NCBI GenBank assembly: GCA_963748625.1
Contig: CAVVJT010000010.1
Location: 416,001-480,000 of the forward strand
Length of the DNA stretch: 64,000 nt
Reading direction: 5' to 3'
Origin: an uncultured Chloroflexia bacterium
Lineage (GTDB): Bacteria > Chloroflexota > Limnocylindria > Limnocylindrales > CSP1-4
Shown here: one piece after another, positions 1-64,000 of the stretch
How positions within the stretch are numbered: position 1 is the stretch's first letter
Layout of the letters: the number at the start of each line of letters is the position of its first letter
Translations under genes and position numbers: made by a program
The notes under the pieces: model-generated
What the model saw: only the letters and a program-made list of their open reading frames with translations
What the model was told of the DNA's origin: nothing
Databases searched by the model: none

Positions 1-547
1 CGTCCAGAAGGACACCGCCAAGGCCGCCCGCCAGGCCGCTGCGGAGCGCATGACCGGCGTCGTCGAGGCGCTCAAGAAGCTGGGCATCGACGACAAGGAC
101 ATCGCCACCTCCACGGTGTCGCTCAGCCCCGTCTACGACTGGTCCAACAACACCCAGCGCATCACCGGCTACCAGCTCAGCAACATGGTCACCGTGACCG
201 TGCGCGACCTCGACAAGCTCGGTGACGTCCTCGACAACACGATCACCGCGGGCGCCACCAGCGTCGACGGCATCACGTTCGACGTGGCGGACCGCAACGG
301 CGCCGAGGCGAAGGCCCGCGAGGCCGCCATGGCCGACGCCAAGGCCAAGGCCGACACGCTCGCCAAGGGCGCGGGCGTCCGGGTGACCGGCGTCCAGTCC
401 ATCAGCGAGTCTGTCTCGACCCCGGTCTGGTACGACTACCGGATGGCCGCCCCGGCCGCGGGTGCCGCCGAGGACGCCTCCACGCCGGTCATGCCCGGCA
501 CCACCGACGTCACCATCACCGTCCAGGTCGTCTACCTGATCGACTGA
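1..547 (+). CDS. SIMPL/DUF541 domain protein (5' end outside window)
   Basis: ORF with DIATSTVSLSPVYD...GYQLSNMVTVTVRD...AREAAMADAKAKA...PGTTDVTITVQVVY, typical of DUF541; frame open from window start. Confidence 0.85.
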   Translation, partial: VQKDTAKAARQAAAERMTGVVEALKKLGIDDKDIATSTVSLSPVYDWSNNTQRITGYQLSNMVTVTVRDLDKLGDVLDNTITAGATSVDGITFDVADRNGAEAKAREAAMADAKAKADTLAKGAGVRVTGVQSISESVSTPVWYDYRMAAPAAGAAEDASTPVMPGTTDVTITVQVVYLID

Positions 548-570
548 TCGACTGACCCAACGGGGCTCAC

Positions 571-600
571 GGCCCGGGTTCCCTCAGCGGAACCCGGGCC
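571..600 (+). terminator. Perfect 12-bp stem hairpin downstream of the SIMPL gene
   Basis: GGCCCGGGTTCC-ctcagc-GGAACCCGGGCC between convergent genes; no U-tract. Confidence 0.55.
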
Positions 601-808
601 GCTCGAATTCACGCCGCGTGAGTCGCCAATGCATCAATCCTGGCACGTCCCCGCACGATCGGGACGCGAAGGTCGGGTTTCGCGGCACGGTCACGCACGC
701 TGGCAGGCCTACTTGAGTCTGGGGCGCATCAAAGGGCCGAAGCCCCCGCCGCGGTTCGGCCGAGTAGGGCCCGGCGCCAGGCGGGGCCGCTCAATTCTGC
801 GCCCGCGC

Positions 809-2229
809 TCAGCCGGCCAGCGCCTGCTCCAGGTCGTCGATCACGTCGGCCGGGTGCTCCCCGCCGATCGAGAGCCGCACCAGGCCCGCGCGGGATCTGC
901 GCCGTCTCGCGCCCGACCGCGCCCTGCTGCTGGTGCGTGGAGATGGACGGGATCACGGCCACGCTCTTCACGCGGCCGAGGTCCGTCGCCCGGAAGACCA
1001 GCTCCAGCCGGTCGTACATCCGGCGCGCCGCCTCGACCCCGCCTCGCAGCGTGAACCCCAGCAGCGTCCCGTAGCGGGCCACCTCGTGCCCCTCGGCGTC
1101 GCCATCGGCCAGGCGGAAGTCCCGCGCCGCCACCGATGTGCCCCGGATGCTCCAGCAGCCCCGGGTAGAGCACCCGGTCCACGTCCCGGTGCCCGTCGAG
1201 GTACCGCGCCACCGCCATCGTCGAGCGTGACCACGCGTCCATCCGCGTCCGCAGCGTGCGCAGGTCGGACAGCAGCGCCAGGGCGGCCTGCGGCGAGAGC
1301 GACGCCCCCATGTCGCGCGACGGCAGCAGCTTGAGATGCGTGGCGAAGTCGGCGCGCAGGTCGTCCGCGCCGGACCGCATCACGATGTCCCGCCGCGCGA
1401 CCACCGCCCCCGCGATCGCCAGCCCCGACGCCCCGATCGCCTTCGACAGGGAGTGGATGACGATGTCGGCCCCGAGGCCCAGCGGCCGCAGCAGCGCGGG
1501 CGTCGCCACGGTGGAGTCCACGATCAGCGGCAGGCCCGCGTCATGGGCGACCTCGGCCAGCGCGGGGATGTCGGCCAGCGCGAGCGCCGGGTTCGACGGC
1601 ACCTCCACGTAGAGGAAGCGGGTGCCCTCGTCGATGGCCGCGGCCCAGGCGTCGGTGTCGAGCGGGTCGGCGATCCAGCGGACCTCGATCCCCCGCTCCG
1701 CCTGGTACCGCGAGAAGAGCATGAAGGTGCCGCCGTAGCACTTGGCCGATGCGACGAGGTTCGGCTTCGGCAGGTCCGCGTCGGCCGCGAGCAGCGCGTT
1801 CGTGGCCAGGTGGACGGCCGCCATGCCGGAGCTGGTGACGACGCAGGAGGCCTCGATGTCAGTGGCGTAGGTCTCGAGCAGCGCGAGCGTCTCCTCGAGG
1901 TACCCGGTGGTCGGGTTGGCGATGCGGGTGTAGCCCCACGCGGGCATGAGGTACGCGAGGGCGGCCTCGAGCTCGTCGGAATCGGCGAAGTGCTGCGCGG
2001 GCGACGCGTAGACGGGTTCGATGAGCGAGCCCTGGTTGCGGGCGGCGGCGAGGTGGTCGTAGACGCCGTGGACCGCGATGGTGTCGAACCGTCGGGTGCG
2101 GGCCTTCGCACGGGTGGCCGCCACGACCTCGCTCATCTCGCGGCCGCGGGCGACCCAGGCATCGAAGCCGGAAGGTCCGGTGGGGTCGATGGGGCCGTGG
2201 GGCGGATCGGGCTCGGCGGGGGCGGTCAT
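809..2229 (-). CDS. PLP-dependent Cys/Met metabolism enzyme (O-acetylhomoserine sulfhydrylase / methionine gamma-lyase family); two apparent frameshifts (~1135, ~890)
   Basis: YTRIANPT, SSGMAA, YGGT, DSTVATP, HSLSK (PLP Lys) in 841..2520; continues in 729..1133 (RATDLG...STHQQQ) and a third frame ending GLVRLSIGGEHPADVIDDLEQAL*. Confidence 0.85.
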
Positions 2230-2258
2230 GGCAGCGGGTCTCCTCCTGGGGGCGACGG

Positions 2259-2726
2259 CTAGAGGGGGAGCGCCGGGGCGTCCTTGACGGTCGCCATCAC
2301 GACGCTGGTCTGGATGCGGGCGATGCCCGGGAGCGGGGTGAGCTTGTCCACGACGAAGCGCTCGAGGGCGCGACGGTCGGGCAGGACCACCTTGAGCTGG
2401 TAGTCGAACTGGCCGGTGAGGTGGTGGCACTCGAGGACTTCGGGGAGTGCGGCCAGGGCCGTCCGGATGCGGGCGACCGCGTCCTGGTGGTGGAGCGCAA
2501 TGCCGATGGAGATCAGGCACAGCAGGTCGAAGCCGGCCCGCTCCTGGTCCACGCGTGCGGTGTAGCCGGTGATGACCTTCCTCTCTTCGAGGCGTCGGAC
2601 GCGCGCGTGGGTGGCCGCGGGGCTCAGGCCCACGGTGCGGGCGAGGTCGAGGTTGCTCATCCGGCCGTCCCGCTGGAGGCTGCGGAGGATCTCGCGGTCG
2701 AGGTCATCGAGGGTGATGCTGGTCAT
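2259..2726 (-). CDS. Lrp/AsnC family transcriptional regulator
   Basis: LDDLDREILRSLQRDGRMSNLDLARTVGLS...ECHHLTGQFDYQLKV; start taken at MTSITL. Confidence 0.93.
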   Translation of the reverse strand: MTSITLDDLDREILRSLQRDGRMSNLDLARTVGLSPAATHARVRRLEERKVITGYTARVDQERAGFDLLCLISIGIALHHQDAVARIRTALAALPEVLECHHLTGQFDYQLKVVLPDRRALERFVVDKLTPLPGIARIQTSVVMATVKDAPALPL

Positions 2727-2882
2727 GTTCCTGCCGGTTCTGCAAGGGGTTGTTCGGTATGTGAGCATGATGTCCGAATATCTGTCGGCTGTCGATGGGT
2801 CTGCCGTGCAGTTGTTCGGCCACCGGGAGAGTTGCCTGCAGGGCGCCCATCTTCGGCGGCATGCCGACTTCTCGACGGTTCG

Positions 2883-2991
2883 CCCCACGTGGGGGCCAGA
2901 TCCGCACCTCGCACGCACGCACCGGGTCGCAAACCCGGGGTTTCGCGCGCAGAGCACGCTCAGCTGGGCCCGAACCGCCCCCCACGTGGGC
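2883..2991. repeat. Family B palindrome-bounded dispersed element (~109 bp), copy 1
   Basis: Ends CCCCACGTGGGG / CCCCACGTGGGC; its reverse complement aligns almost without gaps to 48946..49053 (shared TGAGCGTG, GAAACCCNGG, GGCCCCCANGTGGGGCG). Confidence 0.75.
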
Positions 2992-3096
2992 CGCCGCGCG
3001 GGGTTGGAGCCGGGGAACGTAGGCCGCCGGTGGACGAACCGGGCCGGCGGGGGCTGCAGATGGGCGACCCGGCCCGCGACACGTTCAGGGGACCCG

Positions 3097-5574
3097 GTGC
3101 ACACTGCGCCCGTGCGCCGCTTCGCCCGTCTCGCCCCGCTCGCCGCCCGCCGTCTCGCCCCGCTCGCCGCCTTCGCGCTGGCCACCGCCGTCGGCCTGTC
3201 CGGCATCACGGCGCCCGCAGCACGCGCCGCCGACGGCTTCGCCGAGACCGCGACCACCACCTACACGCTCCAGCCCGCGAAGGGTCGGCTGGCGGTCAAG
3301 GTCACGCTGCGGATCACGAACAGCACGCCCGACACCACCGAGCCCTACGAGTGCACCAAGTACCGCGAGGACTGGTTCTGGGGCACGGTCCCGTACACGG
3401 ACACCTGCTACCGGACCACGCACTGGTACCGCAACCAGGCGTCGATCTGGGTGGAGCGAGAGGCCGGCAAGGTCAAGGCGACGTCGGGCGGGAAGCGGCT
3501 GGCGGTCGAGTCGAGCCAGAAGGGCGACGCCTACCGCCTCGAGACGATCACGTTCCCCAAGCTGTTTTACGGCAAGTCCCGCACGATCACCGTCACCTAC
3601 ACGCTCAAGGGCGGCAGCCCGCGGTCGGACACGTTCACCCGGACGCTGCGCGCATACGCCTCGTTCTGCGTGATCGCCAACGGCGCCGACAAGGGCGAGG
3701 TCACCGTCCGCCTGCCGTCGGGCTTCAAGGTGGAGACCTCGGGCGAACCGCTGCGTGGCAAGGTCGACGGCGGCTCCCGGGTGTTCACCTCGGGCGCGGT
3801 CAAGGACACGTCGCGCTGGTACGCGTGCCTGTCGGGCACGAACGAGGACGGGTACACGGCCGAGGAGATGACCGCTCCCGATGGCCGCACGGTGCGCCTG
3901 CTGTCCTGGCCCGAAGACCCCACGTGGACCCGCGGGGTGCGCGACGAGGTGTCGGCCGGGCTGCCCGAGCTGCGCCGGCTGGTGGGTGCGGACATGGCCG
4001 GATCCGACGCGCTGGTCGTGAAGGAGGCCTCCACCGGCAACGAGTACGCGGGGTTCTACGACCGCAAGTCGAACACGATCACCGTGGGTGAGGACTACAC
4101 GCAGCCGTCGCTCGTGGCCCATGAGCTCGCGCACGTCTGGTTCAACGGGAGCGTCTTCGCCGAGACCTGGATGTCCGAGGGCTACGCCGAGTGGGCGGGG
4201 CGCACGGCCAGCGGCGACCTCGCGGCGTGCGGTCGCCCGGAGGCCGCACCGGCGTCGCTGACCCTGGCCGACTGGCGATATCTGGAGCCGCGCTCGAGCG
4301 CGGAGGAACGCGACGCGGTGTCGGCGCAGTACGACGCCTCCTGCTACATCGTCACCCGCGTGGCCCAGGCAGCCGGCGCGGACCGGATGGCCACGGTGAC
4401 GACGGCTCTGCTGGGTCGCGACGATCCCTACGCGCCCGGCTCGGACATGGCGCGGGCGACGAAGATCGCGACCTGGCGGGACTGGCTCGACGCGGTCGAC
4501 GAGCTGGGACTGCGGCCCGCGGGTGCCGCCGAAGGCCTCGCGTCCGACCTGCTGGTGGAATATGGGATCGCGTCCGACCGGGCACTGCTCGCGAAGCGGG
4601 CATCGGCGCGACGGGCGTACCAGGAGCTGCTGGCGACCGTGGTGATGTGGGATGTGCCCCCGGTCGTGCGCACGCCGCTCACGGAGTGGCACTTCGACGA
4701 TGCCCAGGCCGCGATCGCCGCCGCCGGCGAGACCTGGGAGGTCACCGGCCAGACCGATCTCGTGCTCGACGGCGTCGAGGCACGGCAGGGGCCGGCAGCC
4801 TCGGCCTGGGAGGGGGCGGCGTCCCTTGCGGACCTCGAGGAGGCGGCCTCGATCGCGCGGCGGCAGCTGGTGGCGTCGAAGGATGTGGCCGAGGTGCGGG
4901 AGCTGCTGGAGCAGCGCCTTGACCTGGTGGAGCAGGTGGGAATGGTCGGGACGGTGATGCCATCGCTTGACAGCGCCGTGGCGGCGATCAGGGTCGGTGA
5001 CGACGCGTCGGCGGCCGAGATCACGCTCCGGGTGCGCTCGATGCTGGGCGGGCTCCGGGCGCAGGGCGAGCAGCGGATCGTGCTGGGCGTGGGGATCGCG
5101 ATCCTGGTGCTGGCGCTGGCCGTGGTGCTGGTCGCCTGGCGGGTGCAGGTGTCGTCGCGCCGGCGTCGGGCCGGGCGGATGGCGGCGGCTGGTGCGGCGG
5201 GCGTCGGACCTGGTCCGGTTCCCGTCGGCACGTCGGCCAGTCCCGATGGGTTCAACAACGACAGCACCGCGACCGTTGTGGATCTGCCTGGTGTCGCGGG
5301 CCCGCTGCCTGCGTGGGCATCCCCGTCCATCGACGACTCCCCCACGATGGCCGTGCCGGACCTCGGGGCGCCGGCTGGGGCGCCGGCTGGGGCGCCGGTC
5401 GAGCCGCCGCTGGAGCCGCCTTCGAGCCGCCGCTGCCCCCTCCCCCGCCGCCGGTTCGCTGAACCTCGGGGGATTGACGCAATGGGTGCCCCCGGCGCAG
5501 CGCGATTCTCATCCTCGCACCAGGTGGGAGCTACCTCCGGCCAACCTGCCATCCCGCCACCTGGTGCGAGCTAA
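3097..5574 (+). CDS. Secreted, C-terminally membrane-anchored zinc metallopeptidase-like protein (gluzincin HExxH...E)
   Basis: Signal-like N-terminus (LAAFALATAVGLSGITAPAARA), HELAH..WMSEGYAEW, TM IVLGVGIAILVLALAVVLVAW, Pro-rich tail; start inferred; true stop may be ~5462 if the tail is frameshifted. Confidence 0.7.
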   Translation: MHTAPVRRFARLAPLAARRLAPLAAFALATAVGLSGITAPAARAADGFAETATTTYTLQPAKGRLAVKVTLRITNSTPDTTEPYECTKYREDWFWGTVPYTDTCYRTTHWYRNQASIWVEREAGKVKATSGGKRLAVESSQKGDAYRLETITFPKLFYGKSRTITVTYTLKGGSPRSDTFTRTLRAYASFCVIANGADKGEVTVRLPSGFKVETSGEPLRGKVDGGSRVFTSGAVKDTSRWYACLSGTNEDGYTAEEMTAPDGRTVRLLSWPEDPTWTRGVRDEVSAGLPELRRLVGADMAGSDALVVKEASTGNEYAGFYDRKSNTITVGEDYTQPSLVAHELAHVWFNGSVFAETWMSEGYAEWAGRTASGDLAACGRPEAAPASLTLADWRYLEPRSSAEERDAVSAQYDASCYIVTRVAQAAGADRMATVTTALLGRDDPYAPGSDMARATKIATWRDWLDAVDELGLRPAGAAEGLASDLLVEYGIASDRALLAKRASARRAYQELLATVVMWDVPPVVRTPLTEWHFDDAQAAIAAAGETWEVTGQTDLVLDGVEARQGPAASAWEGAASLADLEEAASIARRQLVASKDVAEVRELLEQRLDLVEQVGMVGTVMPSLDSAVAAIRVGDDASAAEITLRVRSMLGGLRAQGEQRIVLGVGIAILVLALAVVLVAWRVQVSSRRRRAGRMAAAGAAGVGPGPVPVGTSASPDGFNNDSTATVVDLPGVAGPLPAWASPSIDDSPTMAVPDLGAPAGAPAGAPVEPPLEPPSSRRCPLPRRRFAEPRGIDAMGAPGAARFSSSHQVGATSGQPAIPPPGAS

Positions 5575-5768
5575 CCGCCCGAACGCTCCCCTTGGGTCGG
5601 CTTAGGGTCACCTGGTGGGAGCAAGCGGATGTCGCAGGCCGACGACTTCGGATAGCTCCCGCCTGGTGGGAACAACCACACGTCCGGCGTGGGGTCCACG
5701 CTCAGCAGTGGTCGGCCAGCAGGTCGGTGGTGAGCAACACGTCGGATAGGTCCCACCTCGTGGGAATT
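5514..5768. repeat. Cluster of 5 degenerate REP-like palindromes, consensus ~TAGCTCCCACC(A/T)GGTGGGAGCTA
   Basis: Copies centred at ~5522, 5562, 5613, 5664, 5758. Confidence 0.65.
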
Positions 5769-5828
5769 TGCGCGAGTCCTCCGGCGTGGACCCCGGCACC
5801 GAGCGCTGGACCACGCCGGCGCACGGAC

Positions 5829-5852
5829 GAAATCGATTGCACCGGGTAGGCT
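5829..5852 (+). promoter_or_regulatory. LacI-type operator-like site plus -10 box of a probably leaderless gene
   Basis: GAAATCGATTGCA (5829-5841), then TAGGCT (5847-5852) 6 nt before the GTG at 5859. Confidence 0.5.
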
Positions 5853-5858
5853 TGCCCG

Positions 5859-6941
5859 GTGACCGCCCCTGAGCCGCTGACGCCCGCCGCCGAGCAGACC
5901 GCGCCGCCTGCCGCGGACCCGACGGCGCCCGCCGCTGCCCAGGCCGTGCCCGCCGCGGACCCGACGGCGCCCGTCGCCGAGCACACCGCGCCCGTCGCCG
6001 AGCAGACCGCGCCCGCCGGCTCCCCCGTTCACTCGCGGACGGCGGCCCTCGTGCTGCTGGCGCTGCTCGCGCTGGTCTGGGGCGTGCACTGGGTGGTGGT
6101 CAAGCAGGGCCTGCAGTACATGCCGCCGCTCACCTACGGGGCGTTCCGCATGATCGGCGGGCTGCTCACGATGGTCGCCCTGCTCGGTGTCCAGGGGAAG
6201 CTGGTGCGGCCGCCGCGCGAGGACTACCCGATCATCGCGTCGGTCTCGCTGCTCCAGATCGCGGCCGGCGTCCTGATCATGAACTTCGCCCTCCAGGCCG
6301 TGCCCGCCGGCCGCTCGTCGGTGCTGCTCTACGCGATGCCGCTGTGGGTGGCGCTGCTGCTGTGGCTCTTCTTCCGCGTCAAGCCGCGGCGCAACGAGGC
6401 GATCGGCCTGGTCCTGGGGCTCACGGGCATCCTCGTCCTGGTGAACCCGACCGTCATCGACTGGAGCATCCCTCTCGAGCTTGCGGGCACCGTCGCGCTC
6501 GTCATCAACGGCGTCCTGTGGGCGGCCGTGACCATCCATATCCGACGCCACACCTGGCGCTCCACCCCGCTGCTCCTCCAGCCGTGGATGCTGCTCGTGG
6601 CGGGGGTGCCGATCGTGGCCGCCGCCATCTTCTTCGAGCAGGGGCGCGAGGTCACCTGGGGCTTGCCGTTGATCCTGGCGCTCCTCTACTCCGGGCCACT
6701 GGCGACCGCCTTCGCGAACTGGGCGAGCCAGTCGATCACGCGTTCCCTCGGCCCGCTGGCGTCCGCCGTTGGGTTCCTGGCGACGCCGGTTGTCGGCCTG
6801 ATCGCGGGCGCGATCGTGCTCAACGAGCAGCTGGGGCTGATCGACCTGGCCGGGTTCGCGATGGTGCTCGCAGGGATCGCGGCGACGTCACTGTTCCCGG
6901 CGCCCGCTCCGCGAGAGCGGGCCGCCGCCGAGCGCACCTGA
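5859..6941 (+). CDS. DMT/EamA family transporter with low-complexity N-terminal extension
   Basis: LALVWGVHWVVVK, ~10 TM segments, PVVGLIAGAIVLNEQL; N-terminal ADPTAP/AEQTAP repeats. Confidence 0.9.
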   Translation: MTAPEPLTPAAEQTAPPAADPTAPAAAQAVPAADPTAPVAEHTAPVAEQTAPAGSPVHSRTAALVLLALLALVWGVHWVVVKQGLQYMPPLTYGAFRMIGGLLTMVALLGVQGKLVRPPREDYPIIASVSLLQIAAGVLIMNFALQAVPAGRSSVLLYAMPLWVALLLWLFFRVKPRRNEAIGLVLGLTGILVLVNPTVIDWSIPLELAGTVALVINGVLWAAVTIHIRRHTWRSTPLLLQPWMLLVAGVPIVAAAIFFEQGREVTWGLPLILALLYSGPLATAFANWASQSITRSLGPLASAVGFLATPVVGLIAGAIVLNEQLGLIDLAGFAMVLAGIAATSLFPAPAPRERAAAERT

Positions 6942-6986
6942 CGACGCCTCGGCACCGAACCGACGCCACACGGCGCCGGCGATGCC

Positions 6987-8240
6987 CTACTTGACCCGCG
7001 ACAGCCACCCCACACAGGCCGCCGTGACTGACACGACGCCCATCGCGACGCCGACGCCCACCCACCCGGCAACCGGCTCGATGACCGCGAACAGCGTGGG
7101 CCCCAGGACCATGCCCGCATTCTGGCCGAGCATCAGCGCGGCCATGCCGGCACCAGCCAGACGGGGCAGTGGCATCGCCTCGGGGACGGCGGCGAACAGG
7201 GCCGACGGCACAGCGCCCATCGACAGTCCCACCGCGAACAGCACGAGCGGCAGCATGGACTCGACGGTGAAGGGCAGCAGCACGAGGACGCCCATCAGGA
7301 CGCTGGCGATCGTGAACACGAGGCGCCGCGAACCGATCTTGTCCGAGATCAGCCCGGACCCGAATGAGCCAACGCCGGCACCGACGAGCACGAGGCTCGA
7401 CACGGCCGCCGCCATCGCCAGCTCGAAGCCGCGCTCGTCGACGAGGAATGTGGCGAGGAACGCGTTGACGCCGCCAGCCGCGGTGCTCGAGAGCCCGAAC
7501 ACCGCCGCAAGGATCCAGATCTCGCGCCCGCTGAGGCCGAGACGGAGGTCACCCAGGGCACCGCTCGTCCGACGCGTGCCACGCGCCTCCACGCGTGAGC
7601 CGGCACCCGCACTCTGACCCGCACCCGCACTCGGACCTCCACCGCGAACCACACCGAACACGACCACCCCGGCCACCGCAGCCACGGCGGCCGACAGCCA
7701 CCACGCTGCCGCCCAGCCCCAGGTCGATGCCAGCGCCGGCCCGATCAGGTACATGAGAATCCCGCCCACCGGCACCCAGGTCGCCCAGATGCCCATGGGC
7801 AGGCCCCGCCGCTCGTCCGGGAACGTGCCCGCCACCACGGCCGGTGCGGCCACGCCGACAAGCCCCACCCCGACGCCCTGGACGGCGCGCCCGGCGAGGA
7901 ACATCCCGAAGTCCGGGGCGACGACGCCCAGCAGGCTCCCCAGCACCACGCTGGCCATGGCCGCCACGATGGTGGCCCGAGCCCCGTACCGCACCAGCAG
8001 CAGCCCGGCCGGCAGAGCGAGCACCAGCCCCGTGATCGAGAACACGGACATCATCGAACTCGCCGCCGCCAGGTCGACGCCGAACGACTCGATGAGGAGC
8101 GGCATCAGCGGCGGTGCCGCGAACTGCGCCATGACCGCAGCGATGCTCGCGAGGTAGACCGCCCCCAGGACCAGCCACGGCGACGCCATGGGGCGCGAGA
8201 CCGGGATCGACTGGGCGATGGGTGCGGCGGCAGGTGACAT
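6987..8240 (-). CDS. MFS transporter (CynX/NimT-like)
   Basis: C-terminal ~417 aa of ORF 6987..9347, ~12 TM, GLISDKIGSRR motif A; start taken at MSPAAAP. Confidence 0.85.
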   Translation of the reverse strand: MSPAAAPIAQSIPVSRPMASPWLVLGAVYLASIAAVMAQFAAPPLMPLLIESFGVDLAAASSMMSVFSITGLVLALPAGLLLVRYGARATIVAAMASVVLGSLLGVVAPDFGMFLAGRAVQGVGVGLVGVAAPAVVAGTFPDERRGLPMGIWATWVPVGGILMYLIGPALASTWGWAAAWWLSAAVAAVAGVVVFGVVRGGGPSAGAGQSAGAGSRVEARGTRRTSGALGDLRLGLSGREIWILAAVFGLSSTAAGGVNAFLATFLVDERGFELAMAAAVSSLVLVGAGVGSFGSGLISDKIGSRRLVFTIASVLMGVLVLLPFTVESMLPLVLFAVGLSMGAVPSALFAAVPEAMPLPRLAGAGMAALMLGQNAGMVLGPTLFAVIEPVAGWVGVGVAMGVVSVTAACVGWLSRVK

Positions 8241-8250
8241 AGAAGCTCCG

Positions 8251-8293
8251 AACAGGAAGGGAGGCCCCCGCCCGGCGAGGAGCGGGAGCCTCC
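8251..8293 (-). terminator. Hairpin between methyltransferase and MFS genes
   Basis: GGAGGC-CCCCGC...GCGGG-A-GCCTCC stem followed on the minus strand by CTTCCTGTT. Confidence 0.4.
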
Positions 8294-8317
8294 GGGGTTG
8301 CAGCGAAGATGAGCCCT

Positions 8318-9607
8318 CTAGCGGTACACCCCGAACTCCTTGGTGGCGTCGGCCCAGGCCTGGACGTTCTCCACGGAGCAGCCCTCGAGCTCGTTGACGT
8401 ACGTCGCCATGACGTAGCCGCCGCCCTTGCCCAAGGTCTCGCACAGCTCCTGGGTCTTCTCGCGGATCTCGGCGACGCTGCCGCCGCGGACCGTCGAGTT
8501 GGGCATGCCGCCGACGATGCACATGACCTCGCCGGCGGTCTCCTTGATCAGCTGCATGTTGCTGTTCTGGAACATGCCCACGGTCTTGCCCTTGGGCAGG
8601 CGCGCGAGGTACTCGACCCGCTTGTCCCAGATGCCCTCGTAGTAGACGACCGGCGTGATCCCCGCATCGATGAGCCGGAGCTGCATCTCCTCGAGCTGCG
8701 GCCAGTAGAACTTCTCGAACTGCTCGATGGACATGAACCCGTCCGACCCACGGTGGAGCGGGATGAACGTGTACGGGTTGCCCATCATCCGGCACGTGGC
8801 GATCGCGTTGTCCACTTGGAAGTCGAGGACCTTCTTCTCGGCGGCCAGCAGCTGGTCCGGCCGCTGGCGCAGGTCCAGGAAGATGCCGCGCATGCCGCGG
8901 AGCGTGTCCGACATGAAGTCGAACGGCGCCTCGGTCAGGGCGCCCAGCCAGGTGACGGGCGGCACGCCGACCGCGGCGAGCGCCTGGGCCTGCCCGACAG
9001 ACATCCCGATCCACTCGGCCTGGGCAGCCGCGGCCTTCTGCAAGGCCTCGAAGGCCTTCTGGACCGGCGGTGCCCCCAGGGCGGGCAGTCCGAGGATGAT
9101 GTTGTAGTAGCCGAAGAGGCTCATGCCGAGCGGCGGCAGGTACTGGAGGCCCTCGAGCTCGCTGAAGGCGCGCGGGAGGTACGTCCGGATCGCGAAGTCG
9201 CTCATGTCGTTCAGGAAGGCGTCGTAGTCCTCGGCCTTCATGAACTCGTGCTCGTCGAACTGGTAGGAGCTCGAATCCGGCAGCGACCAGCCCGGCCACT
9301 TCGTCATCCGGTCGCCCAGGATCGTGCTGGGCCGAGGATCGTGCCACGGGCCGAGGGTCTCATCGGGACCGAATCGGGCCGCAGCCTCCACGAGGACGCG
9401 GGTCTGAAGGTCCCAGTCGCGGTAGAGGTCGGCGTGGGAGACGCCCGCGAGCTCGGCCGAGAAGTAGCCGAGGCCCAGGGACATCGGCACGCGGTCCGGC
9501 TGGCCCATGGCGTACGCCGTCTTAATCCGGGTCGAGCGCTCGACGAGCAGCTCCGCAGGCGTCTTGGCGAGGTCGGGGTTCACCCAGCCGGTCATCGTGT
9601 CGGTCAT
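8318..9607 (-). CDS. Uroporphyrinogen decarboxylase-like (MtaA/CmuA-type) corrinoid methyltransferase
   Basis: PDRVP N-terminal motif, PFDFMSDTLRGM, FIPLHRGSDGFMS, FEKFYWP, CIVGGMP, GKGGGYVM; adjacent to corrinoid protein. Confidence 0.82.
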   Translation of the reverse strand: MTDTMTGWVNPDLAKTPAELLVERSTRIKTAYAMGQPDRVPMSLGLGYFSAELAGVSHADLYRDWDLQTRVLVEAAARFGPDETLGPWHDPRPSTILGDRMTKWPGWSLPDSSSYQFDEHEFMKAEDYDAFLNDMSDFAIRTYLPRAFSELEGLQYLPPLGMSLFGYYNIILGLPALGAPPVQKAFEALQKAAAAQAEWIGMSVGQAQALAAVGVPPVTWLGALTEAPFDFMSDTLRGMRGIFLDLRQRPDQLLAAEKKVLDFQVDNAIATCRMMGNPYTFIPLHRGSDGFMSIEQFEKFYWPQLEEMQLRLIDAGITPVVYYEGIWDKRVEYLARLPKGKTVGMFQNSNMQLIKETAGEVMCIVGGMPNSTVRGGSVAEIREKTQELCETLGKGGGYVMATYVNELEGCSVENVQAWADATKEFGVYR

Positions 9608-9608
9608 C

Positions 9609-10247
9609 TCACGCCACCCCGGCCTTCGTCCAGCTCTTGGCAAGATTGACGGCGTCCATGGCGTTGAGCCCGAACGCGTCCGCCCCGGCGAACACGCGGA
9701 CCTGGTCGTCCACGGTCCCGCCGCCGATCATGATCTTGACGCCGTCGCGCACGCCGGCAGCCTCGAAGGCGGCCACGGTGTCGCGCATCGCGTCGTAGGA
9801 GAGGGTCAGGAAGCCCGACAGCGCGACCACGTCGGGCTTGTCGGCCTTGACTGCCTCGACGAACGTGTCGACCGGGACGTCCACGCCCAGGTCGCGGACC
9901 TCGAAGCCGTTGACCTCGAGCATGAAGTGCACGATGTCCTTGCCGATGTCGTGGATGTCGCCCTGCACGGTGCCAAGGAGGACCTTGCCCAGCTTGGGCG
10001 CGTCGCTCTCCGCCGTGAGGTGCGGCTTCACGATCTCGCTGATCTGCTTGAGCATCTCGCCTGCGAGGATCAGCTCGGGGACGAAGTACTCGCCCTTCTC
10101 GAACCGGTCGCCGACGATGGCCATGCCTTCCTTGCAGGCTTCGAGGATCTCGAGCGGCGACGTGCCGCCCTCGATCATCTCGGTCGCGAGGCTGATGGCC
10201 TGCTCGTCCTCCATCTCCGCGATGGCATCGATGAGCGCTTGTGCCAT
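9609..10247 (-). CDS. Corrinoid (cobalamin-binding) methyltransferase protein
   Basis: B12-binding_2 cap plus GDIHDIGK (DxHxxG), DLGVDVP, ALSGFLT, IMIGGG. Confidence 0.95.
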   Translation of the reverse strand: MAQALIDAIAEMEDEQAISLATEMIEGGTSPLEILEACKEGMAIVGDRFEKGEYFVPELILAGEMLKQISEIVKPHLTAESDAPKLGKVLLGTVQGDIHDIGKDIVHFMLEVNGFEVRDLGVDVPVDTFVEAVKADKPDVVALSGFLTLSYDAMRDTVAAFEAAGVRDGVKIMIGGGTVDDQVRVFAGADAFGLNAMDAVNLAKSWTKAGVA

Positions 10248-10276
10248 GCGATCTCCTCCGTTGCCGGCCGCGCCGG

Positions 10277-11095
10277 CTACTTCGTGGCGGGTACAGGGCC
10301 GAGCAGCCCTGCCCGGAACGCGCGGGTGTAGGCAAGGCAGTGCCGGTCCTTGCCAAGGAGTAGCTCGGTCGCAAGCAGGGACGCCTTCAGCTCGCGATCG
10401 AGGGGGTCGAGGATCGCGCAGTCGAGTCCGGCCTCGACGGCGAGCGTGAGGTAGGTCCGGTTCACCAGCGCGCGGGATGGCAGGCCGAACGAGACGTTGG
10501 ACAGCCCGGACGTCATGTGGACGTCGGGGAACTCCGCCTTCACGCCGCGCATCGTCGCGAGGGCGATGTTGGCGCTCTGGACGTTGGTGGAGATGGTCAT
10601 GACGAGCGGGTCCACGTAGACCCTGCCGTCGGGGATGCCCGCCTCGCGGGTGAGGCTGATGAGGCGGCGGATCACGGTCATCCGGGCCTCGGTGCTGGCC
10701 GGGATCCCGTTGTCATCGAGGGCCAGGGCGACGACCTCACCACCGGCCGCCGCGGCCAGCGGCAGGACGCCGTCGATGCGGTGCTGCTCACCGCTGATGG
10801 AATTGACGAGCGGGGTCTTGGAGACCGCGCCGAGCGCCGCCCGCAGGGCCTTCGGGTTGGCCGTGTCGATCGAGAGCGGCAGATCCACGACGGACTGGAC
10901 GGTCTCGATGAGCCAGACAAGGTCCTCGGGCTCGCGCTCGGGACTGGTGCCCGCGTTGACATCGATCCACGTCGCGCCGGCTTCGGCCTGGCGACGCGCC
11001 AGGTCCTCGATGAACGCCTGGTCGCGACCGACGACGGCGGTCTGGACGGACTTGCGGGTGCCGTTGATCTTCTCGGCGATGACCTGGAATGCCAT
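10277..11095 (-). CDS. Pterin-binding methyl-THF:corrinoid methyltransferase (AcsE/MetH-domain-like)
   Basis: IAEKING, WIDVNAG, SIDT, NSISGE, VDPLV, GLSNVSFGLP. Confidence 0.9.
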   Translation of the reverse strand: MAFQVIAEKINGTRKSVQTAVVGRDQAFIEDLARRQAEAGATWIDVNAGTSPEREPEDLVWLIETVQSVVDLPLSIDTANPKALRAALGAVSKTPLVNSISGEQHRIDGVLPLAAAAGGEVVALALDDNGIPASTEARMTVIRRLISLTREAGIPDGRVYVDPLVMTISTNVQSANIALATMRGVKAEFPDVHMTSGLSNVSFGLPSRALVNRTYLTLAVEAGLDCAILDPLDRELKASLLATELLLGKDRHCLAYTRAFRAGLLGPVPATK

Positions 11096-11103
11096 GGGCT
11101 GCC

Positions 11104-13011
11104 TCAGTCCTCAGTGGAGATGGAGCGGGGGAAGAGCATCGAGTTCGCGAACCGGCGCTGGAACCCGGGGTAGGTGGTGAGCTCCACGTAGCCCGCCTCG
11201 TGGGCGATGTCGCGGGCGCGCGCCCGCTCCCGGAGCGAGATGAGCGCGGCCTTGGCACCGGTGCCGGCGGCGTTGCCGACCTGGACGTAGGCGGCGTTGG
11301 GGAGCCTGGGCAGGAGCCCGATGGCGATGGCGTTGTCGAGGTCGAGATAGCTCCCGAAGGCGCCGGCGACCACGACCTCGTCCACCGACGCCGGATCGGT
11401 CCCGGTGGCGTCGAGCAGGATCGAGATGCCGCACTCGATGGCGCCCTTGGCCAGCTGGATCTCGTTGATGTCGCCCTGGGTGATGGCCACGTCGCGCCCG
11501 ATGCCGTTGGTCGCGGCCGGTGCGAGGACGTACTCGAGCCCCTTCTCGCTGCGGCGCACGCCCTCTGTGTCGGCCTGGAGCCGGCCCCGGAAGTCGATGC
11601 GGCCAGTGCGGTACAGCTCGGCGACGGCGTCCACGATCCCCGACCCGCAGATGCCCACGGCGGGTGCTCCGCCGATGGTGTCGATCTCGGGCCCGCGGTC
11701 GTCCTCGAACATGCGCACGCGCTCGATGGCGCCCGTAGCCGCCCGCATGCCGTCACGGATATGGGCGCCCTCGAAGGCGGGGCCGGAGGCGCAGGAGGTG
11801 GACGCGAGGTGGCCCATCGAGGGGCGGCGCAGGACGATCTCGGTGTTGGTGCCGATGTCCACGCCCACCTTGACCGCGTCCACCTTGTCCAGGTCCGCAC
11901 CCAGGATCATCGCCACGTGGTCTGCGCCCACGAACCCGCCGACATTGGGGAGCACGTGGATGCGCGCGTCGGGCGCCAGGTGCAGGCCCAGGTCCCGGGA
12001 GCGCACGTCCATCGGTGACGAGGTGGACGCCACGAACGGTGCCTGGCTCAACTGACGCCCGGGGAGGCCCAGCAGCAGGTGGTGCATGGCGGTATTGCCC
12101 ACGATGCAGCCTTCGGCGACCTGGTCGCGCTCGACACCGGCGGCCTCACACATGGAGCCGACGAGCTGGTCCAGGCCCTCGCGGACCACGCGGGCCATCG
12201 TGTCCGAGCCGTTGGGCTGGCGGACGGCGTAGGCGAGGCGGCTGATGACATCCTCGCCGTAGGCGATCTGGGGGTTCATCAGCCCCTCGCTCACCAGCTC
12301 CTCGCCGGTCTCGAGGTCGATCAGGTAGCCCGCGATCTTGGTCGTGCCGAGGTCCACCGCGAGGCCGACCGCGTGCAGGCCGGGCTCAAGCACCCCGACG
12401 ACCTCTGCGCCACGCACGAGGAGGGTGACCTCCCAGCCGGTGCGCCGGACGAGGCCGGTGAGCTGGGCCAGCACCACCGGGTCCGCGTGCAGGCGCCGGA
12501 GGCCGTGGGCGACGGTGGCGGCGGCGAGGATGCGGTCGAAGTCGGAGCGGGCATCGCGCAGGCTGGGGGGCTCCGCGTGGACGCGGTAGACGCGCACGGC
12601 GGGGTCCACCGCGATGATCCGGTGCGGCCCGGTGACCTGGAGCCGCTGGTCGGTGATGAGCGAGGCCTTGGGGACGTGCACCTTGATGGCACTGGTCACG
12701 GGGACACGGCAGGCCAGCCGCTCGCCGTGGGCGATCTCGGACCGGCTGAGCGCGCGCCGGTCGGCATCGGATGGCGTGGGCAGGTCACCCTCCATCACGA
12801 CGACACGGCACCGGCCGCAGGTCCCGTCGCCGCCGCACACGGAAGCGAGGCCGATGCCCGCGTCCCGTGCGGCGTCCAGGAGGAGCGACCCCGGCTCCAC
12901 CTGCACCCGGCGACCCGCAGGCTGGAAGTCGACCTCGAAGGTCACCGACGCCGGGGCCGGTCCGCGGGAGGGCTCAGGCGCGCCCGAATCAGGCACGCTC
13001 GAATCAGCCAC
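11104..13011 (-). CDS. ASKHA-domain reductive activator of corrinoid proteins (RACo/RamA, DUF4445) with N-terminal 2Fe-2S
   Basis: CGGDGTCGRC...RLAC; DLGTT; DIGTNTE; ASGPAFEG; GICGSG; AGAFGS. Confidence 0.93.
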   Translation of the reverse strand: MADSSVPDSGAPEPSRGPAPASVTFEVDFQPAGRRVQVEPGSLLLDAARDAGIGLASVCGGDGTCGRCRVVVMEGDLPTPSDADRRALSRSEIAHGERLACRVPVTSAIKVHVPKASLITDQRLQVTGPHRIIAVDPAVRVYRVHAEPPSLRDARSDFDRILAAATVAHGLRRLHADPVVLAQLTGLVRRTGWEVTLLVRGAEVVGVLEPGLHAVGLAVDLGTTKIAGYLIDLETGEELVSEGLMNPQIAYGEDVISRLAYAVRQPNGSDTMARVVREGLDQLVGSMCEAAGVERDQVAEGCIVGNTAMHHLLLGLPGRQLSQAPFVASTSSPMDVRSRDLGLHLAPDARIHVLPNVGGFVGADHVAMILGADLDKVDAVKVGVDIGTNTEIVLRRPSMGHLASTSCASGPAFEGAHIRDGMRAATGAIERVRMFEDDRGPEIDTIGGAPAVGICGSGIVDAVAELYRTGRIDFRGRLQADTEGVRRSEKGLEYVLAPAATNGIGRDVAITQGDINEIQLAKGAIECGISILLDATGTDPASVDEVVVAGAFGSYLDLDNAIAIGLLPRLPNAAYVQVGNAAGTGAKAALISLRERARARDIAHEAGYVELTTYPGFQRRFANSMLFPRSISTED

Positions 13012-13750
13012 GCCCGAAGCCGGGCAGCTGCGGTGCGGGCGTGCGGCCGTCGCGCACGAACATCTGGTACGTGACCTCGACGCCCGGCTCCACCACGACG
13101 CACTCCTCGTCCCACGGCCCGAAGAGGAGCTTCTCCACCAGCGTGGGGGTGCCCTTGATCTCCTCGTACCGGAGCTCGAAGTGGCGGGCGTTCTCCTTGG
13201 CGAACTCCCGGTAGTGCTCCAGCTCGTAGGCGCCGGTGTCGATGAAGGCGATCCGTGTGTAGTTCTTGAGCATCAGCTTCATGATGCGATCGGCCTTGGC
13301 CTCGCCGTACTTGCCCACCAGGTCCATCTGCGAGTCGAGCGGGCTGTCCTTCGCCTCGATCCAGCCCTTGGTCAGGAAGTAGGTGCCGGGCTCCGCTGCG
13401 TGCTGGGCCTCGTACTCGTCGCGCGAGCCCAGGAAGATCGCGATGCAGTCGTCCACCCGCGGGATGACGAGGCGGGCGCTCTTCGACGTGAGGCCGACCA
13501 CGCCCTGGGAGCACAGGCCATAGCCGAGCAGGATGGTCTCGAACCCCTCCGACCGGTCGATGACCTCCTGAAGGGCCGCCGTCAGCCCGCCGGGACGGAA
13601 GTGGAGGCCGAAGTCCATGACCTCGCGGACCATCTCGTCCGGCATCCGCGGCGCCATCTCCTCGATCACCGTGGCGCAGGCGATGACCTTCACGCGGGCG
13701 GGGTCGTACGGGAAGGTGCGGGCGGGCGGCAGGGGTTCGGATCCAGTCAA
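13004..13750 (-). CDS. DUF1638 domain protein
   Basis: KVIAC, GLH, LGYGLCS.G, PRVDDCIAIFLGS, TYFLTKGW, YTRIAFIDTG. Confidence 0.88.
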   Translation of the reverse strand: MTGSEPLPPARTFPYDPARVKVIACATVIEEMAPRMPDEMVREVMDFGLHFRPGGLTAALQEVIDRSEGFETILLGYGLCSQGVVGLTSKSARLVIPRVDDCIAIFLGSRDEYEAQHAAEPGTYFLTKGWIEAKDSPLDSQMDLVGKYGEAKADRIMKLMLKNYTRIAFIDTGAYELEHYREFAKENARHFELRYEEIKGTPTLVEKLLFGPWDEECVVVEPGVEVTYQMFVRDGRTPAPQLPGFGRG

Positions 13751-13780
13751 TGGAGCTCCTGGGTGACGGACCGGTCGCGA

Positions 13781-13803
13781 TTGCGATATATAAACATTGC
13801 AAT
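13781..13803. promoter_or_regulatory. AT-rich imperfect palindrome in the divergent promoter; candidate GntR/HutC operator
   Basis: TTGCGATATATAAACATTGCAA within very GC-rich DNA. Confidence 0.35.
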
Positions 13804-13913
13804 GGCCTGGCGGAGTGGGACGAGACGCCCTGAATCGAGGGGCCGTTCGGCCTCCCCGCTCCCCTGGCCGAGCCGCGAAGGTTGCAGACGACCACGAGGA
13901 GGCAGAGGTGGCG

Positions 13914-14741
13914 ATGCTGGGCGAGGAGCGGGCGGGCGGACCGGGGCGTGCCGCCGGCGCAGGCTCCGTGCGCCGGATCGATCGCGAATCGTTCGAGCCC
14001 GCCTATTCGCAGCTCGCCGACATCCTCCGCCAGCGGATCGAGGAGGGCGAGTTCCACGCCGGCGACCGGCTCCCCACCGAGGCGGAGCTGATGCGCACCT
14101 ACGGGCTGTCGCCGGTGACGGTGCGGCGTGCGATCAAGATCCTGGTCGACGAGCGGGCGGTCACCGCGACCCCGGGCCGCGGCACGTTCGTGGAGGCGGC
14201 CTCGATCGCCACCGCGACCTTCGACCTGGGCTCGTTCCGGGCGATCCTGGCCGATCCGAGGGTCAAGGTCCGGATGCTCGCGGTCCGGGTTCGGCCCGCG
14301 TCGGGGCGGGTCGCCCGCATGCTGGAGCTGGACGAGGGTGACCGGGTGGTGTCGATCCGGCGGGTCCTGCACCGGGACGGCCAGCCGGTGATGTTCCACC
14401 GGGAGTCGCTCACGTACGACCCGCGGCGCCCGGTGATCGAGACCGAGCTCGGGGTGACCGCACTGCGCGACCTGTTCGAGGGCAACGGCCAGGTGGGTCC
14501 CAAGCGGGGCCGCCTCACGCTGCTGGCCACGACCCTGCGCGATGAGGAGGCGCAGCACCTGCGGGCGACCGTGGGCGAGGCCGCCTTCCTCCTGGAGCAC
14601 CACTTCTTCGGCTTCGACGATCGGCCGCTCTCGTGGGGCGTGTTCGTGTGCCGGGCGGGGCTGCTGACCTTCGAGACCACCGTCGGCTTCGACTCCCGGA
14701 GCACGACGCCAGGCCCGGCGACCCGGGAGGAGATGGCGTGA
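13914..14741 (+). CDS. GntR family regulator (HutC/UTRA type)
   Basis: YSQLADILR...GDRLPTEAELMRTYGLSPVTVRRAI...GRGTFV plus UTRA-like C-terminus. Confidence 0.9.
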   Translation: MLGEERAGGPGRAAGAGSVRRIDRESFEPAYSQLADILRQRIEEGEFHAGDRLPTEAELMRTYGLSPVTVRRAIKILVDERAVTATPGRGTFVEAASIATATFDLGSFRAILADPRVKVRMLAVRVRPASGRVARMLELDEGDRVVSIRRVLHRDGQPVMFHRESLTYDPRRPVIETELGVTALRDLFEGNGQVGPKRGRLTLLATTLRDEEAQHLRATVGEAAFLLEHHFFGFDDRPLSWGVFVCRAGLLTFETTVGFDSRSTTPGPATREEMA

Positions 14742-15406
14742 CGGAGACGCTGGAGACCCTGATCGCGGATCTCGAGGAGGAGCGGGCGATCGCCCTTGTG
14801 CGCCGGCGGCTGGCCGCGGGCGAGGATCCCGGGGCGATCATCGAGGACTGCCAGCGCGGGCTTGCGGTCGTCGGGGACCGCTATCGCGAGGGCACCTACT
14901 TCATCGCGGGCCTGATCATGGCGGGCGAGATCTTCCGCGAGGTGATGGAGATCCTGGAGCCGCTGGTCGGACCGGCGGCGACGCGTCCGCGGGAGGGATC
15001 CGGGCCGACGGCCGGGCGGGTGCTGGTGTGCACGGTCCAGGGCGACATCCACGACCTGGGCAAGAACCTCCTCGTGATGCTGCTGCGGGCGATGAACTTC
15101 GAGGTGGTGGACCTCGGGGTCGACGTGCCGCCCGAGGACGTCGTGCGCGCCGCGGCCGAGCTCCAGCCCGACGTGATCGGCCTGTCCGGGATGCTGCTCA
15201 CCTCGTTTCCGACCATGCGCGAGACGATCGCCGCGCTGCGTGAGGCGTTCGGGGACGGGCCAGATGCGCCCGGGATCATCGTGGGCGGCGGGCAGATGAC
15301 GGAGGGGACGGCCGCCTGGGTGGGCGCCGACCGCTGGAGCGACAACGCCGGGACGGCGATCCCCGAGATCGCGTCGCTGGTGGAGCGCAACCGTCCCGAC
15401 GAGTAA
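14738..15406 (+). CDS. Second cobalamin-binding protein, coupled to the GntR gene
   Basis: GDIHDLGKN, DLGVDVP, GLSGML, IVGGG; GTGA overlap with the GntR stop. Confidence 0.9.
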   Translation: MTETLETLIADLEEERAIALVRRRLAAGEDPGAIIEDCQRGLAVVGDRYREGTYFIAGLIMAGEIFREVMEILEPLVGPAATRPREGSGPTAGRVLVCTVQGDIHDLGKNLLVMLLRAMNFEVVDLGVDVPPEDVVRAAAELQPDVIGLSGMLLTSFPTMRETIAALREAFGDGPDAPGIIVGGGQMTEGTAAWVGADRWSDNAGTAIPEIASLVERNRPDE

Positions 15407-15465
15407 GGCCGCTTCCGGCGCCCGGACTCGCTGAGTCGCGCTGGACTCAAGTCCGCATCGGCCTC

Positions 15466-15876
15466 CTAGAGCTTGCGGTCCGACTCGCCCGTCGCGTCGA
15501 ACGAGGCGTGCATCATGCCGAGGGACGGATCCGGGCCCTTGAAGCCCACGAGGTACTCCAGGCGGATCGGCGCGAACGCCTCGTAGAACAGCACGTCCTC
15601 GTCGCCCAGCTGGCGGAACGCGTGAATCCAGTTGCCCGGGATGACGAGCAACGAGCCGGGCCCCACCTCCTTCTCCTCACCCTCGACCTTCGCCCACAGG
15701 CGCCCCGAGACCACGAGCATGATCTGCTCGGCCTCGTGCTTGTGCTCGGGGATGACCACGCCGCCTCGGTAGACGATGCGGGTCATCATGACCTTCTCGC
15801 CCGACACGGTCTGGCGGTAGACGCCCTTGACGTACTCGACCGTCGGGAACTCGTCCCAGGTGGTGATCTGGCTCAT
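15466..15876 (-). CDS. Cupin domain protein
   Basis: PEHKHEAEQI...PGNWIHAF; start at MSQITTW. Confidence 0.85.
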   Translation of the reverse strand: MSQITTWDEFPTVEYVKGVYRQTVSGEKVMMTRIVYRGGVVIPEHKHEAEQIMLVVSGRLWAKVEGEEKEVGPGSLLVIPGNWIHAFRQLGDEDVLFYEAFAPIRLEYLVGFKGPDPSLGMMHASFDATGESDRKL

Positions 15877-16907
15877 TCGGCGATCTCCTCGGACTCGGTG
15901 AGCGGGGCCGCAGCGAGCGCGTCCAGCCCGCGCAGGATCTTCTCGGGGGTGACGGGCAGCGAGTCCACGCGCACGCCGGTGGCGTGGTAGATGGCATTGA
16001 CGATGGCCGGGATCGGTGAGTTGGCGGTCATCTCGCCCACGCCCTTGACCCCATACGGGCCGTTGGCCGAGGGCACCTCCAGCACAACCGACTCGATCAC
16101 GGGCAGGTCTGCCGGACCCGGCATGAGGTAGCCCGCGTAGTCCTTGGGCGAGTGGTCGCGCGAGGGGTAGTAGGGCTCCGTCGTCTCGTACAGCGCGTGG
16201 CTCATGCCCATCCATGCGCCGCCGTGGATCTGACCCTGGACGAGCGCCGGGTTGACCATCCGGCCCACCTCGTACGCCGAGCGGATGGAGAGGACGGTGA
16301 CCACCCCGGTGTCGGTGTCCACCTCAACCTCGGCGACCGTGCAGGCGTAGGCCTGGGTCGAATCGGGGTCCATCGCGCCCGTCTCCGGGTCGACGGTTGA
16401 CTTCGGCTTCATCCAGGCGCCGCGGCCGGCGATGGTGCGCCCGTACTGGAACTGGGCGCGCGACGCAAGGTCTGCGATCCCGAGGCGCTTGGCAGGCGAT
16501 CCCGCGACGAAGACGAAGCCTTCCCCGTCGAGCACGAGATCGTTGACGCTGACCTCCAGCTCCTCCGATGCGAGCGCCAGGACCGAATCCCGCGCCTCGA
16601 TCGCGGCCGCCTTGACGGCATTGCCCACGCGGTGGGTCGCCCGCGAGGCGAAGGTGCCCATGTCGTGGGGGCCGGTGTCGGTGTCGGCGGTCTGGACCAC
16701 GATCTGGTCGTAGGGCACGCCGAGGGTCTCGGCGGCGATCTGGGCCATCACGGTCCGCAGCCCCTGGCCGAGGTCCGTGGCGGCGAGCACCACGTTGAAC
16801 GAGCCCGACGTGGTGGCGTGGATCAGGGCCTGGGACGGGTCGCCGCCCAGGTTCATGCCCGTGGGGTAGTTGACGGCGGCCATGCCGGTCCCGCGCAGCT
16901 TCGCCAT
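15873..16907 (-). CDS. Xanthine/nicotinate dehydrogenase family molybdopterin-binding subunit, C-terminal half (NdhM-like)
   Basis: DLGQG, GTFASR, EVEVDTDTG, GQIHGG, KGVGE; start MAKLRGTG. Confidence 0.88.
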   Translation of the reverse strand: MAKLRGTGMAAVNYPTGMNLGGDPSQALIHATTSGSFNVVLAATDLGQGLRTVMAQIAAETLGVPYDQIVVQTADTDTGPHDMGTFASRATHRVGNAVKAAAIEARDSVLALASEELEVSVNDLVLDGEGFVFVAGSPAKRLGIADLASRAQFQYGRTIAGRGAWMKPKSTVDPETGAMDPDSTQAYACTVAEVEVDTDTGVVTVLSIRSAYEVGRMVNPALVQGQIHGGAWMGMSHALYETTEPYYPSRDHSPKDYAGYLMPGPADLPVIESVVLEVPSANGPYGVKGVGEMTANSPIPAIVNAIYHATGVRVDSLPVTPEKILRGLDALAAAPLTESEEIAE

Positions 16908-16909
16908 GG

Positions 16910-18292
16910 TCAGCGACCTCCTTCCGGGCCGGCCGGGGCCGGATCGGACTCGGACCGGGGCGCCGATGTCATCGCCGCGAGCTCCGGCGCAAGCTCGTGC
17001 CCCACCAGGCGTGCGGCCGCCTGCATCGTCTCGATCAGCGTCGCGTCGGCTGTCGCCTTGCGGTGCGGCTTGATGTCGCCGTTCCGGTGCGCATTCCGGA
17101 AGCGGACCGTCCACGGGTCGATGCCGCAGGCCTCCGCGATCCTGTCCATCTGGACCTCGACCGCGAAGTGGCCCATCGTCACGCCGAACCCGCGCATCGC
17201 CGAGGTCGGTGTGCGGTTCGTGTAGACGCAGTACGCGTCGACCACGACGTTGGGGATCGTGTACGGGCCGCAGGCGTTGGCCGCGAACTTGGTGATCGCG
17301 TAGGGCGTCTGGCGGCTGTAGGCGCCGCAGTCCGCCATGCCGGTGACCTTGCGCGCGATGATCGTGCCGTCGGCCATGACGCCGTCCTTGATCCGGATGA
17401 TCTCGGCGCTGCGCGTGGAGGAGACCTGCATCTCCTCGGAGCGGTTGTAGACGTAGCGGACCGGCCGCCCGGTGAGCACGGCGCCCAGGGTGGCGAGCGG
17501 CTCAACGATCACATCCACCTTGCCGCCGAACCCACCGCCGACGGTGCCGCCCACGAAGCGCAGCCTGTTCGCCGGCATCGCCAGGATGATGGAGGTGTTG
17601 TCGAGGCTGAAGTAGATCGCCTGGGTGTTCGTGTAGACGGTGAACCGGCCGTTGGCCTCCGGGACGGCGATGCAGCCGGTGGTTTCGAGCGGCGCGTGCT
17701 CGATGGGGCTGGTGCGGTACTCGCCCTCCACGATGTGGTCGGCCTGCGCGAAGCCGGCCTCGACGTCGCCCAGCCGGACGCGACGGCACTCGTGGCCCTC
17801 GTACATGAACGTGTTGTTGCCCCAGTGGGTGACGATCGGGGCGCCGGGGGCCAGGGCCTCGTCCATGTCGAAGACGGCCGGCAGCTCCTCGAGGTCCAGG
17901 CGGACCTTCGCGACGGCCTCGTAGGCGGCGGCCTCGGTCTCGGCGAGGATCGCGACGATCGGTTCGCCCTTGTAGCGGACGCGGTCCACCGGGAGGACGA
18001 ACTCCTCCTCGGGTTCGACGCCGATCAGGCCCAGGATCGTGTAGACGTTGTGCGGGACGTCCTTGTGCGTGAGGACCCGGACGACACCCGGGACCTGCTC
18101 GGCCGCCGAGGTGTCGACGCCCCGGATCCGTGCGTGGTGGAGCGGGCTGCGGACGACCTTCAGGTGGAGCTGGCGCGGGAAGGCGAGGTCGGTGCTGAAC
18201 TGGGTCCGGCCGGTGACATGGCCGATGCCGTCGTTGCGCTCGACCGCCTGGCCGACGGTGTGGAGGGTGTCGGGCTCGATCGTCCCGGTCAT
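16910..18292 (-). CDS. Xanthine/nicotinate dehydrogenase family molybdopterin-binding subunit, N-terminal half (NdhL-like)
   Basis: VRSPLHHARI, VRYKGEP, HAPLET, VGGGFGGK, AMRGFG. Confidence 0.9.
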   Translation of the reverse strand: MTGTIEPDTLHTVGQAVERNDGIGHVTGRTQFSTDLAFPRQLHLKVVRSPLHHARIRGVDTSAAEQVPGVVRVLTHKDVPHNVYTILGLIGVEPEEEFVLPVDRVRYKGEPIVAILAETEAAAYEAVAKVRLDLEELPAVFDMDEALAPGAPIVTHWGNNTFMYEGHECRRVRLGDVEAGFAQADHIVEGEYRTSPIEHAPLETTGCIAVPEANGRFTVYTNTQAIYFSLDNTSIILAMPANRLRFVGGTVGGGFGGKVDVIVEPLATLGAVLTGRPVRYVYNRSEEMQVSSTRSAEIIRIKDGVMADGTIIARKVTGMADCGAYSRQTPYAITKFAANACGPYTIPNVVVDAYCVYTNRTPTSAMRGFGVTMGHFAVEVQMDRIAEACGIDPWTVRFRNAHRNGDIKPHRKATADATLIETMQAAARLVGHELAPELAAMTSAPRSESDPAPAGPEGGR

Positions 18293-18768
18293 CGGACCGG
18301 CTCCCCAGCCGCCGCCGCGGCTTCGATCGCCTTGATCACGGGCTCGTACCCGGTGCAGCGGCAGACGTTGCCCGCGAGCGCATCGACGATCTCGTCGCGC
18401 GTCGGGGTCGGGTTGTGGTCCAGCAGGGCCTTCGTGAGCATCTCCATGCCCGGCGTGCAGTAGCCGCACTGGAAGCCGTTGGCGTCGAGGTAGGCGCGCT
18501 CGATGGAGCTGAGGCCCTGCGCGGGGGTGAGCGCCTCGAGCGTGGTGACCGTCCGGCCCGCGACGTCCTGGACCGGCAGCAGGCAGGCAAGCATCGGCTC
18601 ACCGTCCACCAGCACCGTGCACGAGCCGCAGCCGCCCTGGCGGCAGCCGTCCTTCACCGAGATCTGGCCGAGCTGCGTCCGGAGCACCTGCTGGAGGGTG
18701 GCCAGCGGGCTGACCAGGACCTCCACGGGGCGTCCGCCCAGCTCGAAGCCGACAACGACCGAGGCCAT
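18289..18768 (-). CDS. (2Fe-2S)-binding subunit (CoxS-like)
   Basis: GCRQGGCGSC, QCGYCTPG, GNVCRCTGY. Confidence 0.95.
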   Translation of the reverse strand: MASVVVGFELGGRPVEVLVSPLATLQQVLRTQLGQISVKDGCRQGGCGSCTVLVDGEPMLACLLPVQDVAGRTVTTLEALTPAQGLSSIERAYLDANGFQCGYCTPGMEMLTKALLDHNPTPTRDEIVDALAGNVCRCTGYEPVIKAIEAAAAAGEPVR

Positions 18769-18769
18769 G

Positions 18770-19681
18770 TCACGCACCCCTTTCGACGGGGCTCGCGAGC
18801 TGCTCCAGCGCCCGGCCCGTGATCACGCCGGTCATCCGCCGCCGGTACCACTCGCTTGCGACGGCATCGGTGACGGGCTCCGACTCGTTGGCGGCCGCCT
18901 CCGCGGCACCTGCGATGGCCTCGGCGTCCAGGCGTCGGCCCTCGAGCAGCTCCTCGGCTGCGTGGGCGCGCAGCGGGTGGGGGCCCGCGGCACCGAGCGC
19001 GAGGCGGACGTCACGTGCGATCCCGTCATGGTCCATGCGGGCACGCGCCGCCACCGTGACGACCGCGGGCGTGTTCGCGTGCCTGCGGCCGAACTTGACG
19101 AACGCCGTTCGCTCCCCGGTGGGTCGCGGCGGGACCAGGACGGCGACCACGAGCTCGTCGAGCCCGACCACCGTCGTCATGAAACCGGTGTGGAAGTCCT
19201 TGAGATCGACCGTGCGCTCCCCTGCCGGGCCCGCGATGACGATCCGGGCATCGAGGGCGAGCAGCGCGACCGCGATGTCGCCCCCGGGCGGCGGGGTGAA
19301 CAGGTTGCCCCCGATCGTGCCCATGTTGCGGACGGCCCACGCGGCGGTGCGGCGCGCGGCTTCCGCGAGCAGGGGGATGTCTGCCAGGGTGGTGAGCTGC
19401 GTCAGCGTCACCATCGCGCCGATGCGGGTGCCGGCGACGGGACCAGCGCCCGGGTCGGCGTCGAGGCCGGGGCCGTCGTCGGGGCCCGCATCCGTGCGCC
19501 CGATCGTGTCGAGGCCTGCTCGCCGGAGGCCCATGACCTTGCCCGGCAGGCTGATGCCCTCGTTGACCAGCGGCATGACAACGGTGCCGCCGGCCATGAC
19601 CAGCAGCTCGGGCCCGTGCTCGCCGAGCAGCGCCAGCGCCTCGGCGACCGAGGTCGGCTGGAAGTAGGTGGCGACCGTCAC
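18770..19681 (-). CDS. FAD-binding subunit (CoxM-like)
   Basis: YFQPTSVAEAL, MAGGT, RNMGTIGGN, SEWYRRRM. Confidence 0.92.
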   Translation of the reverse strand: MTVATYFQPTSVAEALALLGEHGPELLVMAGGTVVMPLVNEGISLPGKVMGLRRAGLDTIGRTDAGPDDGPGLDADPGAGPVAGTRIGAMVTLTQLTTLADIPLLAEAARRTAAWAVRNMGTIGGNLFTPPPGGDIAVALLALDARIVIAGPAGERTVDLKDFHTGFMTTVVGLDELVVAVLVPPRPTGERTAFVKFGRRHANTPAVVTVAARARMDHDGIARDVRLALGAAGPHPLRAHAAEELLEGRRLDAEAIAGAAEAAANESEPVTDAVASEWYRRRMTGVITGRALEQLASPVERGA

Positions 19682-20181
19682 TCGGGGACCTCCGTGGTTC
19701 GCGGTTCGTCGGGTGCGAGGCGTGCGTCCAGGGCGCGCAGGCCCTGGTCGACCAGGGATGTGGCGAGACGTTCTGCGATGCTGCCGTCGAGGCGGGCCAG
19801 GGGGCCGTCGATGCGGCCTGTGCCGGCGTAGTCCAGGCGGGTGCCGGCCGCGGGCAGGTCGGCGCCATCGGTCTCGGGCGGGTCGGCGAGGGTGAGGAGG
19901 GTGAATTCGGCGCGGCCCGTGATGGTGCCCATCGACCCTTCGACGCGGCCTTCGAGGGCGGCACGCTCGGGGTCCTCCACGTCGACCAGCCGGACGTGGG
20001 TGCGATAGACGCCGACCGCGCCCGGGAGGCGCAGCGCGATCCGCCCTTCGTAGGTGTCAGGTCCGGTCTGCCGCACGTCCTGCGCGCCCGGGATCACCGC
20101 GAGCAGCACGCGCGGATCGCGGATGGCGGCGAAGACGCGCTCGCGGGGGGCGGCGAAGGTGTGCGTCCCGTTGATCTTCAC
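19678..20181 (-). CDS. CoxG/SRPBCC family protein
   Basis: MKINGTHTFAAPRERVFAAIRDP...IPG; located in the molybdoenzyme operon. Confidence 0.85.
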   Translation of the reverse strand: MKINGTHTFAAPRERVFAAIRDPRVLLAVIPGAQDVRQTGPDTYEGRIALRLPGAVGVYRTHVRLVDVEDPERAALEGRVEGSMGTITGRAEFTLLTLADPPETDGADLPAAGTRLDYAGTGRIDGPLARLDGSIAERLATSLVDQGLRALDARLAPDEPRTTEVPE

Positions 20182-20956
20182 GGGTTCGCGGCCCGCGCCG
20201 GGTTCGCGGCCCGCGCCGGGTTCGCGGCGGCCACGAGGGCCGCTTCGACATGGTCGAGGTGGGCGGTCATCGCGACCTCGGCGGCGTCGGGATCGCCGGC
20301 CTTGAGGGCGGACAGGATCGCCTCGTGATCGGCCAGGGCCAGGGCGCGGGTGGCGCGGCCGGCGCCGGTGCGCTCGCGGCTGACCTTGGCGAGGGTGTTG
20401 ATGATCTGCATGAACTGGGCCAGCAGGAAGTTGCCCGCGGCCTCGCAGACGGCGTCGTGGAAGGCGATGTCGAGGGTGCTGAAGCGGTCGGGGTCACCCA
20501 CGGCGAACGGAGGTCGCGGACAAGACCGTCCATGCGCGCCAGCTGGTCGGCGGTTGCCCGCGTGGCCGCGAGGCGGACGTTGCCGGCCTCCACGACCCGC
20601 CGGGTCTCGATGACCTGTGCGAGCGCGACGGGATCCTTGCTGAACACGAAGTCCAGGTGGGAGACGAGCGCCTGCGGCTCGAGCGCGGTGATGTAGGTGC
20701 CGGCTCCCTGGCGGATCTCGACCACGTTCATGATCGCGAGCGCACGCAGGGCCTCGCGCAGAACGGGGCGGCTGACGTGCATGACGGCGGCGAGGTCTCG
20801 CTCCGCGGGGAGCTTGTCCCCGGGACGCAGCTGCTCCGCCTTGATGAGGTCCAGGAGGCGGGCCGCGATCTCCTCGGACAGGGTGCTGCGGTTGACGACG
20901 GCGAACTGCGGCCAGGCAGGCGTGGCCGCCGCCCCCGTCCCGTTCGTGATCGCCAT
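20178..20956 (-). CDS. FadR/GntR (FCD) regulator; one apparent frameshift ~20500
   Basis: PGDKLPAERDL...VSRPVLREAL...GAGTYI in 20267..21877; FCD half (DIAFH...AGN...DHEAI) in 20178..20501; 18-bp tandem repeat (ANPARA x3) at the 3' end. Confidence 0.85.
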
Positions 20957-21020
20957 GTCTGCTCCCGGTGCCCTGCTCGTCGACGTTGACGGGATGCTAT
21001 GGCCGTCTGATAAAGTCGTC

Positions 21021-21037
21021 AACTGGTAAGACCAATT
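21021..21037. promoter_or_regulatory. FadR-subfamily operator
   Basis: AACTGGTAAGACCAATT matches the PdhR/LldR-type AATTGGT-N3-ACCAATT palindrome; lies between divergent FadR and ABM genes. Confidence 0.75.
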
Positions 21038-21055
21038 ACGGACAGGAGCGGGTCG

Positions 21056-21343
21056 ATGATCGAGCGGCACATCTCCTTCGACGTCAAGGCGGGCCAGGGC
21101 GAGGCCTTCGTGCGGTTCTTCACGGAGCAGTACCGGCCGCCGGTGCTCTCGTTCGAGGGCCTGATCGAGTGTTCCATGCTCCTCGAGGCGGACAGCGCCA
21201 CCCGCTACCAGATGGTCTTCCGCTGGGAGCACGCCGAGAACGCGGTCGCCTGGCGCGTGAGCGAGGTCCACCAGGGCCTGCAGCCCGCCCTCCAGGCGCT
21301 GATCGACGGCATGGCGATCACGGCGTACACCAAGGTCGCCTAG
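21056..21343 (+). CDS. Antibiotic biosynthesis monooxygenase (ABM)-like small protein
   Basis: 95 aa, VKAGQGEAF...W..AENAVAW..SEVHQ; GGAG RBS. Confidence 0.7.
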   Translation: MIERHISFDVKAGQGEAFVRFFTEQYRPPVLSFEGLIECSMLLEADSATRYQMVFRWEHAENAVAWRVSEVHQGLQPALQALIDGMAITAYTKVA

Positions 21344-21346
21344 GCC

Positions 21347-22339
21347 ATGGCCGCCGATCGGTTCCTCGTCACCGGTGGCACCGGCTGCATCGGCTCGTGG
21401 GTGGTCCGTGGCCTGGTCCGCGCCGGCATCCCGGTCACGGTGCTCGCGTCGAGCGGCCGGATGGACCGGCTCGAGCTGGTCCTGTCCCCCGACGAGCTGG
21501 CCTCGGTCGAGATCGTCCGTGGCGACATCACGGACGTCCCGGCGCTCGAGGCGGCCACCCGGGCCTCCGGGGCTGCGGGGATCATCCACCTGGCCGCGCT
21601 GCAGATGCCGTTCTGCGCCGCCGACCCGATCCGCGGGGCTCGCGTCAACGTCGAGGGGACGGCCGCCGTCTTCGAGCTTGCGCGCAGGCTCGAGATCGGC
21701 CACATCGTCTATGCGTCCTCGGCGGCGGCCTACGGTCCGGCCGCCTTCTATGCCGACGAGGTCGTCGGCGCCGACGCCCCGCTCCATCCGACTTCGTTCT
21801 ACGGCGTCGTACAAGATGGCCAACGAGCAGGCGGCGGGCGTGTACCACACAGCGTGGGGCATCTCGTCCACCGGCATCCGCCCCCACTCCGCCTACGGTC
21901 CGGGCCGCGACCAGGGCGTCACGTCCAAGCCAACGGTGGCGATGATCGCGGCGGCGGGCGGGCGCCCATTCCACATCGACTTCGGTGGCGCCTACCAGTT
22001 CCAGTTCGTGGAGGATGTCGCGGCGGCGTTCATCTCGGCGGCCGTGCGCCGGCTCGATGGCGCGCAGGTGTTCAGCTGCCCGGGCCCCGGATCGCGGTCG
22101 CATCCATCGTGGAGCTGCTCGGCGACCTCGTGCCGTCCTCGCGCGGCCGGATCACCCACGGTGACCGGGTCCTCCCCTTCCCCGCCGCCTTCGACGGCGC
22201 CCCGATCGAGGACGCGCTCGGCCCGCTGCCGCTCACCCCCGTCGAGGAGGGTGTGCAGCGGACGCTCGACACCTACCGCGCCGCGTTCTCACGCGGACTG
22301 CTCGACGATGCGTGGCTCGATCGCGTCACGGGAGCCTGA
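21347..22339 (+). CDS. NAD-dependent epimerase/dehydratase; two compensating frameshifts (~21830, ~22080)
   Basis: VTGGTGCIG, HLAA, YASSAAAYG; YxxxK and RPHSAYGPGRDQG lie in the alternate frame 21375..22400. Confidence 0.85.
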   Translation: MAADRFLVTGGTGCIGSWVVRGLVRAGIPVTVLASSGRMDRLELVLSPDELASVEIVRGDITDVPALEAATRASGAAGIIHLAALQMPFCAADPIRGARVNVEGTAAVFELARRLEIGHIVYASSAAAYGPAAFYADEVVGADAPLHPTSFYGVVQDGQRAGGGRVPHSVGHLVHRHPPPLRLRSGPRPGRHVQANGGDDRGGGRAPIPHRLRWRLPVPVRGGCRGGVHLGGRAPARWRAGVQLPGPRIAVASIVELLGDLVPSSRGRITHGDRVLPFPAAFDGAPIEDALGPLPLTPVEEGVQRTLDTYRAAFSRGLLDDAWLDRVTGA

Positions 22340-22506
22340 CCGTGGACGTCGCCAGCCTCACCGCCTGACTGCCGCCGGCACGGCGGCGCCGCGGGGCTGA
22401 CCACCTCGTCTGCGACCATACGCAGCTGACGTCCGGGGGCGGGCCCGCTCACGACCTCGCCTCCGCCCGCACGGGCAGGTGGAAGCACCGCAACCGGGTC
22501 GAGCCG

Positions 22507-23551
22507 TCAGTCCGCCGGGATTTCCACGACCCGACCCTGGAGAGCCGACGCGCGAGCCGCGTCGAGCACGGAGATGGTGCGGATCCCCTCCTCCACCGGA
22601 ACGGGGAAGGGGGCCTCGCCGCGCACCGCCGCGGCGAACTGGGCGTAGTAGTCCTGGTAGGCGCCGCGTTCGGACGGGACGCGGACGGCACCGGCATCGG
22701 TCCGGAGCGTGCCCCAGGCGGACTCGGGCTCGTAGCCCCATGCGGCACCCTCCGCGAGCGGCCGGCGCCCGGCGAAGATGGCCTGGGTCTGCGCATCGGT
22801 CGAGTGGGCCACGTAGGAGCCGAGGGACCCGTACGCCCGCAGCTCGCGCTCGACATTGCGATTGAGCTTGCTCGCGCTGGCCCGGGAGCGCACGCCCGAG
22901 GTGTGCGTGAGGGTCACCGCGAACCCGACGTCGGTCCGGCCCGCCGGCAGCGTCGACCCAGTCGACCTGCGCGAATACCGAGACCGCGGGTCCAAGGAGC
23001 CAGAGCAGCTGGTCAACCAGGTGCGCGCCGAGGTCCCGGAGCAGACCGCCGTGCGGCCCCGGTTCGAGACCGCCGGGCTCGTCGAGATCGAAGCGGCTCT
23101 CGACGCTCCAGAGCTCGCCCAGGTCGCCTCGCGAGATCACGGCCGCGAGAGTCCGGATGTCGGCATCCCAGCGGCGGTTGTGGAACACGTTGACCGCGAC
23201 CCCGGCCGATGCGGCGGCGGCCGCCAGCTCCCGAGCACCCGCCGCATCGGGAGCGAAGGGCTTGTCGCCGATCGCGTGGACGCCACGGCCGACGGCCTCG
23301 AGTACAAGGTCGCGCCGGGTCTCGGGTGGTGTGGTGATGACGACCGCCTCGACGCCGGAATCGAGCATGGCGCCGAGCGAGCCGAACACTGGAACCCCGG
23401 GATAGTCGGCCTCCGCCTCGGCGCGGCGCTCCGATGAGCGCGCGACGAAGCCGGCCAGCTCGACTCCCTCGGCCGCCACGATGTACGGCGCGTGGAAGTA
23501 CCGCCCGCCCTTCCCGTAGCCGACGAGCCCCATCCGCAGCGGTGCGTCCAT
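22507..23551 (-). CDS. Gfo/Idh/MocA oxidoreductase; frameshift ~22945
   Basis: GLVGYGKGG, DKPF, FHNRRWD, DLGAHLVDQ; C-terminus in 22507..23016. Confidence 0.85.
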
Positions 23552-23815
23552 GCCTGCCTCCCGATCCACAACGAGCTGATCCTGTGCCTGCCCCATCACC
23601 GCGCCCTCGCGCCGTGGGACTACGGTTCCGTCGTGCGCTGAATCTCCCGGGGAACGGGAGATCGAGCGCATCAGGAGCCATGGAGCCACGCTCGTGCGCC
23701 AGCCGTCCCGCGCAACGGGAGGTCTGGCGCGCCGTGGGACCGTACTCCCGCGTGCCGGGAAGTGCCAGCCGTGCGGCCCGGGCCTGGCGCCGCGCCGCGA
23801 CGGGACTGGCTCAGG

Positions 23816-25102
23816 TCAGGCCCGCGTCATGCGCTCCGCGATCGAGCACCAGTCCCAGAGCCGCACCGGGTCCGTGCGGCAGGTGCTGATGTCCTTGAGG
23901 GTGAACTCGACCGGGCAGCCGTTGGCGCGGGTGGCCGCGAGGACGTCGGTGAAGTCCTTCTCGGCGATCGCCGGGACCCACTCGTCCATGGCCACCATCG
24001 CCGGGTTGGGCTTGCGGCTGTAGACGAAGTCCGGGCCGATGGACTCGGCGGCCTTCTGGATCTTCGCCCAGGCGCTCACCGAGATCTTGCGGACGTTGGG
24101 GATCCTGCGCACCGAGTCGATGCGGTTGTGGAGCGGGTCGCAGCAGCCGAAGTAGCCCAGGCCGAAGCGCTCGTACCAGCGCGCGTAGTAGCCGGGCACG
24201 AACTCGTCGAACATGGCGTCGCTGACCGAGACGAACAGCTGGCTGCGCCCGACGGTCCAGGTATCCACCGGCCGCACGTGCGCCGGATCGAAGCCGGGCT
24301 TCGGCAACTCGATCGTGTGGGCCCCCGTGCAATGGATCCGGTCGTTGCCGTAGCCGATCAGCCCTTTCGCCTCGAGCATGTCCAGCTCCTCGAGGCGCAC
24401 GGTGGTGAACCGCTCGGCGATCGCGTGGAGGTGCTCGGGCCGGTCCATGAAGTCCACCAGGATCGGCTCGGTGCCGCGGAACTGCTCGATGTCGTCCCAG
24501 AGCGGGAATGCCAGCTCGTCGCCGTTGTAGCCGGTGAGGCCCTGCATGCGGACCTCGAGGAGCCCGTCGAGCAGCTCGTGCGCCCAGGCCTCGCGCTCCG
24601 CCGTGGCCGCCACGTTGAGCGACGGCTCAAGGGCCCGGAACTTCGCGATGTCCTCGGGTTCGGCCAGCTGGTCGACGTAGGCGTGGCTCTGGACGGCATT
24701 GCCCTCGCCCTGGTCGATGGTGTCCTCGGCGATGCGGATGCCCCAGCCGGGCCGGTCGATGACCTTCTTGATGTCAACGTAGGGCTCGACGACCATGTCG
24801 ACCCGCGCGTGGTTCCAGCGGTAGAGCTCGCGGCGGAACGTCGCCTCGAGCTGGCGGGCGAACGGGTGGGTCGTGCGCATGACGAGCTCGTCGGCGCCCG
24901 GGACGCCGGGCGTGGCGAGCTCGTGCCACGGGATCTCGTCGATCATGACCAAGGGGCGCTCGGGGCGGAGGGCGTTCAGGGCCTGCCACTCGCGGATGCG
25001 CTCCGCCTGGACAGGGAGTGCGGCAATCTCCGCGAGCTTCGACGCAAGCTCGCGGACGATGGCGACGTCGGCCTGCGGCAGGCCGGTGCTGGTCTCGGTC
25101 AT
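23816..25102 (-). CDS. Uncharacterised URO-D-like TIM-barrel protein
   Basis: RG.EPILVDFMDRPE, SQLFVSVSDAMFDEF..Y, GCCDPLH, RKISVSAW, YSRKPNP; GAGG RBS. Confidence 0.6.
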   Translation of the reverse strand: MTETSTGLPQADVAIVRELASKLAEIAALPVQAERIREWQALNALRPERPLVMIDEIPWHELATPGVPGADELVMRTTHPFARQLEATFRRELYRWNHARVDMVVEPYVDIKKVIDRPGWGIRIAEDTIDQGEGNAVQSHAYVDQLAEPEDIAKFRALEPSLNVAATAEREAWAHELLDGLLEVRMQGLTGYNGDELAFPLWDDIEQFRGTEPILVDFMDRPEHLHAIAERFTTVRLEELDMLEAKGLIGYGNDRIHCTGAHTIELPKPGFDPAHVRPVDTWTVGRSQLFVSVSDAMFDEFVPGYYARWYERFGLGYFGCCDPLHNRIDSVRRIPNVRKISVSAWAKIQKAAESIGPDFVYSRKPNPAMVAMDEWVPAIAEKDFTDVLAATRANGCPVEFTLKDISTCRTDPVRLWDWCSIAERMTRA

Positions 25103-25225
25103 CGTGATGTCCTCGTCGGGTGGTGCGCGCTCAGCGCTCAGCGGGCCAGCAGGCCGCGGGCCAGGTCGACCGCGGCACCGGCATCGGGGGCGTAGCCGTC
25201 GGCGCCGATCTGGGCAGTATGCTGA

Positions 25226-25295
25226 CTGGAACGATTTAGTCTGCACAGTAGGACTGGCCACGACGGGTGTCAAGCCCCCTTCTCAAACGATTTGG
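25226..25295. promoter_or_regulatory. LacI-type operator-like sites in the divergent promoter
   Basis: CTGGAACGATTTAG (~25226) and TCAAACGATTTGG (~25283); similar to 27674-27687. Confidence 0.45.
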
Positions 25296-25357
25296 TCCCT
25301 GCGTCCTCCGATGGTCGATCGCGCGGGCTAGACTCCGGGAAACGAAGCGAGGGACCG

Positions 25358-26377
25358 ATGGCGGACGAGTCGGCGAACGCGCCGAAACGGGCGACGATCA
25401 AGGACGTGGCGCGCGCCGCAGGCGTGTCGACCGCCCTGGTGTCGATCGTGCTCAACGGTGCTCCCGGCGCAAGCGACGCGACCCGGGCACGCGTGAAGGG
25501 CATCGCCGAGGAGATCGGCTATCGGCCTGACGCCCATGCCGCCCTGCTCCGGCGCCGGCGCGCGCGCCTGCTCGGCGTGAGCTTCTCGGTGCAGTCGGCG
25601 TTCCACGGGGACCTGCTGCCAGGGATCTACACCGCCGCCGAGGCCGCGGGCTACGAGGTCACGCTCAGCGGCTGGACCGAGGCCCGCAGCGAGGAGCGCG
25701 CCATCCAGGCCCTGCTCACGTTCCGCTGCGATGCGCTGCTCCTGCTGGGCACCGAGGTGGACGAGGCGCGGATCGCAGTACTCGCGCGCTCGCTGCCGGT
25801 GGTGGTCATCGGGCGACGCCTGGCGGAGCCGGTCGCTGACACGGTCCGCACCGATGACATGTCGGGCCTGCGGCTCGCGGTCGAGCATCTCGCCGCGCTG
25901 GGCCACCGGCGCATCGCGCACGTGGACGGCGGGGCGACCGTGAAGTCAGAGGACCGCATCGCGGGCTACCGGGCCGCCATGGAGGCGCTGCGCCTGGGCG
26001 GGTACATCGAGATCATCCCGGGCGGCGAGACGGTCGAGGCGGGCATCGAGGCGGGCCGCCGGCTGCTGGCCGACCCAGGTGAGCGGACGGCCGTCGTCGC
26101 CTTCGACGATGACTGTGCATGGGGCGTCATGAGCCTGCTGCAGGCCCAGGGCGTCGGGCTCCCGGGCGCCCTGTCGATCGTCGGCTTCGATGGCAGCCGC
26201 CTCTCACGCCTCACCCCGCTGTCGGGCATGACCACGGTCCGCCAGGACGCAGAGATGCTGGCGTCGCTCGCGGTACAGCGCGCGGTCGCATGGATCGAGC
26301 ACGGGCGTCTGCCTGACCCGGACGTGGTCCTCGCGCCCAGCCTGATCGAGGGCCGCAGCACGGCTCCGCTGCCATGA
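25358..26377 (+). CDS. LacI family transcriptional regulator
   Basis: TIKDVARAAGVSTALVS HTH, GHRRIA, SIVGFD, TTVRQD. Confidence 0.95.
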   Translation: MADESANAPKRATIKDVARAAGVSTALVSIVLNGAPGASDATRARVKGIAEEIGYRPDAHAALLRRRRARLLGVSFSVQSAFHGDLLPGIYTAAEAAGYEVTLSGWTEARSEERAIQALLTFRCDALLLLGTEVDEARIAVLARSLPVVVIGRRLAEPVADTVRTDDMSGLRLAVEHLAALGHRRIAHVDGGATVKSEDRIAGYRAAMEALRLGGYIEIIPGGETVEAGIEAGRRLLADPGERTAVVAFDDDCAWGVMSLLQAQGVGLPGALSIVGFDGSRLSRLTPLSGMTTVRQDAEMLASLAVQRAVAWIEHGRLPDPDVVLAPSLIEGRSTAPLP

Positions 26378-26625
26378 CCCCGACCACCGACACGGGGTTC
26401 GCCGGCCTCACCACCTGAAGCCTGCGCATCGAGCGGATCAAGACCATCGCCCTTCGCGCGGCGTTGGTCGCGTGTTGAACCCGCTGGGAGTCATGAGCGG
26501 GCTGTCCGCGCACGGGACGTGCAGCAAACTCGACCTGGCTGCACGCCCGCCGCACGGAGCGGGCCCGGGCGACTCCCCCTTGAGTCACGAGGACTCACGA
26601 GCGCTGACGCGCCGCCCGGGCACAA

Positions 26626-26659
26626 CAACGCCCCCGGTCCGCGGAGACCAGAGGCGTTG
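26626..26659 (-). terminator. Hairpin downstream of the IolE-like gene
   Basis: CAACGCC-CCCGGTC...GACCAGA-GGCGTTG. Confidence 0.45.
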
Positions 26660-26704
26660 CCGGCGCAAGCGCCGGAGGAGGATCCGGCAGGTGATCGCGG
26701 GGAG

Positions 26705-27627
26705 CTACCGGGTGACCTTCATGCCACAGGTCTTGAAGTAGTCGTAGGTGCGCTTCGCGATCGGGAAGGGCTTGTCCCAGTCACACGGGTACAGGTCCTG
26801 CTCAACGATGCAGTAGAGGTCGCGGTCGAGGCCGGCGAGAGCCGCGAGAAGCGAGGGCATGTCCGGGTCGCCCAGGGGCGGCTCGACCATGACGCCAAGG
26901 CGGACGGCCGGCGGGAAGCCCAGCTTCTCCTCGGCCACGCGGGCGCTGATCGCGCGGTCCACCTGCTTGAGGTGGACGTACTGCACGCGGTCGGGGTAGT
27001 CCGCGATGAGCTTGAGGTTGTCGGCGCCGCAGTACGCGACGTGGCCCGTGTCGAGGCAGAGCTGGACGGTCTCGGGATCGGTCCCGTCGAGGAAGCGCTC
27101 GATCTCCTCCTGGGTGCCCACGTGGCTGTCGGCGTGGGTGTGGAAGACGAGCACCGCACCGTGCTTGTCGGCGACGTACTTGCCGAGCTCGCTCATGCCG
27201 GTGTTGAGGTTGGTCCACTCGCTCGTCCGTCAGGGTGAGGCTCATCGGTGAGGTTGCCGTCGTTGTCCGTGTAGCCCTCGGGCAGGATCACGAGGTGCTT
27301 CGCGCCGTTGGGGCCCAGGATCGCCATCTCGGCGTCGCAGTCGGTCTTGGCCTTCTCGAGCGCCTCCCTGCCGTGCTGGAGGCCCATCGCAACCGTGCCG
27401 CCCGTGAGGGTCAGGCCGCGCTTGGCGTATGCCTCGCGGATGATGCCCGGGTCAGCCGGGAGGTAGCCGAAGGGGCCGAGCTCGCTGTACTGGTAGCCGG
27501 CTGCCTGGACCTCGTCGAGGTAGCGCTCCCACGGCGTCTGGAGCGGGTCGCCACTGGGGTTCCACACACCCCAGGAGTCAGGGGCGGTCCCCAGCTTGAG
27601 CTTGGGATAGGTCGGCAGTTCGGTCAC
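26705..27627 (-). CDS. IolE-like (myo-inosose-2 dehydratase / AP-endonuclease-2 barrel) protein; frameshift(s) ~27230
   Basis: APDSWGVW, ELGPFGYLP (27193..27939), then FHTHADS, LDTGH, HLKQ, VEQD (26705..27196); AAGGAG RBS before GTG. Confidence 0.8.
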
Positions 27628-27672
27628 CGTGGAGCTCCTTGCACCGTGCTCGCGGACGCTTGTGGCGCCCAT

Positions 27673-27687
27673 ACTAATACGTTCTAG
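27673..27687. promoter_or_regulatory. LacI-type operator upstream of the IolE-like gene
   Basis: ACTAATACGTTCTAG, a palindrome around the central CG. Confidence 0.55.
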
Positions 27688-27717
27688 TTGGAACGCAAGG
27701 GCGTCTGCCCGGGGTCC

Positions 27718-27826
27718 CCCCAAACATGTGGTGTCCAGAGGTTGTCCGTGCAGGCCTCGACCGACGGAATGACGATCCGGGGGTTGAGCCACGAGGGCAG
27801 CGGGCTGATTCGCCCCATGCTTGGGG
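27718..27826 (+). repeat. Family A 109-bp element, copy 1 (solo)
   Basis: CCCCAAACATGTGG...TGAGCCACGAGGGC (offset 67)...CCCCATGCTTGGGG. Confidence 0.8.
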
Positions 27827-27955
27827 CGCCGCCGGGTGGGCACGGCCGGGCGGGCGGGACCAGGCGAGTGGGCGGCGGCTCGGGCGGGCGCACCGCATGG
27901 GGCAGGCGCACCGCATGAGGCGGGCGGCCCTGGTGGCACCCCCGACGGGAATGAG

Positions 27956-27989
27956 GAACCGGGGTCCCAGCAGCTTGGAACCCCGGTTC
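27956..27989 (-). terminator. Hairpin downstream of the ABC permease
   Basis: GAACCGGGGTCCCA-gcagct-TGGAACCCCGGTTC. Confidence 0.45.
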
Positions 27990-28030
27990 GAGCAGGTCAG
28001 CGATAGGAGCCGGGAGCCGCCTCCTGACGG

Positions 28031-29038
28031 CTACCGGTTCTTCCGCTCGTCAATGATGATCGCGACGATGATGATCGAGCCCTTGACGATGAGCTGGTAG
28101 AACGGCGACACGTTCAGCAGGTCGAGGCCGTTGTTCATCACGCCGATGATCAATGCGCCGATCACCGTCCCCCACACGGTGCCGATGCCGCCCGCGAACG
28201 ACGTGCCACCGATGACGGCCGCGGCGATCGCGTCGAGCTCGAACCCGATGCCCAGGGCCGGGGTAGCCGAGCCCACGCGCGAGGTGAGGACGATGCCACC
28301 CAAGCCTGCCATCAGGCCCGAGAACATGTAGATCAGCACCTTGGTCCGGTTGATGTTGACGCCCGAGACGCGGGCCGCCGTCTCGTTGCCGCCGATCGCG
28401 TACACGTGGCGGCCGAAGCGCGTGTAGCCCAGCATGATGTGGGCGAGGACCACGACGGTTCCGAACACCAGGATCGGCACCGGCACGCCGAGCAGGCTCC
28501 CCTGGCCGATGAACAGGAAGTCGTCGTTGAGGGTCGAAACCGGGCGGCCGTCCGAGTAGATGTAGGCCAGGCCTCGCGCGATCTGCATCATGCCCAGCGT
28601 GGCGATGAAGGGCGGGATGCGGGTGAACGCGATCAGCGCCCCGTTCACGAAGCCCAGGCTGAGCCCGACGGTGAGGCCGGCCAGGACGCCCACGATCGCC
28701 GGCAGCTGGACGCCGGGGTAGATCGCCTCTTTCCAGTCGGGCTGCTGCACGAAGCTCGCGGTGACAACGGCCGCGAACCCCAGCACCGAGCCCAGCGACA
28801 GATCGATGCCGGTGGAGATGATCGCGACGGTCACGCCCAGGGCCAGCAGGCCGATGACCGAGATCTGGCGGACGACGTTGATCAGGTTCTGGGGCTTGAG
28901 GAACGAGTTGTCCGGCGAGAAGATCGCCAGGAGGGTGCACATCCCCAGGAAGATGAAGATGATCATGTACTTCCGGAGGAACTGCCCTACGCGGCTCCCC
29001 GTGGTGGGCCCGCCGGAGGTCGAGGCGGCTGCAGTCAT
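28031..29038 (-). CDS. Sugar ABC transporter permease (RbsC/IatP-like)
   Basis: [40 protein letters not shown]. Confidence 0.95.
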
Positions 29039-29053
29039 CGCGTGATCTCCTGG

Positions 29054-30571
29054 CTAGGCGGCTGGGGCGACCATGGGGGTCGCGGCCTCGAGCACCTTCT
29101 CCTGGGTGGCTTCGGCGCGGTTGAACTCCGCGGTGATCCGGCCACCGGCCATGACCAGCACGCGGTCGCTCATGCCGAGGATCTCCGGCATCTCGGACGA
29201 CACCATCAGGATCGCCTTGCCCTCCCGGGCGAGACCCGACATCAGGCGGTGGATCTCGGCCTTGGCGCCAACGTCGATGCCGCGGGTGGGCTCGTCGATC
29301 ATGAGAATGTCGGGCAGCGTCAGGAGCCACCGGGACACGAGCACCTTCTGCTGGTTGCCGCCCGAGAGGTTCCTGACAAGCTGGCCCAGGCTGGGCGTCT
29401 TGATGGACAACGCGTCCTTCTGGCCCTCGCAGGCGGCCTCGATCCTGCCTTTGCGCACGATCCAGCCGGGACTGTACTGGGGCAGGCTGGCCATGATCAT
29501 GTTGTCGCGCACCGACAGCACGCCCATGATCCCGGTCAGCTTGCGGTCCTCGGTGAGCAGGCCCATCCCAGCCCCGATCGCGTCGGACGGGCTCTTGATC
29601 GAGATTTCCTTGCCGCTGATCGAGATCGTGCCGGCGTCGGCCTTGTAGATGCCGAACAGCGTTTCGAGGACTTCGGTCCTGCCGGCGCCCATCAGGCCCG
29701 CCAGCCCCAGGATCTCCCCCTTGCGCAGGTCGAAGCTGATGTCCGCGATGACGCCGGTGCGGGTGAGGCCGCGCACGGACATGATCACGTCACCGATCTC
29801 CACCTCCTCCTTGGGGAACATGTGGGTGAGCTCGCGGCCCACCATCAGCGAGATCAGCTTCTGGCGGTCCAGCTCCGCCGCCGGAAGGGTCGCGACATGC
29901 TTGCCGTCCCGGAACACGGTGACGAAGTCCGCGATCTTGAAGACCTCGTCCATCTTGTGCGTGATGTAGATGACCGCAACCCCAGTCGCCTTGAGCGAGG
30001 CGATCATCCGGTGGAGATGGTCGACCTCGCGCTCCGTGATGGCAGAGGTCGGCTCGTCCATGATGATCAGGCGGGCATCAGTGGAGATGGCCTTCGCGAT
30101 CTCCACCATCTGCATCTGGGCGACCGAGAGGCTCTTCATCACCCGCTTGGGGTTGACGTCGATGGACCAGCGGTCGAAGACCTCCTGGGCCATCCGGGTC
30201 ATCTTGCCGTGGTCCACCAGGCCCAGCCGGTTCTTCGGCTCGCGCCCGAGGTAGATGTTCTCGGCCACGGTCATGGCCGGGACGGGCGAGAGCTCCTGGT
30301 GGATCATCGCGATGCCGTTGGCCAGCGCAGTGGAGCTGTCCGGGATGGTGACCTGCTGCCCCGCGAGCTCGATCGTGCCGCTGTCCGCACGGTAGATGCC
30401 CGCCAGGACCTTCATGAGCGTCGACTTGCCGGCGCCGTTCTCGCCCATCAGCGCGTGGACGGTGCCCGCCTCAGCCACGAGGTGGACGTCGTCGAGCGCC
30501 TGGACTCCGGGGAACGACTTCGAGATCCCCGTCATGCGGAGGAGTACGTCCTCAGCCATTCGCTGCCTCAC
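29054..30571 (-). CDS. Sugar ABC transporter ATP-binding protein (RbsA/IatA-like, two NBDs)
   Basis: [34 protein letters not shown]. Confidence 0.96.
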
Positions 30572-30625
30572 CCTGCGTCACGTGCGACCTCTCCGTCCCC
30601 TTCTCCCGGGAGTTTCCACCCCTGG

Positions 30626-30667
30626 AAACAATAAGGCCCGGAGGCCCAGCGAACCGGGCCTCCGAGC
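30626..30667 (-). terminator. Hairpin plus U-rich tail after the binding-protein gene
   Basis: GCCCGGAGGCCC...GGGCCTCCGAGC followed on the minus strand by CTTATTGTTT. Confidence 0.6.
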
Positions 30668-30724
30668 ACTCACATGTGCGAGTCGCAATCCCGGGGCGAC
30701 GGAGCCGACCCGGGACGCCGCTTC

Positions 30725-31749
30725 CTAGTTCGCGCCGAGGAAGTCGTTGATGTTCTCGGGGGTCACGAGGACGTAGGGGATGTCCACGTAGTCCGGAACC
30801 TCGGTGCCGGCCAGGAGGTCGACAGCGGCCTGGACGCCACCGGCGCCCTGGCCCTTGGCATCCTGGAAGACGGTGACCTCGAGCTCGCCGGCCTGCATGG
30901 CGGCGAGGGCCTCGGAGGTGGCGTCAACGCCGCCGACGAAGACCTTGTCGAGCAGGTTCGCGGCCTTCAGCGCGTTGATGGCGCCGAGCGCCATCTCGTC
31001 GTTGTTGGCGCAGACGACCATGCCTTCCTTGAGGGTGCCGCTCTGGATCCAGTTCTCGGTGATGGCCTGGCCCTTGGCGCGGTCCCACTCGCCGGACTGG
31101 GTGGCGACGACCTTCATGCCTGCGGCAGTGGCCTTCTCGTTGCAGCCCTGGGTCCGGAGGACGGCGGCCTCGTTGGTGACCTGGCCCTGGAGGATGACGA
31201 CGTCACCCTTGTTGCCGGCGAGCTTGGCAAGCTCCTCCATCTCGACCTGGCCCGCGTACAGGGAGTCAGAGCCCACGTACGGCACGCCCGCGATGGACGG
31301 GTTGCGGTTGACGAAGACGATCGGGATGTTCGCGGCCTTGGCGGCGTCAGCCATGGGCTGCGCGGCGCTGGTGTCGACCGGGACCACGATGATCGCGTTG
31401 ACGCCCTGCGTGACGAAGTTCTCGACCTGGCTGAGCTGGGCTTGGCGGTGTCGTCCTGGGCGTCGACGATGTTGACCTTGACGCCGAGCTCGTCAGCCTT
31501 GACCTGCATGCCGTCCTGGACGCGGCTCAGGAAGGTGTCGCTGTTGGGGAACGCGACGCCGATCGTGACGTCGCCGGTGGCCGGAGCCTCGGTGGCCATC
31601 GGGGCCTCGGTGGCCATCGGGGCCTCGGTGGCTGCGGGTGCGTCGGTGGCTGCCGGGGCCGTGGTGGCCGTGGTGCCGCCGCACGCGCTCAGGATCATCG
31701 CGCCAGCGACCATGAGGCCGGCCAGGCGCGCAGTCCGAGTAAGGTCCAT
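30725..31749 (-). CDS. Sugar (inositol-type) ABC substrate-binding lipoprotein; frameshift ~31440
   Basis: Lipobox ILSAC, ATEAPM linker repeats, DTFL, VNR, ANNDEMALGA, VDA, TVFQDAKGQG. Confidence 0.88.
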
Positions 31750-31840
31750 GTGTTCTCTTCTCCTCCGCCGATGTGGCTTGACGATTCCGCGGTGCGCCGG
31801 GCCCCTGATGTCCCTCTGGGGCATGGTCGCGTTTAACCGC

Positions 31841-31868
31841 GTAATCGATTGCGCACTGTAACGGTTGA
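31841..31868. promoter_or_regulatory. LacI-type operator(s) upstream of the ABC operon
   Basis: GTAATCGATTGC (31841) and TGTAACGGTTGA (31857). Confidence 0.7.
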
Positions 31869-32180
31869 GCCGGGCGCCGTCAACCCCATTTCGACACCAA
31901 TGCGCTTCTTGACGACAACTGGCTCGATTCGGGGATGGTGAGGTCGCCCACCGTGGGTGCCACCCCAGCATGCCAGAACGGGCGGGAACCGTCGCGCGGC
32001 CGGCCTCAGCGGGCGCGGCATCACTTGCCGGTCGGCGAGGGGCCGGCCCCGAGCGGCGTCGCACGCCCGGTGCGAATGCCGATCGAGCAGTCGATGGGGG
32101 TGCGTGGCGGCCGCGCGGGCCACCAGGTCGTACGACATGGTGCCGAACGGACCTGCGGGGGTTGCGTCGGCCCATTACCA

Positions 32181-32193
32181 TGTAATCGGTTAC
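32181..32193. promoter_or_regulatory. LacI-type operator upstream of iolG
   Basis: TGTAATCGGTTAC. Confidence 0.7.
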
Positions 32194-32237
32194 TCCGCTG
32201 GAACCGTGCAGCGCGTCGTCCGACGCAGGAGAAGCAG

Positions 32238-33230
32238 ATGGTCCGTATCGCAATGCTCGGCGCCGGCCGCGTCGGTCAGGTCCACGCCCGATCCATCTAC
32301 GACACGACGGGCGCCGAGCTCGCCCTGGTCGTCGACCCGATCGAGGCCGCCGCCACGGCGCTCGCCGGGACCTACGGTGTCCCCTCCAGCCTCGACGTCC
32401 AGGACGCGTTCGAGGATGCCTCGATCGACGCGGTCGTCGTGGGCACGCCCACCAACACGCACACCGAGATGCTCGAGCGCGCGGTCGCCGCCGGCAAGAA
32501 GGTGCTGCTCGAGAAGCCGATCGACCTCGACATGGGCAAGATCGACGCCACCTGGGCGCGGATCGCGGACAAGGCGCCGTTCGTCATGCTCGGCTTCAAC
32601 CGCCGCTTCGACCCGTCCTTCCGTGAGGTCGCGATGCGCCACAAGGCCGGCGAGATCGGCCCGGTCCGCGCGCTGCGCATCACCTCGCGCGACCCGCAGC
32701 CCCCGCCCGCCGCGTACCTGTCGATCTCCGGCGGCATGTTCAAGGACATGACCATCCACGACTTCGACATGGCCCGCTTCCAGCTGGGCGACTTCGTCGA
32801 GGTCCAGGCGATGACCTCCACGAATGGCCTCGAGGCGTTCGAGCAGGCCAACGACCACGCGCAGGCGATGATCGTCATGCGCGCCGCGTCCGGCGCCCTG
32901 TGCACGATCGTGAACTCGCGGTCCTGCGCGTACGGCTACGACCAGCGCCTGGAGGCGTTCGGTGACCTCGGGTCGCTCGAGGCCGGCAACTGGACGGCGA
33001 CCACCGTCCGCGCCGCGTCCGCGAGCCGGACCGAGGCCGCGGGCCCCATCCTCAACTTCTTCCTCGAGCGCTACATGCCGGCGTTCAAGAACGAGATGGC
33101 CGAGTTCGTGGCCGCGATCACCGAGGATCGCGAGCCGGCGGTCGGCTTCGCCGACGGGCGCGCCGCCCTGGTCCTCGCCGAGGCCGCCGCCGAGTCCGTC
33201 GCCAAGGGCGCCGCGGTCAAGATCGGCTGA
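32238..33230 (+). CDS. iolG: Inositol 2-dehydrogenase
   Basis: GAGRVG, EKP, GFNRRFDP, ITSRDP, DMTIHDFD, YGYDQRLE, FFLERY; AGGAG RBS. Confidence 0.88.
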   Translation: MVRIAMLGAGRVGQVHARSIYDTTGAELALVVDPIEAAATALAGTYGVPSSLDVQDAFEDASIDAVVVGTPTNTHTEMLERAVAAGKKVLLEKPIDLDMGKIDATWARIADKAPFVMLGFNRRFDPSFREVAMRHKAGEIGPVRALRITSRDPQPPPAAYLSISGGMFKDMTIHDFDMARFQLGDFVEVQAMTSTNGLEAFEQANDHAQAMIVMRAASGALCTIVNSRSCAYGYDQRLEAFGDLGSLEAGNWTATTVRAASASRTEAAGPILNFFLERYMPAFKNEMAEFVAAITEDREPAVGFADGRAALVLAEAAAESVAKGAAVKIG

Positions 33231-33336
33231 TCGCCCGCTCGTTCTCGCCCGCTAACACAGAAGTCCGCCCGGCAGACCACCGGGCGGGCTCCATCGTTCC
33301 TGCAGGCGGCGTGAGACGTCGGTCCTCGCCGCGAAG

Positions 33337-33445
33337 CCCCAACCATGGGGCGTCCTGGAATCTTCCCCGAGGAGATCGACCTCACGACTGTCGCTTCGAG
33401 GGCTGAGGCACGAGGGCGAGGGGCAAGTTCACCCCATGGTTGGGG
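33337..33445 (+). repeat. Family A 109-bp element, copy 2 (downstream of the HTH-nuclease gene)
   Basis: Perfect 14-bp terminal inverted repeat CCCCAACCATGGGG / CCCCATGGTTGGGG; TGAGGCACGAGGGC at offset 67. Confidence 0.8.
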
Positions 33446-33550
33446 GAAGTGCGGGCGGTGCGAGGCCCGGGGGAAGTGCGGGCGGTGCGAGGCCCGGGCC
33501 AGTGCGGGCGGTGCGAGGCCCGGGCCGGGGGGCGGTGCGAGGCCCGGGGC
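33442..33550. repeat. Degenerate tandem repeat (4x GGGCGGTGCGAGGCCCGGG core) abutting element A2
   Basis: Units of ~24-27 bp seen directly. Confidence 0.8.
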
Positions 33551-33610
33551 CGGGGCGGGGCCCCGGGGGGACCCGGGGGCGGTGCGGTCGTCAGGGGCAG
33601 CCTGGCGCGT

Positions 33611-34423
33611 TCAGAGGGATCGCAGCAGCCTGGCTGCGGCGTCTGCGTATCCCTCGTAGGCGGGCCTGCGCCGGACACTCCCGAGGATCGGTTGACGAAG
33701 CCAGTTGGCGCCGCGCGAGCCCGGGTCGACCATGGCGAGGGTCCATCCGCGCGGTCTCGGCGCCCGGGAATCCCGGATCCACGCGTCGAGGTCGCGGACG
33801 TCACCCGGAAAGGCGTTCCGAACCGTGTCCCGGTTGTCCGCGAGGCGCCGGGCGAGCACTGCGGTGTCGAGCGCCAGCACAACCACGGTCACGGATCGCA
33901 CGTCCCATCCGTTCGCCCGAGCGACGGCCCATGCCTCCCGTGCGTAGAACGCCAGGCTCCTCTGCAGGTCGCCCATGTCCGGGATGTCGGTCTTCGTCTC
34001 GTCCACCAGCAGCGCCTTGTCCGCCGCGCGATACCCGAGGAGGTCGATCCATCCGCGGGGCCGATCCTCCCCGATCGGGACCTCGAGGTCCGTCTCCCAG
34101 CCAGATGCGGTCAGCCGACGTGCTCCGTAGCCGTTGACCACCGCGTGCACGCCGTCCCGCTGGCGGACCCTGTCGTCGAGATGCCGGTCCTGCACAGACA
34201 GGCTTCCTCGGAGGCCAAGCGCGGCGAACACGCGCTCGACCACCGCGAGGTCGATGTGGTCGGCCTTTCCGTGCTCCAGGCGCCAGATCGTCCCGTTCGA
34301 CGTGGCCGCGCGGCGGGCCAGCTCATCCTGGCTGATGCCGACCAGCAGCCGGCCGCGCCTGAGCAGCGCTGCCAGCCATGGGCCGAGCGTGGCCGTCGTG
34401 AGGTCGACCGAGGTGTCCTGCAT
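33611..34423 (-). CDS. XRE-type HTH fused to a PD-(D/E)xK nuclease-like domain (270 aa)
   Basis: R...GISQDELARRAATSNGTIWRLEHG HTH; GWETDLEVP...GWIDLL...LLVDETK nuclease motifs; C-terminal part of ORF 33611..35737; probably leaderless. Confidence 0.75.
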   Translation of the reverse strand: MQDTSVDLTTATLGPWLAALLRRGRLLVGISQDELARRAATSNGTIWRLEHGKADHIDLAVVERVFAALGLRGSLSVQDRHLDDRVRQRDGVHAVVNGYGARRLTASGWETDLEVPIGEDRPRGWIDLLGYRAADKALLVDETKTDIPDMGDLQRSLAFYAREAWAVARANGWDVRSVTVVVLALDTAVLARRLADNRDTVRNAFPGDVRDLDAWIRDSRAPRPRGWTLAMVDPGSRGANWLRQPILGSVRRRPAYEGYADAAARLLRSL

Positions 34424-34491
34424 GGAGCAGGTGTAGCAGCGTCCGCTTATGCGCGGCTCAACCCGTCTCCCGGGCACGAGCCGCCGGGGTG

Positions 34492-34600
34492 CCCCAGCAT
34501 TGGGGCGTTCCGGCCATCTCCGCTCAGGGCTCACCTGCCCAAAGGTCGATCCGGGGGTTGAGCCACGAGGGCGGCTGGCGAATCCGCCCCATGATTGGGG
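34492..34600 (+). repeat. Family A 109-bp element, copy 3 (upstream of the HTH-nuclease gene)
   Basis: CCCCAGCATTGGGG...GATCCGGGGGTTGAGCCACGAGGGC (identical to copy 1)...CCCCATGATTGGGG. Confidence 0.85.
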
Positions 34601-34656
34601 CGGCGAGCTGTGCGTTGGCGGTGCGTTGGCGGTGTTGGAAGCGCGGGCCTGGAGGC

Positions 34657-35778
34657 TCAGCCCCCGTCGGCGACGATCTCCTTGATCTCCACGCGGCGCC
34701 CCTCGCGGGCGCTGCGATCGGCCGCCTCGAGCACCCGCTGGACAGCCAGGCCGTCCGCGAAGTCCGGCGAGGCGGGCCGGCCCTCTGCGACCGCGGTCAC
34801 GAAGGCGCGCTGCATGGTTTCCTGGGTGCGGAAGACGTCGCGGTACGTGTTGTGGACCGTGTCCCGCCGGGCACCTGCCCAGATGTGGTCCGGGATCGGC
34901 AGCTCGCGCGGGTCCGTCTCGTCGGCCCGGCAGCCCTCGACCCGCTGGATCGTTCGCCAGTCGCACATCGCCCGTAGCGTTCCCCCGGACCCGTGGAGGT
35001 CCAACTCGTGGCGCTGCCCGAACGGCCCGGGCTCGTGCGCCAGCGACGTCAGGTGCAGCGACCCCGTCGCCCCGTTCTCGAACTCGAGCAGCAGGATCGC
35101 CGCGTCGTCGGCCGCCTCGAACGGCGCACCGTCGGGGCGCGGGTCGCGCGGGACCAGGTGGCTGTAGACGGCGCTCACCGCCCGGATCTCGCCGAAGTAC
35201 CAGCGGGCCATGTAGACCCAGTGCGACCCGAGGTCGCCCAGGATCCCCGAGCCCGCCTCCCCCACGTCGAAACGCCACGCGTAGGCACCCGACCGCCCGA
35301 ACCCGGTGTAGTAGCGCAGGTTGAGGTGGTACGGCTGGCCGATCCAGCCCTCGTCCATCAGCTCCTTCATGTAGTGGTTGGCCGGCATGAACCGGTACGT
35401 GAAGGGCGCCATCGTCGTCACGCCGGCCTTCTCGGCGGCCTCGGTCATCTCCCGGGCCTCGCGCGCGGTCAGGCCCAGCGGCTTCTCGCACAGGACGGCG
35501 AGACCGCGCTCGAGGGCGGCCATCGTCGTCGCGTGGTGGGTCTTGTTGGGCGTGAGCACGAGCAGCGCGTCGAGTTCCTCCGCGTCGAGCATCTCCTCGA
35601 GCGAGTCGTACGCACGCGGGATGTTCCAGGTGCGGGCGAACTCCCGCGTGTGCTCGCCACGTGACCCACCCACGACACAGCGGATGTCGGCGAGCGGGTG
35701 GCCGGCGATGGCCGGCAGGTACATCGCGTCGGCCCACCAGCTCGTGCCGGCGATCCCGATCCTGACCTTGTCCATCAT
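34657..35778 (-). CDS. Gfo/Idh/MocA oxidoreductase
   Basis: CEKPL, FTYRFMP, DLGSH, PDFADG. Confidence 0.9.
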   Translation of the reverse strand: MMDKVRIGIAGTSWWADAMYLPAIAGHPLADIRCVVGGSRGEHTREFARTWNIPRAYDSLEEMLDAEELDALLVLTPNKTHHATTMAALERGLAVLCEKPLGLTAREAREMTEAAEKAGVTTMAPFTYRFMPANHYMKELMDEGWIGQPYHLNLRYYTGFGRSGAYAWRFDVGEAGSGILGDLGSHWVYMARWYFGEIRAVSAVYSHLVPRDPRPDGAPFEAADDAAILLLEFENGATGSLHLTSLAHEPGPFGQRHELDLHGSGGTLRAMCDWRTIQRVEGCRADETDPRELPIPDHIWAGARRDTVHNTYRDVFRTQETMQRAFVTAVAEGRPASPDFADGLAVQRVLEAADRSAREGRRVEIKEIVADGG

Positions 35779-35804
35779 CGGCCTCCCTCGTCGCCCGTCA
35801 GCCG

Positions 35805-36704
35805 TCAGAGGCCGATCGAGCGGAGATACTCCCGGTTGCGGCGGGCGCTCTCCTTGGGGTTGCCCATGCCCGGCAGGATGTCCTGCTCCACCACGATCCA
35901 TCCGTCGTAGCCCGTCTCCTCGAGCGCTGCGAGCACGCCCGGGAAGTCCACGGATCCCTTGCCCAACTCGCAGAACACGCCGTGCCCCGTGGACTCCAGG
36001 CCGTGCCAGCCCTCCCGTCGCGACTGCTCCATCACGGCCGGGTCGGCGTCCTTGAAGTGCACGTGCCAGATCCGGTCGCCGAACTCACGGACGGCGTCGA
36101 CCGGGTTCTCGCCGGTGCCGAAGGTCCAGTGGCCGGTGTCGAGGCAGATCCCCAGCAGGTCCGGATCGGTCATGGCCATGAGGCGGCGCACCTCGGCGCC
36201 GGTCTCGATGAGCGTGCCCAGGTGCTGGTGCACGACGGTCCGGATGCCGGCCTCGTCGCGGACGCGCCGGGCGAGCCGGTTGGCCGCAGCCGCATAGACA
36301 TCCCACTGCTCGGCGGTGAGGCCAAGCTCAGGCGTGATCCGGCCGGCGTTCTGGCCGCGCGCGGGGTCGCCGTACGGGTCGTTGCCCAGCACGATCATGG
36401 TGTCGGGTCCGCCAACCTCCGCGAGGAGCTTCGCGATGCGGACCGCGTCGTCCTCGCCCTGCGCATGGCGCGCCGGGTCCTGGAGCCAGGGGGTGGAGAA
36501 CGAGGCGAGGAGCGCGAGGTTGCGGGCCGCGAGCTCGGCACGGAGGGCGTCGGGTTCGGTGGGCATGAAGCCCCAATCCCCGAGCTCGGTGCCCGCATAG
36601 CCGGTCTCGGCCATCTCATCGAGCACGCGCCGGTATCCGCCGGTGTCGCCCTCGACGTTCTCGATGACGCCCCATGAGCAGGGTGCGTTGGCGATGCGGA
36701 TCAT
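35805..36704 (-). CDS. IolE-like TIM-barrel protein
   Basis: [41 protein letters not shown]. Confidence 0.85.
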
Positions 36705-36708
36705 TCGA

Positions 36709-37806
36709 TCAGCTCCTTGCAGCTGTGGAAGGCTTGCGGTCGGGATCGGGCAGGATGGCGTCGCGGACCTCGACCTGCAGGTCCGCATAGGCGGCCAGGA
36801 ACTGGCGCATGGTGCGGCGCGACGCGCCGTACCCCTCGAGCTCGCCCGGGGCGAGCCCGTCAGGCTCGTAGGCGAGGCGGAACTCCGGCGAACGGTCGAG
36901 CAGCTCGCCGAGCACGGCGGCCTCGACCGGCTCATCGAGGCTGGCCTCGACCGGAAGGCCGGACGCGTTGAGGGAATGCTGCCAGGCGGGCGGAATGGTC
37001 AGGATGATGTCGCCACCGAGGAGCTGGCTCCACGCGAGGTGGTGGCGATAGGCGCCGCCCAGGAGCCGCGTCCGGTACCCGCGCTCGCGATAGATGCTGT
37101 GGGCGCGCTTGAAGACCGCGACCCCTGCCCACTCGGCACGCCCGGGCGTCAGCAGGACATCGTCGCGCTCGGCGGCCGCCTTCACCCAGTCATCGAGGCG
37201 GCCCACCATCAGCGTGCACACCGGGTGCAGGTCCACGGACAGCCCGGCAGCTGCCCGCCGGTCCAGCCCACGCTCGACCGCCTCGGCCACCGCGATCGCG
37301 CCGGCGACCGTGAAGTTGGCGGTGGCGTTGACCTCCACGCCCCGGAAGGTGGCCTCCTCGATCGCCGAGAGGCCCGCGCTCGTGACCGGCAGTTTGACCT
37401 GCATGTTGGGCCCCAGCGCGAAGAGCTCAAGCGCCTGGGCGAGCATCGCGTCGGGGTTGCGGGACAGGCGCGGATCAACCTGGGCCGAGAGGCGGCCCTG
37501 GCGGCCGCCCGTGCGCTGGTGGACGGGCTCCAGCAGGGCCGCTCCCCGTGCAGCCACCTCCTTGAGGAGGCGCCACGCGATGTCGTCCTCGGCGATCGCG
37601 GGGTCCTCGATGACGAGCTCGCGGGCGCGGGCATGCCAGAGCGCCCGCTCGGCACGGACGATGCCCAGGACGATCGGCGGGTTGGATGTCGCCCCGGTCG
37701 CGCCATTCGCCATGGCATAGGCCAGGTCGTCGGGGCCGCAAGAGTCGTTCCAGAACTCGGTCCCGGTCTCCTGGACGCCCCGCAGCAGGATCGTGGTGTC
37801 GGTCAT
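36709..37806 (-). CDS. Transaldolase-family protein (atypical)
   Basis: FWNDSC, GATSNP, QVKLP (Schiff-base Lys), MVGRLDD, GAYR; overlaps the iolB stop. Confidence 0.85.
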
Positions 37807-38648
37807 CGAGCAGTCTCCCGCGGTGCCGCCGGATCCCAGTTCATGAGCCAGCGATGGTCGGGGTCCACGGTGAAGCGCCAGACGCGCTCCGGCCCGGCCA
37901 TGATGTTGAGGTACCACGTGTCGTACCCGGCCGGTGCGCCCACCACGTGGTAGCCACGCGGCACCAGGATCACGTCGAGATCCTGCGCGGTCATGGTCTC
38001 GTCGAGCGAGCGGTCCGGCGTGTAGACGCGCTGGAACGCGAAGCCCGTCGGCCGCGCGAAGCGGTAGAAGTACAGCTCCTCGAGCTGCGACTCGTTGGGC
38101 GGGTCGTCCGTGTCGTGCTTGTGGGGCGGATAGCTCGACCAGTTGCCGCCGGGCGTGTAGGCCTCCACCGCGATCAGGCGTCCGGCCTCCGCCTCGGGTG
38201 GCAGGAGGTTCTTGATCATCCGCTCGTTCGCGCCCGCGCCGCGGGTCTCCACGCGGATGGTCTCCGGCGTGACGACAGCCGTCCGGTGGACGTCACCGCC
38301 CGGCGCCGCGGCGATGGCCAGCAGGACGCGCGTCTGCGCCACCACCTCCACGCCCTCACCGGGGGCGCACAGCACCACGCCGGCGGGCGGGTCATCGAAG
38401 ACGGACGTCCGCTCCCCCACTGCGCCGAGCACAACCCCGCCGACGGTGACCACGGCGGTCCCCTCGAGCACGAGGACGAGCACCTCCCGGTCGTCCCCGG
38501 GCCGGTCCACGCGCCCGCCGGCGGCGAGCTCGTACACGTCGAAGGACGTCCACGTCCACCCGGCGTCCGCCGGGGAGAGCCGGTGGATGGCTCCCGTGGT
38601 GTCCGGCGGCGCGGCCGGACGCACGAGCTGCCCCACGGTGCGGGTCAC
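37803..38648 (-). CDS. iolB: 5-deoxy-glucuronate isomerase
   Basis: GNWSSYPPHKHD, LEELYFYRF, VPRGYH, YLNIMAGP. Confidence 0.93.
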   Translation of the reverse strand: MTRTVGQLVRPAAPPDTTGAIHRLSPADAGWTWTSFDVYELAAGGRVDRPGDDREVLVLVLEGTAVVTVGGVVLGAVGERTSVFDDPPAGVVLCAPGEGVEVVAQTRVLLAIAAAPGGDVHRTAVVTPETIRVETRGAGANERMIKNLLPPEAEAGRLIAVEAYTPGGNWSSYPPHKHDTDDPPNESQLEELYFYRFARPTGFAFQRVYTPDRSLDETMTAQDLDVILVPRGYHVVGAPAGYDTWYLNIMAGPERVWRFTVDPDHRWLMNWDPAAPRETAR

Positions 38649-40549
38649 TTCCCCGCTCCCCCGCCCTGGAACGGGGCGCCCGGGATCATCAGGTAGCGCT
38701 GGCGGCCCTTGTTGCGGTCGAACTCCTCGCGCGCGGCGTTCACGGCCGGCATCTCGGACACCATCGGCGTCGCCATCTCCCACCAGGAGTTGGCGTAGCC
38801 CTTGACGCGCTCGTCCCAGTCCGTCTGGACGACGATGCACACGGTCTCGGTGCCGGAGCGGGCGTCGGCGAGGGCCGCGCGGAGCTCCGGGAGCGTGGTG
38901 ACCTCGAGCGCCTTCGCGCCCATGCCCTGGCACATCTTCACGAAGTCCAGCTGCATCACGGGGCCGTCGTACGCGCCCGACGGGCCGCGGTAGCGGTAGT
39001 GGCAGCCGAAGCCTTCGGCGCCAACCTGCTCGGACACCCGACCGACGCTGGAGTAGCCCTTGTTGTCCACGATCACGATCGTGAGCTTGAGGCCCTCCTG
39101 GACGGCGGTGGTGATCTCGTTGCTCATCATCTGGAACGAGCCGTCGCCGACCATGACGATGACTTCCCGGTCCGGCGCGGCGAGCTTCGCGCCCACGCCG
39201 CCGGCGATCTCGTAGCCCATCGTGGAGTAGCCGTACTCCACCTGGTAGGACTGCGGATCCCGGGAGCGCCAGAGCTTGAGCAGGTCGCCGGGCAGCGAGC
39301 CCGCCGACGTGACGACGACGTCGCGGGCGTCGGTGGACGCCTCGACCGCACCGATGACCTCGCCCTGGGTCAGGATCTCGCCCACGGAATGGTTGTAGAC
39401 GCGGGTGACCTCGGCGTCCCACTCGCGGTTGAGGGCGGCGACGCGCTCCCGGTATGCAGGCTCGGTCGAGTAGTCGCCCAGGGCCACCGCCAGCTCCTCG
39501 AGCGTCGCGCGCGCATCCCCGACCAGCGGGATCGCTGCGTGCTTGTAGGCGTCGAACTCGGCCACGTTGATGTTGATGAACCGGACGTCCGGCTCCTGGA
39601 ACGCAGTCTTGGACGCGGTCGGGAAGTCGGTGAACCGGGTCCCGATCCCGATGACCACGTCCGCCTCGGGCCCGATGACGTTGGCCGCGAGCGTGCCGGA
39701 CACGCCGGCCCCACCGAGGGCGAGCGGGTGGTCGTAGGGCATCGAGCCCTTGCCGGCGTGGGTCTCGGCGACCGGGATGCCGGTCTGCTCGGCGAAGGCG
39801 CGCAGGGCATCGGTGGCCTCGGAGTAGCGGACGCCGCCACCCGCGAAGATCACGGGGCGCTTCGCCTCGCGAATCCAGGCGGCAGCCGCCGCGAGGGAGT
39901 CCCGGTCCGGCCGGTTGCGCGGGATCGCCCACACACGCTTGCCGAACATCTCCACCGGGTAGTCGAACGCGTAGGTCTGGATGTCCTGCGGCAGGCCCAG
40001 GAACACGGCGCCCGTCTCGGCAGGCGAGGTGAGGATGCGCATCACCTCGGGCATGACGGTGATGACCTGCTCAGGGCGGTTGATGCGGTCCCAGTACCGG
40101 ACGACCGGGCGGAACGTGTCGTTCGCGCTGGTGTCCTGGCTGTGCTGCCACTCGAGCTGCTGGAGGACCGGGCTCTGGACGCGCTCGGCGAAGGCGTCGC
40201 CGGCCATCAGCAGGACGGGCACGTGGTTGATGGTCGCCGAGGCCGCGCCGGTGACCATGTTGGTCGCTCCCGGCCCGATGGAGGTGAGGCACGCGAACGC
40301 GCCCAGGCGGTTCTTGAGCTTGGCATAGCCGACGGCCGCGTGGACCATCGACTGCTCGTTGCGGGTCAGGTAGTACGGGAAGTCCGCCTCGGCCTGCTGG
40401 ATCGCCTGGGCGACGCCGCCGATGTTGCCGTGGCCGAAGATGCCCCAGAGCCCCGCGAAGAAGCGGTGCTCGACCCCGTCGCGCTCGACGTGCTGGACCG
40501 CCAGGTAGTTGATGATCGCCTGTCCCGTGGTGAGCCGGACCGTTGCCAC
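38645..40549 (-). CDS. iolD: 3D-(3,5/4)-trihydroxycyclohexane-1,2-dione acylhydrolase
   Basis: GIFGHGN, RNEQSM, SIGPGATNM, PVLQQLE, AGSLPGDL.KLW, EYGYSTMGYE, GDGS; GGAGG RBS. Confidence 0.93.
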   Translation of the reverse strand: MATVRLTTGQAIINYLAVQHVERDGVEHRFFAGLWGIFGHGNIGGVAQAIQQAEADFPYYLTRNEQSMVHAAVGYAKLKNRLGAFACLTSIGPGATNMVTGAASATINHVPVLLMAGDAFAERVQSPVLQQLEWQHSQDTSANDTFRPVVRYWDRINRPEQVITVMPEVMRILTSPAETGAVFLGLPQDIQTYAFDYPVEMFGKRVWAIPRNRPDRDSLAAAAAWIREAKRPVIFAGGGVRYSEATDALRAFAEQTGIPVAETHAGKGSMPYDHPLALGGAGVSGTLAANVIGPEADVVIGIGTRFTDFPTASKTAFQEPDVRFININVAEFDAYKHAAIPLVGDARATLEELAVALGDYSTEPAYRERVAALNREWDAEVTRVYNHSVGEILTQGEVIGAVEASTDARDVVVTSAGSLPGDLLKLWRSRDPQSYQVEYGYSTMGYEIAGGVGAKLAAPDREVIVMVGDGSFQMMSNEITTAVQEGLKLTIVIVDNKGYSSVGRVSEQVGAEGFGCHYRYRGPSGAYDGPVMQLDFVKMCQGMGAKALEVTTLPELRAALADARSGTETVCIVVQTDWDERVKGYANSWWEMATPMVSEMPAVNAAREEFDRNKGRQRYLMIPGAPFQGGGAGK

Positions 40550-40617
40550 GTCATGTCCTCCAGGTGTGTTGCGGAGTTGGCGGGAAGTCGAGGGCTGGAG
40601 CGCTGGGATGGTGGTCG

Positions 40618-41382
40618 CTAGGCCGAACGCGCCGTTGCCAGCGCCAGCGAGAGCCGGCGGGCGACGTCGACCACGTGGGCCGCGGCCTCCGGCACGCGCT
40701 CGAGGGTGAGCCGGACGCTGGGTGCGTCGATGCCGATGCAGCCGACCGGGACGCCGCCCGGACCGAACACCGGCGCCGAGATGCAGCGGGTGTGGGCGTC
40801 GTTCTCCTCGTCGTCGAACGCGTACCCGAGCGTCCGGGTCGTCTCGAGGTGGGCGCGCAGGGCGGCCCGCGTCGTGATGGTCCTGGGCGTCCGTCCGGGC
40901 AGCGAGGCCGGGATCGCCACGAGGTCCCATGCGAGCAGCGCCTTGCCGGCGGAGGTGCAGTGCAGCGCCACGTGGCGCCCGCTGGTGGGCACGACGCGCA
41001 GGGGGTTGTCCGTCTCGACATCGTCGATGACGATGGCGCGGCCATTGTCCGGGACCGCCGCGTGGGCGCACTCCCCGGTCAGGTCCACGAGCTGCTCCAG
41101 GAACGGACGGGCGGCGCGGCGCAGGCGCTGGGTGCTGATCGACAGCACGGTGTCGCGGCGCATCGCCGGCCCTAGGACGAACCCGTGACCGTCCGCGGGC
41201 AGCGCGTACCCTGACGCCACGAGCGTCTGCACGAGCCGCAGTGCCGTTGACTTGTGCACGTCCAGCTCGGCAGCGAGGGCCGCGAGGGGCACGCCACGCC
41301 CCCGGCGCATGGGATCCGCGTCGGCCTCGGCCAGCGAGTCAAGGATGCGCAGGCCGCGTTCGAGCGACTGGATGGTGGTCAT
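40618..41382 (-). CDS. IclR family transcriptional regulator
   Basis: IQSLERGLRIL, KSTALRL, HCTSAGKALL, GYAFDDEE, CISAPV. Confidence 0.93.
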   Translation of the reverse strand: MTTIQSLERGLRILDSLAEADADPMRRGRGVPLAALAAELDVHKSTALRLVQTLVASGYALPADGHGFVLGPAMRRDTVLSISTQRLRRAARPFLEQLVDLTGECAHAAVPDNGRAIVIDDVETDNPLRVVPTSGRHVALHCTSAGKALLAWDLVAIPASLPGRTPRTITTRAALRAHLETTRTLGYAFDDEENDAHTRCISAPVFGPGGVPVGCIGIDAPSVRLTLERVPEAAAHVVDVARRLSLALATARSA

Positions 41383-41389
41383 GCCGCGG

Positions 41390-41418
41390 AGCGTAGTCCG
41401 CAACCATCGGGGCGTCAA
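41390..41418 (-). promoter_or_regulatory. Sigma70-type promoter of leaderless IclR gene
   Basis: Minus strand TTGACG-N17-TACGCT-N7-ATG. Confidence 0.65.
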
Positions 41419-41524
41419 GGTGCGTTCTGCGCAACCATCGGCTTCCTCGCCGGGCCAGCCGGGCTCGCCGGGCCAGCCCCCGGCGGATCGCTCCACCGGG
41501 GGCCTCGCTCGATGACAAGGAAGG

Positions 41525-42553
41525 CTACGCGGTGACCTCGTCAAGCTTGACGGGCCGGTTCTCGCGCCAGCTGCGGGTGCAGGCGACGGCGAGGCGAAGG
41601 GTCTCGTAGGCGTCGTCCGGGCCCGGGCCCACCGGCTTGCCGGCGCCCAGGTTCTCGAAGAAGACCTCCAGCTCGCGGCGGTAGGCCACCTCGAAGCGGT
41701 CCATGAAGTCGCCGTAGAGGTCGCTCTCGGTGGCGACGTCGCGGAAGTGCGTGGCCGGGGTCTTGCGCTCGCCGTCCACGACGACCTTGCCGATCGCGCC
41801 CGCAACCTCTGCCCGGATGTCGTAGCCCCACTTGCTGTGACGGGCCGTCTCGACGACGCCCAGGGCGCCGTTGCGGAACTTCATCATGATCACGGACGTG
41901 TCCCAGTCGTCCGCCTTGGCGAAGCGCTCGTCGAACAGCACTGAGGCCCAGGCATGGACCTCCTCCACCTCCCCCACGAGGAAGCGGGCGACGTCGAGGT
42001 CATGGACGGACATGTCGAGGAACGAGCCGCCGCAGGTGAGCAGGAACTCGAGCGGGGGCGGGTTGGTGTCGCGGGAGAGGGCGCGGAACTGCTCGATGCG
42101 GCCGAGCTCGCCCGAGTCGATCAGCTGCTTGGCCCGCTCGTAGCCGGGGTCGAACCGGCGCATGAAGCCGACCTGGACCGGCAGCCCGGTCTCCTTCCAG
42201 AGCTCGACGATCTTCGCGGTGTCGGAGAGCTCCTGGGCGATCGGCTTCTCGGTCCAGACCGCCTTGCCGGCGCGCAATGCCGCCTCGATGTGGGTGGCGT
42301 GCATCGTGGTCGGCGTGTTGATGACCACCGCCTCGACGTCGGGGTCGTTGATGGCGTCGATCGGGTCGAGCGTGGCGCGCCTCGCGTTGGCAAGCACGCG
42401 GCCGGCCTCGGCAACCTCCGCGATGGGATCCGCGACCACGATGACGTTGGCGTTCGGGATCGTGCCCAGGTTGCGCACATGGACGCGGCCCATGCGCCCG
42501 GCGCCCAGCACCGCGACGCCGATGTTGTTGGGATCGCGCAGTGTGAAGCCCAT
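41525..42553 (-). CDS. Inositol 2-dehydrogenase-like Gfo/Idh/MocA protein
   Basis: GAGRMG, EKP, GFMRRFDP, SRD, DMSVHD, GYDIRAE. Confidence 0.88.
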   Translation of the reverse strand: MGFTLRDPNNIGVAVLGAGRMGRVHVRNLGTIPNANVIVVADPIAEVAEAGRVLANARRATLDPIDAINDPDVEAVVINTPTTMHATHIEAALRAGKAVWTEKPIAQELSDTAKIVELWKETGLPVQVGFMRRFDPGYERAKQLIDSGELGRIEQFRALSRDTNPPPLEFLLTCGGSFLDMSVHDLDVARFLVGEVEEVHAWASVLFDERFAKADDWDTSVIMMKFRNGALGVVETARHSKWGYDIRAEVAGAIGKVVVDGERKTPATHFRDVATESDLYGDFMDRFEVAYRRELEVFFENLGAGKPVGPGPDDAYETLRLAVACTRSWRENRPVKLDEVTA

Positions 42554-42596
42554 CAGTCCTCCTTGGCGGGCCATGGATGGCCCGCGTCTTCCACGA

Positions 42597-43523
42597 CTAG
42601 GTCCAGAGCGCCCGCACCCGGGCTGCGACCTTCTCGGGCGTGAGCCCGTGCTTGTCGAGCAGCCAGGCGTTGGGTGCCGATTCGATCCAGGTGTCCTCGA
42701 TCCCGATGCGCAGCACCGGGCGCGGATCGGCGCCAGTGACGATCTCCGCCACCAGGCCGCCGAGCCCGCCCACGATCGAGTGCTCCTCGGTGGTGACCAC
42801 GATCGGCACGTTCGCGCACGCAGCGGCGATCGCCTCCGCGTCCACCGGCTTGATGGTCGGGACGTGCATCACGCCGACCGAGATCCCCTCCTGGCCGAGC
42901 AGCTCGGCGGCCGCGAGCGTGCGGGCGGTCTGCTGGCCGGTCGAGATGAGCAGCGCCTCCGTCCCCTCGCGGAGCAGGAGCACGCGCCCCGGCTCGAAGA
43001 CGTACTCCGGCCCGAAGACGTCCGGCCCGGACTCGCGGTCGAGGCGGAGCCACACGGGCCCCTCGTACGTGGTGGCCCAGCGGGTCATCGCGGCAACCTC
43101 GGACGCGTCTGCCGGGCAGAGCATCGTCATCCCGGGCAGCGCCCGCACGATGGCGATGTCGGCGATGTCCACGTGCGTCTTGCCGCCGTAGCCCGCCTTG
43201 ATGCCGGTGTAGGCCGCGCCGATCTTGACGTTGGCGTGGGTCTGGGCGACCGACATGCGCACCTGGTCGAGCGCCCGGTTCGAGAAGAAGATCCCGAACG
43301 AGCTGAGCCAGGGCACGAACCCCTCGAACGAGAGCCCGGCCGCGACGGAGACCATGTTCTGCTCGGCGATGCCCATCTGGAGGAACCGGTCCGGGTAGGC
43401 GGCCTCGAACTTGGCCGCCTGCGTGGAGGAGGCGAGATCCGCGTCGAGCACGAGCAGGTCCGGGTTCTCCGCGGCGATCTCGATGAGCGTCTCCGCCCAG
43501 ACCTCGCGCTGTGCCTTGCTCAT
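42597..43523 (-). CDS. Split transketolase, C-terminal subunit
   Basis: DADLASST, GIAEQNM, DQVRM, G.TH, TIKPVD, EEHSIVGGLG. Confidence 0.93.
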   Translation of the reverse strand: MSKAQREVWAETLIEIAAENPDLLVLDADLASSTQAAKFEAAYPDRFLQMGIAEQNMVSVAAGLSFEGFVPWLSSFGIFFSNRALDQVRMSVAQTHANVKIGAAYTGIKAGYGGKTHVDIADIAIVRALPGMTMLCPADASEVAAMTRWATTYEGPVWLRLDRESGPDVFGPEYVFEPGRVLLLREGTEALLISTGQQTARTLAAAELLGQEGISVGVMHVPTIKPVDAEAIAAACANVPIVVTTEEHSIVGGLGGLVAEIVTGADPRPVLRIGIEDTWIESAPNAWLLDKHGLTPEKVAARVRALWT

Positions 43524-44461
43524 GCCTGGGCCTCCCCGCCGGCAGCGGTGGCGTCGGCCCCGAGCAGCTCGGCGCGGAAGGCGGCGTGCTCATCGGGCCC
43601 GGGTGCGCGGGCATGCCACTCGGCGCGGCCTTCGGTCGCTGCGAGTCCCTTCCCCTTCTGGGTGCGGGCCAGGATCATCGTGGGCGTGGTGCCCGAGCCC
43701 GCGGCCCGTGCGTCGTCACAGGCACCCACGATCTGGCCCATGTCGTGCCCGTCGATCTCCAGCACTCGCCAGCCGAAGGCGGTGAAGGCTGCCCGGAGGT
43801 CCACGCCGGCCCACGGATCACGCCGGCTCCCCCGGTGCTCCTCGTCCTCGCCGAGACGCCAGCCGTACTGCTGCATCCCGTTCCAGTCGAGGATCGCGGT
43901 CAGGTTGCCGGCCCCGTAGCGCGGCGCCACGTGGATCGTCTCCCAGACCTGGCCCTCCTGCGTCTCCCCGTCGCCGAGCATCGCGAAGACGTGCGCGGGG
44001 TTGCCCCGCCGACGGAGGCCCATCGCGATACCGAGCGCCATCGAGAAGCCCTGGCCCAGCGAACCCACGGATGCGTCGATCCCGGGCGCCAGGTGCATGT
44101 CGGGGTGGCTCTGGAGACGGCTGTCGCCCGTGTCGAAGGTTGTGAGCTCCTCCTCGGGAAAGTAGCCGCGCATGGCGAGCACGGTATACAGCCCCACGCC
44201 CGAGTGGCCCTTCGAGAGCACGAAGCGGTCCCGCTCCGGCCAGTCGGGGCGCGCCGGGTCGATCCGCAGCACGTTGAAGTACAGCGCGACCAGCATGTCC
44301 ATGGCGGACAGCGGGCCGCCCATGTGCCCCGCCTGGGCGCGGGCGATGGTCTCCACGAGGAGCAGGCGGCCCCGCTTGGCGGTCGCCTCGAGCTCTGCGA
44401 CGTCGGCGGCGGTGAGGTTGGCGGTGCGGTTTGTGGTGCCGGTCGGTGCGGGCTCGCCCAT
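43520..44461 (-). CDS. Split transketolase, N-terminal ThDP-binding subunit
   Basis: GHMGG, RDRFVLSKGH, LQSHP, GSLGQG, GDGETQEG, TQKGKG. Confidence 0.93.
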   Translation of the reverse strand: MGEPAPTGTTNRTANLTAADVAELEATAKRGRLLLVETIARAQAGHMGGPLSAMDMLVALYFNVLRIDPARPDWPERDRFVLSKGHSGVGLYTVLAMRGYFPEEELTTFDTGDSRLQSHPDMHLAPGIDASVGSLGQGFSMALGIAMGLRRRGNPAHVFAMLGDGETQEGQVWETIHVAPRYGAGNLTAILDWNGMQQYGWRLGEDEEHRGSRRDPWAGVDLRAAFTAFGWRVLEIDGHDMGQIVGACDDARAAGSGTTPTMILARTQKGKGLAATEGRAEWHARAPGPDEHAAFRAELLGADATAAGGEAQA

Positions 44462-45354
44462 CAACCGACCGTCGCGCCGAGGCGCGAGAGCTGCGCCTCC
44501 AGCCACTCGCGGTTGACGCGGGCGACGTCCTTGGGATCGTCCGGGCGTGGTGTCCTGCTCCAGGACGAACCAGCCGTCGTAGCCCCGCTCGAGCAGTGCG
44601 GCGACGCACTCGGGGACCTGGGCGATCCCCTCCCCGAGCGCCGGGAAGATGAAGCCCTTCAGCGCCGGCCGAAGCACCAGGTCCTCGCCTTGGGCCTGCG
44701 CGAGCACCTGGCGCCGTCGACGTCCTTGAGGTGGATGTGCCGGACACGGTCCCCGTACGTGCCGAGCATCTCGAGGCTGTTGCCGCCGCCATAGGCCAGG
44801 TGGCCGATGTCAAGGCACCAGCCGACCTTCGCGGGATCGGTCTCGTCGAGGAACCGCTCGGTCTCGGCCTGGGTCTCCACGTACGTGCCCACGTGGTTGT
44901 GGAAGACGACGCTCATGCCCAGGGGCGCGATGCGGTCAGCGAGGTCGTGGAGGCCCTGCGCCAGGTTCTTCCACTGCTCGTCGGTGAGGCCGTTGGCCTC
45001 GTCCACGTGGCCGGCCTCGCCGCGGCGGCGGTCATCGCCGGCCTCGGCCGCGATCAGCAGCTTGCCGCCCGCCGCGTGGAGGCGGTTGGCGATGGTGAGG
45101 CCCCGCTCCATCGCCTCGTCGTAGCGGTCCTTGTCCCGGAACGGCAGCCCGACGAACGCACCAACCATCTCGAGCCCGCGCTTGTCGAGCTCGACCTTCA
45201 GCTCCTGCGGGTCCTCGGGCATGCCCGGACCCCACTCGGTGGCGTCATACCCGGCCTCGACGAACTCGTCCATCATCCGCTCGTAGGGCAGCCAGGCGCG
45301 GTACTCGGGGACGTCCGGGTTGTTCCAGTTGACGGGCGCGGTCGCGATGCGCAT
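44461..45354 (-). CDS. IolE-like TIM-barrel protein; two frameshifts (~44712, ~44540)
   Basis: MRIATAPVNWNN, HNHVGTYVE, LDIGH, HLKD, then LGEG...GWFVLEQD; reconstructed stop overlaps the transketolase ATG (TGATG). Confidence 0.8.
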
Positions 45355-45397
45355 CGGGGCTCCCTGGGTGGTCACGGGCGGTGGGTCCGCCCGTTGA

Positions 45398-45411
45398 TGT
45401 AAGCGCTTACA
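45398..45411. promoter_or_regulatory. Perfect LacI-type palindromic operator
   Basis: TGTAAGCGCTTACA between the divergent IolE-like operon and LacI gene. Confidence 0.85.
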
Positions 45412-45446
45412 ATCAGTTCCCGAACTGTAGTAGGCTGCGCGTCGGA

Positions 45447-46568
45447 ATGCAACCCGAATCGCGCATCGAGCACCCCGGCGACACGACCCGGCCGGACGCC
45501 GCCGATGGCCGCCGCCGTACCCGTGGCGCACGGTCGAGCGGCCAGATGACAATCGAGGAGGTCGCCGCCCTCGCCGGGGTGTCAATCGCCACGGTGTCGA
45601 GGGTCCTCACCAACCGCGTGGCGGTGCGGCCCGAGACCCGGCGCCGGGTCCTCGATGCCGTCGAGCAGCTGGGCTACGTCCCTTCGGGTCCGGCTCGGGC
45701 ACTCGCGGGCGGGCGCACCGGCATGCTGGGCCTGCTCATGACCGACCTCACCCAGCCCTTCTACACGGAGCTGGCGAACGCGATCGAGTCCGAGGCGCAG
45801 GCGCGCGGCTTCACGCTGATCCTGGCCAACGGTGCAGGTGACAGTGGCCGGGAGGCCGGGTACCTGGACCTGCTCGCCCAGCGGCGCGTGGACGGAATCC
45901 TGGTCGCCTCGCGCGGGGTCACCACCCGCCACATCGACTGGCTCCGGCACGCGCCGGTCGAGGTGGTGCTGGTCACCTGCGAGGCGCCGGGCGTGCCCCT
46001 GCCGGCGATCGTCGCGGCATCGCGTTCCGGGGCGGCGCTCGCGGCCGACCACGTCCTGGCGCTGGGCCACCGGCGGATCGCCGAGATCGCAGGCCCCGAG
46101 GTGAGTGCCTCGGCGCCGGAGCGCCACGCGGGGATCGTGGATGCCCTCGAGCGGGCAGGTGTCGCGGCGGCGGAGCTAGCGGTCGTCTCCTGCGACGGCG
46201 ACGTGGCCGGCGGGCGTGCTGCGGCGGAGGCCCTGCTGGGGCTCTCGCCGAGGCCCACGGCCATCCTCTGTTACAACGACCTGGTTGCTGTGGGCGCGCT
46301 GCACGCGATTGCCGCGGCGGGGCTGTCGGTGCCGCGCGACATCAGCGTGGTCGGCTTCGACGACATTCCCGTCGCCTCGATGGTGAGTCCGGCGCTCACG
46401 ACGGTGGCGCAGGCCGTCGGCGAGATGGCCCGCTGGTCCGTGGAGCGGATCGCGGCGCAGATCGCAGCGAACCACGGCGCTGGCGCAGTCGAGCCCCAGG
46501 GCGCGGTCCACATGCCCTGCCGGCTTGTTGTCCGCGACTCCACCGGGGCTCCGCCTCCTTCGACCTGA
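45447..46568 (+). CDS. LacI family transcriptional regulator (alternative start 45546)
   Basis: TIEEVAALAGVSIATVSR, GHRRIA, YNDLVAVG, SVVGFDD, LVVRDST. Confidence 0.93.
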   Translation: MQPESRIEHPGDTTRPDAADGRRRTRGARSSGQMTIEEVAALAGVSIATVSRVLTNRVAVRPETRRRVLDAVEQLGYVPSGPARALAGGRTGMLGLLMTDLTQPFYTELANAIESEAQARGFTLILANGAGDSGREAGYLDLLAQRRVDGILVASRGVTTRHIDWLRHAPVEVVLVTCEAPGVPLPAIVAASRSGAALAADHVLALGHRRIAEIAGPEVSASAPERHAGIVDALERAGVAAAELAVVSCDGDVAGGRAAAEALLGLSPRPTAILCYNDLVAVGALHAIAAAGLSVPRDISVVGFDDIPVASMVSPALTTVAQAVGEMARWSVERIAAQIAANHGAGAVEPQGAVHMPCRLVVRDSTGAPPPST

Positions 46569-46613
46569 GCGGCGTTCCGGGGTCCGCGTCTGCGTCCCGG
46601 GGTCCGCCCGATC

Positions 46614-46722
46614 CCCCAGATATGGGGCACTTTCCGTGTGTTCGCTCAGAGCCCACCCTCGAATCTGTCGTCTTGGCGGGTGAGCCACGAGGGCTGCCTG
46701 CCGAAACGCCCCACGGTTGGGG
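46614..46722 (+). repeat. Family A 109-bp element, copy 4 (solo)
   Basis: CCCCAGATATGGGG...TGAGCCACGAGGGC (offset 67)...CCCCACGGTTGGGG. Confidence 0.8.
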
Positions 46723-46810
46723 CGGGCCGCGCACAGCCACGAACCGGGCGGGCATGAACAGACCCGCCCGGCGCGAACGCCAGGCGGGCTCAGGAACGGC
46801 GAGAAAGGAA

Positions 46811-48697
46811 CTAGAGCAGCTCGGCGCGCTGCTTCGTCAGGTTGCCCTCGTACTTGACACGGGCGGCGTTGACCAGGTCGGATCCGGAGACCTCGGCCAC
46901 CGGGACGTCCCACCAGGTGTCGTAGCCGGGGGCGCGCTTGTCGGGCGAGACCGCGACGTGGATCACGGTGACGCCGTCATGGGCGCGGGCCTGCTCGATG
47001 GCGGCGCGGATCTCGTCCTCGGTGCCGGCGCGGAGACCGAGGGCCCCCATGGACTCCGCGTGCTTCGCGAAGTCGACCGGGATGTAGCCGCCCGACAGTC
47101 GGCCGGTCTTGCCGTCGCGGAACCGGAGCTCATTGCCGAACTGGGGCACGCCGCAGTTCCAGGCGAGGTCCTTGATGCACTGGTAGCCGTGGTTGTCGAA
47201 CACGATGATCGTGATCTTGAGGCCCTCGGCGACCGCGGTGACGATCTCGGAGTTGAGCATCAGGTACGTGCCATCCCCGATGGCGACGACCACCTCGCGG
47301 CCGGGCTCCGCCATGGCCACGCCGATACCGGCGGGAATCTCGTAGCCCATGCAGGAGAAGCCGTACTCGAGGTGGTAGGCCTTCGAGTCCTCGGGCCGCC
47401 AGAGCTTGAGCAGGTCACCCGGGAGCGACCCCGCCGCGCAGATCATGGTCGCGTGACCGCCAACAGCGTCGTTGACGATGCCAATGACTTCGGGCTGGGA
47501 GAGGTCGCCAGGCTCGCCGTTGGGAGCCCGGTGTTGCGAGACGATCTCGTCCCACTCGGACTTGAGCGCCGCCACCGTCTGGCGGTACTCCTGGCTCGAC
47601 CCGGTGGCGCCGGCCGCGGCAAGGCCCGCGCTGATCGCCTTGAGCGCCTCGCGCGCGTCGCCGATCAGCGGCAGCGAGCGCATCTTGTGGGCATCGAAGG
47701 CGTTGATGTTGATGCCCACGAACGCGACGTCCGGGTCCTGGAACGCGGATCGCGACGCCGTAACGAAGTCGCCCATGCGTGTGCCCACGCCGATGACGAG
47801 GTCGGCCTCCTTGGCCAGCCTGTTGGCGGCAAGGCCGCCCGCGGAACCGATCGGGCCGACGTTGTACGGGTGGTTCCAGGGGAGGACGCCCTTGCCGGCC
47901 TGGGACTCCGACACGGGGATGCCGTAGGTCGTCGCGAGGGTGTCGAGCACGGCCTCGGCACCGGCGTAGATCGCGCCGCCACCGGCAACGATGAGCGGGC
48001 GCTTGGCATTCCTGATGAGCTCCACGACCTCGTCGACCAGCTCAGCCTCGGGGCGGGGCCGGCGCACGCGCCAGACACGCTTCTCGAAGAAGCGCTCCGG
48101 CCAGTCGTAGACCTCGGCCTGGACGTCCTCGGGCAGGGAGACGGTCACGGCGCCGGTCTCGGCCGGGTCGGTCAGCACGCGGAACGCCTCAGGCAGGCTG
48201 GAGAGCAGCTGCTCGGGGCGGGAGATGCGGTCGAAGTAGCGCGACACCGGGCGGAAGGCGTCGGAGGCGGACACGTCGTGCTCGATCGGATGCTCGACCT
48301 GCTGGAGCACCGGGTCCACCAGGCGGTTTGCGAAGTAGTCGGACGGGAACAGGAGGACCGGCAGCCGGTTGACCGTGGCTGTGGCCGCGCCAGTGATCAT
48401 GTTGAGGGCGCCCGGGCCGATCGAGCTGGTGCAGGCGAAGGCACGCATGCGGTTGTTGTGCTTGGCGAAGGCCGTGGCGATGTGGACCTGGCCCTGCTCG
48501 TTCTGCGGGCGGTAGTACGGCATGGCGTACTCGTCACCGAGCTCCTCGAGCGCCTGGCCGAGACCTGCCACGTTGCCATGGCCGAAGATGCCCCAGACGC
48601 CGGCGATGAAGCGCTGCTCGACGCCATCGCGCTCCACGTACTGGGCGGCCAGGAAGCGGACGATCGCCTGCCCGACGGTCAGCCGTACGGTTCCCAC
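46811..48697 (-). CDS. iolD: Second trihydroxycyclohexane-1,2-dione acylhydrolase paralog
   Basis: GIFGHGNVAG, SSIGPGA.NM, AAGSLPGDL.KLW, YHLEYGFSCMGYEI, WWDVPVAEVS. Confidence 0.93.
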   Translation of the reverse strand: MGTVRLTVGQAIVRFLAAQYVERDGVEQRFIAGVWGIFGHGNVAGLGQALEELGDEYAMPYYRPQNEQGQVHIATAFAKHNNRMRAFACTSSIGPGALNMITGAATATVNRLPVLLFPSDYFANRLVDPVLQQVEHPIEHDVSASDAFRPVSRYFDRISRPEQLLSSLPEAFRVLTDPAETGAVTVSLPEDVQAEVYDWPERFFEKRVWRVRRPRPEAELVDEVVELIRNAKRPLIVAGGGAIYAGAEAVLDTLATTYGIPVSESQAGKGVLPWNHPYNVGPIGSAGGLAANRLAKEADLVIGVGTRMGDFVTASRSAFQDPDVAFVGININAFDAHKMRSLPLIGDAREALKAISAGLAAAGATGSSQEYRQTVAALKSEWDEIVSQHRAPNGEPGDLSQPEVIGIVNDAVGGHATMICAAGSLPGDLLKLWRPEDSKAYHLEYGFSCMGYEIPAGIGVAMAEPGREVVVAIGDGTYLMLNSEIVTAVAEGLKITIIVFDNHGYQCIKDLAWNCGVPQFGNELRFRDGKTGRLSGGYIPVDFAKHAESMGALGLRAGTEDEIRAAIEQARAHDGVTVIHVAVSPDKRAPGYDTWWDVPVAEVSGSDLVNAARVKYEGNLTKQRAELL

Positions 48698-48764
48698 TGA
48701 ACGCTCCTCTCGTGTGGGCTCGGGGTCCTATCTCTCCACGGCGCCCTGCCTGCGCACCCGCTGG

Positions 48765-48778
48765 TGCAATCGTTTACA
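48765..48778. promoter_or_regulatory. LacI-type operator upstream of the second iolD
   Basis: TGCAATCGTTTACA. Confidence 0.7.
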
Positions 48779-48835
48779 ACCTTACTCTGTGACCGCCAGC
48801 GACGACAAGGCCCAACTGGAACGGCGCGTGCTGGT

Positions 48836-48953
48836 TGCCACCCCACCTTCCCTGCATGGCGCCCCACCTTCACCCCGTGCCACCCCACCTTCCCTGCATG
48901 GCGCCCCACCTTCACCCCGTGCCACCCCACCTTCCCTGCATGGCGCCCCACCT
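48836..48953. repeat. 42-bp tandem repeat (~2.8 copies) running into element B2
   Basis: TGCCACCCCACCTTCCCTGCATGGCGCCCCACCTTCACCCCG repeated exactly. Confidence 0.9.
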
Positions 48954-49053
48954 GGGGCCGAATCCAGACCTGTTGAGCGTGGTCTGTGTGAGAAACCCGG
49001 GGTTGCGTGCGCGGCGCGTGCGGGAGGCGGTGCGAAACGGCCCCCAGGTGGGG
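48946..49053. repeat. Family B palindrome-bounded element (108 bp), copy 2, inverted relative to copy 1
   Basis: CCCCACCTGGGG ... CCCCAGGTGGGG (perfect 12-bp inverted repeat); aligns to the reverse complement of 2883..2991. Confidence 0.75.
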
Positions 49054-49137
49054 CGAAGGGCGGCAACTGGCGCCATCGGGAAGCGGGTGCGGCCACTCGT
49101 GGCCCGGGGCTGCCCGTGGCGGCCGACCCGCCGAGGC

Positions 49138-49180
49138 TTGACGTAATCGGTTGCACTGCCTACTCTACGAAATCGATTAC
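49138..49180 (+). promoter_or_regulatory. Sigma70-type promoter of the LacI gene overlapped by two operators
   Basis: TTGACG-N17-TACTCT with GTAATCGGTTGCA (49143) and GAAATCGATTAC (49169). Confidence 0.75.
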
Positions 49181-49275
49181 TCCGTCGCCGGGGAACCGCG
49201 CGACCCGATCCGTCATGTGGAGACGACAGGCCTCGTGGACACCGGCTCGAACCCCCCGACGACCGGATCCCTCCC

Positions 49276-50319
49276 GTGGTGATCGATCGGAGTGCCCCGG
49301 CCACCATTCGTGACGTCGCCGAGCGCGCCGGCGTCTCCACCGCCACCGTGAGCCGGGTGCTGGCGGGCATCGGCAACCCCAAGCCGGACACCGCGGCCGC
49401 TGTGATGGCCGCCGTCGAGGCGCTCGACTACCGCCCGTCCGGCGTCGCCCGCTCCCTGCGCATGAAGCGGACGCGGACGCTGGGCCTCATCGTCACTGAC
49501 ATCCAGAACCCCTTCTTCCCCGAGCTCGTCCAGGCCGCCGACCAGGCCGCCCGCGATCTTGGCTACTCGATCATCCTGGGGTCCGCCGCCTACGACGAGC
49601 ACCGCGCGGTCGAGTACCTGGACCTCATGGTCGACCGGCGCGTGGACGGCCTGATCATCGCGTCCTCGCAGGTTTCGGAGGAGAGCTGGCGCTGGCTGGC
49701 CAACTCCCCCGTCCCCGTCGTGGTCGTCAACGCGGAGCCCGCCGGCGTGCCGATCACCGTGGTCACCAGCGACAACGCGGCTGGCGCGCGGATGGCCGCC
49801 GAGCACCTGCTCGGGCTGGGCCACCGCAAGCTCGCCTACGTCCGGGGGATGGAGGCGTTCAGCGCGGACGTGCCGCGCTTCCGCGGCTTCCAGGACGCGT
49901 GTCGTGCGGCCGGCGTCGCCGACGAGGACCTCTTCGTCATTCGGGGTGACGCGGGCTTCGACGGCGGCGAGCGTGCCGCCACCGACCTCCTGGCCGCGAA
50001 CACCGGCGTCACCGCCATCGCCTGCCACAACGACCTGACCGCGATCGGCGTTCTGCGGGCGCTGCGCAGCGCGCGCGTGCGCGTGCCGGATGAGATCAGC
50101 GTGATCGGTTGCGATGACATCTCGGCAGCGTCCTGGGTCGTGCCGGCCCTGACGACCGTTGCCCAGCAGAAGGCCGAGATGGGCAGGCTCGCCGTTGAGC
50201 AACTGGCCACCATGCTCGACCACCCGGACGACGCCGGGGAACCCGGGACCACCCGCGTCCCCATGGTTCTCCGCGTCCGCGAGTCAACCGGCCCAGCCCC
50301 CGTCCCGGGCCAGGGCTAA
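49276..50319 (+). CDS. LacI family transcriptional regulator (candidate regulator of the inositol regulon)
   Basis: TIRDVAERAGVSTATVSR, NPFF, GHRKLA, HNDLTAIG, LRVREST. Confidence 0.94.
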   Translation: MVIDRSAPATIRDVAERAGVSTATVSRVLAGIGNPKPDTAAAVMAAVEALDYRPSGVARSLRMKRTRTLGLIVTDIQNPFFPELVQAADQAARDLGYSIILGSAAYDEHRAVEYLDLMVDRRVDGLIIASSQVSEESWRWLANSPVPVVVVNAEPAGVPITVVTSDNAAGARMAAEHLLGLGHRKLAYVRGMEAFSADVPRFRGFQDACRAAGVADEDLFVIRGDAGFDGGERAATDLLAANTGVTAIACHNDLTAIGVLRALRSARVRVPDEISVIGCDDISAASWVVPALTTVAQQKAEMGRLAVEQLATMLDHPDDAGEPGTTRVPMVLRVRESTGPAPVPGQG

Positions 50320-50361
50320 CCATTCCCAAACCGGTCCCCGTACGGGGCCTCGCATCATGGA

Positions 50362-50374
50362 GCAATCGATTACA
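50362..50374. promoter_or_regulatory. LacI-type operator overlapping the start codon of the IolE-like gene
   Basis: GCAATCGATTACA(TG). Confidence 0.7.
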
Positions 50375-51273
50375 TGTTCCGCATCGCCAATGCGCCGTGC
50401 TCCTGGGGCGTCATCGAGGGCATCGAGGGTGACCGCGCCGGCTGGGTCCGGGTCGTGGATGAGATGGCCGCGGCCGGCTACGTCGGCACCGAGCTGGGTG
50501 ACTGGGGCTTCATGCCCACCGATCCCGACGAGCTCTCCGCCGAGCTGGGTTCGCGCGGTCTCGCGCTGATGGGCTCCTGGGTCTCGGTCTGGCTCTACGA
50601 CAAGAGCCGCCACGAGGAATCCGCGAACGACGCCGTCCGCACCGCCAAGCAGCTCGCCCGTGTCGGGGGCCCCGAGGCTGTGGTCGTCCTGGGCCTCGAC
50701 CCGTACGGCGACGCGCACCGCACGACGATCGCCGGGCGCGTCCACCCCGAGGACGGCCCGACCGAGGAGATGTGGAAGACCCTCGCCGAGGGCTACAACC
50801 ACGTCGCCCGCCGCGTGATGGACGAGGCCGGCATCCGGACCGTCGTGCACCAGCACATCGGCACCTGGATCGAGACCGAGTCCGAGGCGCGCCGCCTGTT
50901 CGAGATGACGGACCCGTCCGCGCTGGGCCTGTGCCTCGACACCGGCCACTGGACGTTCGGCGCCGGCGGCGACCCGGTTGCGGCCGTCCGCGAGTTCAAG
51001 GACCGCGTCTGGCACGTCCACTTCAAGGACTGCGACAAGGCTGTGGCCGAGGCCTCGCGCGCCAACGGCTGGTCGGGCCCCGAGTCGGTCGGCCAGGGCG
51101 TCTTCTGCGAGCTGGGTACGGGGTCGGTGGACTTCCCGGCGATGCTCAAGGCGCTCGAGGAGATCGAGTACACGGGCTGGATCGTCGTGGAGCAGGACGT
51201 GCTCCCCGGCATGGGCAACCCGGGCCTCAACGCCATCCGCAACCGCGAGTACCTCAAGGGTCTCGGCGTCTAG
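50374..51273 (+). CDS. IolE-like TIM-barrel protein, close paralog of 35805..36704
   Basis: [37 protein letters not shown]. Confidence 0.87.
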   Translation: MFRIANAPCSWGVIEGIEGDRAGWVRVVDEMAAAGYVGTELGDWGFMPTDPDELSAELGSRGLALMGSWVSVWLYDKSRHEESANDAVRTAKQLARVGGPEAVVVLGLDPYGDAHRTTIAGRVHPEDGPTEEMWKTLAEGYNHVARRVMDEAGIRTVVHQHIGTWIETESEARRLFEMTDPSALGLCLDTGHWTFGAGGDPVAAVREFKDRVWHVHFKDCDKAVAEASRANGWSGPESVGQGVFCELGTGSVDFPAMLKALEEIEYTGWIVVEQDVLPGMGNPGLNAIRNREYLKGLGV

Positions 51274-51315
51274 GACGTCGTCGCCTGCGGGCGCGCCCGG
51301 TTGCCGGATTCCATA

Positions 51316-51714
51316 TCAGGCGGGCTGGGCGCCGGCGATGCCGGTGAGCAGCGCGAAGCCGTCGTCCGTGCCTCGCCAGTGCCCGCGGAGCACCTCGTCG
51401 CCCAGGCGGCGTCGCACGAACCGCAGCACCAGCACCGCGACGACCACGTCATCGAGCGGCCCGAGGACTGGGATGAACTCCGGGATCAGGTCGAACGGCC
51501 AGACCAGCCATGCCAGCAGGATGACGAGTGCGACCCGCACGGCCTGTGGCGTAGCGTGGTCGGCGAGCAGGTCCCGCACCAGGCGTGCGATGTCCGGCAC
51601 GACCCGCGCGAGCTCGCCGAGGCGCACGTCCCGCGGCCGCGCGATCCAGAGCACGACGACGAGCAGGATCCACGCCGCGACCAGCCCTCCGACGATCCCG
51701 ACCGCGATCTCCAC
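51316..51714 (-). CDS. YkvA/DUF1232 family membrane protein
   Basis: WLVWPFDLIPEFIPVLGPLDDVVV. Confidence 0.9.
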   Translation of the reverse strand: MEIAVGIVGGLVAAWILLVVVLWIARPRDVRLGELARVVPDIARLVRDLLADHATPQAVRVALVILLAWLVWPFDLIPEFIPVLGPLDDVVVAVLVLRFVRRRLGDEVLRGHWRGTDDGFALLTGIAGAQPA

Positions 51715-51780
51715 GGTCGGGATCGTATCGCCGCCGCCGGCGTACGGCGGCGGACCGGGCGCGAGGACTGACGCCCGCGT

Positions 51781-52805
51781 TCAGGGTTGCGGGGCGAGCG
51801 GCAGCGTGACGTCGACCTGCGCTGGGTCCGGGGGCAGGCTCACGGGCGTGCAGGCGGCCCCGGAGCTGTCCACGGAGCCGCTGGAGTAGCAGCCCTGGGC
51901 GTAGGCGCCACTCTCGTCGTAGAACCAGACCGTGTACTCACCGGGCACCACCGCGACCGAGTACTCCCCGTAGAGTCCCGTGGAGGACCAGACGAGATAG
52001 TTGCCCGCATCCCGGACCATGACCGGGATATTGGGGAGCAGGGTCCCATCGGGATCCTGCACGGTGCCTTCGATATGCAGGCCGACCGGCATGGTGATGT
52101 CGCCCAGGTCCACGTCGGTGTCGGCCTCGGTCACCGGCACGAGCGTGCAGGCGGCGCTGCCGGCGCTGAAGCCGCCGTCCCCGTAGCACCCGGCAACGTG
52201 CGTCGGGCTCTCGTCCCGGAAGTTGACCTGGTAGGCACCGGGCACGACCAGGAGCAGGAAGTCCCCGCCCTCCTCGGTGGTCATGTCGTTGGCCAGTGCG
52301 TCCGTGTCCGCATTGACACCGATGTTGACGAGGGGCAGGCCGTCGGGTCCAACGACCCTGCCGATGATGCGCCGGGCAACCGGCATCGCGACGTTGAGCT
52401 CCCGCTCGTCGACGCCGTCTACCTCCACTAGCGAGCAGGCGTTCGGATCGGTCGTGATGCCCTCGTCGGCATAGCAGCCGCCGAGGTAGACCTTGTTGTC
52501 GTCGTGGAAGCTGACCGTATAGGTGCCGGGCAGGACCGTCAGCCGGTAGGCCCCGTCCTCGTCGGTGAAGGTGAACGTGCCGAAGCCGTCCGAGTCCACG
52601 CCTACGAAGATTTCCGGAAGCGGCTGCCCGTCGGGATCGGTGACCCGGCCGCTGATGTGCGGGCTGTAGGGCATCGTGACGTCGATCCCGTCCACGGGGG
52701 CGTCGGTCACCGTCACCGGCGAGCAGGCGTCCTGGTCGATCGTGTAGGCACCGCCCGAGCCTGTGGCGTAGCAGCCCTCGAAGTAGGCCTCGTTGTCTGG
52801 CTGCA
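51781..52805 (-). pseudogene. N-terminally truncated surface protein with carboxypeptidase-regulatory-like (Ig-like) repeats
   Basis: Repeated ISGRVTDPDG.PL...G.Y...V.PG.Y.V.F.D...GCY...AC..V units; the frame continues upstream of 52716 (QPDNEAYFEGCY...) into a 19-bp tandem array with no start codon or signal peptide. Confidence 0.6.
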
Positions 52806-52896
52806 GCGCGCCCGGTTGGCTGCAGCGCGCCCGGTTGGCTGCAGCGCGCCCGGTTGGCTGCAGCGCGCCCGGTTGGCTGCAGCGCGCCCGGTTGGC
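52799..52896. repeat. 19-bp tandem repeat x5
   Basis: GGCTGCAGCGCGCCCGGTT repeated without spacers. Confidence 0.92.
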
Positions 52897-52920
52897 GGCG
52901 CCAGGCGCAGGCGGGCGTCC

Positions 52921-53322
52921 TCAGGCCGGGTTGTCTCCGCCAAGGATGCCTGCCAGCAGCGCATAGCCGTCGTTCGTGCCGCGCCAGCGGCCGCGGAGTG
53001 CCTCGGCGCCCAGACGGCGCCTCACGAACCGCAGCACGAGCACGGCCACCACCACATCGTCCAGCGGCCCGAGGACGGGGATGAACTCCGGGATGACGTC
53101 CAGCGGCCAGACGAGCCAGGCGAGCAGGAGGATCAGCGCGACACGCGCAGCTCGTGGAGTGGAGCGGTCCCCCAGGAGGTCCCGGACGAGGCGGGCAATG
53201 TCCGGGACCACCCGCACGAGCTCGGAGAGTCGCACGTCGCGTGGCCGCATGACCCAGAGCACGACAATGAGCAGGACCCAGGCGGCGAGCAGCCCGACCA
53301 CGATGCCGGCGATGGTCTCCAC
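52921..53322 (-). CDS. YkvA/DUF1232 family membrane protein, paralog of 51316..51714
   Basis: WLVWPLDVIPEFIPVLGPLDDVVVAVLVLRFVRRRLG, nearly identical to the first copy. Confidence 0.9.
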   Translation of the reverse strand: METIAGIVVGLLAAWVLLIVVLWVMRPRDVRLSELVRVVPDIARLVRDLLGDRSTPRAARVALILLLAWLVWPLDVIPEFIPVLGPLDDVVVAVLVLRFVRRRLGAEALRGRWRGTNDGYALLAGILGGDNPA

Positions 53323-53577
53323 GCCGCGATCCTATCCCTTGGGCTGATCAGTCCCCTTCCCGGGGCGTCCCAAGCCCCGGAATCGGGCGCGCTTGGTCGG
53401 ACTGGGGCACCGGGTGCCCCGAAAGGACGTGGAACCGGGCCGCGCGGCGCCGGAATGGGGCTTCACATGCCTCGAACCGACGCCCAAGGATCGAAACCGG
53501 GGCTTCGGATGCCCCGGGCCGACCCCTCCCGCCGGGCCGACCCCTCCCGCCCCGCCGGTCCCACCGGTCTGGGCACG

Positions 53578-53613
53578 GAAACGGGCCCCGCCACCCGAAG
53601 GTGACGGGGCCCG
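53578..53613 (-). terminator. Hairpin downstream of mmsA
   Basis: CGGGCCCCG-CCACC-cgaa-GGTG-ACGGGGCCCG, then TTT on the minus strand. Confidence 0.65.
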
Positions 53614-53634
53614 CAGTACGGACCGAAGAACAGA

Positions 53635-55165
53635 CTAGGAGTTGCCCGGGAAGACCAGGGACAGCGGGCCCTGCTTGCCCGGCTCCGGCCAGCGCTCGGT
53701 GACCATCTTCTGCTGGGTGAAGAAGCGGACGCCGTCCTCACCACGCATCGCCAGGTCGCCGATCGCGGACTCCTTGGCGCCCGAGAAGCTCATGTAGCCG
53801 GCGGGGACCGGGATCGGCACGTTCACGCCGATCATCGGGACCTCGACCTCGAGCTTGAAGCGCCGCGCCGCGCCACCGTCGGTCGTGAAGACCGCGGTGC
53901 CGTTGGCGTACTTGTGGTCGTTGATCAGCTTGAGACCCTCGTCGAACGTCTCCGCGTACACGATGCCGAACACCGGGCCGAAGATCTCCTCCTGGTAGAT
54001 CTTCATGTCCGGGGTGACATGGTCGAAGAGCGATGACGCCCAGGAAGTAGCCGTCCGGGTTCTCCGGGCTCTTGAACGTCCGGCCGTCGACCAGCAGCTC
54101 GGCACCCTCGGCCTCGCCGATGCCGATCCACTTGATGATCGACTGGCGGTGCTCGTCGGTGTAGATCGGGCCCATGTCGGTGCCCGGCGTCCATGCCGTC
54201 GCCGATCTTGAGCTTGGCGATCCGATCGATGATCTTGGGCTTGAGCCGCTCGGCCGTGTCACCGACCGCGACCATCAGCGTCTGGGCCATGCAGCGCTCG
54301 CCGGCCGAGCCGAAGCCCGACGCGACCACCGCGTCAGCGACCAGGTCGATGTCCGCGTCGGGCAGGACGAGCATCGCGTTCTTGGCGCTGGTGTAGGACC
54401 CGACGCGCTTGCCGCGCTTGGTGCCTTCCTCGTAGACGTACCGGCCGACGGCCGTGGAGCCGACGAACTGGATCGCCTTGATGTCCGCGTGCTCGACGAT
54501 CGCCTTGACCGCGTCGCGGCCGCCGTACACGACGTTGAACGTGCCGTCGGGGCCACCGGCCTGCGTCCACAGCTCGGCCTGGAGCTGCGTGGCGCCCGGG
54601 GTGTGCGAGGACGGCTTGAGGATGACGGTGTTGCCGGTCATCAGCGCGATCGGGTAGATCCACGTCGGGACCATCACCGGGAAGTTGAACGGCGTGATCG
54701 CCGCCACGACGCCCAGCGGGCCGCGCAACGTGAACGCGTCCACCTTGGTCGCGACGTTCGGCGTCATCATGCCGGCCATGTGGACGGGCAGGCCGCACGC
54801 GAAGTCGATGGTCTCGATGCCGCGGAGGACCTCGGCGAGGGCGTCCGGGAAGGTCTTGCCGTGGTCGCGCGTGATGAGTCGCGCCAGCTCCTCCCGGTTC
54901 TCATACATGAGCATCCGGAAGTTGAAGAAGATGTTGCTGCGCGCGATGAGGGGCATGTCGCGCCACGCCGGGAAGGCGGCCTTCGCGGACGCGACGGCGG
55001 CGTCGACCTCGGCCGTCCGCCACGCGGCACGCGGGCGATCACCTGGCCGGTGGCCGGGTTGTAGACGGGGCCCGTCTGCTCGGGCAGGACCTCGACGGCC
55101 GTGCCGTTGATGTAGTGGGAGAGGACCGGCAGGATCGCCGACTCGCTCGCGGGTTCGATGGCCAT
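53635..55165 (-). CDS. mmsA: CoA-acylating (methyl)malonate-semialdehyde dehydrogenase (IolA/MmsA); three frameshifts (~55015, ~54185, ~54035)
   Basis: ITPFNFP, QFVGST, AKNAM, GSAGERCMA, EEIFGPV, IGVNVPIPVP, FFTQQKMVTERW across 4 overlapping ORFs. Confidence 0.88.
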
Positions 55166-55227
55166 GGGTGAGGAGCTCCTCCAGTGTCGGGGTTTCCGTT
55201 TGTCTGACTAGATGGTGCAGTGCAGGG

Positions 55228-56328
55228 TCAAGCGGTCTTGACGTCGGGGTTGGGCATCATGATGTCGCGGATGACGCCCTGCAGATCGTGATACGACTGC
55301 ACGAAGCCGCGCAGGGTCCGAACGGTGGCTCCATAGCCTGCGAACTCGTCGATGGCGAGGCCATTCGGCTCATACGCACGCACGAAGTCGGGGATGCGCT
55401 CCATCAGGTCGTCGACCAGGTGCTGGTCCACCGGCACGTCGATCCGCGGGACTGTGTCGATGCCAGAGCCGTTGAAGCGGACCTGCCAGGCGTAGGGCAT
55501 CGTCAGGACGACGTCGCCGCCGACGAGCTCGGTCCAGTGGAGCCGGTGGCGGTAGGCCGCGGCCAGCAGGCGGGTCCGGTAGCCGCGTTCCTGGAAGATC
55601 CCATAGGCACGCTTGAACGCGGCGATGCCGGCCCAGTTGGCGGCATCGGGGTCCAGGGCAACGTTGTCCTTGTCGACGAGGACCTTCATCCAGTCGTCGA
55701 GCCGGCCGACCATCAGCGAGCAGACGGGACCGGCCTTGGACATGTCGATGCCGGCCGCCTCAGCGCGCGCCAGGCCTCGCTCGACCGCCTCGGCGGCGGC
55801 GATGCACTGGGCGACCGTGAACACGACGGTGATGTTGGCGTTCACGCCCTGGGCGGTGGCGTCCTCGACCGCCTGGAGCCCCGCCGCGGTGCACGGGAAC
55901 TTGACCTGGATGTTGGGAGCGAGGGTGCTGAAGTGGACCGCCTGCTCGGCCATGCGGGCCGGGTCGCGGTAGTTGGCCGGGTTCGTCTGGAGGCTCAGGC
56001 GGCCCTTGCGGCCATCATGCGCGTCGAAGACCGGCTGGAGGATGGATGCGCCACGGACGCCCATCTCCTCGATCAGCGCCCAGGTGAGCTCCACCTCGGA
56101 CCAGGTCGGGTTGGCTGCGATCATCTCGCGCACCCGCGGGGTCCAGTGGTCCTTCTCCTTCTTCATGACCTCGGTGACGATCACCGGGTTCGACGTGGCG
56201 CCGGTGCCGCCCCGCTCGACGGCGTATGCGAGCTCGGCGACCGCGCAGGAGTCATTCCAGAAGTCGGTGGGGGTGGCCTCGACCATCCGCGTGAGCGGGC
56301 TGTCGACGGTCGCGATGGTGGTCGTCAT
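55228..56328 (-). CDS. Transaldolase-family protein (atypical), paralog of 36709..37806
   Basis: [30 protein letters not shown]; overlaps the iolB stop. Confidence 0.87.
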   Translation of the reverse strand: MTTTIATVDSPLTRMVEATPTDFWNDSCAVAELAYAVERGGTGATSNPVIVTEVMKKEKDHWTPRVREMIAANPTWSEVELTWALIEEMGVRGASILQPVFDAHDGRKGRLSLQTNPANYRDPARMAEQAVHFSTLAPNIQVKFPCTAAGLQAVEDATAQGVNANITVVFTVAQCIAAAEAVERGLARAEAAGIDMSKAGPVCSLMVGRLDDWMKVLVDKDNVALDPDAANWAGIAAFKRAYGIFQERGYRTRLLAAAYRHRLHWTELVGGDVVLTMPYAWQVRFNGSGIDTVPRIDVPVDQHLVDDLMERIPDFVRAYEPNGLAIDEFAGYGATVRTLRGFVQSYHDLQGVIRDIMMPNPDVKTA

Positions 56329-57233
56329 CGGGCGGTCTCCTCGGCTGCCGGGTCGGCCGGGACGGCCGGCGGCGCCCAGTTCATGAGCCAGGCGTGGTCC
56401 GGGTCCAGCGTGAAGTACCACGCACGGTTGGGGCCCGCCATGATGTTGAGGTAGTACGCGTCGTAGCCCGCCGGGGCGCCGAACGGGTGGTAGCCGTCGG
56501 GCACGACCACGACATCGCGGTCGCCTACGGCCATGCTCTCGTCAAGCGTGCGGTCGGGCGTGTAGACCCGCTGGAAGCCGAAGCCCGTGGGCTTGGCGAA
56601 GCGGTAGAAGTAGAGTTCCTCGAGCCTCGCCTCGACCGGCGGGTTCTCCGTGTCGTGCTTGTGCGGCGGGTAGGAGGACCAGTTGCCGCCCGGGGTGTAG
56701 ACCTCGAACGCGATCAGGCGCCCCGCCTCGGCCGCGGGCGGGAGGATGTGGTGGATCCGGCGCTCGGTGTTGCCGGAGCCACGCGTCTCCACGTGGATGT
56801 CCCCGGGAGCGATGAGGGCCGTGCGGCGGACCTGGCCGCCAACCGAGGCGCCGATCGCGAGCAGCACGCGGCCCTGCGCGGTGACCGTGACCGTCAGGCC
56901 GGGCTCCACCAGGAGCACGGGCGGCGGCGGGCCGTCGAACACCGACTCGCGCGAGCCGATCACGCCGAAGTCGTGGTCGCCCGCCGTGGCGGCCGCGTGG
57001 CCCTCGAGCACGAGGACCAGGCGCTCCTGGTCGTCGGCGTCCCGCGTGACGGTCTGCCCGGCGGCGAGCTCGTAGACGTGGAAGCTGGTCCAGTCCCAGC
57101 CCGCCTCGGCGGGGCTGAAGCCCTGCACCTCGCCGTCGGGACCGGGTACGGCCGCGCGGCGGAGGAGGTGCCGCGCGGCCGTCGATCGGTCGGAGTTGGC
57201 GCCAGGGTCCCCGGTTGTGGTGGGGGCGGTCAT
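56325..57233 (-). CDS. iolB: 5-deoxy-glucuronate isomerase, second copy
   Basis: GNWSSYPPHKHD, LEELYFYRF, PDGYHP, YLNIMAGP. Confidence 0.93.
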   Translation of the reverse strand: MTAPTTTGDPGANSDRSTAARHLLRRAAVPGPDGEVQGFSPAEAGWDWTSFHVYELAAGQTVTRDADDQERLVLVLEGHAAATAGDHDFGVIGSRESVFDGPPPPVLLVEPGLTVTVTAQGRVLLAIGASVGGQVRRTALIAPGDIHVETRGSGNTERRIHHILPPAAEAGRLIAFEVYTPGGNWSSYPPHKHDTENPPVEARLEELYFYRFAKPTGFGFQRVYTPDRTLDESMAVGDRDVVVVPDGYHPFGAPAGYDAYYLNIMAGPNRAWYFTLDPDHAWLMNWAPPAVPADPAAEETAR

Positions 57234-57312
57234 CGTGTGCTGTTCCTCCGCGACGCCCGCCGGAGGAGCCATGGGCCGCGATGGCGGCTCCGGTGTCTTG
57301 GCTCACGTTCCG

Positions 57313-57359
57313 GCAATCGATTACATGGGTAGTTTGCCGCGCGCGGCGAGTCTCGTCAA
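57313..57359 (-). promoter_or_regulatory. Promoter plus LacI-type operator of the iolB-tal-mmsA operon
   Basis: Minus strand TTGACG-N17-CAAACT followed by TGTAATCGATTGC (57313-57325). Confidence 0.7.
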
Positions 57360-57478
57360 GGGGATCGTCGCGGGGCTTGTCAACCGGGATCTGGCGTGAG
57401 CTCGGCCGGCAGCCCCCCGTAGACGCACGGACGCCCGCCGGCACGTGGCCGACGGGCGTCCGCCCCCCTGGGGCACGA

Positions 57479-58828
57479 TCAGGCGTTGCCGCTCCCCTGC
57501 CCCGGGTCCTCGGCTGACCCGGCCGGCTTGACCGGCTTGCCGTCCACGCTCCGGGCCCGCGAGGCATTCGACGCCATGAAGTGGCGCCGCTTGCGCTCGG
57601 CCGGGTCCATCGGCGCCGAGAATGTGTCGACGTCGTCTGCCAGCTCCATCCGCAGCGCCGCGATCTCCGGGCTGTAGGCGGCAGCCGGCGCCAGGGAGGC
57701 CCGTGACTCGCGGAGCAGCATCGCCGCCTCCTCGTACCGGCCCTCCTTGTTGAGGCGCGACGCCGTCACGCGGCCCTGCTCGGCCTGGACCCGGAGTGCG
57801 AACTGCTCCACCTCCGCGTCCGGCTCCTGGGCCTCGTTGCGCTCGTCGGCGGCATAGGTCCAGGCGACGGTCACCGGGATGTCCCCAGCACCGGCGGGAC
57901 GGAAGACGTGCTCGCGGTCCTCCAGGCGGATCACCGCCTGCACGACCGAGTCGATGACGCCGATCGCGAACCGGGCGACCAGCGCGACCTGGACAACCTG
58001 GCCCGAGACCAGGTCGCCGAGATGGACCCTGAGCACCGAGCCGTGCCGCTCGGCCCGGAAGGCTGACACGGCCAGGATCTCGGCGCCGGCCGGGATCTCG
58101 ATCTCCAGGACCACGTCGCGGGCCACCACGTCGAGGGTGTCCCCCACCTCGCTGGTGATGTGGTCGCGCATCTGCGCGAGGTCGCCGATGAAGTAGAAGT
58201 TGCCCCCGCCGTTGTCGGCCATGGCCTGGAGCAGGTGCTCGTCGAAGTCGCGCCCGACCCCGAACGTGCTGGTCGTGATGCCGCGGTCCCGCAGCTCGAG
58301 CGCCTGGCGGCCGAGCTCGGCCGGGTCCTGGATGCCGACGTTGGCGAGGCCGTCGGTGAGCAGCAGGACGCGGTTCACGCCCTCGCCCAGTCCACTGGCG
58401 ATCTCGTTGCAGCCGGTGACCCATCCGCCGTGCAGCGCGGTGCTTCCGCGCGGTTGGACGTGCCGGAGCCGGTCGGCGGCGGTCTGCCGGGCCGTCCCTG
58501 CGGCGTGGCCGCCGGGCATGATCACGTCAATCTGGCTGTCGTAGACGACGACCGCGAACCGGTCCTCGTCGTCCAGCCGGTGGATCGACTCGAGCACGGC
58601 CTGCTTGGCCAGGCTCAGCTTGTCGTGACCGCCCATGGACCCGGAGCGGTCGAGCACGAAGGCGAGGTTCACGGGCGGGCGGCGGCGGGACGGATCGCGC
58701 TCGACGGTTGGCGCGACCACCTCGACCATGAGGTGGCGCTCGGTGCGGACGCGGGTGCGGATGAGGTGGCGGTCGGTGCGGACGCGGATGCCGCCGGCCG
58801 TGGGGCTGGGATCGTTGGGCAGGGTCAT
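57479..58828 (-). CDS. von Willebrand factor A (vWA, YfbK-like) domain protein
   Basis: MIDAS DRSGS, GSTAL, LLTDGLAN, FGVG.DFDE; AAGGAGG RBS. Confidence 0.92.
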   Translation of the reverse strand: MTLPNDPSPTAGGIRVRTDRHLIRTRVRTERHLMVEVVAPTVERDPSRRRPPVNLAFVLDRSGSMGGHDKLSLAKQAVLESIHRLDDEDRFAVVVYDSQIDVIMPGGHAAGTARQTAADRLRHVQPRGSTALHGGWVTGCNEIASGLGEGVNRVLLLTDGLANVGIQDPAELGRQALELRDRGITTSTFGVGRDFDEHLLQAMADNGGGNFYFIGDLAQMRDHITSEVGDTLDVVARDVVLEIEIPAGAEILAVSAFRAERHGSVLRVHLGDLVSGQVVQVALVARFAIGVIDSVVQAVIRLEDREHVFRPAGAGDIPVTVAWTYAADERNEAQEPDAEVEQFALRVQAEQGRVTASRLNKEGRYEEAAMLLRESRASLAPAAAYSPEIAALRMELADDVDTFSAPMDPAERKRRHFMASNASRARSVDGKPVKPAGSAEDPGQGSGNA

Positions 58829-58972
58829 ACAAGGGCCTCCTTCTCGAAGCTTGGTTTCGAGGCCCGGATGGGGCGGGTCTCACGGGATAGCGATGCGTGA
58901 CGCGGGTGGCCGCGGCATCACCGGCCGGGTGATCGATGGTGGCTGGCGGGTCCGGCGGCATGCGCCGGAGGA

Positions 58973-59677
58973 TCACGGCTCGTCTTGGAAGAGCTCCCGG
59001 GCGTAGCGCTCGAGCACCTCGGCGCGCTTGTTGTCATGCGGCTTGAGCGGCCGCCGGACGTGGATCTCGATGTCGGGGGTGATGGTCCAGCGCTCCCACG
59101 TGGACCGGACCGAACGCGAGGGCAGGCGCTCGTCGGGCGACCGATAGGCCTCGACCGAGCGTCGCAGCATGGCGGTGGACCCAGCACGGTCCTCGTGCGC
59201 CGCCGGCGGCTCGGCTGCCGGCAGCAGGTCTTCTTCGGACAGGGATATGGAACGGCCGAGGGCCAGCCGAGGGCTTGCCAGGTCCGGGCGTACCGGCTGC
59301 GCGGAACGATGGACAGCCGGGTGCAGGTTCGGCTCGATGTGGGCTTGCTCCATCAGGCTGCGGATGTAGCCCACGGTGTCCGCGGCGTCGACGGCCATCG
59401 CGGGTGCCGCGGGGGTCGAGCCCGTGGCCACGAGTGCTGCGACGACCTCGTCATCGCTCATCATCTCAAGCCGCTCCCGGATCTCCGCGAGCGGCAGGTG
59501 GTCCCGCTGCAGCCGGCGGATCAGCCGGAGGCGGGCCAGATGCCCTTCCGAGTACCGCGTCGCCGGCCCTGCTGCGTCCGGGGACGGGAGCAGGCCCTGG
59601 GCCACGTAGTAGCGGATCGTCCTGGGGGTGACGTCCGCCAGACGGGCGAGGTCGGCGAGGCTGTAGTCGAGGGGCAT
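58973..59677 (-). CDS. MerR-type HTH protein with a short conserved C-terminal domain
   Basis: YSLADLARLADVTPRTIRYYVAQGLLP...YSEGHLARL; C-terminal RSTWERWTITPDIEIHV. Confidence 0.88.
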   Translation of the reverse strand: MPLDYSLADLARLADVTPRTIRYYVAQGLLPSPDAAGPATRYSEGHLARLRLIRRLQRDHLPLAEIRERLEMMSDDEVVAALVATGSTPAAPAMAVDAADTVGYIRSLMEQAHIEPNLHPAVHRSAQPVRPDLASPRLALGRSISLSEEDLLPAAEPPAAHEDRAGSTAMLRRSVEAYRSPDERLPSRSVRSTWERWTITPDIEIHVRRPLKPHDNKRAEVLERYARELFQDEP

Positions 59678-59683
59678 GGGTGT

Positions 59684-59714
59684 ATCTTGACACTACTACG
59701 TGTCACTGTCAAGA
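59684..59714 (-). promoter_or_regulatory. Leaderless promoter of the MerR gene overlaid by an inverted repeat
   Basis: TCTTGACA-N14-TGTCAAGA; minus strand TTGACA-N17-CAAGAT-N6-ATG. Confidence 0.65.
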
Positions 59715-59803
59715 CCAAGTTTCACGACGCCGGGGCGTCCTCGCGCCCCACGCCGGACCATCGTCGGGTACCCAAGTCGGGCGCCATCTGGCACCCTGCC
59801 ACC

Positions 59804-61444
59804 ATGCGCTTCCCGCTACGCGCGCGATCGTCCATGGCCACAGCCCTGCTCCTGGGCGCCGTCATGGTCACCGGTGCGGCCCCGCCGCCTGTGGCCGCCG
59901 CCGAGCCGGACTTTCCCGCCACGTTGTCGGGCTACCACAACTGGCCCGAGCTGGTGGGCGAGGTCAAGCAGGCCGCGCTCGACTACCCCTCCATCGTGCG
60001 CGTGTCCTCCATTGGCAAGAGCGCCCAGGGCCGCGACATCTGGATGGCCAAGGTCAGCGACAACGTGGCCGAGGACGAGTCCGAGCCGGAGGTCCTGGTG
60101 GACGCCCTCCACCACGCCCGCGAGCACCTGACCACCGAGCAGGCCCTGGTCCTGCTGGGCTGGCTGACCACGGGCTACGGCGCCGACGAGGAGGTCACGC
60201 GCCTTGTCGACGGGCGCGAGGTCTTCATCGTCTTCGCCCTCAACCCCGACGGGATGCGCTACGACTTGACCGGCGACCCGTTCCGCGGCTGGCGCAAGAA
60301 CCGTCAACGGACGGCGTCGGGTGCGCCGCTGTTCACCGACGTCAACCGCAACTACTCGTACCGCTGGGGCTGCTGCGGGGGCTCGTCGGGCAAGAAGGAC
60401 AACGCCACCTATCGCGGCCCGAGGCCCTTCTCGGCCCCGGAGACGCGGGCCCTGCGCAACTTCGTGAACAGCCGCGTGGTGGACGGCGTCCAGCAGATCC
60501 GCACCCACGTCACCCTGCACACCAACGGGGAGCTGATCCTGTGGCCGTACGGCTACACGTATCGCAACGTCCCCGGCGACATGACCGGCCTGGACCACAA
60601 GGTGTTCGTCACCCTGGGCAACGCGATGGCGGCGCTCAACGGGTACCGGGCGCAGCAGTCGTCGGATCTCTACATCACCGACGGCGACCAGATCGACTGG
60701 ATGTACGGCGTCCACCGGATCTTCACGTACACGTACGAGCTGTTCCCCACCGAGAAGGCCACGGTCTGGGGTGACCACTACCCCGACGACTCGCTGATCG
60801 CGGCGCAGACCGCCCGCAACCGGAGCGCGCTCCTGCTCCTGATCGACCGGGCGAGCTGCCCGTATGCCGCGCTCGGCGAGGCCGCGACAGCCGCCGATTG
60901 CGGGCCCCTGTTCGACGACCTGGAAGTCAATCGTGGCTGGACCGTCAACCCGGACGGAACCGATACGGCAGGTGCCGGTGCGTGGGCCGTCGCCGACCCG
61001 ACCCCGGTCGCATCGAGCGGAGCCAAGCAGCTTGACGCAGCCTCGGGGGCGAAGGACCTGGTCACCGGCGCCCGAGCCGGCGCGAGCGTCGGCACCTACG
61101 ATCTCGACGGCGTCACCACGGTGCGAAGCCGGCCGATCCCGCTGCCGGACGACCCCGCGGAGGTCGGCCAGCTGACCTTCCGGTACACGTTCGCGCACAG
61201 TGCGGCAGCCAACGCCGAGGATGCCTTCCGCGCCTACATCGAGGCGGAGGATGGGACGCGGACCCTGGTCCTCGAGGTGCTCGGCGAGCCGCGGGACCGT
61301 GACGCGGAGTGGACGAGCGCATGGCTCCCGGCGCCCGCGGCGTGGTCCGGTCAGACGATCAGGCTGGTGTTCCAGGCCGTGGACGGAGGCACCGCCAACC
61401 TCGTCGAGGCAGCGGTGGACGACGTGCGGATCCGGCGCCCGTAG
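59804..61444 (+). CDS. Secreted M14 zinc carboxypeptidase (carboxypeptidase T-like) with C-terminal beta-domain
   Basis: HHARE, NPDG, WRKNR, DVNRNY, FSAPET, LHT, TYEL; signal peptide. Confidence 0.9.
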   Translation: MRFPLRARSSMATALLLGAVMVTGAAPPPVAAAEPDFPATLSGYHNWPELVGEVKQAALDYPSIVRVSSIGKSAQGRDIWMAKVSDNVAEDESEPEVLVDALHHAREHLTTEQALVLLGWLTTGYGADEEVTRLVDGREVFIVFALNPDGMRYDLTGDPFRGWRKNRQRTASGAPLFTDVNRNYSYRWGCCGGSSGKKDNATYRGPRPFSAPETRALRNFVNSRVVDGVQQIRTHVTLHTNGELILWPYGYTYRNVPGDMTGLDHKVFVTLGNAMAALNGYRAQQSSDLYITDGDQIDWMYGVHRIFTYTYELFPTEKATVWGDHYPDDSLIAAQTARNRSALLLLIDRASCPYAALGEAATAADCGPLFDDLEVNRGWTVNPDGTDTAGAGAWAVADPTPVASSGAKQLDAASGAKDLVTGARAGASVGTYDLDGVTTVRSRPIPLPDDPAEVGQLTFRYTFAHSAAANAEDAFRAYIEAEDGTRTLVLEVLGEPRDRDAEWTSAWLPAPAAWSGQTIRLVFQAVDGGTANLVEAAVDDVRIRRP

Positions 61445-61498
61445 GGGCGCCCCTGCACGAGCGCCCGACCGGGGCTGCCTACGCCCGACCGGGGCTGC

Positions 61499-62272
61499 CT
61501 ACGGCAGGGCGCGCACCATGCCGCCGTCCACCGGGACGATCGCCCCGGTGACGAAGGAGGCGGCCGGCGAGAGCAGGAACGCCCCCACCCGCCCGATCTC
61601 GGCCGGCTCGCCGTAGCGGCCCAGCGGGATCGTGGCCTGGACGCGCCGTGCGATCTCGTCGGGGGTGACGCCCGCGGTCTCGGCACGCTGGCCGTCCAGC
61701 CAGCGGATCCGGTCCGTAGCGATCCGTCCCGGCGCCAGTCCGTTGATGCGAACCGGGGCGATCTCGGCGGTGAGCGTCTTGACGAGGCCAGCGAGGCCCG
61801 GGCGCAGGACGTTGGACGTGGTCAGCGACGGGATCGGCTCGCGGACCGAGGACGACAGCACGATCAGCACCGCCGGATCGCGACCAACCCGCAGATGCGG
61901 GAGCGCGGCGCGCAGGAGGCCGAGGACGGACTTGAGGGTTCCGTCGATCGCCGTCTCCCAGTCCTGCGGCGTGAGGGTGTCGAAGGTGCCACCGGGCGGG
62001 CCGCCCGTGTTGACCACCAGCAGGTCCAGCCCCCCCATGGCCGCGACCGCGGCATCCACAGCCGCCTGCGGGCCGTCGGGCGTGGCGAGATCCGCGACCA
62101 CCGCCACGCCACCCATGCGCGCGGCCTCCGCATCGACGCGCTCGCGGGTCCTGCCGATCAGCGCCACCGTGGCGCCCTCCGCGGCCAGGACCGAGGCGAT
62201 GCCGCCGCCGATCCCCGAACCACCACCGCCGACCAGCGCACGCCGGCCCTGCAAGCCCAGATCCATCCTCAT
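61499..62272 (-). CDS. SDR family oxidoreductase
   Basis: GGGSGIG, NTGGP, SNVLRPGL, PGRIATDR, VDGG. Confidence 0.92.
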   Translation of the reverse strand: MRMDLGLQGRRALVGGGGSGIGGGIASVLAAEGATVALIGRTRERVDAEAARMGGVAVVADLATPDGPQAAVDAAVAAMGGLDLLVVNTGGPPGGTFDTLTPQDWETAIDGTLKSVLGLLRAALPHLRVGRDPAVLIVLSSSVREPIPSLTTSNVLRPGLAGLVKTLTAEIAPVRINGLAPGRIATDRIRWLDGQRAETAGVTPDEIARRVQATIPLGRYGEPAEIGRVGAFLLSPAASFVTGAIVPVDGGMVRALP

Positions 62273-62481
62273 CCTCCCTTCCGTGCCCCGTCAGCGTAGC
62301 GGGCAGGTCGAGGGGCAACCCAACTGCAACCACGTCGTCGCCTGGTCGGGGATGTTGTCGCGTTTCCCGGAGGCGCACCATCCGCTACCCGGAGCGTATC
62401 CGGCTGCACTAGGGATGCCAGCGGAATCGGTCCCGGCCCGCGGACACCACCGCCCCCGTCCCAGCGACACCTACGAGGACC

Positions 62482-62706
62482 ATGACGATGACCTACCCCG
62501 CCTTCGACACCTCCGGGATCCAGGGCGCCGAGGCCCACGCCGGCCCGGTCACCTGCCAGTCCTGCGGTTGCCGGCTGCAGCCCGCCGCCGAGGGCCGCCA
62601 GGGATGGTTCCACTACGCGCCGATGGCCGGCCGCGATGCGCGCGGCTGCCGGGTCGAGTGCGCCGACGCGGTGCACGACGCGCACGGCCGGACGGTGGGC
62701 GTCTAG
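62482..62706 (+). CDS. Small Cys/His-rich hypothetical protein (74 aa)
   Basis: GAGG RBS; motif CxxCGCRL...H...GRDAxGCxVxCADxxHD shared with the downstream paralog. Confidence 0.75.
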   Translation: MTMTYPAFDTSGIQGAEAHAGPVTCQSCGCRLQPAAEGRQGWFHYAPMAGRDARGCRVECADAVHDAHGRTVGV

Positions 62707-62897
62707 GCACCTGTCCGCACCACAACGACACGGCTCCGGGTCACGCCCCCGGGGCCGTTTCGATTCTGCAACCGGGATGCCCCCGGTTCGCGCATGGAGT
62801 GGCGCAGCGTCGAGGTCCACGATCGGTGGCACCCGCCGCTGGCGCAGGGCTCCGTGCCCCGGTCCGGCCCGCACAGCGCTCACCCGAGGGTCGCCCG

Positions 62898-63113
62898 ATG
62901 TCCTACCCCGCCTTCATGCCCGCACCGGCACCCAGCGCCGCCACTGCCGAGCTGGGCCATGCCGTGATCTGCGCCGCGTGCGGCTGCCGCCTGGAGCGCG
63001 CCGAGGACCTGAACGGGTACCTCCACTTCTCGCCCCGGGCCGGCCGCGACGCGAATGGCTGCGTGGTGGACTGCGCCGACAAGGTCCACGACTCGCGCGG
63101 CAAGAGCCTCTGA
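62898..63113 (+). CDS. Small Cys/His-rich hypothetical protein (71 aa), paralog
   Basis: End of ORF 61632..63113: MSYPAF...CAACGCRL...HF...GRDANGCVVDCADKVHD; GAGG RBS. Confidence 0.75.
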   Translation: MSYPAFMPAPAPSAATAELGHAVICAACGCRLERAEDLNGYLHFSPRAGRDANGCVVDCADKVHDSRGKSL

Positions 63114-63215
63114 CCCTCGGGAGCCACGGAGACCGCGGCGCGTGACCCCCGGCTCACCGGGGCCGGCATTCATCCGCGCAGGGATGAATCGAGGGACCTA
63201 TCCAGCGGACGTGAA

Positions 63216-63241
63216 GAAGCCGGGCCTCGCAGCCCGGCTTC
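63216..63241. terminator. Hairpin between convergent genes
   Basis: GAAGCCGGGC-ctcgca-GCCCGGCTTC. Confidence 0.65.
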
Positions 63242-63263
63242 AGTGTTGAGGGGATCGGCGGCC

Positions 63264-63986
63264 TCAGGCCGGCTCGTCGGCCTCGATGCGGTAGCCGACC
63301 GAGCGGACCGCCACGATCCGCGGGCCACCGACGGCCTCCAGCTTGGAGCGAAGGCGCGCGAGGTGCGGCTTGAGCCAGAGCAGATCGGGATCGGGCTCGG
63401 CGGGCCACCCGGCGCGGGCCAGGCGGTGATGCGGCACGAGGTCGCCGCCCGCACGGACGAGGGCCTCGAGGAGGCGGAACTCGGTGGGCGTCAGGCCCAG
63501 CGCGATCGCGCCCACCCGCGCCTCGTGGCGCGCCGGCTCCAGGGAGAGCGACCCCGCGGTCAGGATGCCCGGGGAACCCTCGCCGCTCCCGGCCCGGCCG
63601 GAGGAGGCGAGGTCCACGCGCCGCATCACGGCCGAGATCCGGGCCAGCAGCTCCTGCTTGCCGAACGGCTTCACGAGGTAGTCGTCCGCGCCGATGCCGA
63701 GGGCCTTGACCTTGGCGGCCTCAGCGCTCTCACCCGACACGACGAGCACCGGCACATTCCCCGCCGCCCGGAGCTGGCCGATGACCGTGAAGCCATCGGG
63801 GCCCGGCATCGCCAGGTCCAGCAGGACGAGGTCCGGATGCTCCTCGCGGAACCGCTTGACGGCCGTGAGGCCGTCGTACGCGGTGATGACCTGGTGGCCC
63901 TCGGTGCCCACCAGTGCAGTGATCGCGCCGACCATCGCGGGATCGTCGTCAACGACAAGGATTCGAAGGGGCCGGGTTCCAATCAT
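63264..63986 (-). CDS. OmpR/KdpE-family response regulator
   Basis: ILVVDDD, LLDLAMPG, ADDYLVKPF, LTPTEFRLL, VRSVGY. Confidence 0.95.
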   Translation of the reverse strand: MIGTRPLRILVVDDDPAMVGAITALVGTEGHQVITAYDGLTAVKRFREEHPDLVLLDLAMPGPDGFTVIGQLRAAGNVPVLVVSGESAEAAKVKALGIGADDYLVKPFGKQELLARISAVMRRVDLASSGRAGSGEGSPGILTAGSLSLEPARHEARVGAIALGLTPTEFRLLEALVRAGGDLVPHHRLARAGWPAEPDPDLLWLKPHLARLRSKLEAVGGPRIVAVRSVGYRIEADEPA

Positions 63987-64000
63987 CGGTGTGTACCTCA

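Follow-up and report, generated by a model that had tools for sequence, protein, structure and literature searches.

The window (the whole 64-kb stretch of DNA analysed here) contains a gene for a 270-aa protein, P0001, which combines an XRE-type HTH with a PD-(D/E)xK fold and lies between two 109-bp hairpin repeats. The gene and its two flanking repeats likely form one unit of ~1.3 kb, with P0001 as the repeat family's cognate enzyme; we put the probability of this reading at roughly 0.58. By analogy, the unit likely works as a RAYT gene does with its REPINs (a "REPtron"), or an IS with its MITEs, on a different enzyme fold. The link between these hairpin repeats and a gene is new, and among the papers listed in our literature searches none linked a PD-(D/E)xK protein to REP/REPIN-type repeats. 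The preliminary description of this DNA had proposed the HTH-nuclease as a RAYT/REPIN analogue with another fold; the flanks, empty sites and fold on which that proposal relies hold computationally, whereas binding, cutting and mobilization of the repeats are predictions.

Four family A elements occur in the window (Table 1). Their coordinates, 109-bp length, shared orientation and CCCCA-N4-TGGGG ends were all re-found as described; each element scores best on the + strand, and copy 1 has a degenerate left end. Over 14 bp, the two ends of copy 2 are perfect reverse complements. The common motif reported for the copies, TGAG(C/G)CACGAGGGC, begins at offset 67 in 4/4 elements and has four exact matches in the window. 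Copies 2 and 3 flank the 270-aa gene, also as described. Four sister-family elements had been overlooked by the preliminary description, which brings the window to eight repeats. The 19 ORFs scanned in the interval 23.8–48.7 kb contain no transposase or integrase domain, in agreement with the earlier claim. No Rfam family reaches its gathering score anywhere in the window, with chance-level matches only (E ≥ 1) around the gene, and a promoter scan of 33200–34750 identified 0 sigma-70-like sites.

Table 1. Repeats, tandem arrays and the 270-aa gene in the window (positions within the 64-kb stretch), followed by other members of the gene family in the same genome, G000 (contig:positions).
Feature	Position	Strand	Remarks
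Family B element	2884..2992	-	Terminal CCCCAC..GTGGGG palindromes
Family D element	26477..26587	-	Terminal TGACTC-N6-GAGTC-type palindromes
Family A solo copy 1	27718..27826	+	109 bp; left end degenerate (CCCCAAACATGTGG)
Family A hairpin element, copy 2	33337..33445	+	109 bp; 166 bp downstream of stop codon of 270-aa gene
G-rich tandem repeat	33442..33569	.	26-27-bp unit, about 4 copies; adjoins 3' end of copy 2 (TRF)
Gene for 270-aa protein P0001	33611..34423	-	From translation; flanked by family A pair
Family A hairpin element, copy 3	34492..34600	+	109 bp; 69 bp upstream of start codon of 270-aa gene
Short tandem repeat	34610..34634	.	11-bp unit; directly beyond copy 3
Family A solo copy 4	46614..46722	+	109 bp
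Family B element	48945..49052	+	Tandem array 48836-48953 adjoins its 5' end
Family H element	53404..53516	.	GGGGC-N7-GCCCC palindromes 95 bp apart
Gene-family member	C7:636146-636932		Family B pair; gene frameshifted
Gene-family member	C10:1357585-1358391		Family D pair
Gene-family member	C7:661405-662172		TGAGTC-N6-GACTCA pair
Distant gene-family member	C7:665256-666029		TGCGC-N7-GCGCA family pair
Sixth gene-family member	C10:414654-415262		65-bp pair, 97% identity

Using iterative nhmmer, we identified 32 family A copies in the 4.63-Mb genome, a metagenome-type assembly with an estimated contamination of 7.7%. The match spans 109 bp in 19 of these and 108 bp in another five. The genome has 53 CCCCA-N4-TGGGG sites where its composition predicts ~25, and 11 site pairs are spaced exactly 94–95 bp; this pattern exceeds chance. 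At least six sister families follow the same plan, an imperfect palindrome of ~110 bp with two identical terminal palindromes 93–95 bp apart. Family B has 50 matches corresponding to 49 elements, as one copy is split by an IS30-type element, and family D has 28 full-length matches. Recurrent palindrome pairs revealed further families (TGCGC-N7-GCGCA at 19 loci, GGGGC-N7-GCCCC at 7); because this genome is GC-rich, the 5+5 palindrome-pair scan gives much noise (190 of its 231 loci belong to none of families A, B and D, and many resemble chance GC palindromes), and only recurrent half-sites were used. The elements are spread over seven contigs, between housekeeping genes.

Both large families fold more stably than shuffled sequences: the mean MFE is −56.0 for family A (shuffles, −43.9 ± 5.1) and −59.9 for family B (shuffles, −49.8 ± 5.2). 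At the symmetric register, 64–68% of positions pair, versus 38–50% with a shifted register. RNAalifold analysis of 24 A and 22 B copies recovered the terminal pairs and a few inner pairs only, with a covariation term of almost nil, which argues neither for nor against an RNA function, and the one compensatory end change between copy 2 and its ortholog in the related genome G061 is too little to separate hairpin pairing from protein sites. Within families, mean column identity is 72–77%, and no copies are identical except for one duplicated stretch; the copies are therefore old, which gives no support for recent activity.

A tandem array stands at an end of 52/110 elements genome-wide, versus 7.5 ± 2.7 at random intergenic places, and some of these arrays consist of repeats of the element's own terminal motif. 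One example is the array at 48836–48953, whose units repeat the terminal motif of the adjoining family B element. Given such arrays, the element ends look like sites of action.

P0001 consists of an XRE-type HTH (residues 16–74), a PD-(D/E)xK fold (~80–235) and a conserved C-terminal tail. An XRE HTH and apparently intact E...D...ExK nuclease motifs had been read from the translation, and both stand: Pfam HTH_31 matches with 29 bits (cut-off, 27) as the only significant Pfam family, and across 26 homologs D127, E142 and K144 do not vary, with at least 90% conservation of E114. The HTH fold resembles those of ClgR, C.AhdI and HipB (Z 10–11). AF2 produced a model with a pLDDT of 90.5 and an alpha-beta-beta-beta-alpha-beta core (H80–106, E110–117, E124–132, E137–144, H150–170, E177–185). 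In this model D...(D/E)xK falls on strands 2 and 3 of the core, as in the PD-(D/E)xK superfamily. Foldseek matched the C-terminal domain to the R2 endonuclease domain, NucS, PspGI, BstEII and PfoI; VIA matched it to Upx (Z 8.5), AF1548 (Z 8.3), NucS (Z 7.9) and Can2 (Z 7.8). All matches from both programs are nucleases, with moderate scores, and the C-terminal domain is confidently modelled as a PD-(D/E)xK fold, as the preliminary description had supposed. In PADLOC and PHROGs, only the HTH of P0001 has matches and the C-terminal domain has no family, and a PDB sequence search likewise returned the HTH only. The protein family comprises 448 clusters at 50% identity (E ≤ 1e-30).

The XRE HTH of P0001 is predicted to bind the 14–18-bp terminal palindromes, probably as a dimer given the palindromic form of the sites, and its nuclease domain is predicted to cut at the element. 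Cutting there would mobilize or maintain both the whole unit and the solo copies. Since no strand-transfer chemistry is known to us for the PD-(D/E)xK fold, new copies would need host repair or recombination after cleavage; we know of no PD-(D/E)xK enzyme that performs transposition alone. The gene may also be autoregulated via the palindromes 60–150 bp upstream of its start codon.

Homologs of the gene carry flanking repeats too, as would be anticipated from the preliminary description. In 33 homolog loci from across the genus, we compared upstream with downstream flanks against a background of 1056 mismatched flank pairs; 13 loci exceeded the 99th percentile, where ~0.3 were expected, and 18 exceeded the 95th. 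Bracketed loci are often orthologs, so linkage by descent inflates the count, and the 13 positives represent about nine independent groups. The homologs' flank pairs belong to other, lineage-specific repeat families built on the same plan. In 10/24 loci, a repeat pair flanks exactly the gene with a start-to-start spacing of 1062–1155 bp, and this pair is usually the sole dispersed repeat within 16.8 kb. No flank pair was detectable in 15–20 of the 33 homolog loci. Gene family and repeats had at first seemed to have no link, as family A is absent from 11 relatives' loci and occurs in only 3/61 and 4/70 genomes; searching the relatives' flanks for repeats of any sequence overturned this view.

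Within this genome, five members of the gene family each lie in a different repeat family (Table 1). Gene copies within a genome are 47–58% identical and thus are not recent copies of one another. Three distant members have no detectable flank pair. The largest family, B, is paired with the frameshifted gene, and families F and H have no assigned gene. In other genomes, the motif beside a homolog predicts the repeat family: the motif flanking the G067 homolog identified, in G067 itself, 26 elements of 111 bp with perfect ends, 0 in 66 of 69 other genomes and 1–2 in two others, and the motif beside the G058 homolog identified five elements in G058, three in G080 and 0 in 68 others. Reversed-pattern controls for both motifs gave 0 in every genome. 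The repeat families are genome-specific and predictable from a gene's flank. Comparison of the protein tree, whose backbone is poorly resolved, with terminal-motif class revealed no clean co-phylogeny, and the three loci with GATCCAC-type ends need three changes on the tree.

Comparison with relatives shows both inheritance and turnover. The gene and copies 2 and 3 have orthologs at the same place in G061. Solo copy 1 has an orthologous copy in G058, and none was found at the rearranged G061 site; solo copy 4 is absent in G061 together with the LacI-type gene at 45381–46568, where a 38-bp gap remains. The family B element at 48945–49052 is also absent at the orthologous G061 site, such that solo copies differ between sister genomes. 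Among 70 genomes of the genus, family A occurs in four and is abundant only in this genome and G061, both of which have the orthologous gene. Family B comprises 49 elements in this genome, where the B-flanked gene is present, and one locus in G061, where that gene was not found.

Empty sites had likewise been anticipated. At the family D unit they are clean: two convergent neighbour genes are 1330 bp apart in this genome, with the unit between them, and 0–49 bp apart in nine relatives (six compared base by base, three by coordinates). This repeat-gene-repeat unit is a clean 1.3-kb insertion relative to the nine relatives. At the window's own locus, relatives lacking the unit are also without the adjacent Gfo/Idh/MocA gene, so the indel there is not unit-precise. 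No target-site duplication could be read, since alignment of the intergenic flanks between genomes fails. In public sequencing archives, no RNA run is listed for this genome and the best DNA runs share ≤0.14 of sampled words; contigs from four DNA runs were short pieces with no informative joint across the unit.

None of these nine relatives has any element between the flanking genes at the family D site; the unit therefore came with its repeats, or in two steps. This observation argues against an unlikely alternative in which the gene is a selfish element that targets repeats: the repeats would have spread otherwise or be relics, and the HTH-nuclease would recognise them as landing sites only (homing-endonuclease- or REP-IS-like), each gene copy ending inside the resident family that it recognises. 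Target recognition would also be expected to produce a match between gene and family, and some families lack an intact gene or have no gene assigned to them; these repeats also receive other mobile DNA, as in the family B copy split by the IS30-type element, and IS insertion into REP sequences is documented (PMC1525189, PMC12288879). However, the gene lies between two complete elements and not within one, and the spacing of flanking pairs is constant (1062–1155 bp).

The HTH most resembles repressor-type XRE domains, HipB and C-protein among them, and palindromes occur 60–150 bp upstream of the start codon. Both features suit an autoregulated stand-alone nuclease (e.g. defence- or addiction-type), with the palindromes as its operators and their likeness to dispersed repeats secondary, the repeats decaying from, or being seeded by, operator-bearing DNA. 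We consider this explanation very unlikely, as it accounts neither for the complete 109-bp hairpins that flank the gene on either side nor for the fixed 93–95-bp spacing of two identical palindromes, nor for the 26–50 solo copies per genome between unrelated genes; the lack of a PADLOC or PHROG family for the C-terminal domain also speaks against it. Chance co-location, by which repeats and small accessory genes would gather in poorly constrained intergenic gaps, is close to refuted: the repeats do cluster (11 in C7:601–660 kb, eight in the 64-kb window) and also flank small genes of other kinds (e.g. a VapBC pair), but the excess of matched flanks, the presence of the same family on both sides of each gene with different families for different genes, and the motif predictions in G067 and G058 all stand against it. 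Nor is flanking a matter of mere abundance, a concern raised in the preliminary description: among 120 element matches, only six same-family neighbour pairs are <1.3 kb apart, and 2/6 bracket homologs of the 270-aa gene.

The reading of gene and repeats as one unit invites comparison with known systems, foremost REPIN/REP repeats with a RAYT gene, which are described in Pseudomonas, enterobacteria and Stenotrophomonas (PMC3733652, PMC3116915, PMC3337134, PMC5581495). According to one of these papers, REP units carry a GTAG or CGTC terminal tag, and CGTC-type REPs seem to have no transposase of their own (PMC3733652). As in REPIN-RAYT systems, hairpin repeats that are also dispersed as tens of solo intergenic copies flank a gene with one copy per type; every type is paired with a distinct repeat population, with several populations in one genome; and the gene is vertically inherited, based on the ortholog at the same place in G061. 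Unlike in those systems, the enzyme is not an HUH/Y1 transposase but an XRE HTH with a PD-(D/E)xK fold, and the repeats have no GTAG/CGTC tag but end in CCCCA-N4-TGGGG and other palindromes; they are ~110 bp long, with identical terminal palindromes 93–95 bp apart and tandem arrays at their ends. Pfam Y1_Tnp (PF01797), the RAYT domain, has no match in the whole genome, although control genomes do respond, and a search of the genome for the TnpB zinc-ribbon domain (PF07282) was likewise negative.

Many bacterial genomes hold palindromic intergenic repeat families without a known enzyme, and HUH-type RAYTs are so far the sole established partner class. In the present case, an enzyme fold unrelated to theirs has the same genomic signature: bracketing by its own repeats, genome-specific populations, coexisting pairs and variable presence of the unit. 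Should action of the protein on the repeats be confirmed, REPIN-like systems would have arisen more than once, an unnamed family of 448 clusters would gain a function, and the long-standing question of repeat copying without a classical transposase would be open to direct tests, as the sequence reveals both protein and target. A broader reading, to which we give slightly less than even odds, is that of a new prokaryotic class of mobile or "resident" repeats, in which a lone XRE-HTH/PD-(D/E)xK nuclease spreads 110-bp hairpin repeats and palindromes and HTH co-diversify into orthogonal specificities within one genus. If so, orphan palindromic repeats of high-GC bacteria would gain their missing enzyme, and the family would supply a natural set of site-specific nucleases whose targets can be read.

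A second comparison is with insertion sequences and the MITEs derived from them, and with long palindromic repeats (e.g. ERIC or Correia elements). As with an IS and its MITEs, a repeat-bounded unit of ~1.3 kb lies between genes and is absent from relatives, and short non-coding derivatives occur in intergenic DNA; in contrast, the ends of this unit are complete 109-bp palindromes, not simple 15–40-bp inverted repeats, and the unit encodes no DDE, HUH, serine or tyrosine recombinase. Integron attC sites and gene cassettes were considered and rejected. The attC core-site consensus is RYYYAAC ... GTTRRRY, and attC arrays adjoin an integron integrase; the ends of the present elements, judged by eye, misfit the R''/R' consensus, and the elements are dispersed over seven contigs, not gathered in one array.

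A restriction-enzyme-like fold serves mobile DNA in TnsA of Tn7, which acts only together with the DDE transposase TnsB, and in Rpn/YhgA-like PD-(D/E)xK "transposase-like" nucleases. P0001 shares this fold; unlike TnsA, it carries an HTH itself and is the unit's only gene product, and a Pfam search gave no sequence or family match to TnsA or TnsB in P0001. The closest solved folds, the R2 endonuclease domain, NucS/EndoMS, AF1548 and Can2, have the PD-(D/E)xK core in common with P0001 (Foldseek E 5.5e-4 to 1.3e-2; VIA Z 7.8–8.5 over 104–117 residues, with Z near 8 only moderately above background for the VIA fold search). They differ from P0001 in domain partners and biology, with 12–17% sequence identity.

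The preliminary description reported four elements in the window, each 109 bp long with CCCCA-N4-TGGGG ends, two of which, copies 2 and 3, bracket the gene for P0001, a 270-aa protein combining an XRE HTH with a PD-(D/E)xK domain; re-reading of the window sequence and translation of the gene bore this out, and the core TGAG(C/G)CACGAGGGC occurs at offset 67 in all four (family A, copies 1 to 4). The gene lies, as described, among genes of sugar/inositol-type metabolism (LacI-type regulators, ABC transport, Gfo/Idh/MocA oxidoreductases, TIM-barrel isomerases, TPP enzymes, and transketolase), and the claim that no transposase or integrase is nearby held in a domain scan of 19 ORFs, none of which contained either domain. 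Y1_Tnp (RAYT) and TnpB domains had no match in the source genome (G000). Besides the four family A copies, the window contains two family B elements, one of family D, and one of family H, eight in total; Rfam gave no match to the elements in the window. A scan flagged a GC-rich stem-loop between the Gfo/Idh/MocA gene and copy 2 as terminator-like.

Locations of the features discussed in the text
Feature	Location	Strand	Remark
Family A copy 1	window 27718-27826
Family A copy 2	window 33337-33445
Family A copy 3	window 34492-34600
Family A copy 4	window 46614-46722
P0001 gene	window 33611-34423	-
GC-rich stem-loop	window 33262-33287	-
Tandem array	window 48836-48953		units repeat terminal motif of adjoining family B element
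LacI-type gene beside copy 4	window 45381-46568		38-bp gap in G061 (window 45368-46810)
LacI-type gene, swapped	window 25224-26372		window 25224-28016 vs G061:C17:400681-402970
TIM-barrel gene fragment, swapped	window 26705-27641
Identical family A copies	G000:C4:280165-280272 and G000:C10:272583-272690
Eleven family B matches	G000:C7:601458-659986 (60 kb)	-
Family B pair around VapB/VapC	G000:C7:658998-659986		genes at 659121-659758
Halved family B element	G000:C7:657696-657752 + 658998-659055
Tandem units beside homolog	G005:C23 (L005:671-1397)		homolog at 1501-2304

The G000 assembly comprises 4.63 Mb in 10 contigs (71% GC; completeness, 98.3%; contamination, 7.7%), and the window corresponds to G000:C10:416001-480000. 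Going by the source names of homologs, the genome falls within Chloroflexota, close to 'Candidatus Limnocylindrales'. The proposed scan of the genome for further copies, performed with iterative nhmmer, identified 32 family A members, spanning 109 bp in 19 of the 32 matches and 108 bp in 5. Family B (ends CCCCAC..GTGGGG), found via orphan palindromes, had 50 matches in G000, 33 of them exactly 109 bp long and two of them the halves of a single interrupted copy; family D (TGACTC-N6-GAGTC-type ends), found via the flanks of a P0001 paralog, had 28 full-length matches of 99-112 bp, and ~10 extra partial matches in that search belong to yet another family. A noisy scan of G000 for paired identical 5+5 palindromes 88-102 bp apart recovered a TGCGC-N7-GCGCA family at 19 loci (spacing, 93) and a GGGGC-N7-GCCCC family at 7 loci (spacing, 95). 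All families follow one plan, in which elements of ~110 bp have an imperfectly palindromic interior between two occurrences of a single palindrome, one at either end and 93-95 bp from start to start; the GAAA(C/G)(C/T)CG(G/A)GGTT-type centre is related across B, D, and several relatives. Folds of the elements are more stable than those of shuffled sequence, and 64-68% of positions pair at the symmetric register vs 38-50% when the register is shifted. Tandem arrays (period ≥7), such as the one at window 48836-48953, adjoin an end in 52 of 110 elements, compared with 7.5 ± 2.7 for randomly drawn intergenic positions (maximum, 16; 200 draws).

Copies within families have a mean column identity of 72-77% and are old, and this level of identity speaks for populations that were probably slow and long-lasting, and against a recent burst. 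Two family A copies are identical, and a second identical palindrome pair is common to G000:C2:223682 and C10:264584; identical copies on different contigs suggest duplicated or redundant stretches between contigs in this assembly, for which the contamination estimate is 7.7%.

A profile search of all ORFs identified nine members of the wider P0001 family in G000. Five of the nine, of which four are close paralogs and one is distant, lie inside repeat families that differ from gene to gene. Among these five gene-bracketing families, A and D are rich in solo copies (32 and 28 copies, respectively), B has 49 elements and flanks a frameshifted gene, the TGCGC family around the distant member has at least 19 copies in G000, and the TGAGTC-N6-GACTCA type consists of just the two gene-flanking copies. 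A 65-bp pair with 97% identity surrounds a sixth member; three distant members have no bracketing repeats. Same-family neighbours ≤1.3 kb apart formed six pairs among 120 element matches in G000. Two of the six bracket paralogs, and a family B pair encloses a VapB/VapC (PIN) toxin-antitoxin pair; thus, the repeats bracket other small accessory genes too. Two further pairs enclose ~0.8-kb stretches with no similarity to the P0001 family, and the remaining one is a family B pair at C10:581162 and 581387, 225 bp apart. Eleven family B matches, each scored on the minus strand, are concentrated in a stretch of typical chromosomal genes (SelB, FdhD, cytochrome c maturation), and two HTH-nuclease paralogs lie in or beside this stretch.

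Of 24 genus genomes sampled, 22 contain homologs of P0001. Family A was not found at 11 relatives' homolog loci, and the scarcity of this family in the genus gave a first impression that gene and repeats are unlinked, which was overturned by searching the loci for repeats of any sequence: on either side of the homologs stand hairpin elements and tandem arrays whose sequences differ from family A. A repeat pair (49-169 bp; start-to-start, 1062-1155 bp) brackets exactly the gene in 10 of 24 loci of 16.8 kb each. As a control, upstream and downstream 420-bp flanks were compared within and between 33 loci (1056 mismatched pairs). Matched flanks scored above the 99th percentile of mismatched flanks (49.5 bits) at 13 of 33 loci, representing ~9 independent groups because of orthology among loci, and above the 95th at 18; the top mismatched scores came from pairs of orthologous loci. 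That homologs of the gene are also flanked by such elements, as the preliminary description required, is thereby upheld for part of the loci. Terminal motifs vary by group (CCCCA-N4-TGGGG, CCCCAC..GTGGGG, TGACTC-N6-GAGTCA, TGAGTC-N6-GACTCA, GATCC(AC)..GGATC, AAGTCAC..GCGACTG, TGATCGC.., CATTC-N6-GAATG, and TGACCC-N6-GGGTCA), and the spacing is 92-95 bp in all homolog-flanking elements with both ends perfect. Directly upstream of one homolog, in G005, a 242-bp unit occurs three times in tandem with a D-like element in each.

Motifs taken from single loci proved specific to few genomes. A pattern of two GACCC-N6-GGGTC palindromes separated by 74-82 bp, derived from one element next to the G067 homolog, matched 26 elements in G067, 1 in G008, 2 in G013 (one of them a short tandem array), and 0 in the other 66 genomes, and the reversed pattern had zero matches. 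The CATTC-N6-GAATG pattern, from the G058 homolog, matched 5 elements in G058, including the gene-adjoining one, 3 in G080, and 0 in the other 68. Covariance-model searches scored ~55 candidates per genome, so element counts in relatives are lower bounds: family A occurs in at least 4 of 70 genomes (G000; G061, at least ~18 loci; G067, at least 3; G058, at least 1-2), family B in G000 vs at least 1 locus in the close relative G061, and family D with its relatives in at least 19 of 70, with matches flanking homologs in G084, G077, and G005. Orthologs in G061 are limited to the A-flanked gene and the D-flanked gene, the latter frameshifted.

The predicted nuclease fold of the P0001 C-terminal domain was supported by an AlphaFold2 model (pLDDT, 90.5; pTM, 0.69) with an alpha-beta-beta-beta-alpha-beta core, in which strand 2 carries D127 and strand 3 carries E142-x-K144. 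Foldseek matched this domain to the endonuclease domain of R2 retrotransposon proteins (E 5.5e-4) and to NucS/EndoMS, PspGI, BstEII, and PfoI; a structure search independent of Foldseek returned Upx (Z 8.5), AF1548 (Z 8.3), NucS (Z 7.9), and Can2 (Z 7.8), with matches covering approximately residues 92-253. The scores are moderate, yet all C-terminal matches to the predicted structure are PD-(D/E)xK nucleases. By sequence, Pfam detected only the XRE HTH (HTH_31, residues 16-74), and NCBIfam, a PDB sequence search, PADLOC, and PHROGs likewise matched the HTH alone. H93, D127, E142, and K144 are invariant in 26 homologs, of which ≥90% retain E114 and Q154. The family is sizeable and unnamed, with 448 clusters (50% identity) at E ≤ 1e-30 and 1899 at E ≤ 1e-10, the latter count taking in HTH-only matches.

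Based on the invariant D..ExK residues, P0001 would be active as a nuclease; a dimeric HTH would read the 14-18-bp palindromic ends, and the arrays at element ends may stem from a processed end at which repair or slippage occurred again and again. The recognition helix TS(N/Q/D)xx(I/V)xR differs among loci, and the protein tree gave no resolved co-phylogeny with terminal motif class.

Alternatively, the protein may use the repeats merely as landing sites, but empty sites without any element argue against this. A family D unit (element, gene, tandem array, element) lies in the 1330-bp interval between the stops of two convergent genes in G000; the interval between these genes measures 0-49 bp in G056, G077, G022, G001, G018, and G050 (compared base by base) and, by coordinates, 18-33 bp in G017, G078, and G058 and 415 bp in G066. 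In G061, this unit is present with a frameshifted gene. Empty sites, which the preliminary description proposed to look for at the window's own junction, thus exist for the family D unit. At the window's own locus, G004 and G058 connect window 31893 to 34655 via spacers of 126 and 179 bp, so that the unit and the adjacent Gfo/Idh/MocA gene are both missing there.

A system in which the nuclease and its flanking repeats belong together resembles RAYT with REPINs, or IS with MITEs, in that the gene has its own repeats on both sides, repeat populations are specific to genome and gene type, and gain concerns the unit in its entirety. The REPIN-RAYT enzyme is an HUH protein and its repeats carry a GTAG tag, whereas this system has neither HUH nor GTAG and instead a protein that joins an HTH to a nuclease of the restriction-enzyme type. 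By definition it thus lies outside REPIN-RAYT, yet it resembles REPIN-RAYT in every genomic respect tested. According to PMC3733652, CGTC-type REPs apparently have no dedicated transposase. Among the papers that the literature searches listed, no link of a PD-(D/E)xK protein to REP/REPIN-type repeats was seen. The gene-repeat hypothesis is now specific and testable.

The P0001 ortholog in G061 occupies the orthologous place with both flanking elements (77% nucleotide and 80% protein identity). The window's D copy, family A copies 1 and 4, and the B copy at 48945 were not found at orthologous G061 sites, and copy 1 has an ortholog in G058; comparison of these sequences indicates that solo copies turn over. 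Copy 4 and the LacI-type gene beside it are absent from G061 together, as a single block. Elsewhere in the window, the order of another LacI-type gene and a TIM-barrel gene fragment is swapped in G061; both junctions hold elements in G000 (family D and family A), and G061 has none there. One family B element is halved by a 1245-bp insert with a 392-aa IS30-type transposase (HTH_38 + rve), and thus other mobile DNA enters the middle of these hairpins.

Follow-up and report, generated by a model that had tools for sequence, protein, structure and literature searches.

An island of inositol-catabolism genes in an uncultured Chloroflexia bacterium raises the question of how the pathway can be completed where the kinase IolC and the aldolase IolJ are both missing. 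The window, that is, the whole stretch of 64,000 nucleotides that was analysed, encodes IolG, IolE-like, IolD, IolB and IolA/MmsA proteins, all of which were matched by profiles (the IolE-like genes below the IolE cut-off; Table 1), and no kinase was found within it. The original prediction that iolC and iolJ are absent was upheld when the whole genome (98.3% complete, 7.74% contamination) was searched: the highest IolC score (168.2 bits) fell below the cut-off of 300, DUF2090 gave no match, and no iol-linked class II aldolase of the IolJ type was found, the genome's class II aldolases adjoining DhaK/DeoR and a 1-PFK-type hexose kinase, not iol genes.

Table 1. Features of the inositol island (positions in the window). 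Profile cut-offs in bits: TIGR04380 (IolG), 355; TIGR04379 (IolE), 290; TIGR04377 (IolD), 715; TIGR04378 (IolB), 205; PF00923 (TAL_FSA), 27.
Feature	Coordinates	Strand	Evidence and remarks
Sugar-type ABC importer, permease	28031-29053	-	Pfam BPD_transp_2
Sugar-type ABC importer, ATPase	29054-30571	-	Pfam ABC_tran
Sugar-type ABC importer, binding protein	30725-31492	-	Pfam Peripla_BP_4; N-terminally short against profile
IolG, inositol 2-dehydrogenase	32238..33230	+	TIGR04380 363.7 bits; longest ORF start 31935
GFO_IDH_MocA oxidoreductase (GFO), operon 1 end gene	34657..35901	-	Pfam GFO_IDH_MocA; IolG model 116 bits, below cut-off
IolE-like dehydratase 1	35805..36704	-	TIGR04379 184.1 bits, below cut-off
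TAL1, divergent TAL_FSA-family protein	36709..37806	-	365 aa; PF00923 135.4 bits
IolB1, 5-deoxy-glucuronate isomerase	37803..38648	-	TIGR04378 292.3 bits
IolD1	38645..40537	-	TIGR04377 848.5 bits; start approximate (longest ORF reaches 41071, match begins at ORF residue 179)
IclR-family regulator	40618..41805	-	Pfam HTH_IclR, IclR_C; longest ORF, domains from residue 147
IolG-like dehydrogenase	41525..42574	-	TIGR04380 331.5 bits, just below cut-off
Split transketolase, C-terminal subunit	42597-43523	-	NF004559 230 bits, half of model; both subunits (42597..44707): Pfam Transket_pyr, Transketolase_C, Transketolase_N
Split transketolase, N-terminal subunit	43520-44707 (longest ORF)	-	NF004559 237.7 bits, half of model
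IolE-like TIM-barrel protein 2	44659..45585	-	TIGR04379 176.7 bits, below cut-off
LacI-family regulator 1	45381..46568	+	Pfam LacI, Peripla_BP_1/3
IolD2	46811..48697	-	TIGR04377 889.9 bits
LacI-family regulator 2	49276..50319	+	Pfam LacI, Peripla_BP_3
IolE-like dehydratase 3	50374..51273	+	TIGR04379 187.6 bits, below cut-off
MmsA/IolA, CoA-acylating (methyl)malonate-semialdehyde dehydrogenase	53635..55165	-	TIGR01722 pieces 326.3 + 160.5 bits
TAL2, divergent TAL_FSA-family protein	55228..56328	-	366 aa; PF00923 128.2 bits
IolB2, 5-deoxy-glucuronate isomerase, operon 2 gene 1	56325..57272	-	TIGR04378 296.1 bits

Each of the two iolB genes is coupled to a gene of the transaldolase family, as had been noted, and all four products score above their profile cut-offs. 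TAL1 and TAL2 are 51% identical and share an FWNDSC motif; the best transaldolase models reach only 99.7 bits on TAL1 and 116.4 bits on TAL2 against a cut-off of 367. In both pairs, the iolB stop codon and the ATG start of the TAL gene share the letters ATGA (37806-37803 and 56328-56325), giving an overlap of 4 nt; the overlaps of 95-115 nt seen between the longest open reading frames are not real. Operon 1 reads iolD1-iolB1-TAL1-iolE1-GFO, in which iolB1 starts with GTG and overlaps the iolD1 stop as GTGA, and the IolE-like gene starts with the ATG at 36704, 4 nt past the TAL1 stop and preceded by AAGGAG. Operon 2 reads iolB2-TAL2-mmsA, with mmsA directly 3' of TAL2 (62 nt after it, with GGAGGA upstream of the start), so that the continuation into mmsA noted earlier was recovered, in frameshifted form in this assembly. 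Three indels of 1 nt, located near 54031-54034, 54189 and 55014, divide the mmsA gene into four frame pieces, which may mean either that the pathway is decaying in this organism or that the assembly is faulty. Decay of the lower inositol pathway in this organism only, with a non-functional cluster in which mmsA is a pseudogene, appears improbable: it would account for the three frameshifts, the lack of a second MMSDH over cut-off in the genome and the position of the breaks outside long homopolymers, but the pieces retain 78-95% protein identity to the orthologue of L010 with no stop within the matched frames, the remaining iol genes are all intact, and the same kind of gene splitting occurs elsewhere in the genome and at several relatives' loci, which points to an error-prone assembly. 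In relatives' contigs from 4 runs, a 1-nt difference was found exactly at the mmsA break sites.

The association of this transaldolase-like clade with inositol genes extends well beyond the window. Orthologues of 60-72% identity were found in about 12 phyla (phyla as given in record titles), many of them in compact IolG-E-D-B-TAL-MmsA clusters. Within 10 kb of the TAL-like gene at 80 loci, IolB was found at 50, IolD at 49, IolG at 47, MmsA at 43 and IolE at 40, with at least three pathway partners at 49; an unbiased census of the 80 neighbourhoods turned up no further family of kinases, aldolases or Dak proteins in 5 or more of them. The pairing with IolB exceeds chance: the two genes lie on the same strand and no more than 400 nt apart at 38/80 loci of the TAL2 set and 36/80 of the cross-phylum set, in the latter in two gene orders of 18 loci each. 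Fusions to pathway partners account for 8 of 11 long relatives (4 IolE-like+TAL, 3 TAL+IolB and 1 ALDH+TAL), and the N-terminal part of one, P0129, is an IolE over cut-off (341.4 against 290 bits). The BPD_transp_2, ABC_tran and Peripla_BP_4 families of the importer also recur near TAL-iol clusters in other genomes. Inositol is not the only context in which the clade occurs, since 20 of the 72 TAL-bearing genomes of the class are without IolB and a subclade of 63-71% identity adjoins MmsA, cupin and split transketolase genes in place of inositol genes.

Among IolB-bearing genomes of three lineages, most of the genomes compared being metagenome-assembled (MAGs), the TAL-like clade and IolC seldom occur together. 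In the organism's own class (n = 110), 50 genomes carry TAL only, 50 IolC only, 2 both and 8 neither (48, 47, 2 and 7 of 104 without six unpublished genomes), counts that amount to a few family-level events, related genomes not being independent. The Bacteroidales sample (n = 6) holds 4 genomes with IolC only and 2 with TAL only, one of these being the chosen centre; that of the Acidobacteriota (n = 24) holds 14 with IolC only, 7 with TAL only (again including the chosen centre), 2 with TAL plus a sub-cut-off IolC-like gene and 1 with neither. The predicted anti-correlation thus stands as a tendency and not as an absolute rule, as 12 of the 80 cross-phylum clusters hold IolC beside the TAL-like gene (8 bifunctional IolC-IolJ, 3 monofunctional IolC and 1 IolC with a class II aldolase), and there the TAL-like enzyme is not a replacement. 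Among 40 genomes chosen from the 80 because their TAL locus carries no IolC, an IolC over cut-off is absent throughout the genome in 37 and present elsewhere in it in 3.

The genome-wide absence and the complementary distribution support the proposal that a transaldolase-like enzyme stands in for IolC and IolJ, with a putative substrate. We propose that TAL1 and TAL2 represent a separate clade within the transaldolase/FSA superfamily which replaces both proteins, and put at roughly two in three the probability that the enzyme acts on free 5-dehydro-2-deoxy-D-gluconate (DKG). IolG, IolE, IolD and IolB would convert inositol to DKG, whose C5 keto group, unphosphorylated, would form a Schiff base on Lys143, with the carboxylate sitting where transaldolase places a sugar phosphate; breakage of the C3-C4 bond would release malonate semialdehyde, which MmsA would convert to acetyl-CoA and CO2. 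Reasoned from the structures, the head of DKG (CH2OH-CO-CHOH-CHOH, in fructose-like configuration) fits the donor head of transaldolase. The bound dihydroxyacetone unit would then be transferred to an aldehyde, glyceraldehyde-3-phosphate being the most likely acceptor, to give fructose-6-phosphate. PFK and aldolase would regenerate the acceptor, a task for which the genome has enough in its two PFK genes and a class II FBA. This transfer version is held tentatively, at a little under even odds, and under it TAL1 and TAL2 are proposed as candidate 5-dehydro-2-deoxygluconate dihydroxyacetone-transferases. The earlier description of the route as ATP-sparing would be right if fructose-6-phosphate were used as such, but regeneration of the acceptor via PFK would cost the same ATP.

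The Schiff-base Lys143 and the catalytic Asp26 are retained in the TAL-like enzyme, together with Thr167, Asn165 and Ser204; so too are Arg209 and the Arg of AAYRH, a pair that could hold a carboxylate. The predicted model of TAL2 (pLDDT 95.6) has a transaldolase fold, and the best matches are the long-type transaldolases of C. glutamicum (3r5e) and N. gonorrhoeae (3clm), with E 4.6e-22 and, against the model, TM 0.79-0.83 at 20-22% identity. The barrel, the Schiff-base Lys, the Asp, the Asn/Thr and the Ser-x-x-x-x-Arg are common to both, whereas the TAL-like proteins have a shorter loop before the second phosphate-site Arg, score far under the equivalog cut-offs and are encoded in iol operons. 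At least 90% of the family has Gln at the position of the catalytic Glu96, so that the classical transaldolase mechanism is not guaranteed, and Met occupies the position of Phe178/Tyr131 (Phe in transaldolases, Tyr in FSA), which leaves no proton donor there.

These two substitutions bear on whether the dihydroxyacetone is transferred or set free. An FSA-like lyase, which would cleave free DKG to yield malonate semialdehyde along with free dihydroxyacetone for phosphorylation by DhaKL or another kinase, is an unlikely reading, if the best placed of the alternatives, for which the comparative evidence of action on free DKG counts equally. Gln at the Glu96 position is also found in FSA and in the small FSA-like Tal that this genome encodes, and the genome carries DhaK (499.6 bits) and DhaL (239.9 bits). 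Against this, the acid/base Tyr of FSA is Met here, Dak genes occur in fewer than 5 of the 80 neighbourhoods, and Dak1 is present in only 8 of 37 TAL-only genomes (MAGs of unclear completeness, in which other kinases could serve). Transfer is favoured over free release because Met lacks a proton donor and Dak1 is rare. As a known enzyme, FSA resembles the TAL-like one in this Gln and in an unphosphorylated dihydroxyacetone donor unit; it differs in its Tyr and in being of the 220-aa decamer type, the TAL-like protein being long-type and scoring 47.9 bits on model TIGR00875 (cut-off 245.95).

It is improbable that the enzyme is an accessory transaldolase for fructose-6-phosphate/sedoheptulose-7-phosphate or another ketose, with the kinase and aldolase steps performed by unrelated enzymes that went unrecognised. 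The fold itself (TM about 0.8 to long transaldolases), the split transketolase within the island, the occurrence of some clade members in non-inositol contexts and the full canonical pathway alongside TAL in 9 clusters would agree with such a role, but it does not account for why TAL and IolC exclude each other in three lineages, or for the compact six-gene operons without room for other enzymes; moreover, the genome has separate housekeeping transaldolases elsewhere (230.4 and 156.5 bits), the catalytic Glu is lost family-wide and scores lie far under every transaldolase equivalog cut-off. Replacement of IolJ only, a kinase that is diverged or unrecognised supplying DKG-6-phosphate for the enzyme to cleave, is more doubtful still: the gene order in clusters L137, L140 and L161 is indeed TAL-IolB-IolC-IolD-MmsA, where the IolC is genuine (378-386 bits) and IolJ is missing from the cluster, and several TAL genomes hold sub-cut-off PfkB kinases (205-285 bits), but most carriers are without IolC anywhere, no other kinase family is kept beside TAL, the Asn165 and Ser204 that frame the donor C1 hydroxyl are retained (TAL_FSA enzymes act on donors whose C1 hydroxyl is free and are not known to take C1-phosphorylated ones), and TAL clusters are not alone in missing IolJ, as the IolC-type clusters of the sister family also lack a clustered IolJ.

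A precedent for bypassing a specific kinase is provided by sulfofructose transaldolase (BmSF-TAL, PDB 8bc3/8c4i), the TAL_FSA enzyme of the sulfoglycolytic transaldolase pathway, which uses an unphosphorylated ketose with an anionic group at its far end and passes the dihydroxyacetone unit to glyceraldehyde-3-phosphate. The likeness is distant (E 1e-6 over about 70 residues), BmSF-TAL having about 220 aa and the TAL-like proteins being of the long type (365 aa) with Gln for the catalytic Glu, and the anion is a sulfonate there and a proposed carboxylate here. Compared with the IolC + IolJ pathway of the Bacillus subtilis type, the proposed route would have IolG, IolE, IolD, IolB and IolA/MmsA in common and would break the same C3-C4 bond of a six-carbon keto-acid with malonate semialdehyde as the common product, but would use neither the PfkB kinase nor the class II aldolase, and its three-carbon product would be bound dihydroxyacetone (leading to fructose-6-phosphate) or free dihydroxyacetone in place of DHAP; the two solutions are mutually exclusive in most genomes. 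Another non-orthologous solution to the IolJ step, the IolC-DUF2090 fusion, was identified as an alternative DKG-6-phosphate aldolase by Price et al. (2022, PMC9007349), who drew on genome comparisons and fitness data; DUF2090 is of the DeoC/LacD aldolase type and needs IolC, whereas the TAL-like enzyme belongs to TAL_FSA and mostly occurs without it. As reported there, 8 of 26 inositol-utilising genomes lack both IolJ and DUF2090, so that a third solution could exist, and the word ‘transaldolase’ is absent from the main text of that paper. No description of such an inositol transaldolase was found in the literature searched; if the proposal is true, the TAL-like enzymes would allow a soil-type bacterium to complete the familiar inositol pathway by a route that has not been described.

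The inositol island spans 28 kb to 57.3 kb of the window (G+C content 71%), in which real genes were chosen by third-position G+C and named from Pfam and NCBIfam profiles. Two of its operons each pair an iolB gene with a gene for a divergent TAL_FSA-family protein, TAL1 or TAL2, and the junctions of the island show tight coupling. The iolD1 stop and the GTG start of iolB1 have a GTGA in common, an ATGA is common to the iolB stop and the TAL start codon at both iolB–TAL pairs, the start of the IolE-like gene lies 4 nt past TAL1 with AAGGAG ahead of it, and mmsA, encoding the (methyl)malonate-semialdehyde dehydrogenase MmsA/IolA, starts 62 nt past TAL2 with GGAGGA ahead of it. The original prediction had iolB overlapping a transaldolase-family gene twice; this coupling confirms the observation and both pairs are real, but the overlap is 4 nt, not the approximately 100 nt given by the longest ORFs. 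Shared palindromic operators were also sought in the intergenic regions of the island, which yielded nothing useful.

Features of the inositol island and of other gene sets in the window
Feature	Position (nt)	Strand	Content, score or context
Corrinoid-dependent methyltransferase set	8318-15406		URO-D-like, pterin-binding, RACo activase, DUF1638, B12-binding; GntR regulator
Three-part molybdenum hydroxylase	16910-20056	-	MoCoBD, 2Fe-2S and FAD subunits
Xylose-isomerase-like TIM-barrel ORF	26705-27229	-	partial profile match only
ABC importer	28031-31492
ABC binding protein ORF	30725-31492	-	partial profile match only
IolG	32238-33230		363.7 bits, cut-off 355
Operon 1		-	iolD1 (848.5 bits), iolB1 (292.3 bits), TAL1, IolE-like gene, GFO-type oxidoreductase
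TAL1	36709-37806	-
IclR regulator	within island
IolG-like gene, split transketolase, IolE-like gene	41525-45585	-	one unit
Two LacI regulators	within island
iolD2	within island		889.9 bits
Third IolE-like gene	within island
CarboxypepD_reg-domain gene and two DUF1232 genes	51316-53322	-	DUF1232 genes on either side; set lies between third IolE-like gene and mmsA
mmsA	53635-55165	-	four frame pieces
Operon 2			iolB2 (296.1 bits), TAL2, mmsA
TAL2	55228-56328	-

The pieces of mmsA are 78-95% identical to the orthologue at locus L010, the frame being broken by single-base indels at three places, near 54031-54034, 54189 and 55014. In four public runs, contigs of relatives have one base inserted or deleted with respect to the window at exactly these three breaks, none of which is within a long homopolymer, and no other MMSDH over the cut-off was found in the source genome. 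Further genes of this genome are split alike, as are several of the relatives' loci; error-prone assembly is suggested because of these other split genes, and the mmsA breaks would then reflect assembly error rather than decay. The two partial profile matches in the table may be further frameshifts. The large-subunit ORF of the molybdenum hydroxylase, as scanned, is without a second MoCoBD domain.

TAL1 (365 aa) and TAL2 (366 aa) share 51% identity and the motif FWNDSC. Scores of 135.4 and 128.2 bits against PF00923 (TAL_FSA, gathering score 27) place them in the superfamily, whilst neither reaches the transaldolase equivalogs: the best, NF002881, gives 99.7 and 116.4 bits vs 367, TIGR00876 gives 66 and 78 bits (cut-off 233.75) and TIGR00874 gives 55 and 50.1 bits (cut-off 396.2). 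They also fall outside the fructose-6-phosphate aldolases (FSA; TIGR00875, 47.9 bits vs 245.95), the Gln of which is present and the Tyr replaced by Met, and are not close to sulfofructose transaldolase of the SftT type, since the match to 8bc3 (E 1e-6) is confined to residues 111-179. Among solved structures, long-type transaldolases come closest (3r5e, E 4.6e-22; 3clm and variants, about 1e-14). An AlphaFold model built with 34 sequences (pLDDT 95.6) was matched by Foldseek to 7oey, 3r5e and 3clm with TM values of 0.79-0.83 at 20-22% identity; together with the alignment, it indicates that the fold is the TIM barrel of transaldolases, strand 4 carrying the Schiff-base Lys.

The active site was examined in an alignment of the TAL-like proteins with two Tal comparators from the same genome and 3r5e. 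Lys143 falls in one column with the Lys of both the solved and the in-genome transaldolases, and the TAL-like proteins retain this Schiff-base residue (VKFP) together with the Asp of WNDS, an Asn-x-Thr, and the Ser and Arg of S-L-M-V-G-R. The catalytic Glu/Phe pair of EC 2.2.1.2 is replaced: Gln114 and Met206 stand at the positions of TalB Glu96 and Phe178, and the Gln is conserved in at least 90% of 34 diverse family members. We take the TalB numbering to be Asp17, Glu96, Lys132 and Phe178, which is consistent with the titles of PDB mutant entries. Three states can thus be told apart, namely Glu/Phe (long transaldolase), Gln/Tyr (the FSA pattern) and Gln/Met (TAL-like proteins). The source genome has ordinary transaldolase genes elsewhere (230.4 and 156.5 bits). 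Its long Tal gene (L091, G000:C10:894127-895134) has Glu and Phe at the catalytic positions of the same alignment, the true transaldolase pattern, and a small Tal-family gene (L092, G000:C10:847370-847972) has the Gln and Tyr of fructose-6-phosphate aldolase.

In the canonical pathway the product of IolB, 5-dehydro-2-deoxy-D-gluconate (DKG), passes to the kinase IolC and the aldolase IolJ, for which DUF2090 is a proposed alternative. Both genes had been reported missing from the island, and a check of the whole genome (98.3% complete, contamination 7.74%) upheld this. No gene anywhere in it reaches the IolC cut-off of 300 bits (TIGR04382), the best match, at 168.2 bits, being a generic PfkB beside an SDR; DUF2090 (PF09863) has zero matches; and no class II aldolase is linked to iol genes, the one at C10:268741 adjoining DhaK and a DeoR regulator and that at C7:729605 a hexose kinase (1-PFK-type). 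The PfkB family is represented in the genome by two KDG kinases next to Eda aldolases, a ribokinase, a fructokinase, a 1-PFK type and the generic PfkB; all of these, and the class II aldolases, lie outside the 64-kb window, within which Pfam and NCBIfam naming found no kinase gene.

If the TAL-like enzyme stands in for the kinase, its gene should be anti-correlated with iolC, as had been predicted, and this was seen in each of three samples. A sample of 201 genomes from the organism's own class was searched with TAL2, with an IolB model and with an IolC model, giving TAL2 matches (E ≤1e-30) in 72 genomes, IolB in 110 and IolC (E ≤1e-60) in 55, 40 of the last over the cut-off. The 110 IolB genomes divide into 50 with TAL only, 50 with IolC only, two with both and eight with neither (48, 47, 2 and 7 of 104 once six unpublished IolB-bearing genomes are removed); in the two with both, the IolC-like gene adjoins an extra iolB copy. 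By family, f3 has IolB and IolC each in 52/66 genomes and TAL in 0/66, a canonical cluster of this family being IolC-IolD-IolB without TAL; f1 has TAL in 45/60 and IolC in 2/60, and f4 has TAL in 26/66 and IolC in 0/66. These genomes are kin, and the pattern is one of a few family-level events, not of 100 independent ones. An IolB match lies within 2.5 kb of 46 of the 82 TAL matches in the class, the proportion being 6/7 for proteins at least 72% identical to TAL2, 39/52 at 45-62% and 1/23 at 63-71%.

The other two samples, each of 201 genomes, were drawn around a chosen carrier. Among 24 Acidobacteriota genomes of one class with IolB (counted at ≥248 bits), 14 have IolC over the cut-off without TAL, seven have TAL alone (the chosen centre among them), two have TAL and a sub-cut-off IolC-like protein (284.6 and 270.5 bits) and one has neither; none of the 24 combines TAL with an over-cut-off IolC. 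A low-scoring group of IolB-like proteins (14 genomes, 205-224 bits, plus the unpublished G537) was left out as probably not IolB; IolC occurs in one of these, a partial TAL in one and distant TAL-family matches only in three. In the order Bacteroidales, six of 201 genomes have IolB: four lack TAL and have IolC (357-376 bits) directly next to IolB; in one (G365), TAL lies 2 kb from IolB and no IolC exceeds the cut-off; and the sixth, the chosen centre, carries TAL and yields no IolC at E ≤1e-40. With six such genomes, this sample serves as a consistency check only.

The close relatives of TAL2 are annotated merely as 'transaldolase' or 'transaldolase family protein' and come, by their record titles, from Chloroflexota/Limnocylindrales MAGs. 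A 54%-identical gene occurs in IolG-IolD-IolE-TAL-IolB-MmsA strings in one Mahella and one Clostridiales MAG, and the Mahella protein as query retrieved 80 loci at 60-72% identity. Judging from titles, we take these to span about 12 phyla: Bacillota, Calditrichota, Spirochaetota, Chloroflexota, Acidobacteriota, Verrucomicrobiota, Pseudomonadota, Fusobacteriota, Planctomycetota, Bacteroidota, Actinomycetota and Myxococcota. At distances of up to 10 kb the TAL-like gene is accompanied by IolB (50 loci), IolD (49), IolG (47), MmsA (43) and IolE (40), counts that are lower bounds because many contigs are short; 49/80 loci have at least three iol partners, and IolB is directly upstream in 18 and directly downstream in another 18. 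When all ORFs up to 8 kb away were clustered without bias, the only families returned beyond TAL were these five partners, LacI regulators, ABC or SSF transporters, an SDR and the IolC-IolJ fusion; neither Dak nor any further kinase or aldolase family was present in five or more of the 80 neighbourhoods. When 40 of the 80 genomes were picked for a locus with iol partners but no IolC, 37 were found to be without IolC over the cut-off anywhere.

A FastTree phylogeny of 76 rows (thinned at 80% identity from 183, with sequences containing stops or outside 300-420 aa dropped) places TAL2 and the cross-phylum group in one 57-row clade (SH-like 96) rich in IolB, IolD and MmsA neighbours; TAL1 branches just outside it, at a poorly supported position. 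A separate clade of 17 rows from many phyla (P0253-like, SH-like 100, about 30% identity) had been entertained as a distant iol-linked group, but was dropped and used as an out-clade control, since none of its 22 loci has three or more iol partners. Around Gln-type TAL genes about 30% identical to TAL2 (L096-L116), the neighbours are SDR (10/21 loci), xylose-isomerase-like, GFO-type and 2-oxoacid dehydrogenase genes, and iol genes are not among them. Eleven long relatives were found, including IolE-like+TAL (4), TAL+IolB (3) and ALDH+TAL (1) fusions (P0272-P0279, P0129), the IolE part of P0129 scoring 341.4 bits vs 290. Because P0129 and P0151, both fused, are singletons, read-through may account for some of the fusions; the recurrence of fusions is the stronger point, and some of the recurrent ones may also derive from indel errors at overlapping stop/start sites. 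Public runs matching the window share few words with it (≤0.18). Two RNA libraries contain contigs over mmsA, TAL and iolB, one of which (406 nt) crosses the iolB–TAL junction; these are from relatives, not the window strain, and their presence is no proof of transcription.

Read from C6, DKG is CH2OH-CO-CHOH-CHOH-CH2-COO-. Reasoning from structures, its head would be the donor head used by transaldolases and FSA, and in the reversed molecule the C4 and C3 hydroxyls would have the fructose-like D-threo arrangement. DKG would form a Schiff base on Lys143, its carboxylate perhaps held by two retained Arg, and C4-C3 cleavage would give malonate semialdehyde, the substrate of MmsA, and a bound dihydroxyacetone unit, which on transfer to glyceraldehyde-3-phosphate would become fructose-6-phosphate. 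TAL_FSA enzymes are not known to accept a donor with a phosphate on C1; DKG-6-phosphate would be such a donor, and the family assignment therefore favours the unphosphorylated substrate. It is possible that the enzyme instead releases free dihydroxyacetone, for which the FSA-like Gln114 and the DhaKL dihydroxyacetone kinase of the source genome would speak; transfer is preferred because Met occupies the FSA Tyr position, the clusters have no linked Dak gene and Dak1 is rare (only 8/37 TAL-only genomes). With transfer, the acceptor can be regenerated by phosphofructokinase (PFK) and class II fructose-bisphosphate aldolase, the source genome having two PFK genes and a class II FBA. The route had been called ATP-sparing: there would indeed be no pathway-specific kinase, but regeneration costs one ATP at PFK, and a saving would follow only if fructose-6-phosphate were used directly. 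The original prediction, that a TAL-like enzyme acts on free DKG in place of IolC and IolJ, is supported, with caveats, by each in-silico test proposed for it. We would give a probability of about 0.45 to a widespread 'inositol transaldolase pathway', in which one Gln-type TAL_FSA enzyme in about a dozen phyla would convert free DKG and glyceraldehyde-3-phosphate to fructose-6-phosphate and malonate semialdehyde.

Simple replacement has its limits. IolC lies beside TAL in 12 of the 80 cross-phylum clusters: as monofunctional IolC in three (378-386 bits; order TAL-IolB-IolC-IolD-MmsA), as bifunctional IolC-IolJ in eight (about 700-838 bits) and with a class II aldolase in one. Here the TAL-like enzyme comes on top of IolC and perhaps forms a branch in parallel. 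Moreover, 20 TAL-bearing genomes of the class are without IolB, their TAL genes adjoining MmsA, a small cupin, a split transketolase, GntR regulators, UPF0261, a PEP-hydrolase-like gene and a molybdenum dehydrogenase. Such contexts imply that the clade is not limited to inositol, whilst the constant partner MmsA fits an enzyme yielding a (methyl)malonate-semialdehyde-type aldehyde. A subclade of 63-71% identical TAL proteins in Limnocylindria-type genomes without iolB (L039-L088, e.g. L060, L073 and L052) has mmsA, the small cupin, the split transketolase, UPF0261 and PEP-hydrolase-like proteins as neighbours, and with them GntR/FCD regulators, PEP-utilizer proteins and a three-subunit molybdenum dehydrogenase, a setting that looks like an uncharacterised catabolic island. 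In the window, the split transketolase sits between the IolG-like and IolE-like genes; relatives have IolD-IolE'-TKn-TKc-IolG' as one string, and a transketolase lies within 5 kb in 8/29 IolD-bearing loci of the TAL2 set. This conserved enzyme could take its ketol unit from DKG or restore the balance of sugar phosphates, and may mark a parallel transketolase branch.

A full-text literature search covering the main texts of 8.1 million papers and 0.36 million preprints found nothing linking transaldolase to inositol catabolism. In the GapMind paper, DUF2090 is proposed as an alternative IolJ, and 26 inositol users are divided into 16 with IolC-DUF2090, two with IolJ and eight unexplained (PMC9007349). 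Only IolJ and DUF2090 are known to pathway predictors for the cleavage step, and the main text of that paper makes no mention of 'transaldolase' (PMC9007349). Genome surveys judge inositol use by the iolB-C-D-E core, and a large survey defines clusters in this way; its main text does not mention transaldolase, and its Table S1 and cluster tables could list such genes (PMC9430895).

Sequence comparison supports a new variant within a known pathway and a new function within a known enzyme family, one that would be widespread. Phytate and plant lipids supply soil and gut with myo-inositol, a major carbon source there. If the reading is true, current scoring wrongly treats as incomplete half of the IolB genomes of the class, about one-third of the IolB genomes sampled from Acidobacteriota and some Bacteroidales. 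Inositol catabolism could then proceed without a pathway-specific kinase and would be the carboxylate analogue of sulfoglycolytic transaldolase chemistry; the enzyme would be a candidate biocatalyst to make or cleave deoxy-keto acids, and the transaldolase family would gain a new reaction class, in which the ketose donor bears a carboxylate and the active site is of the Gln type.
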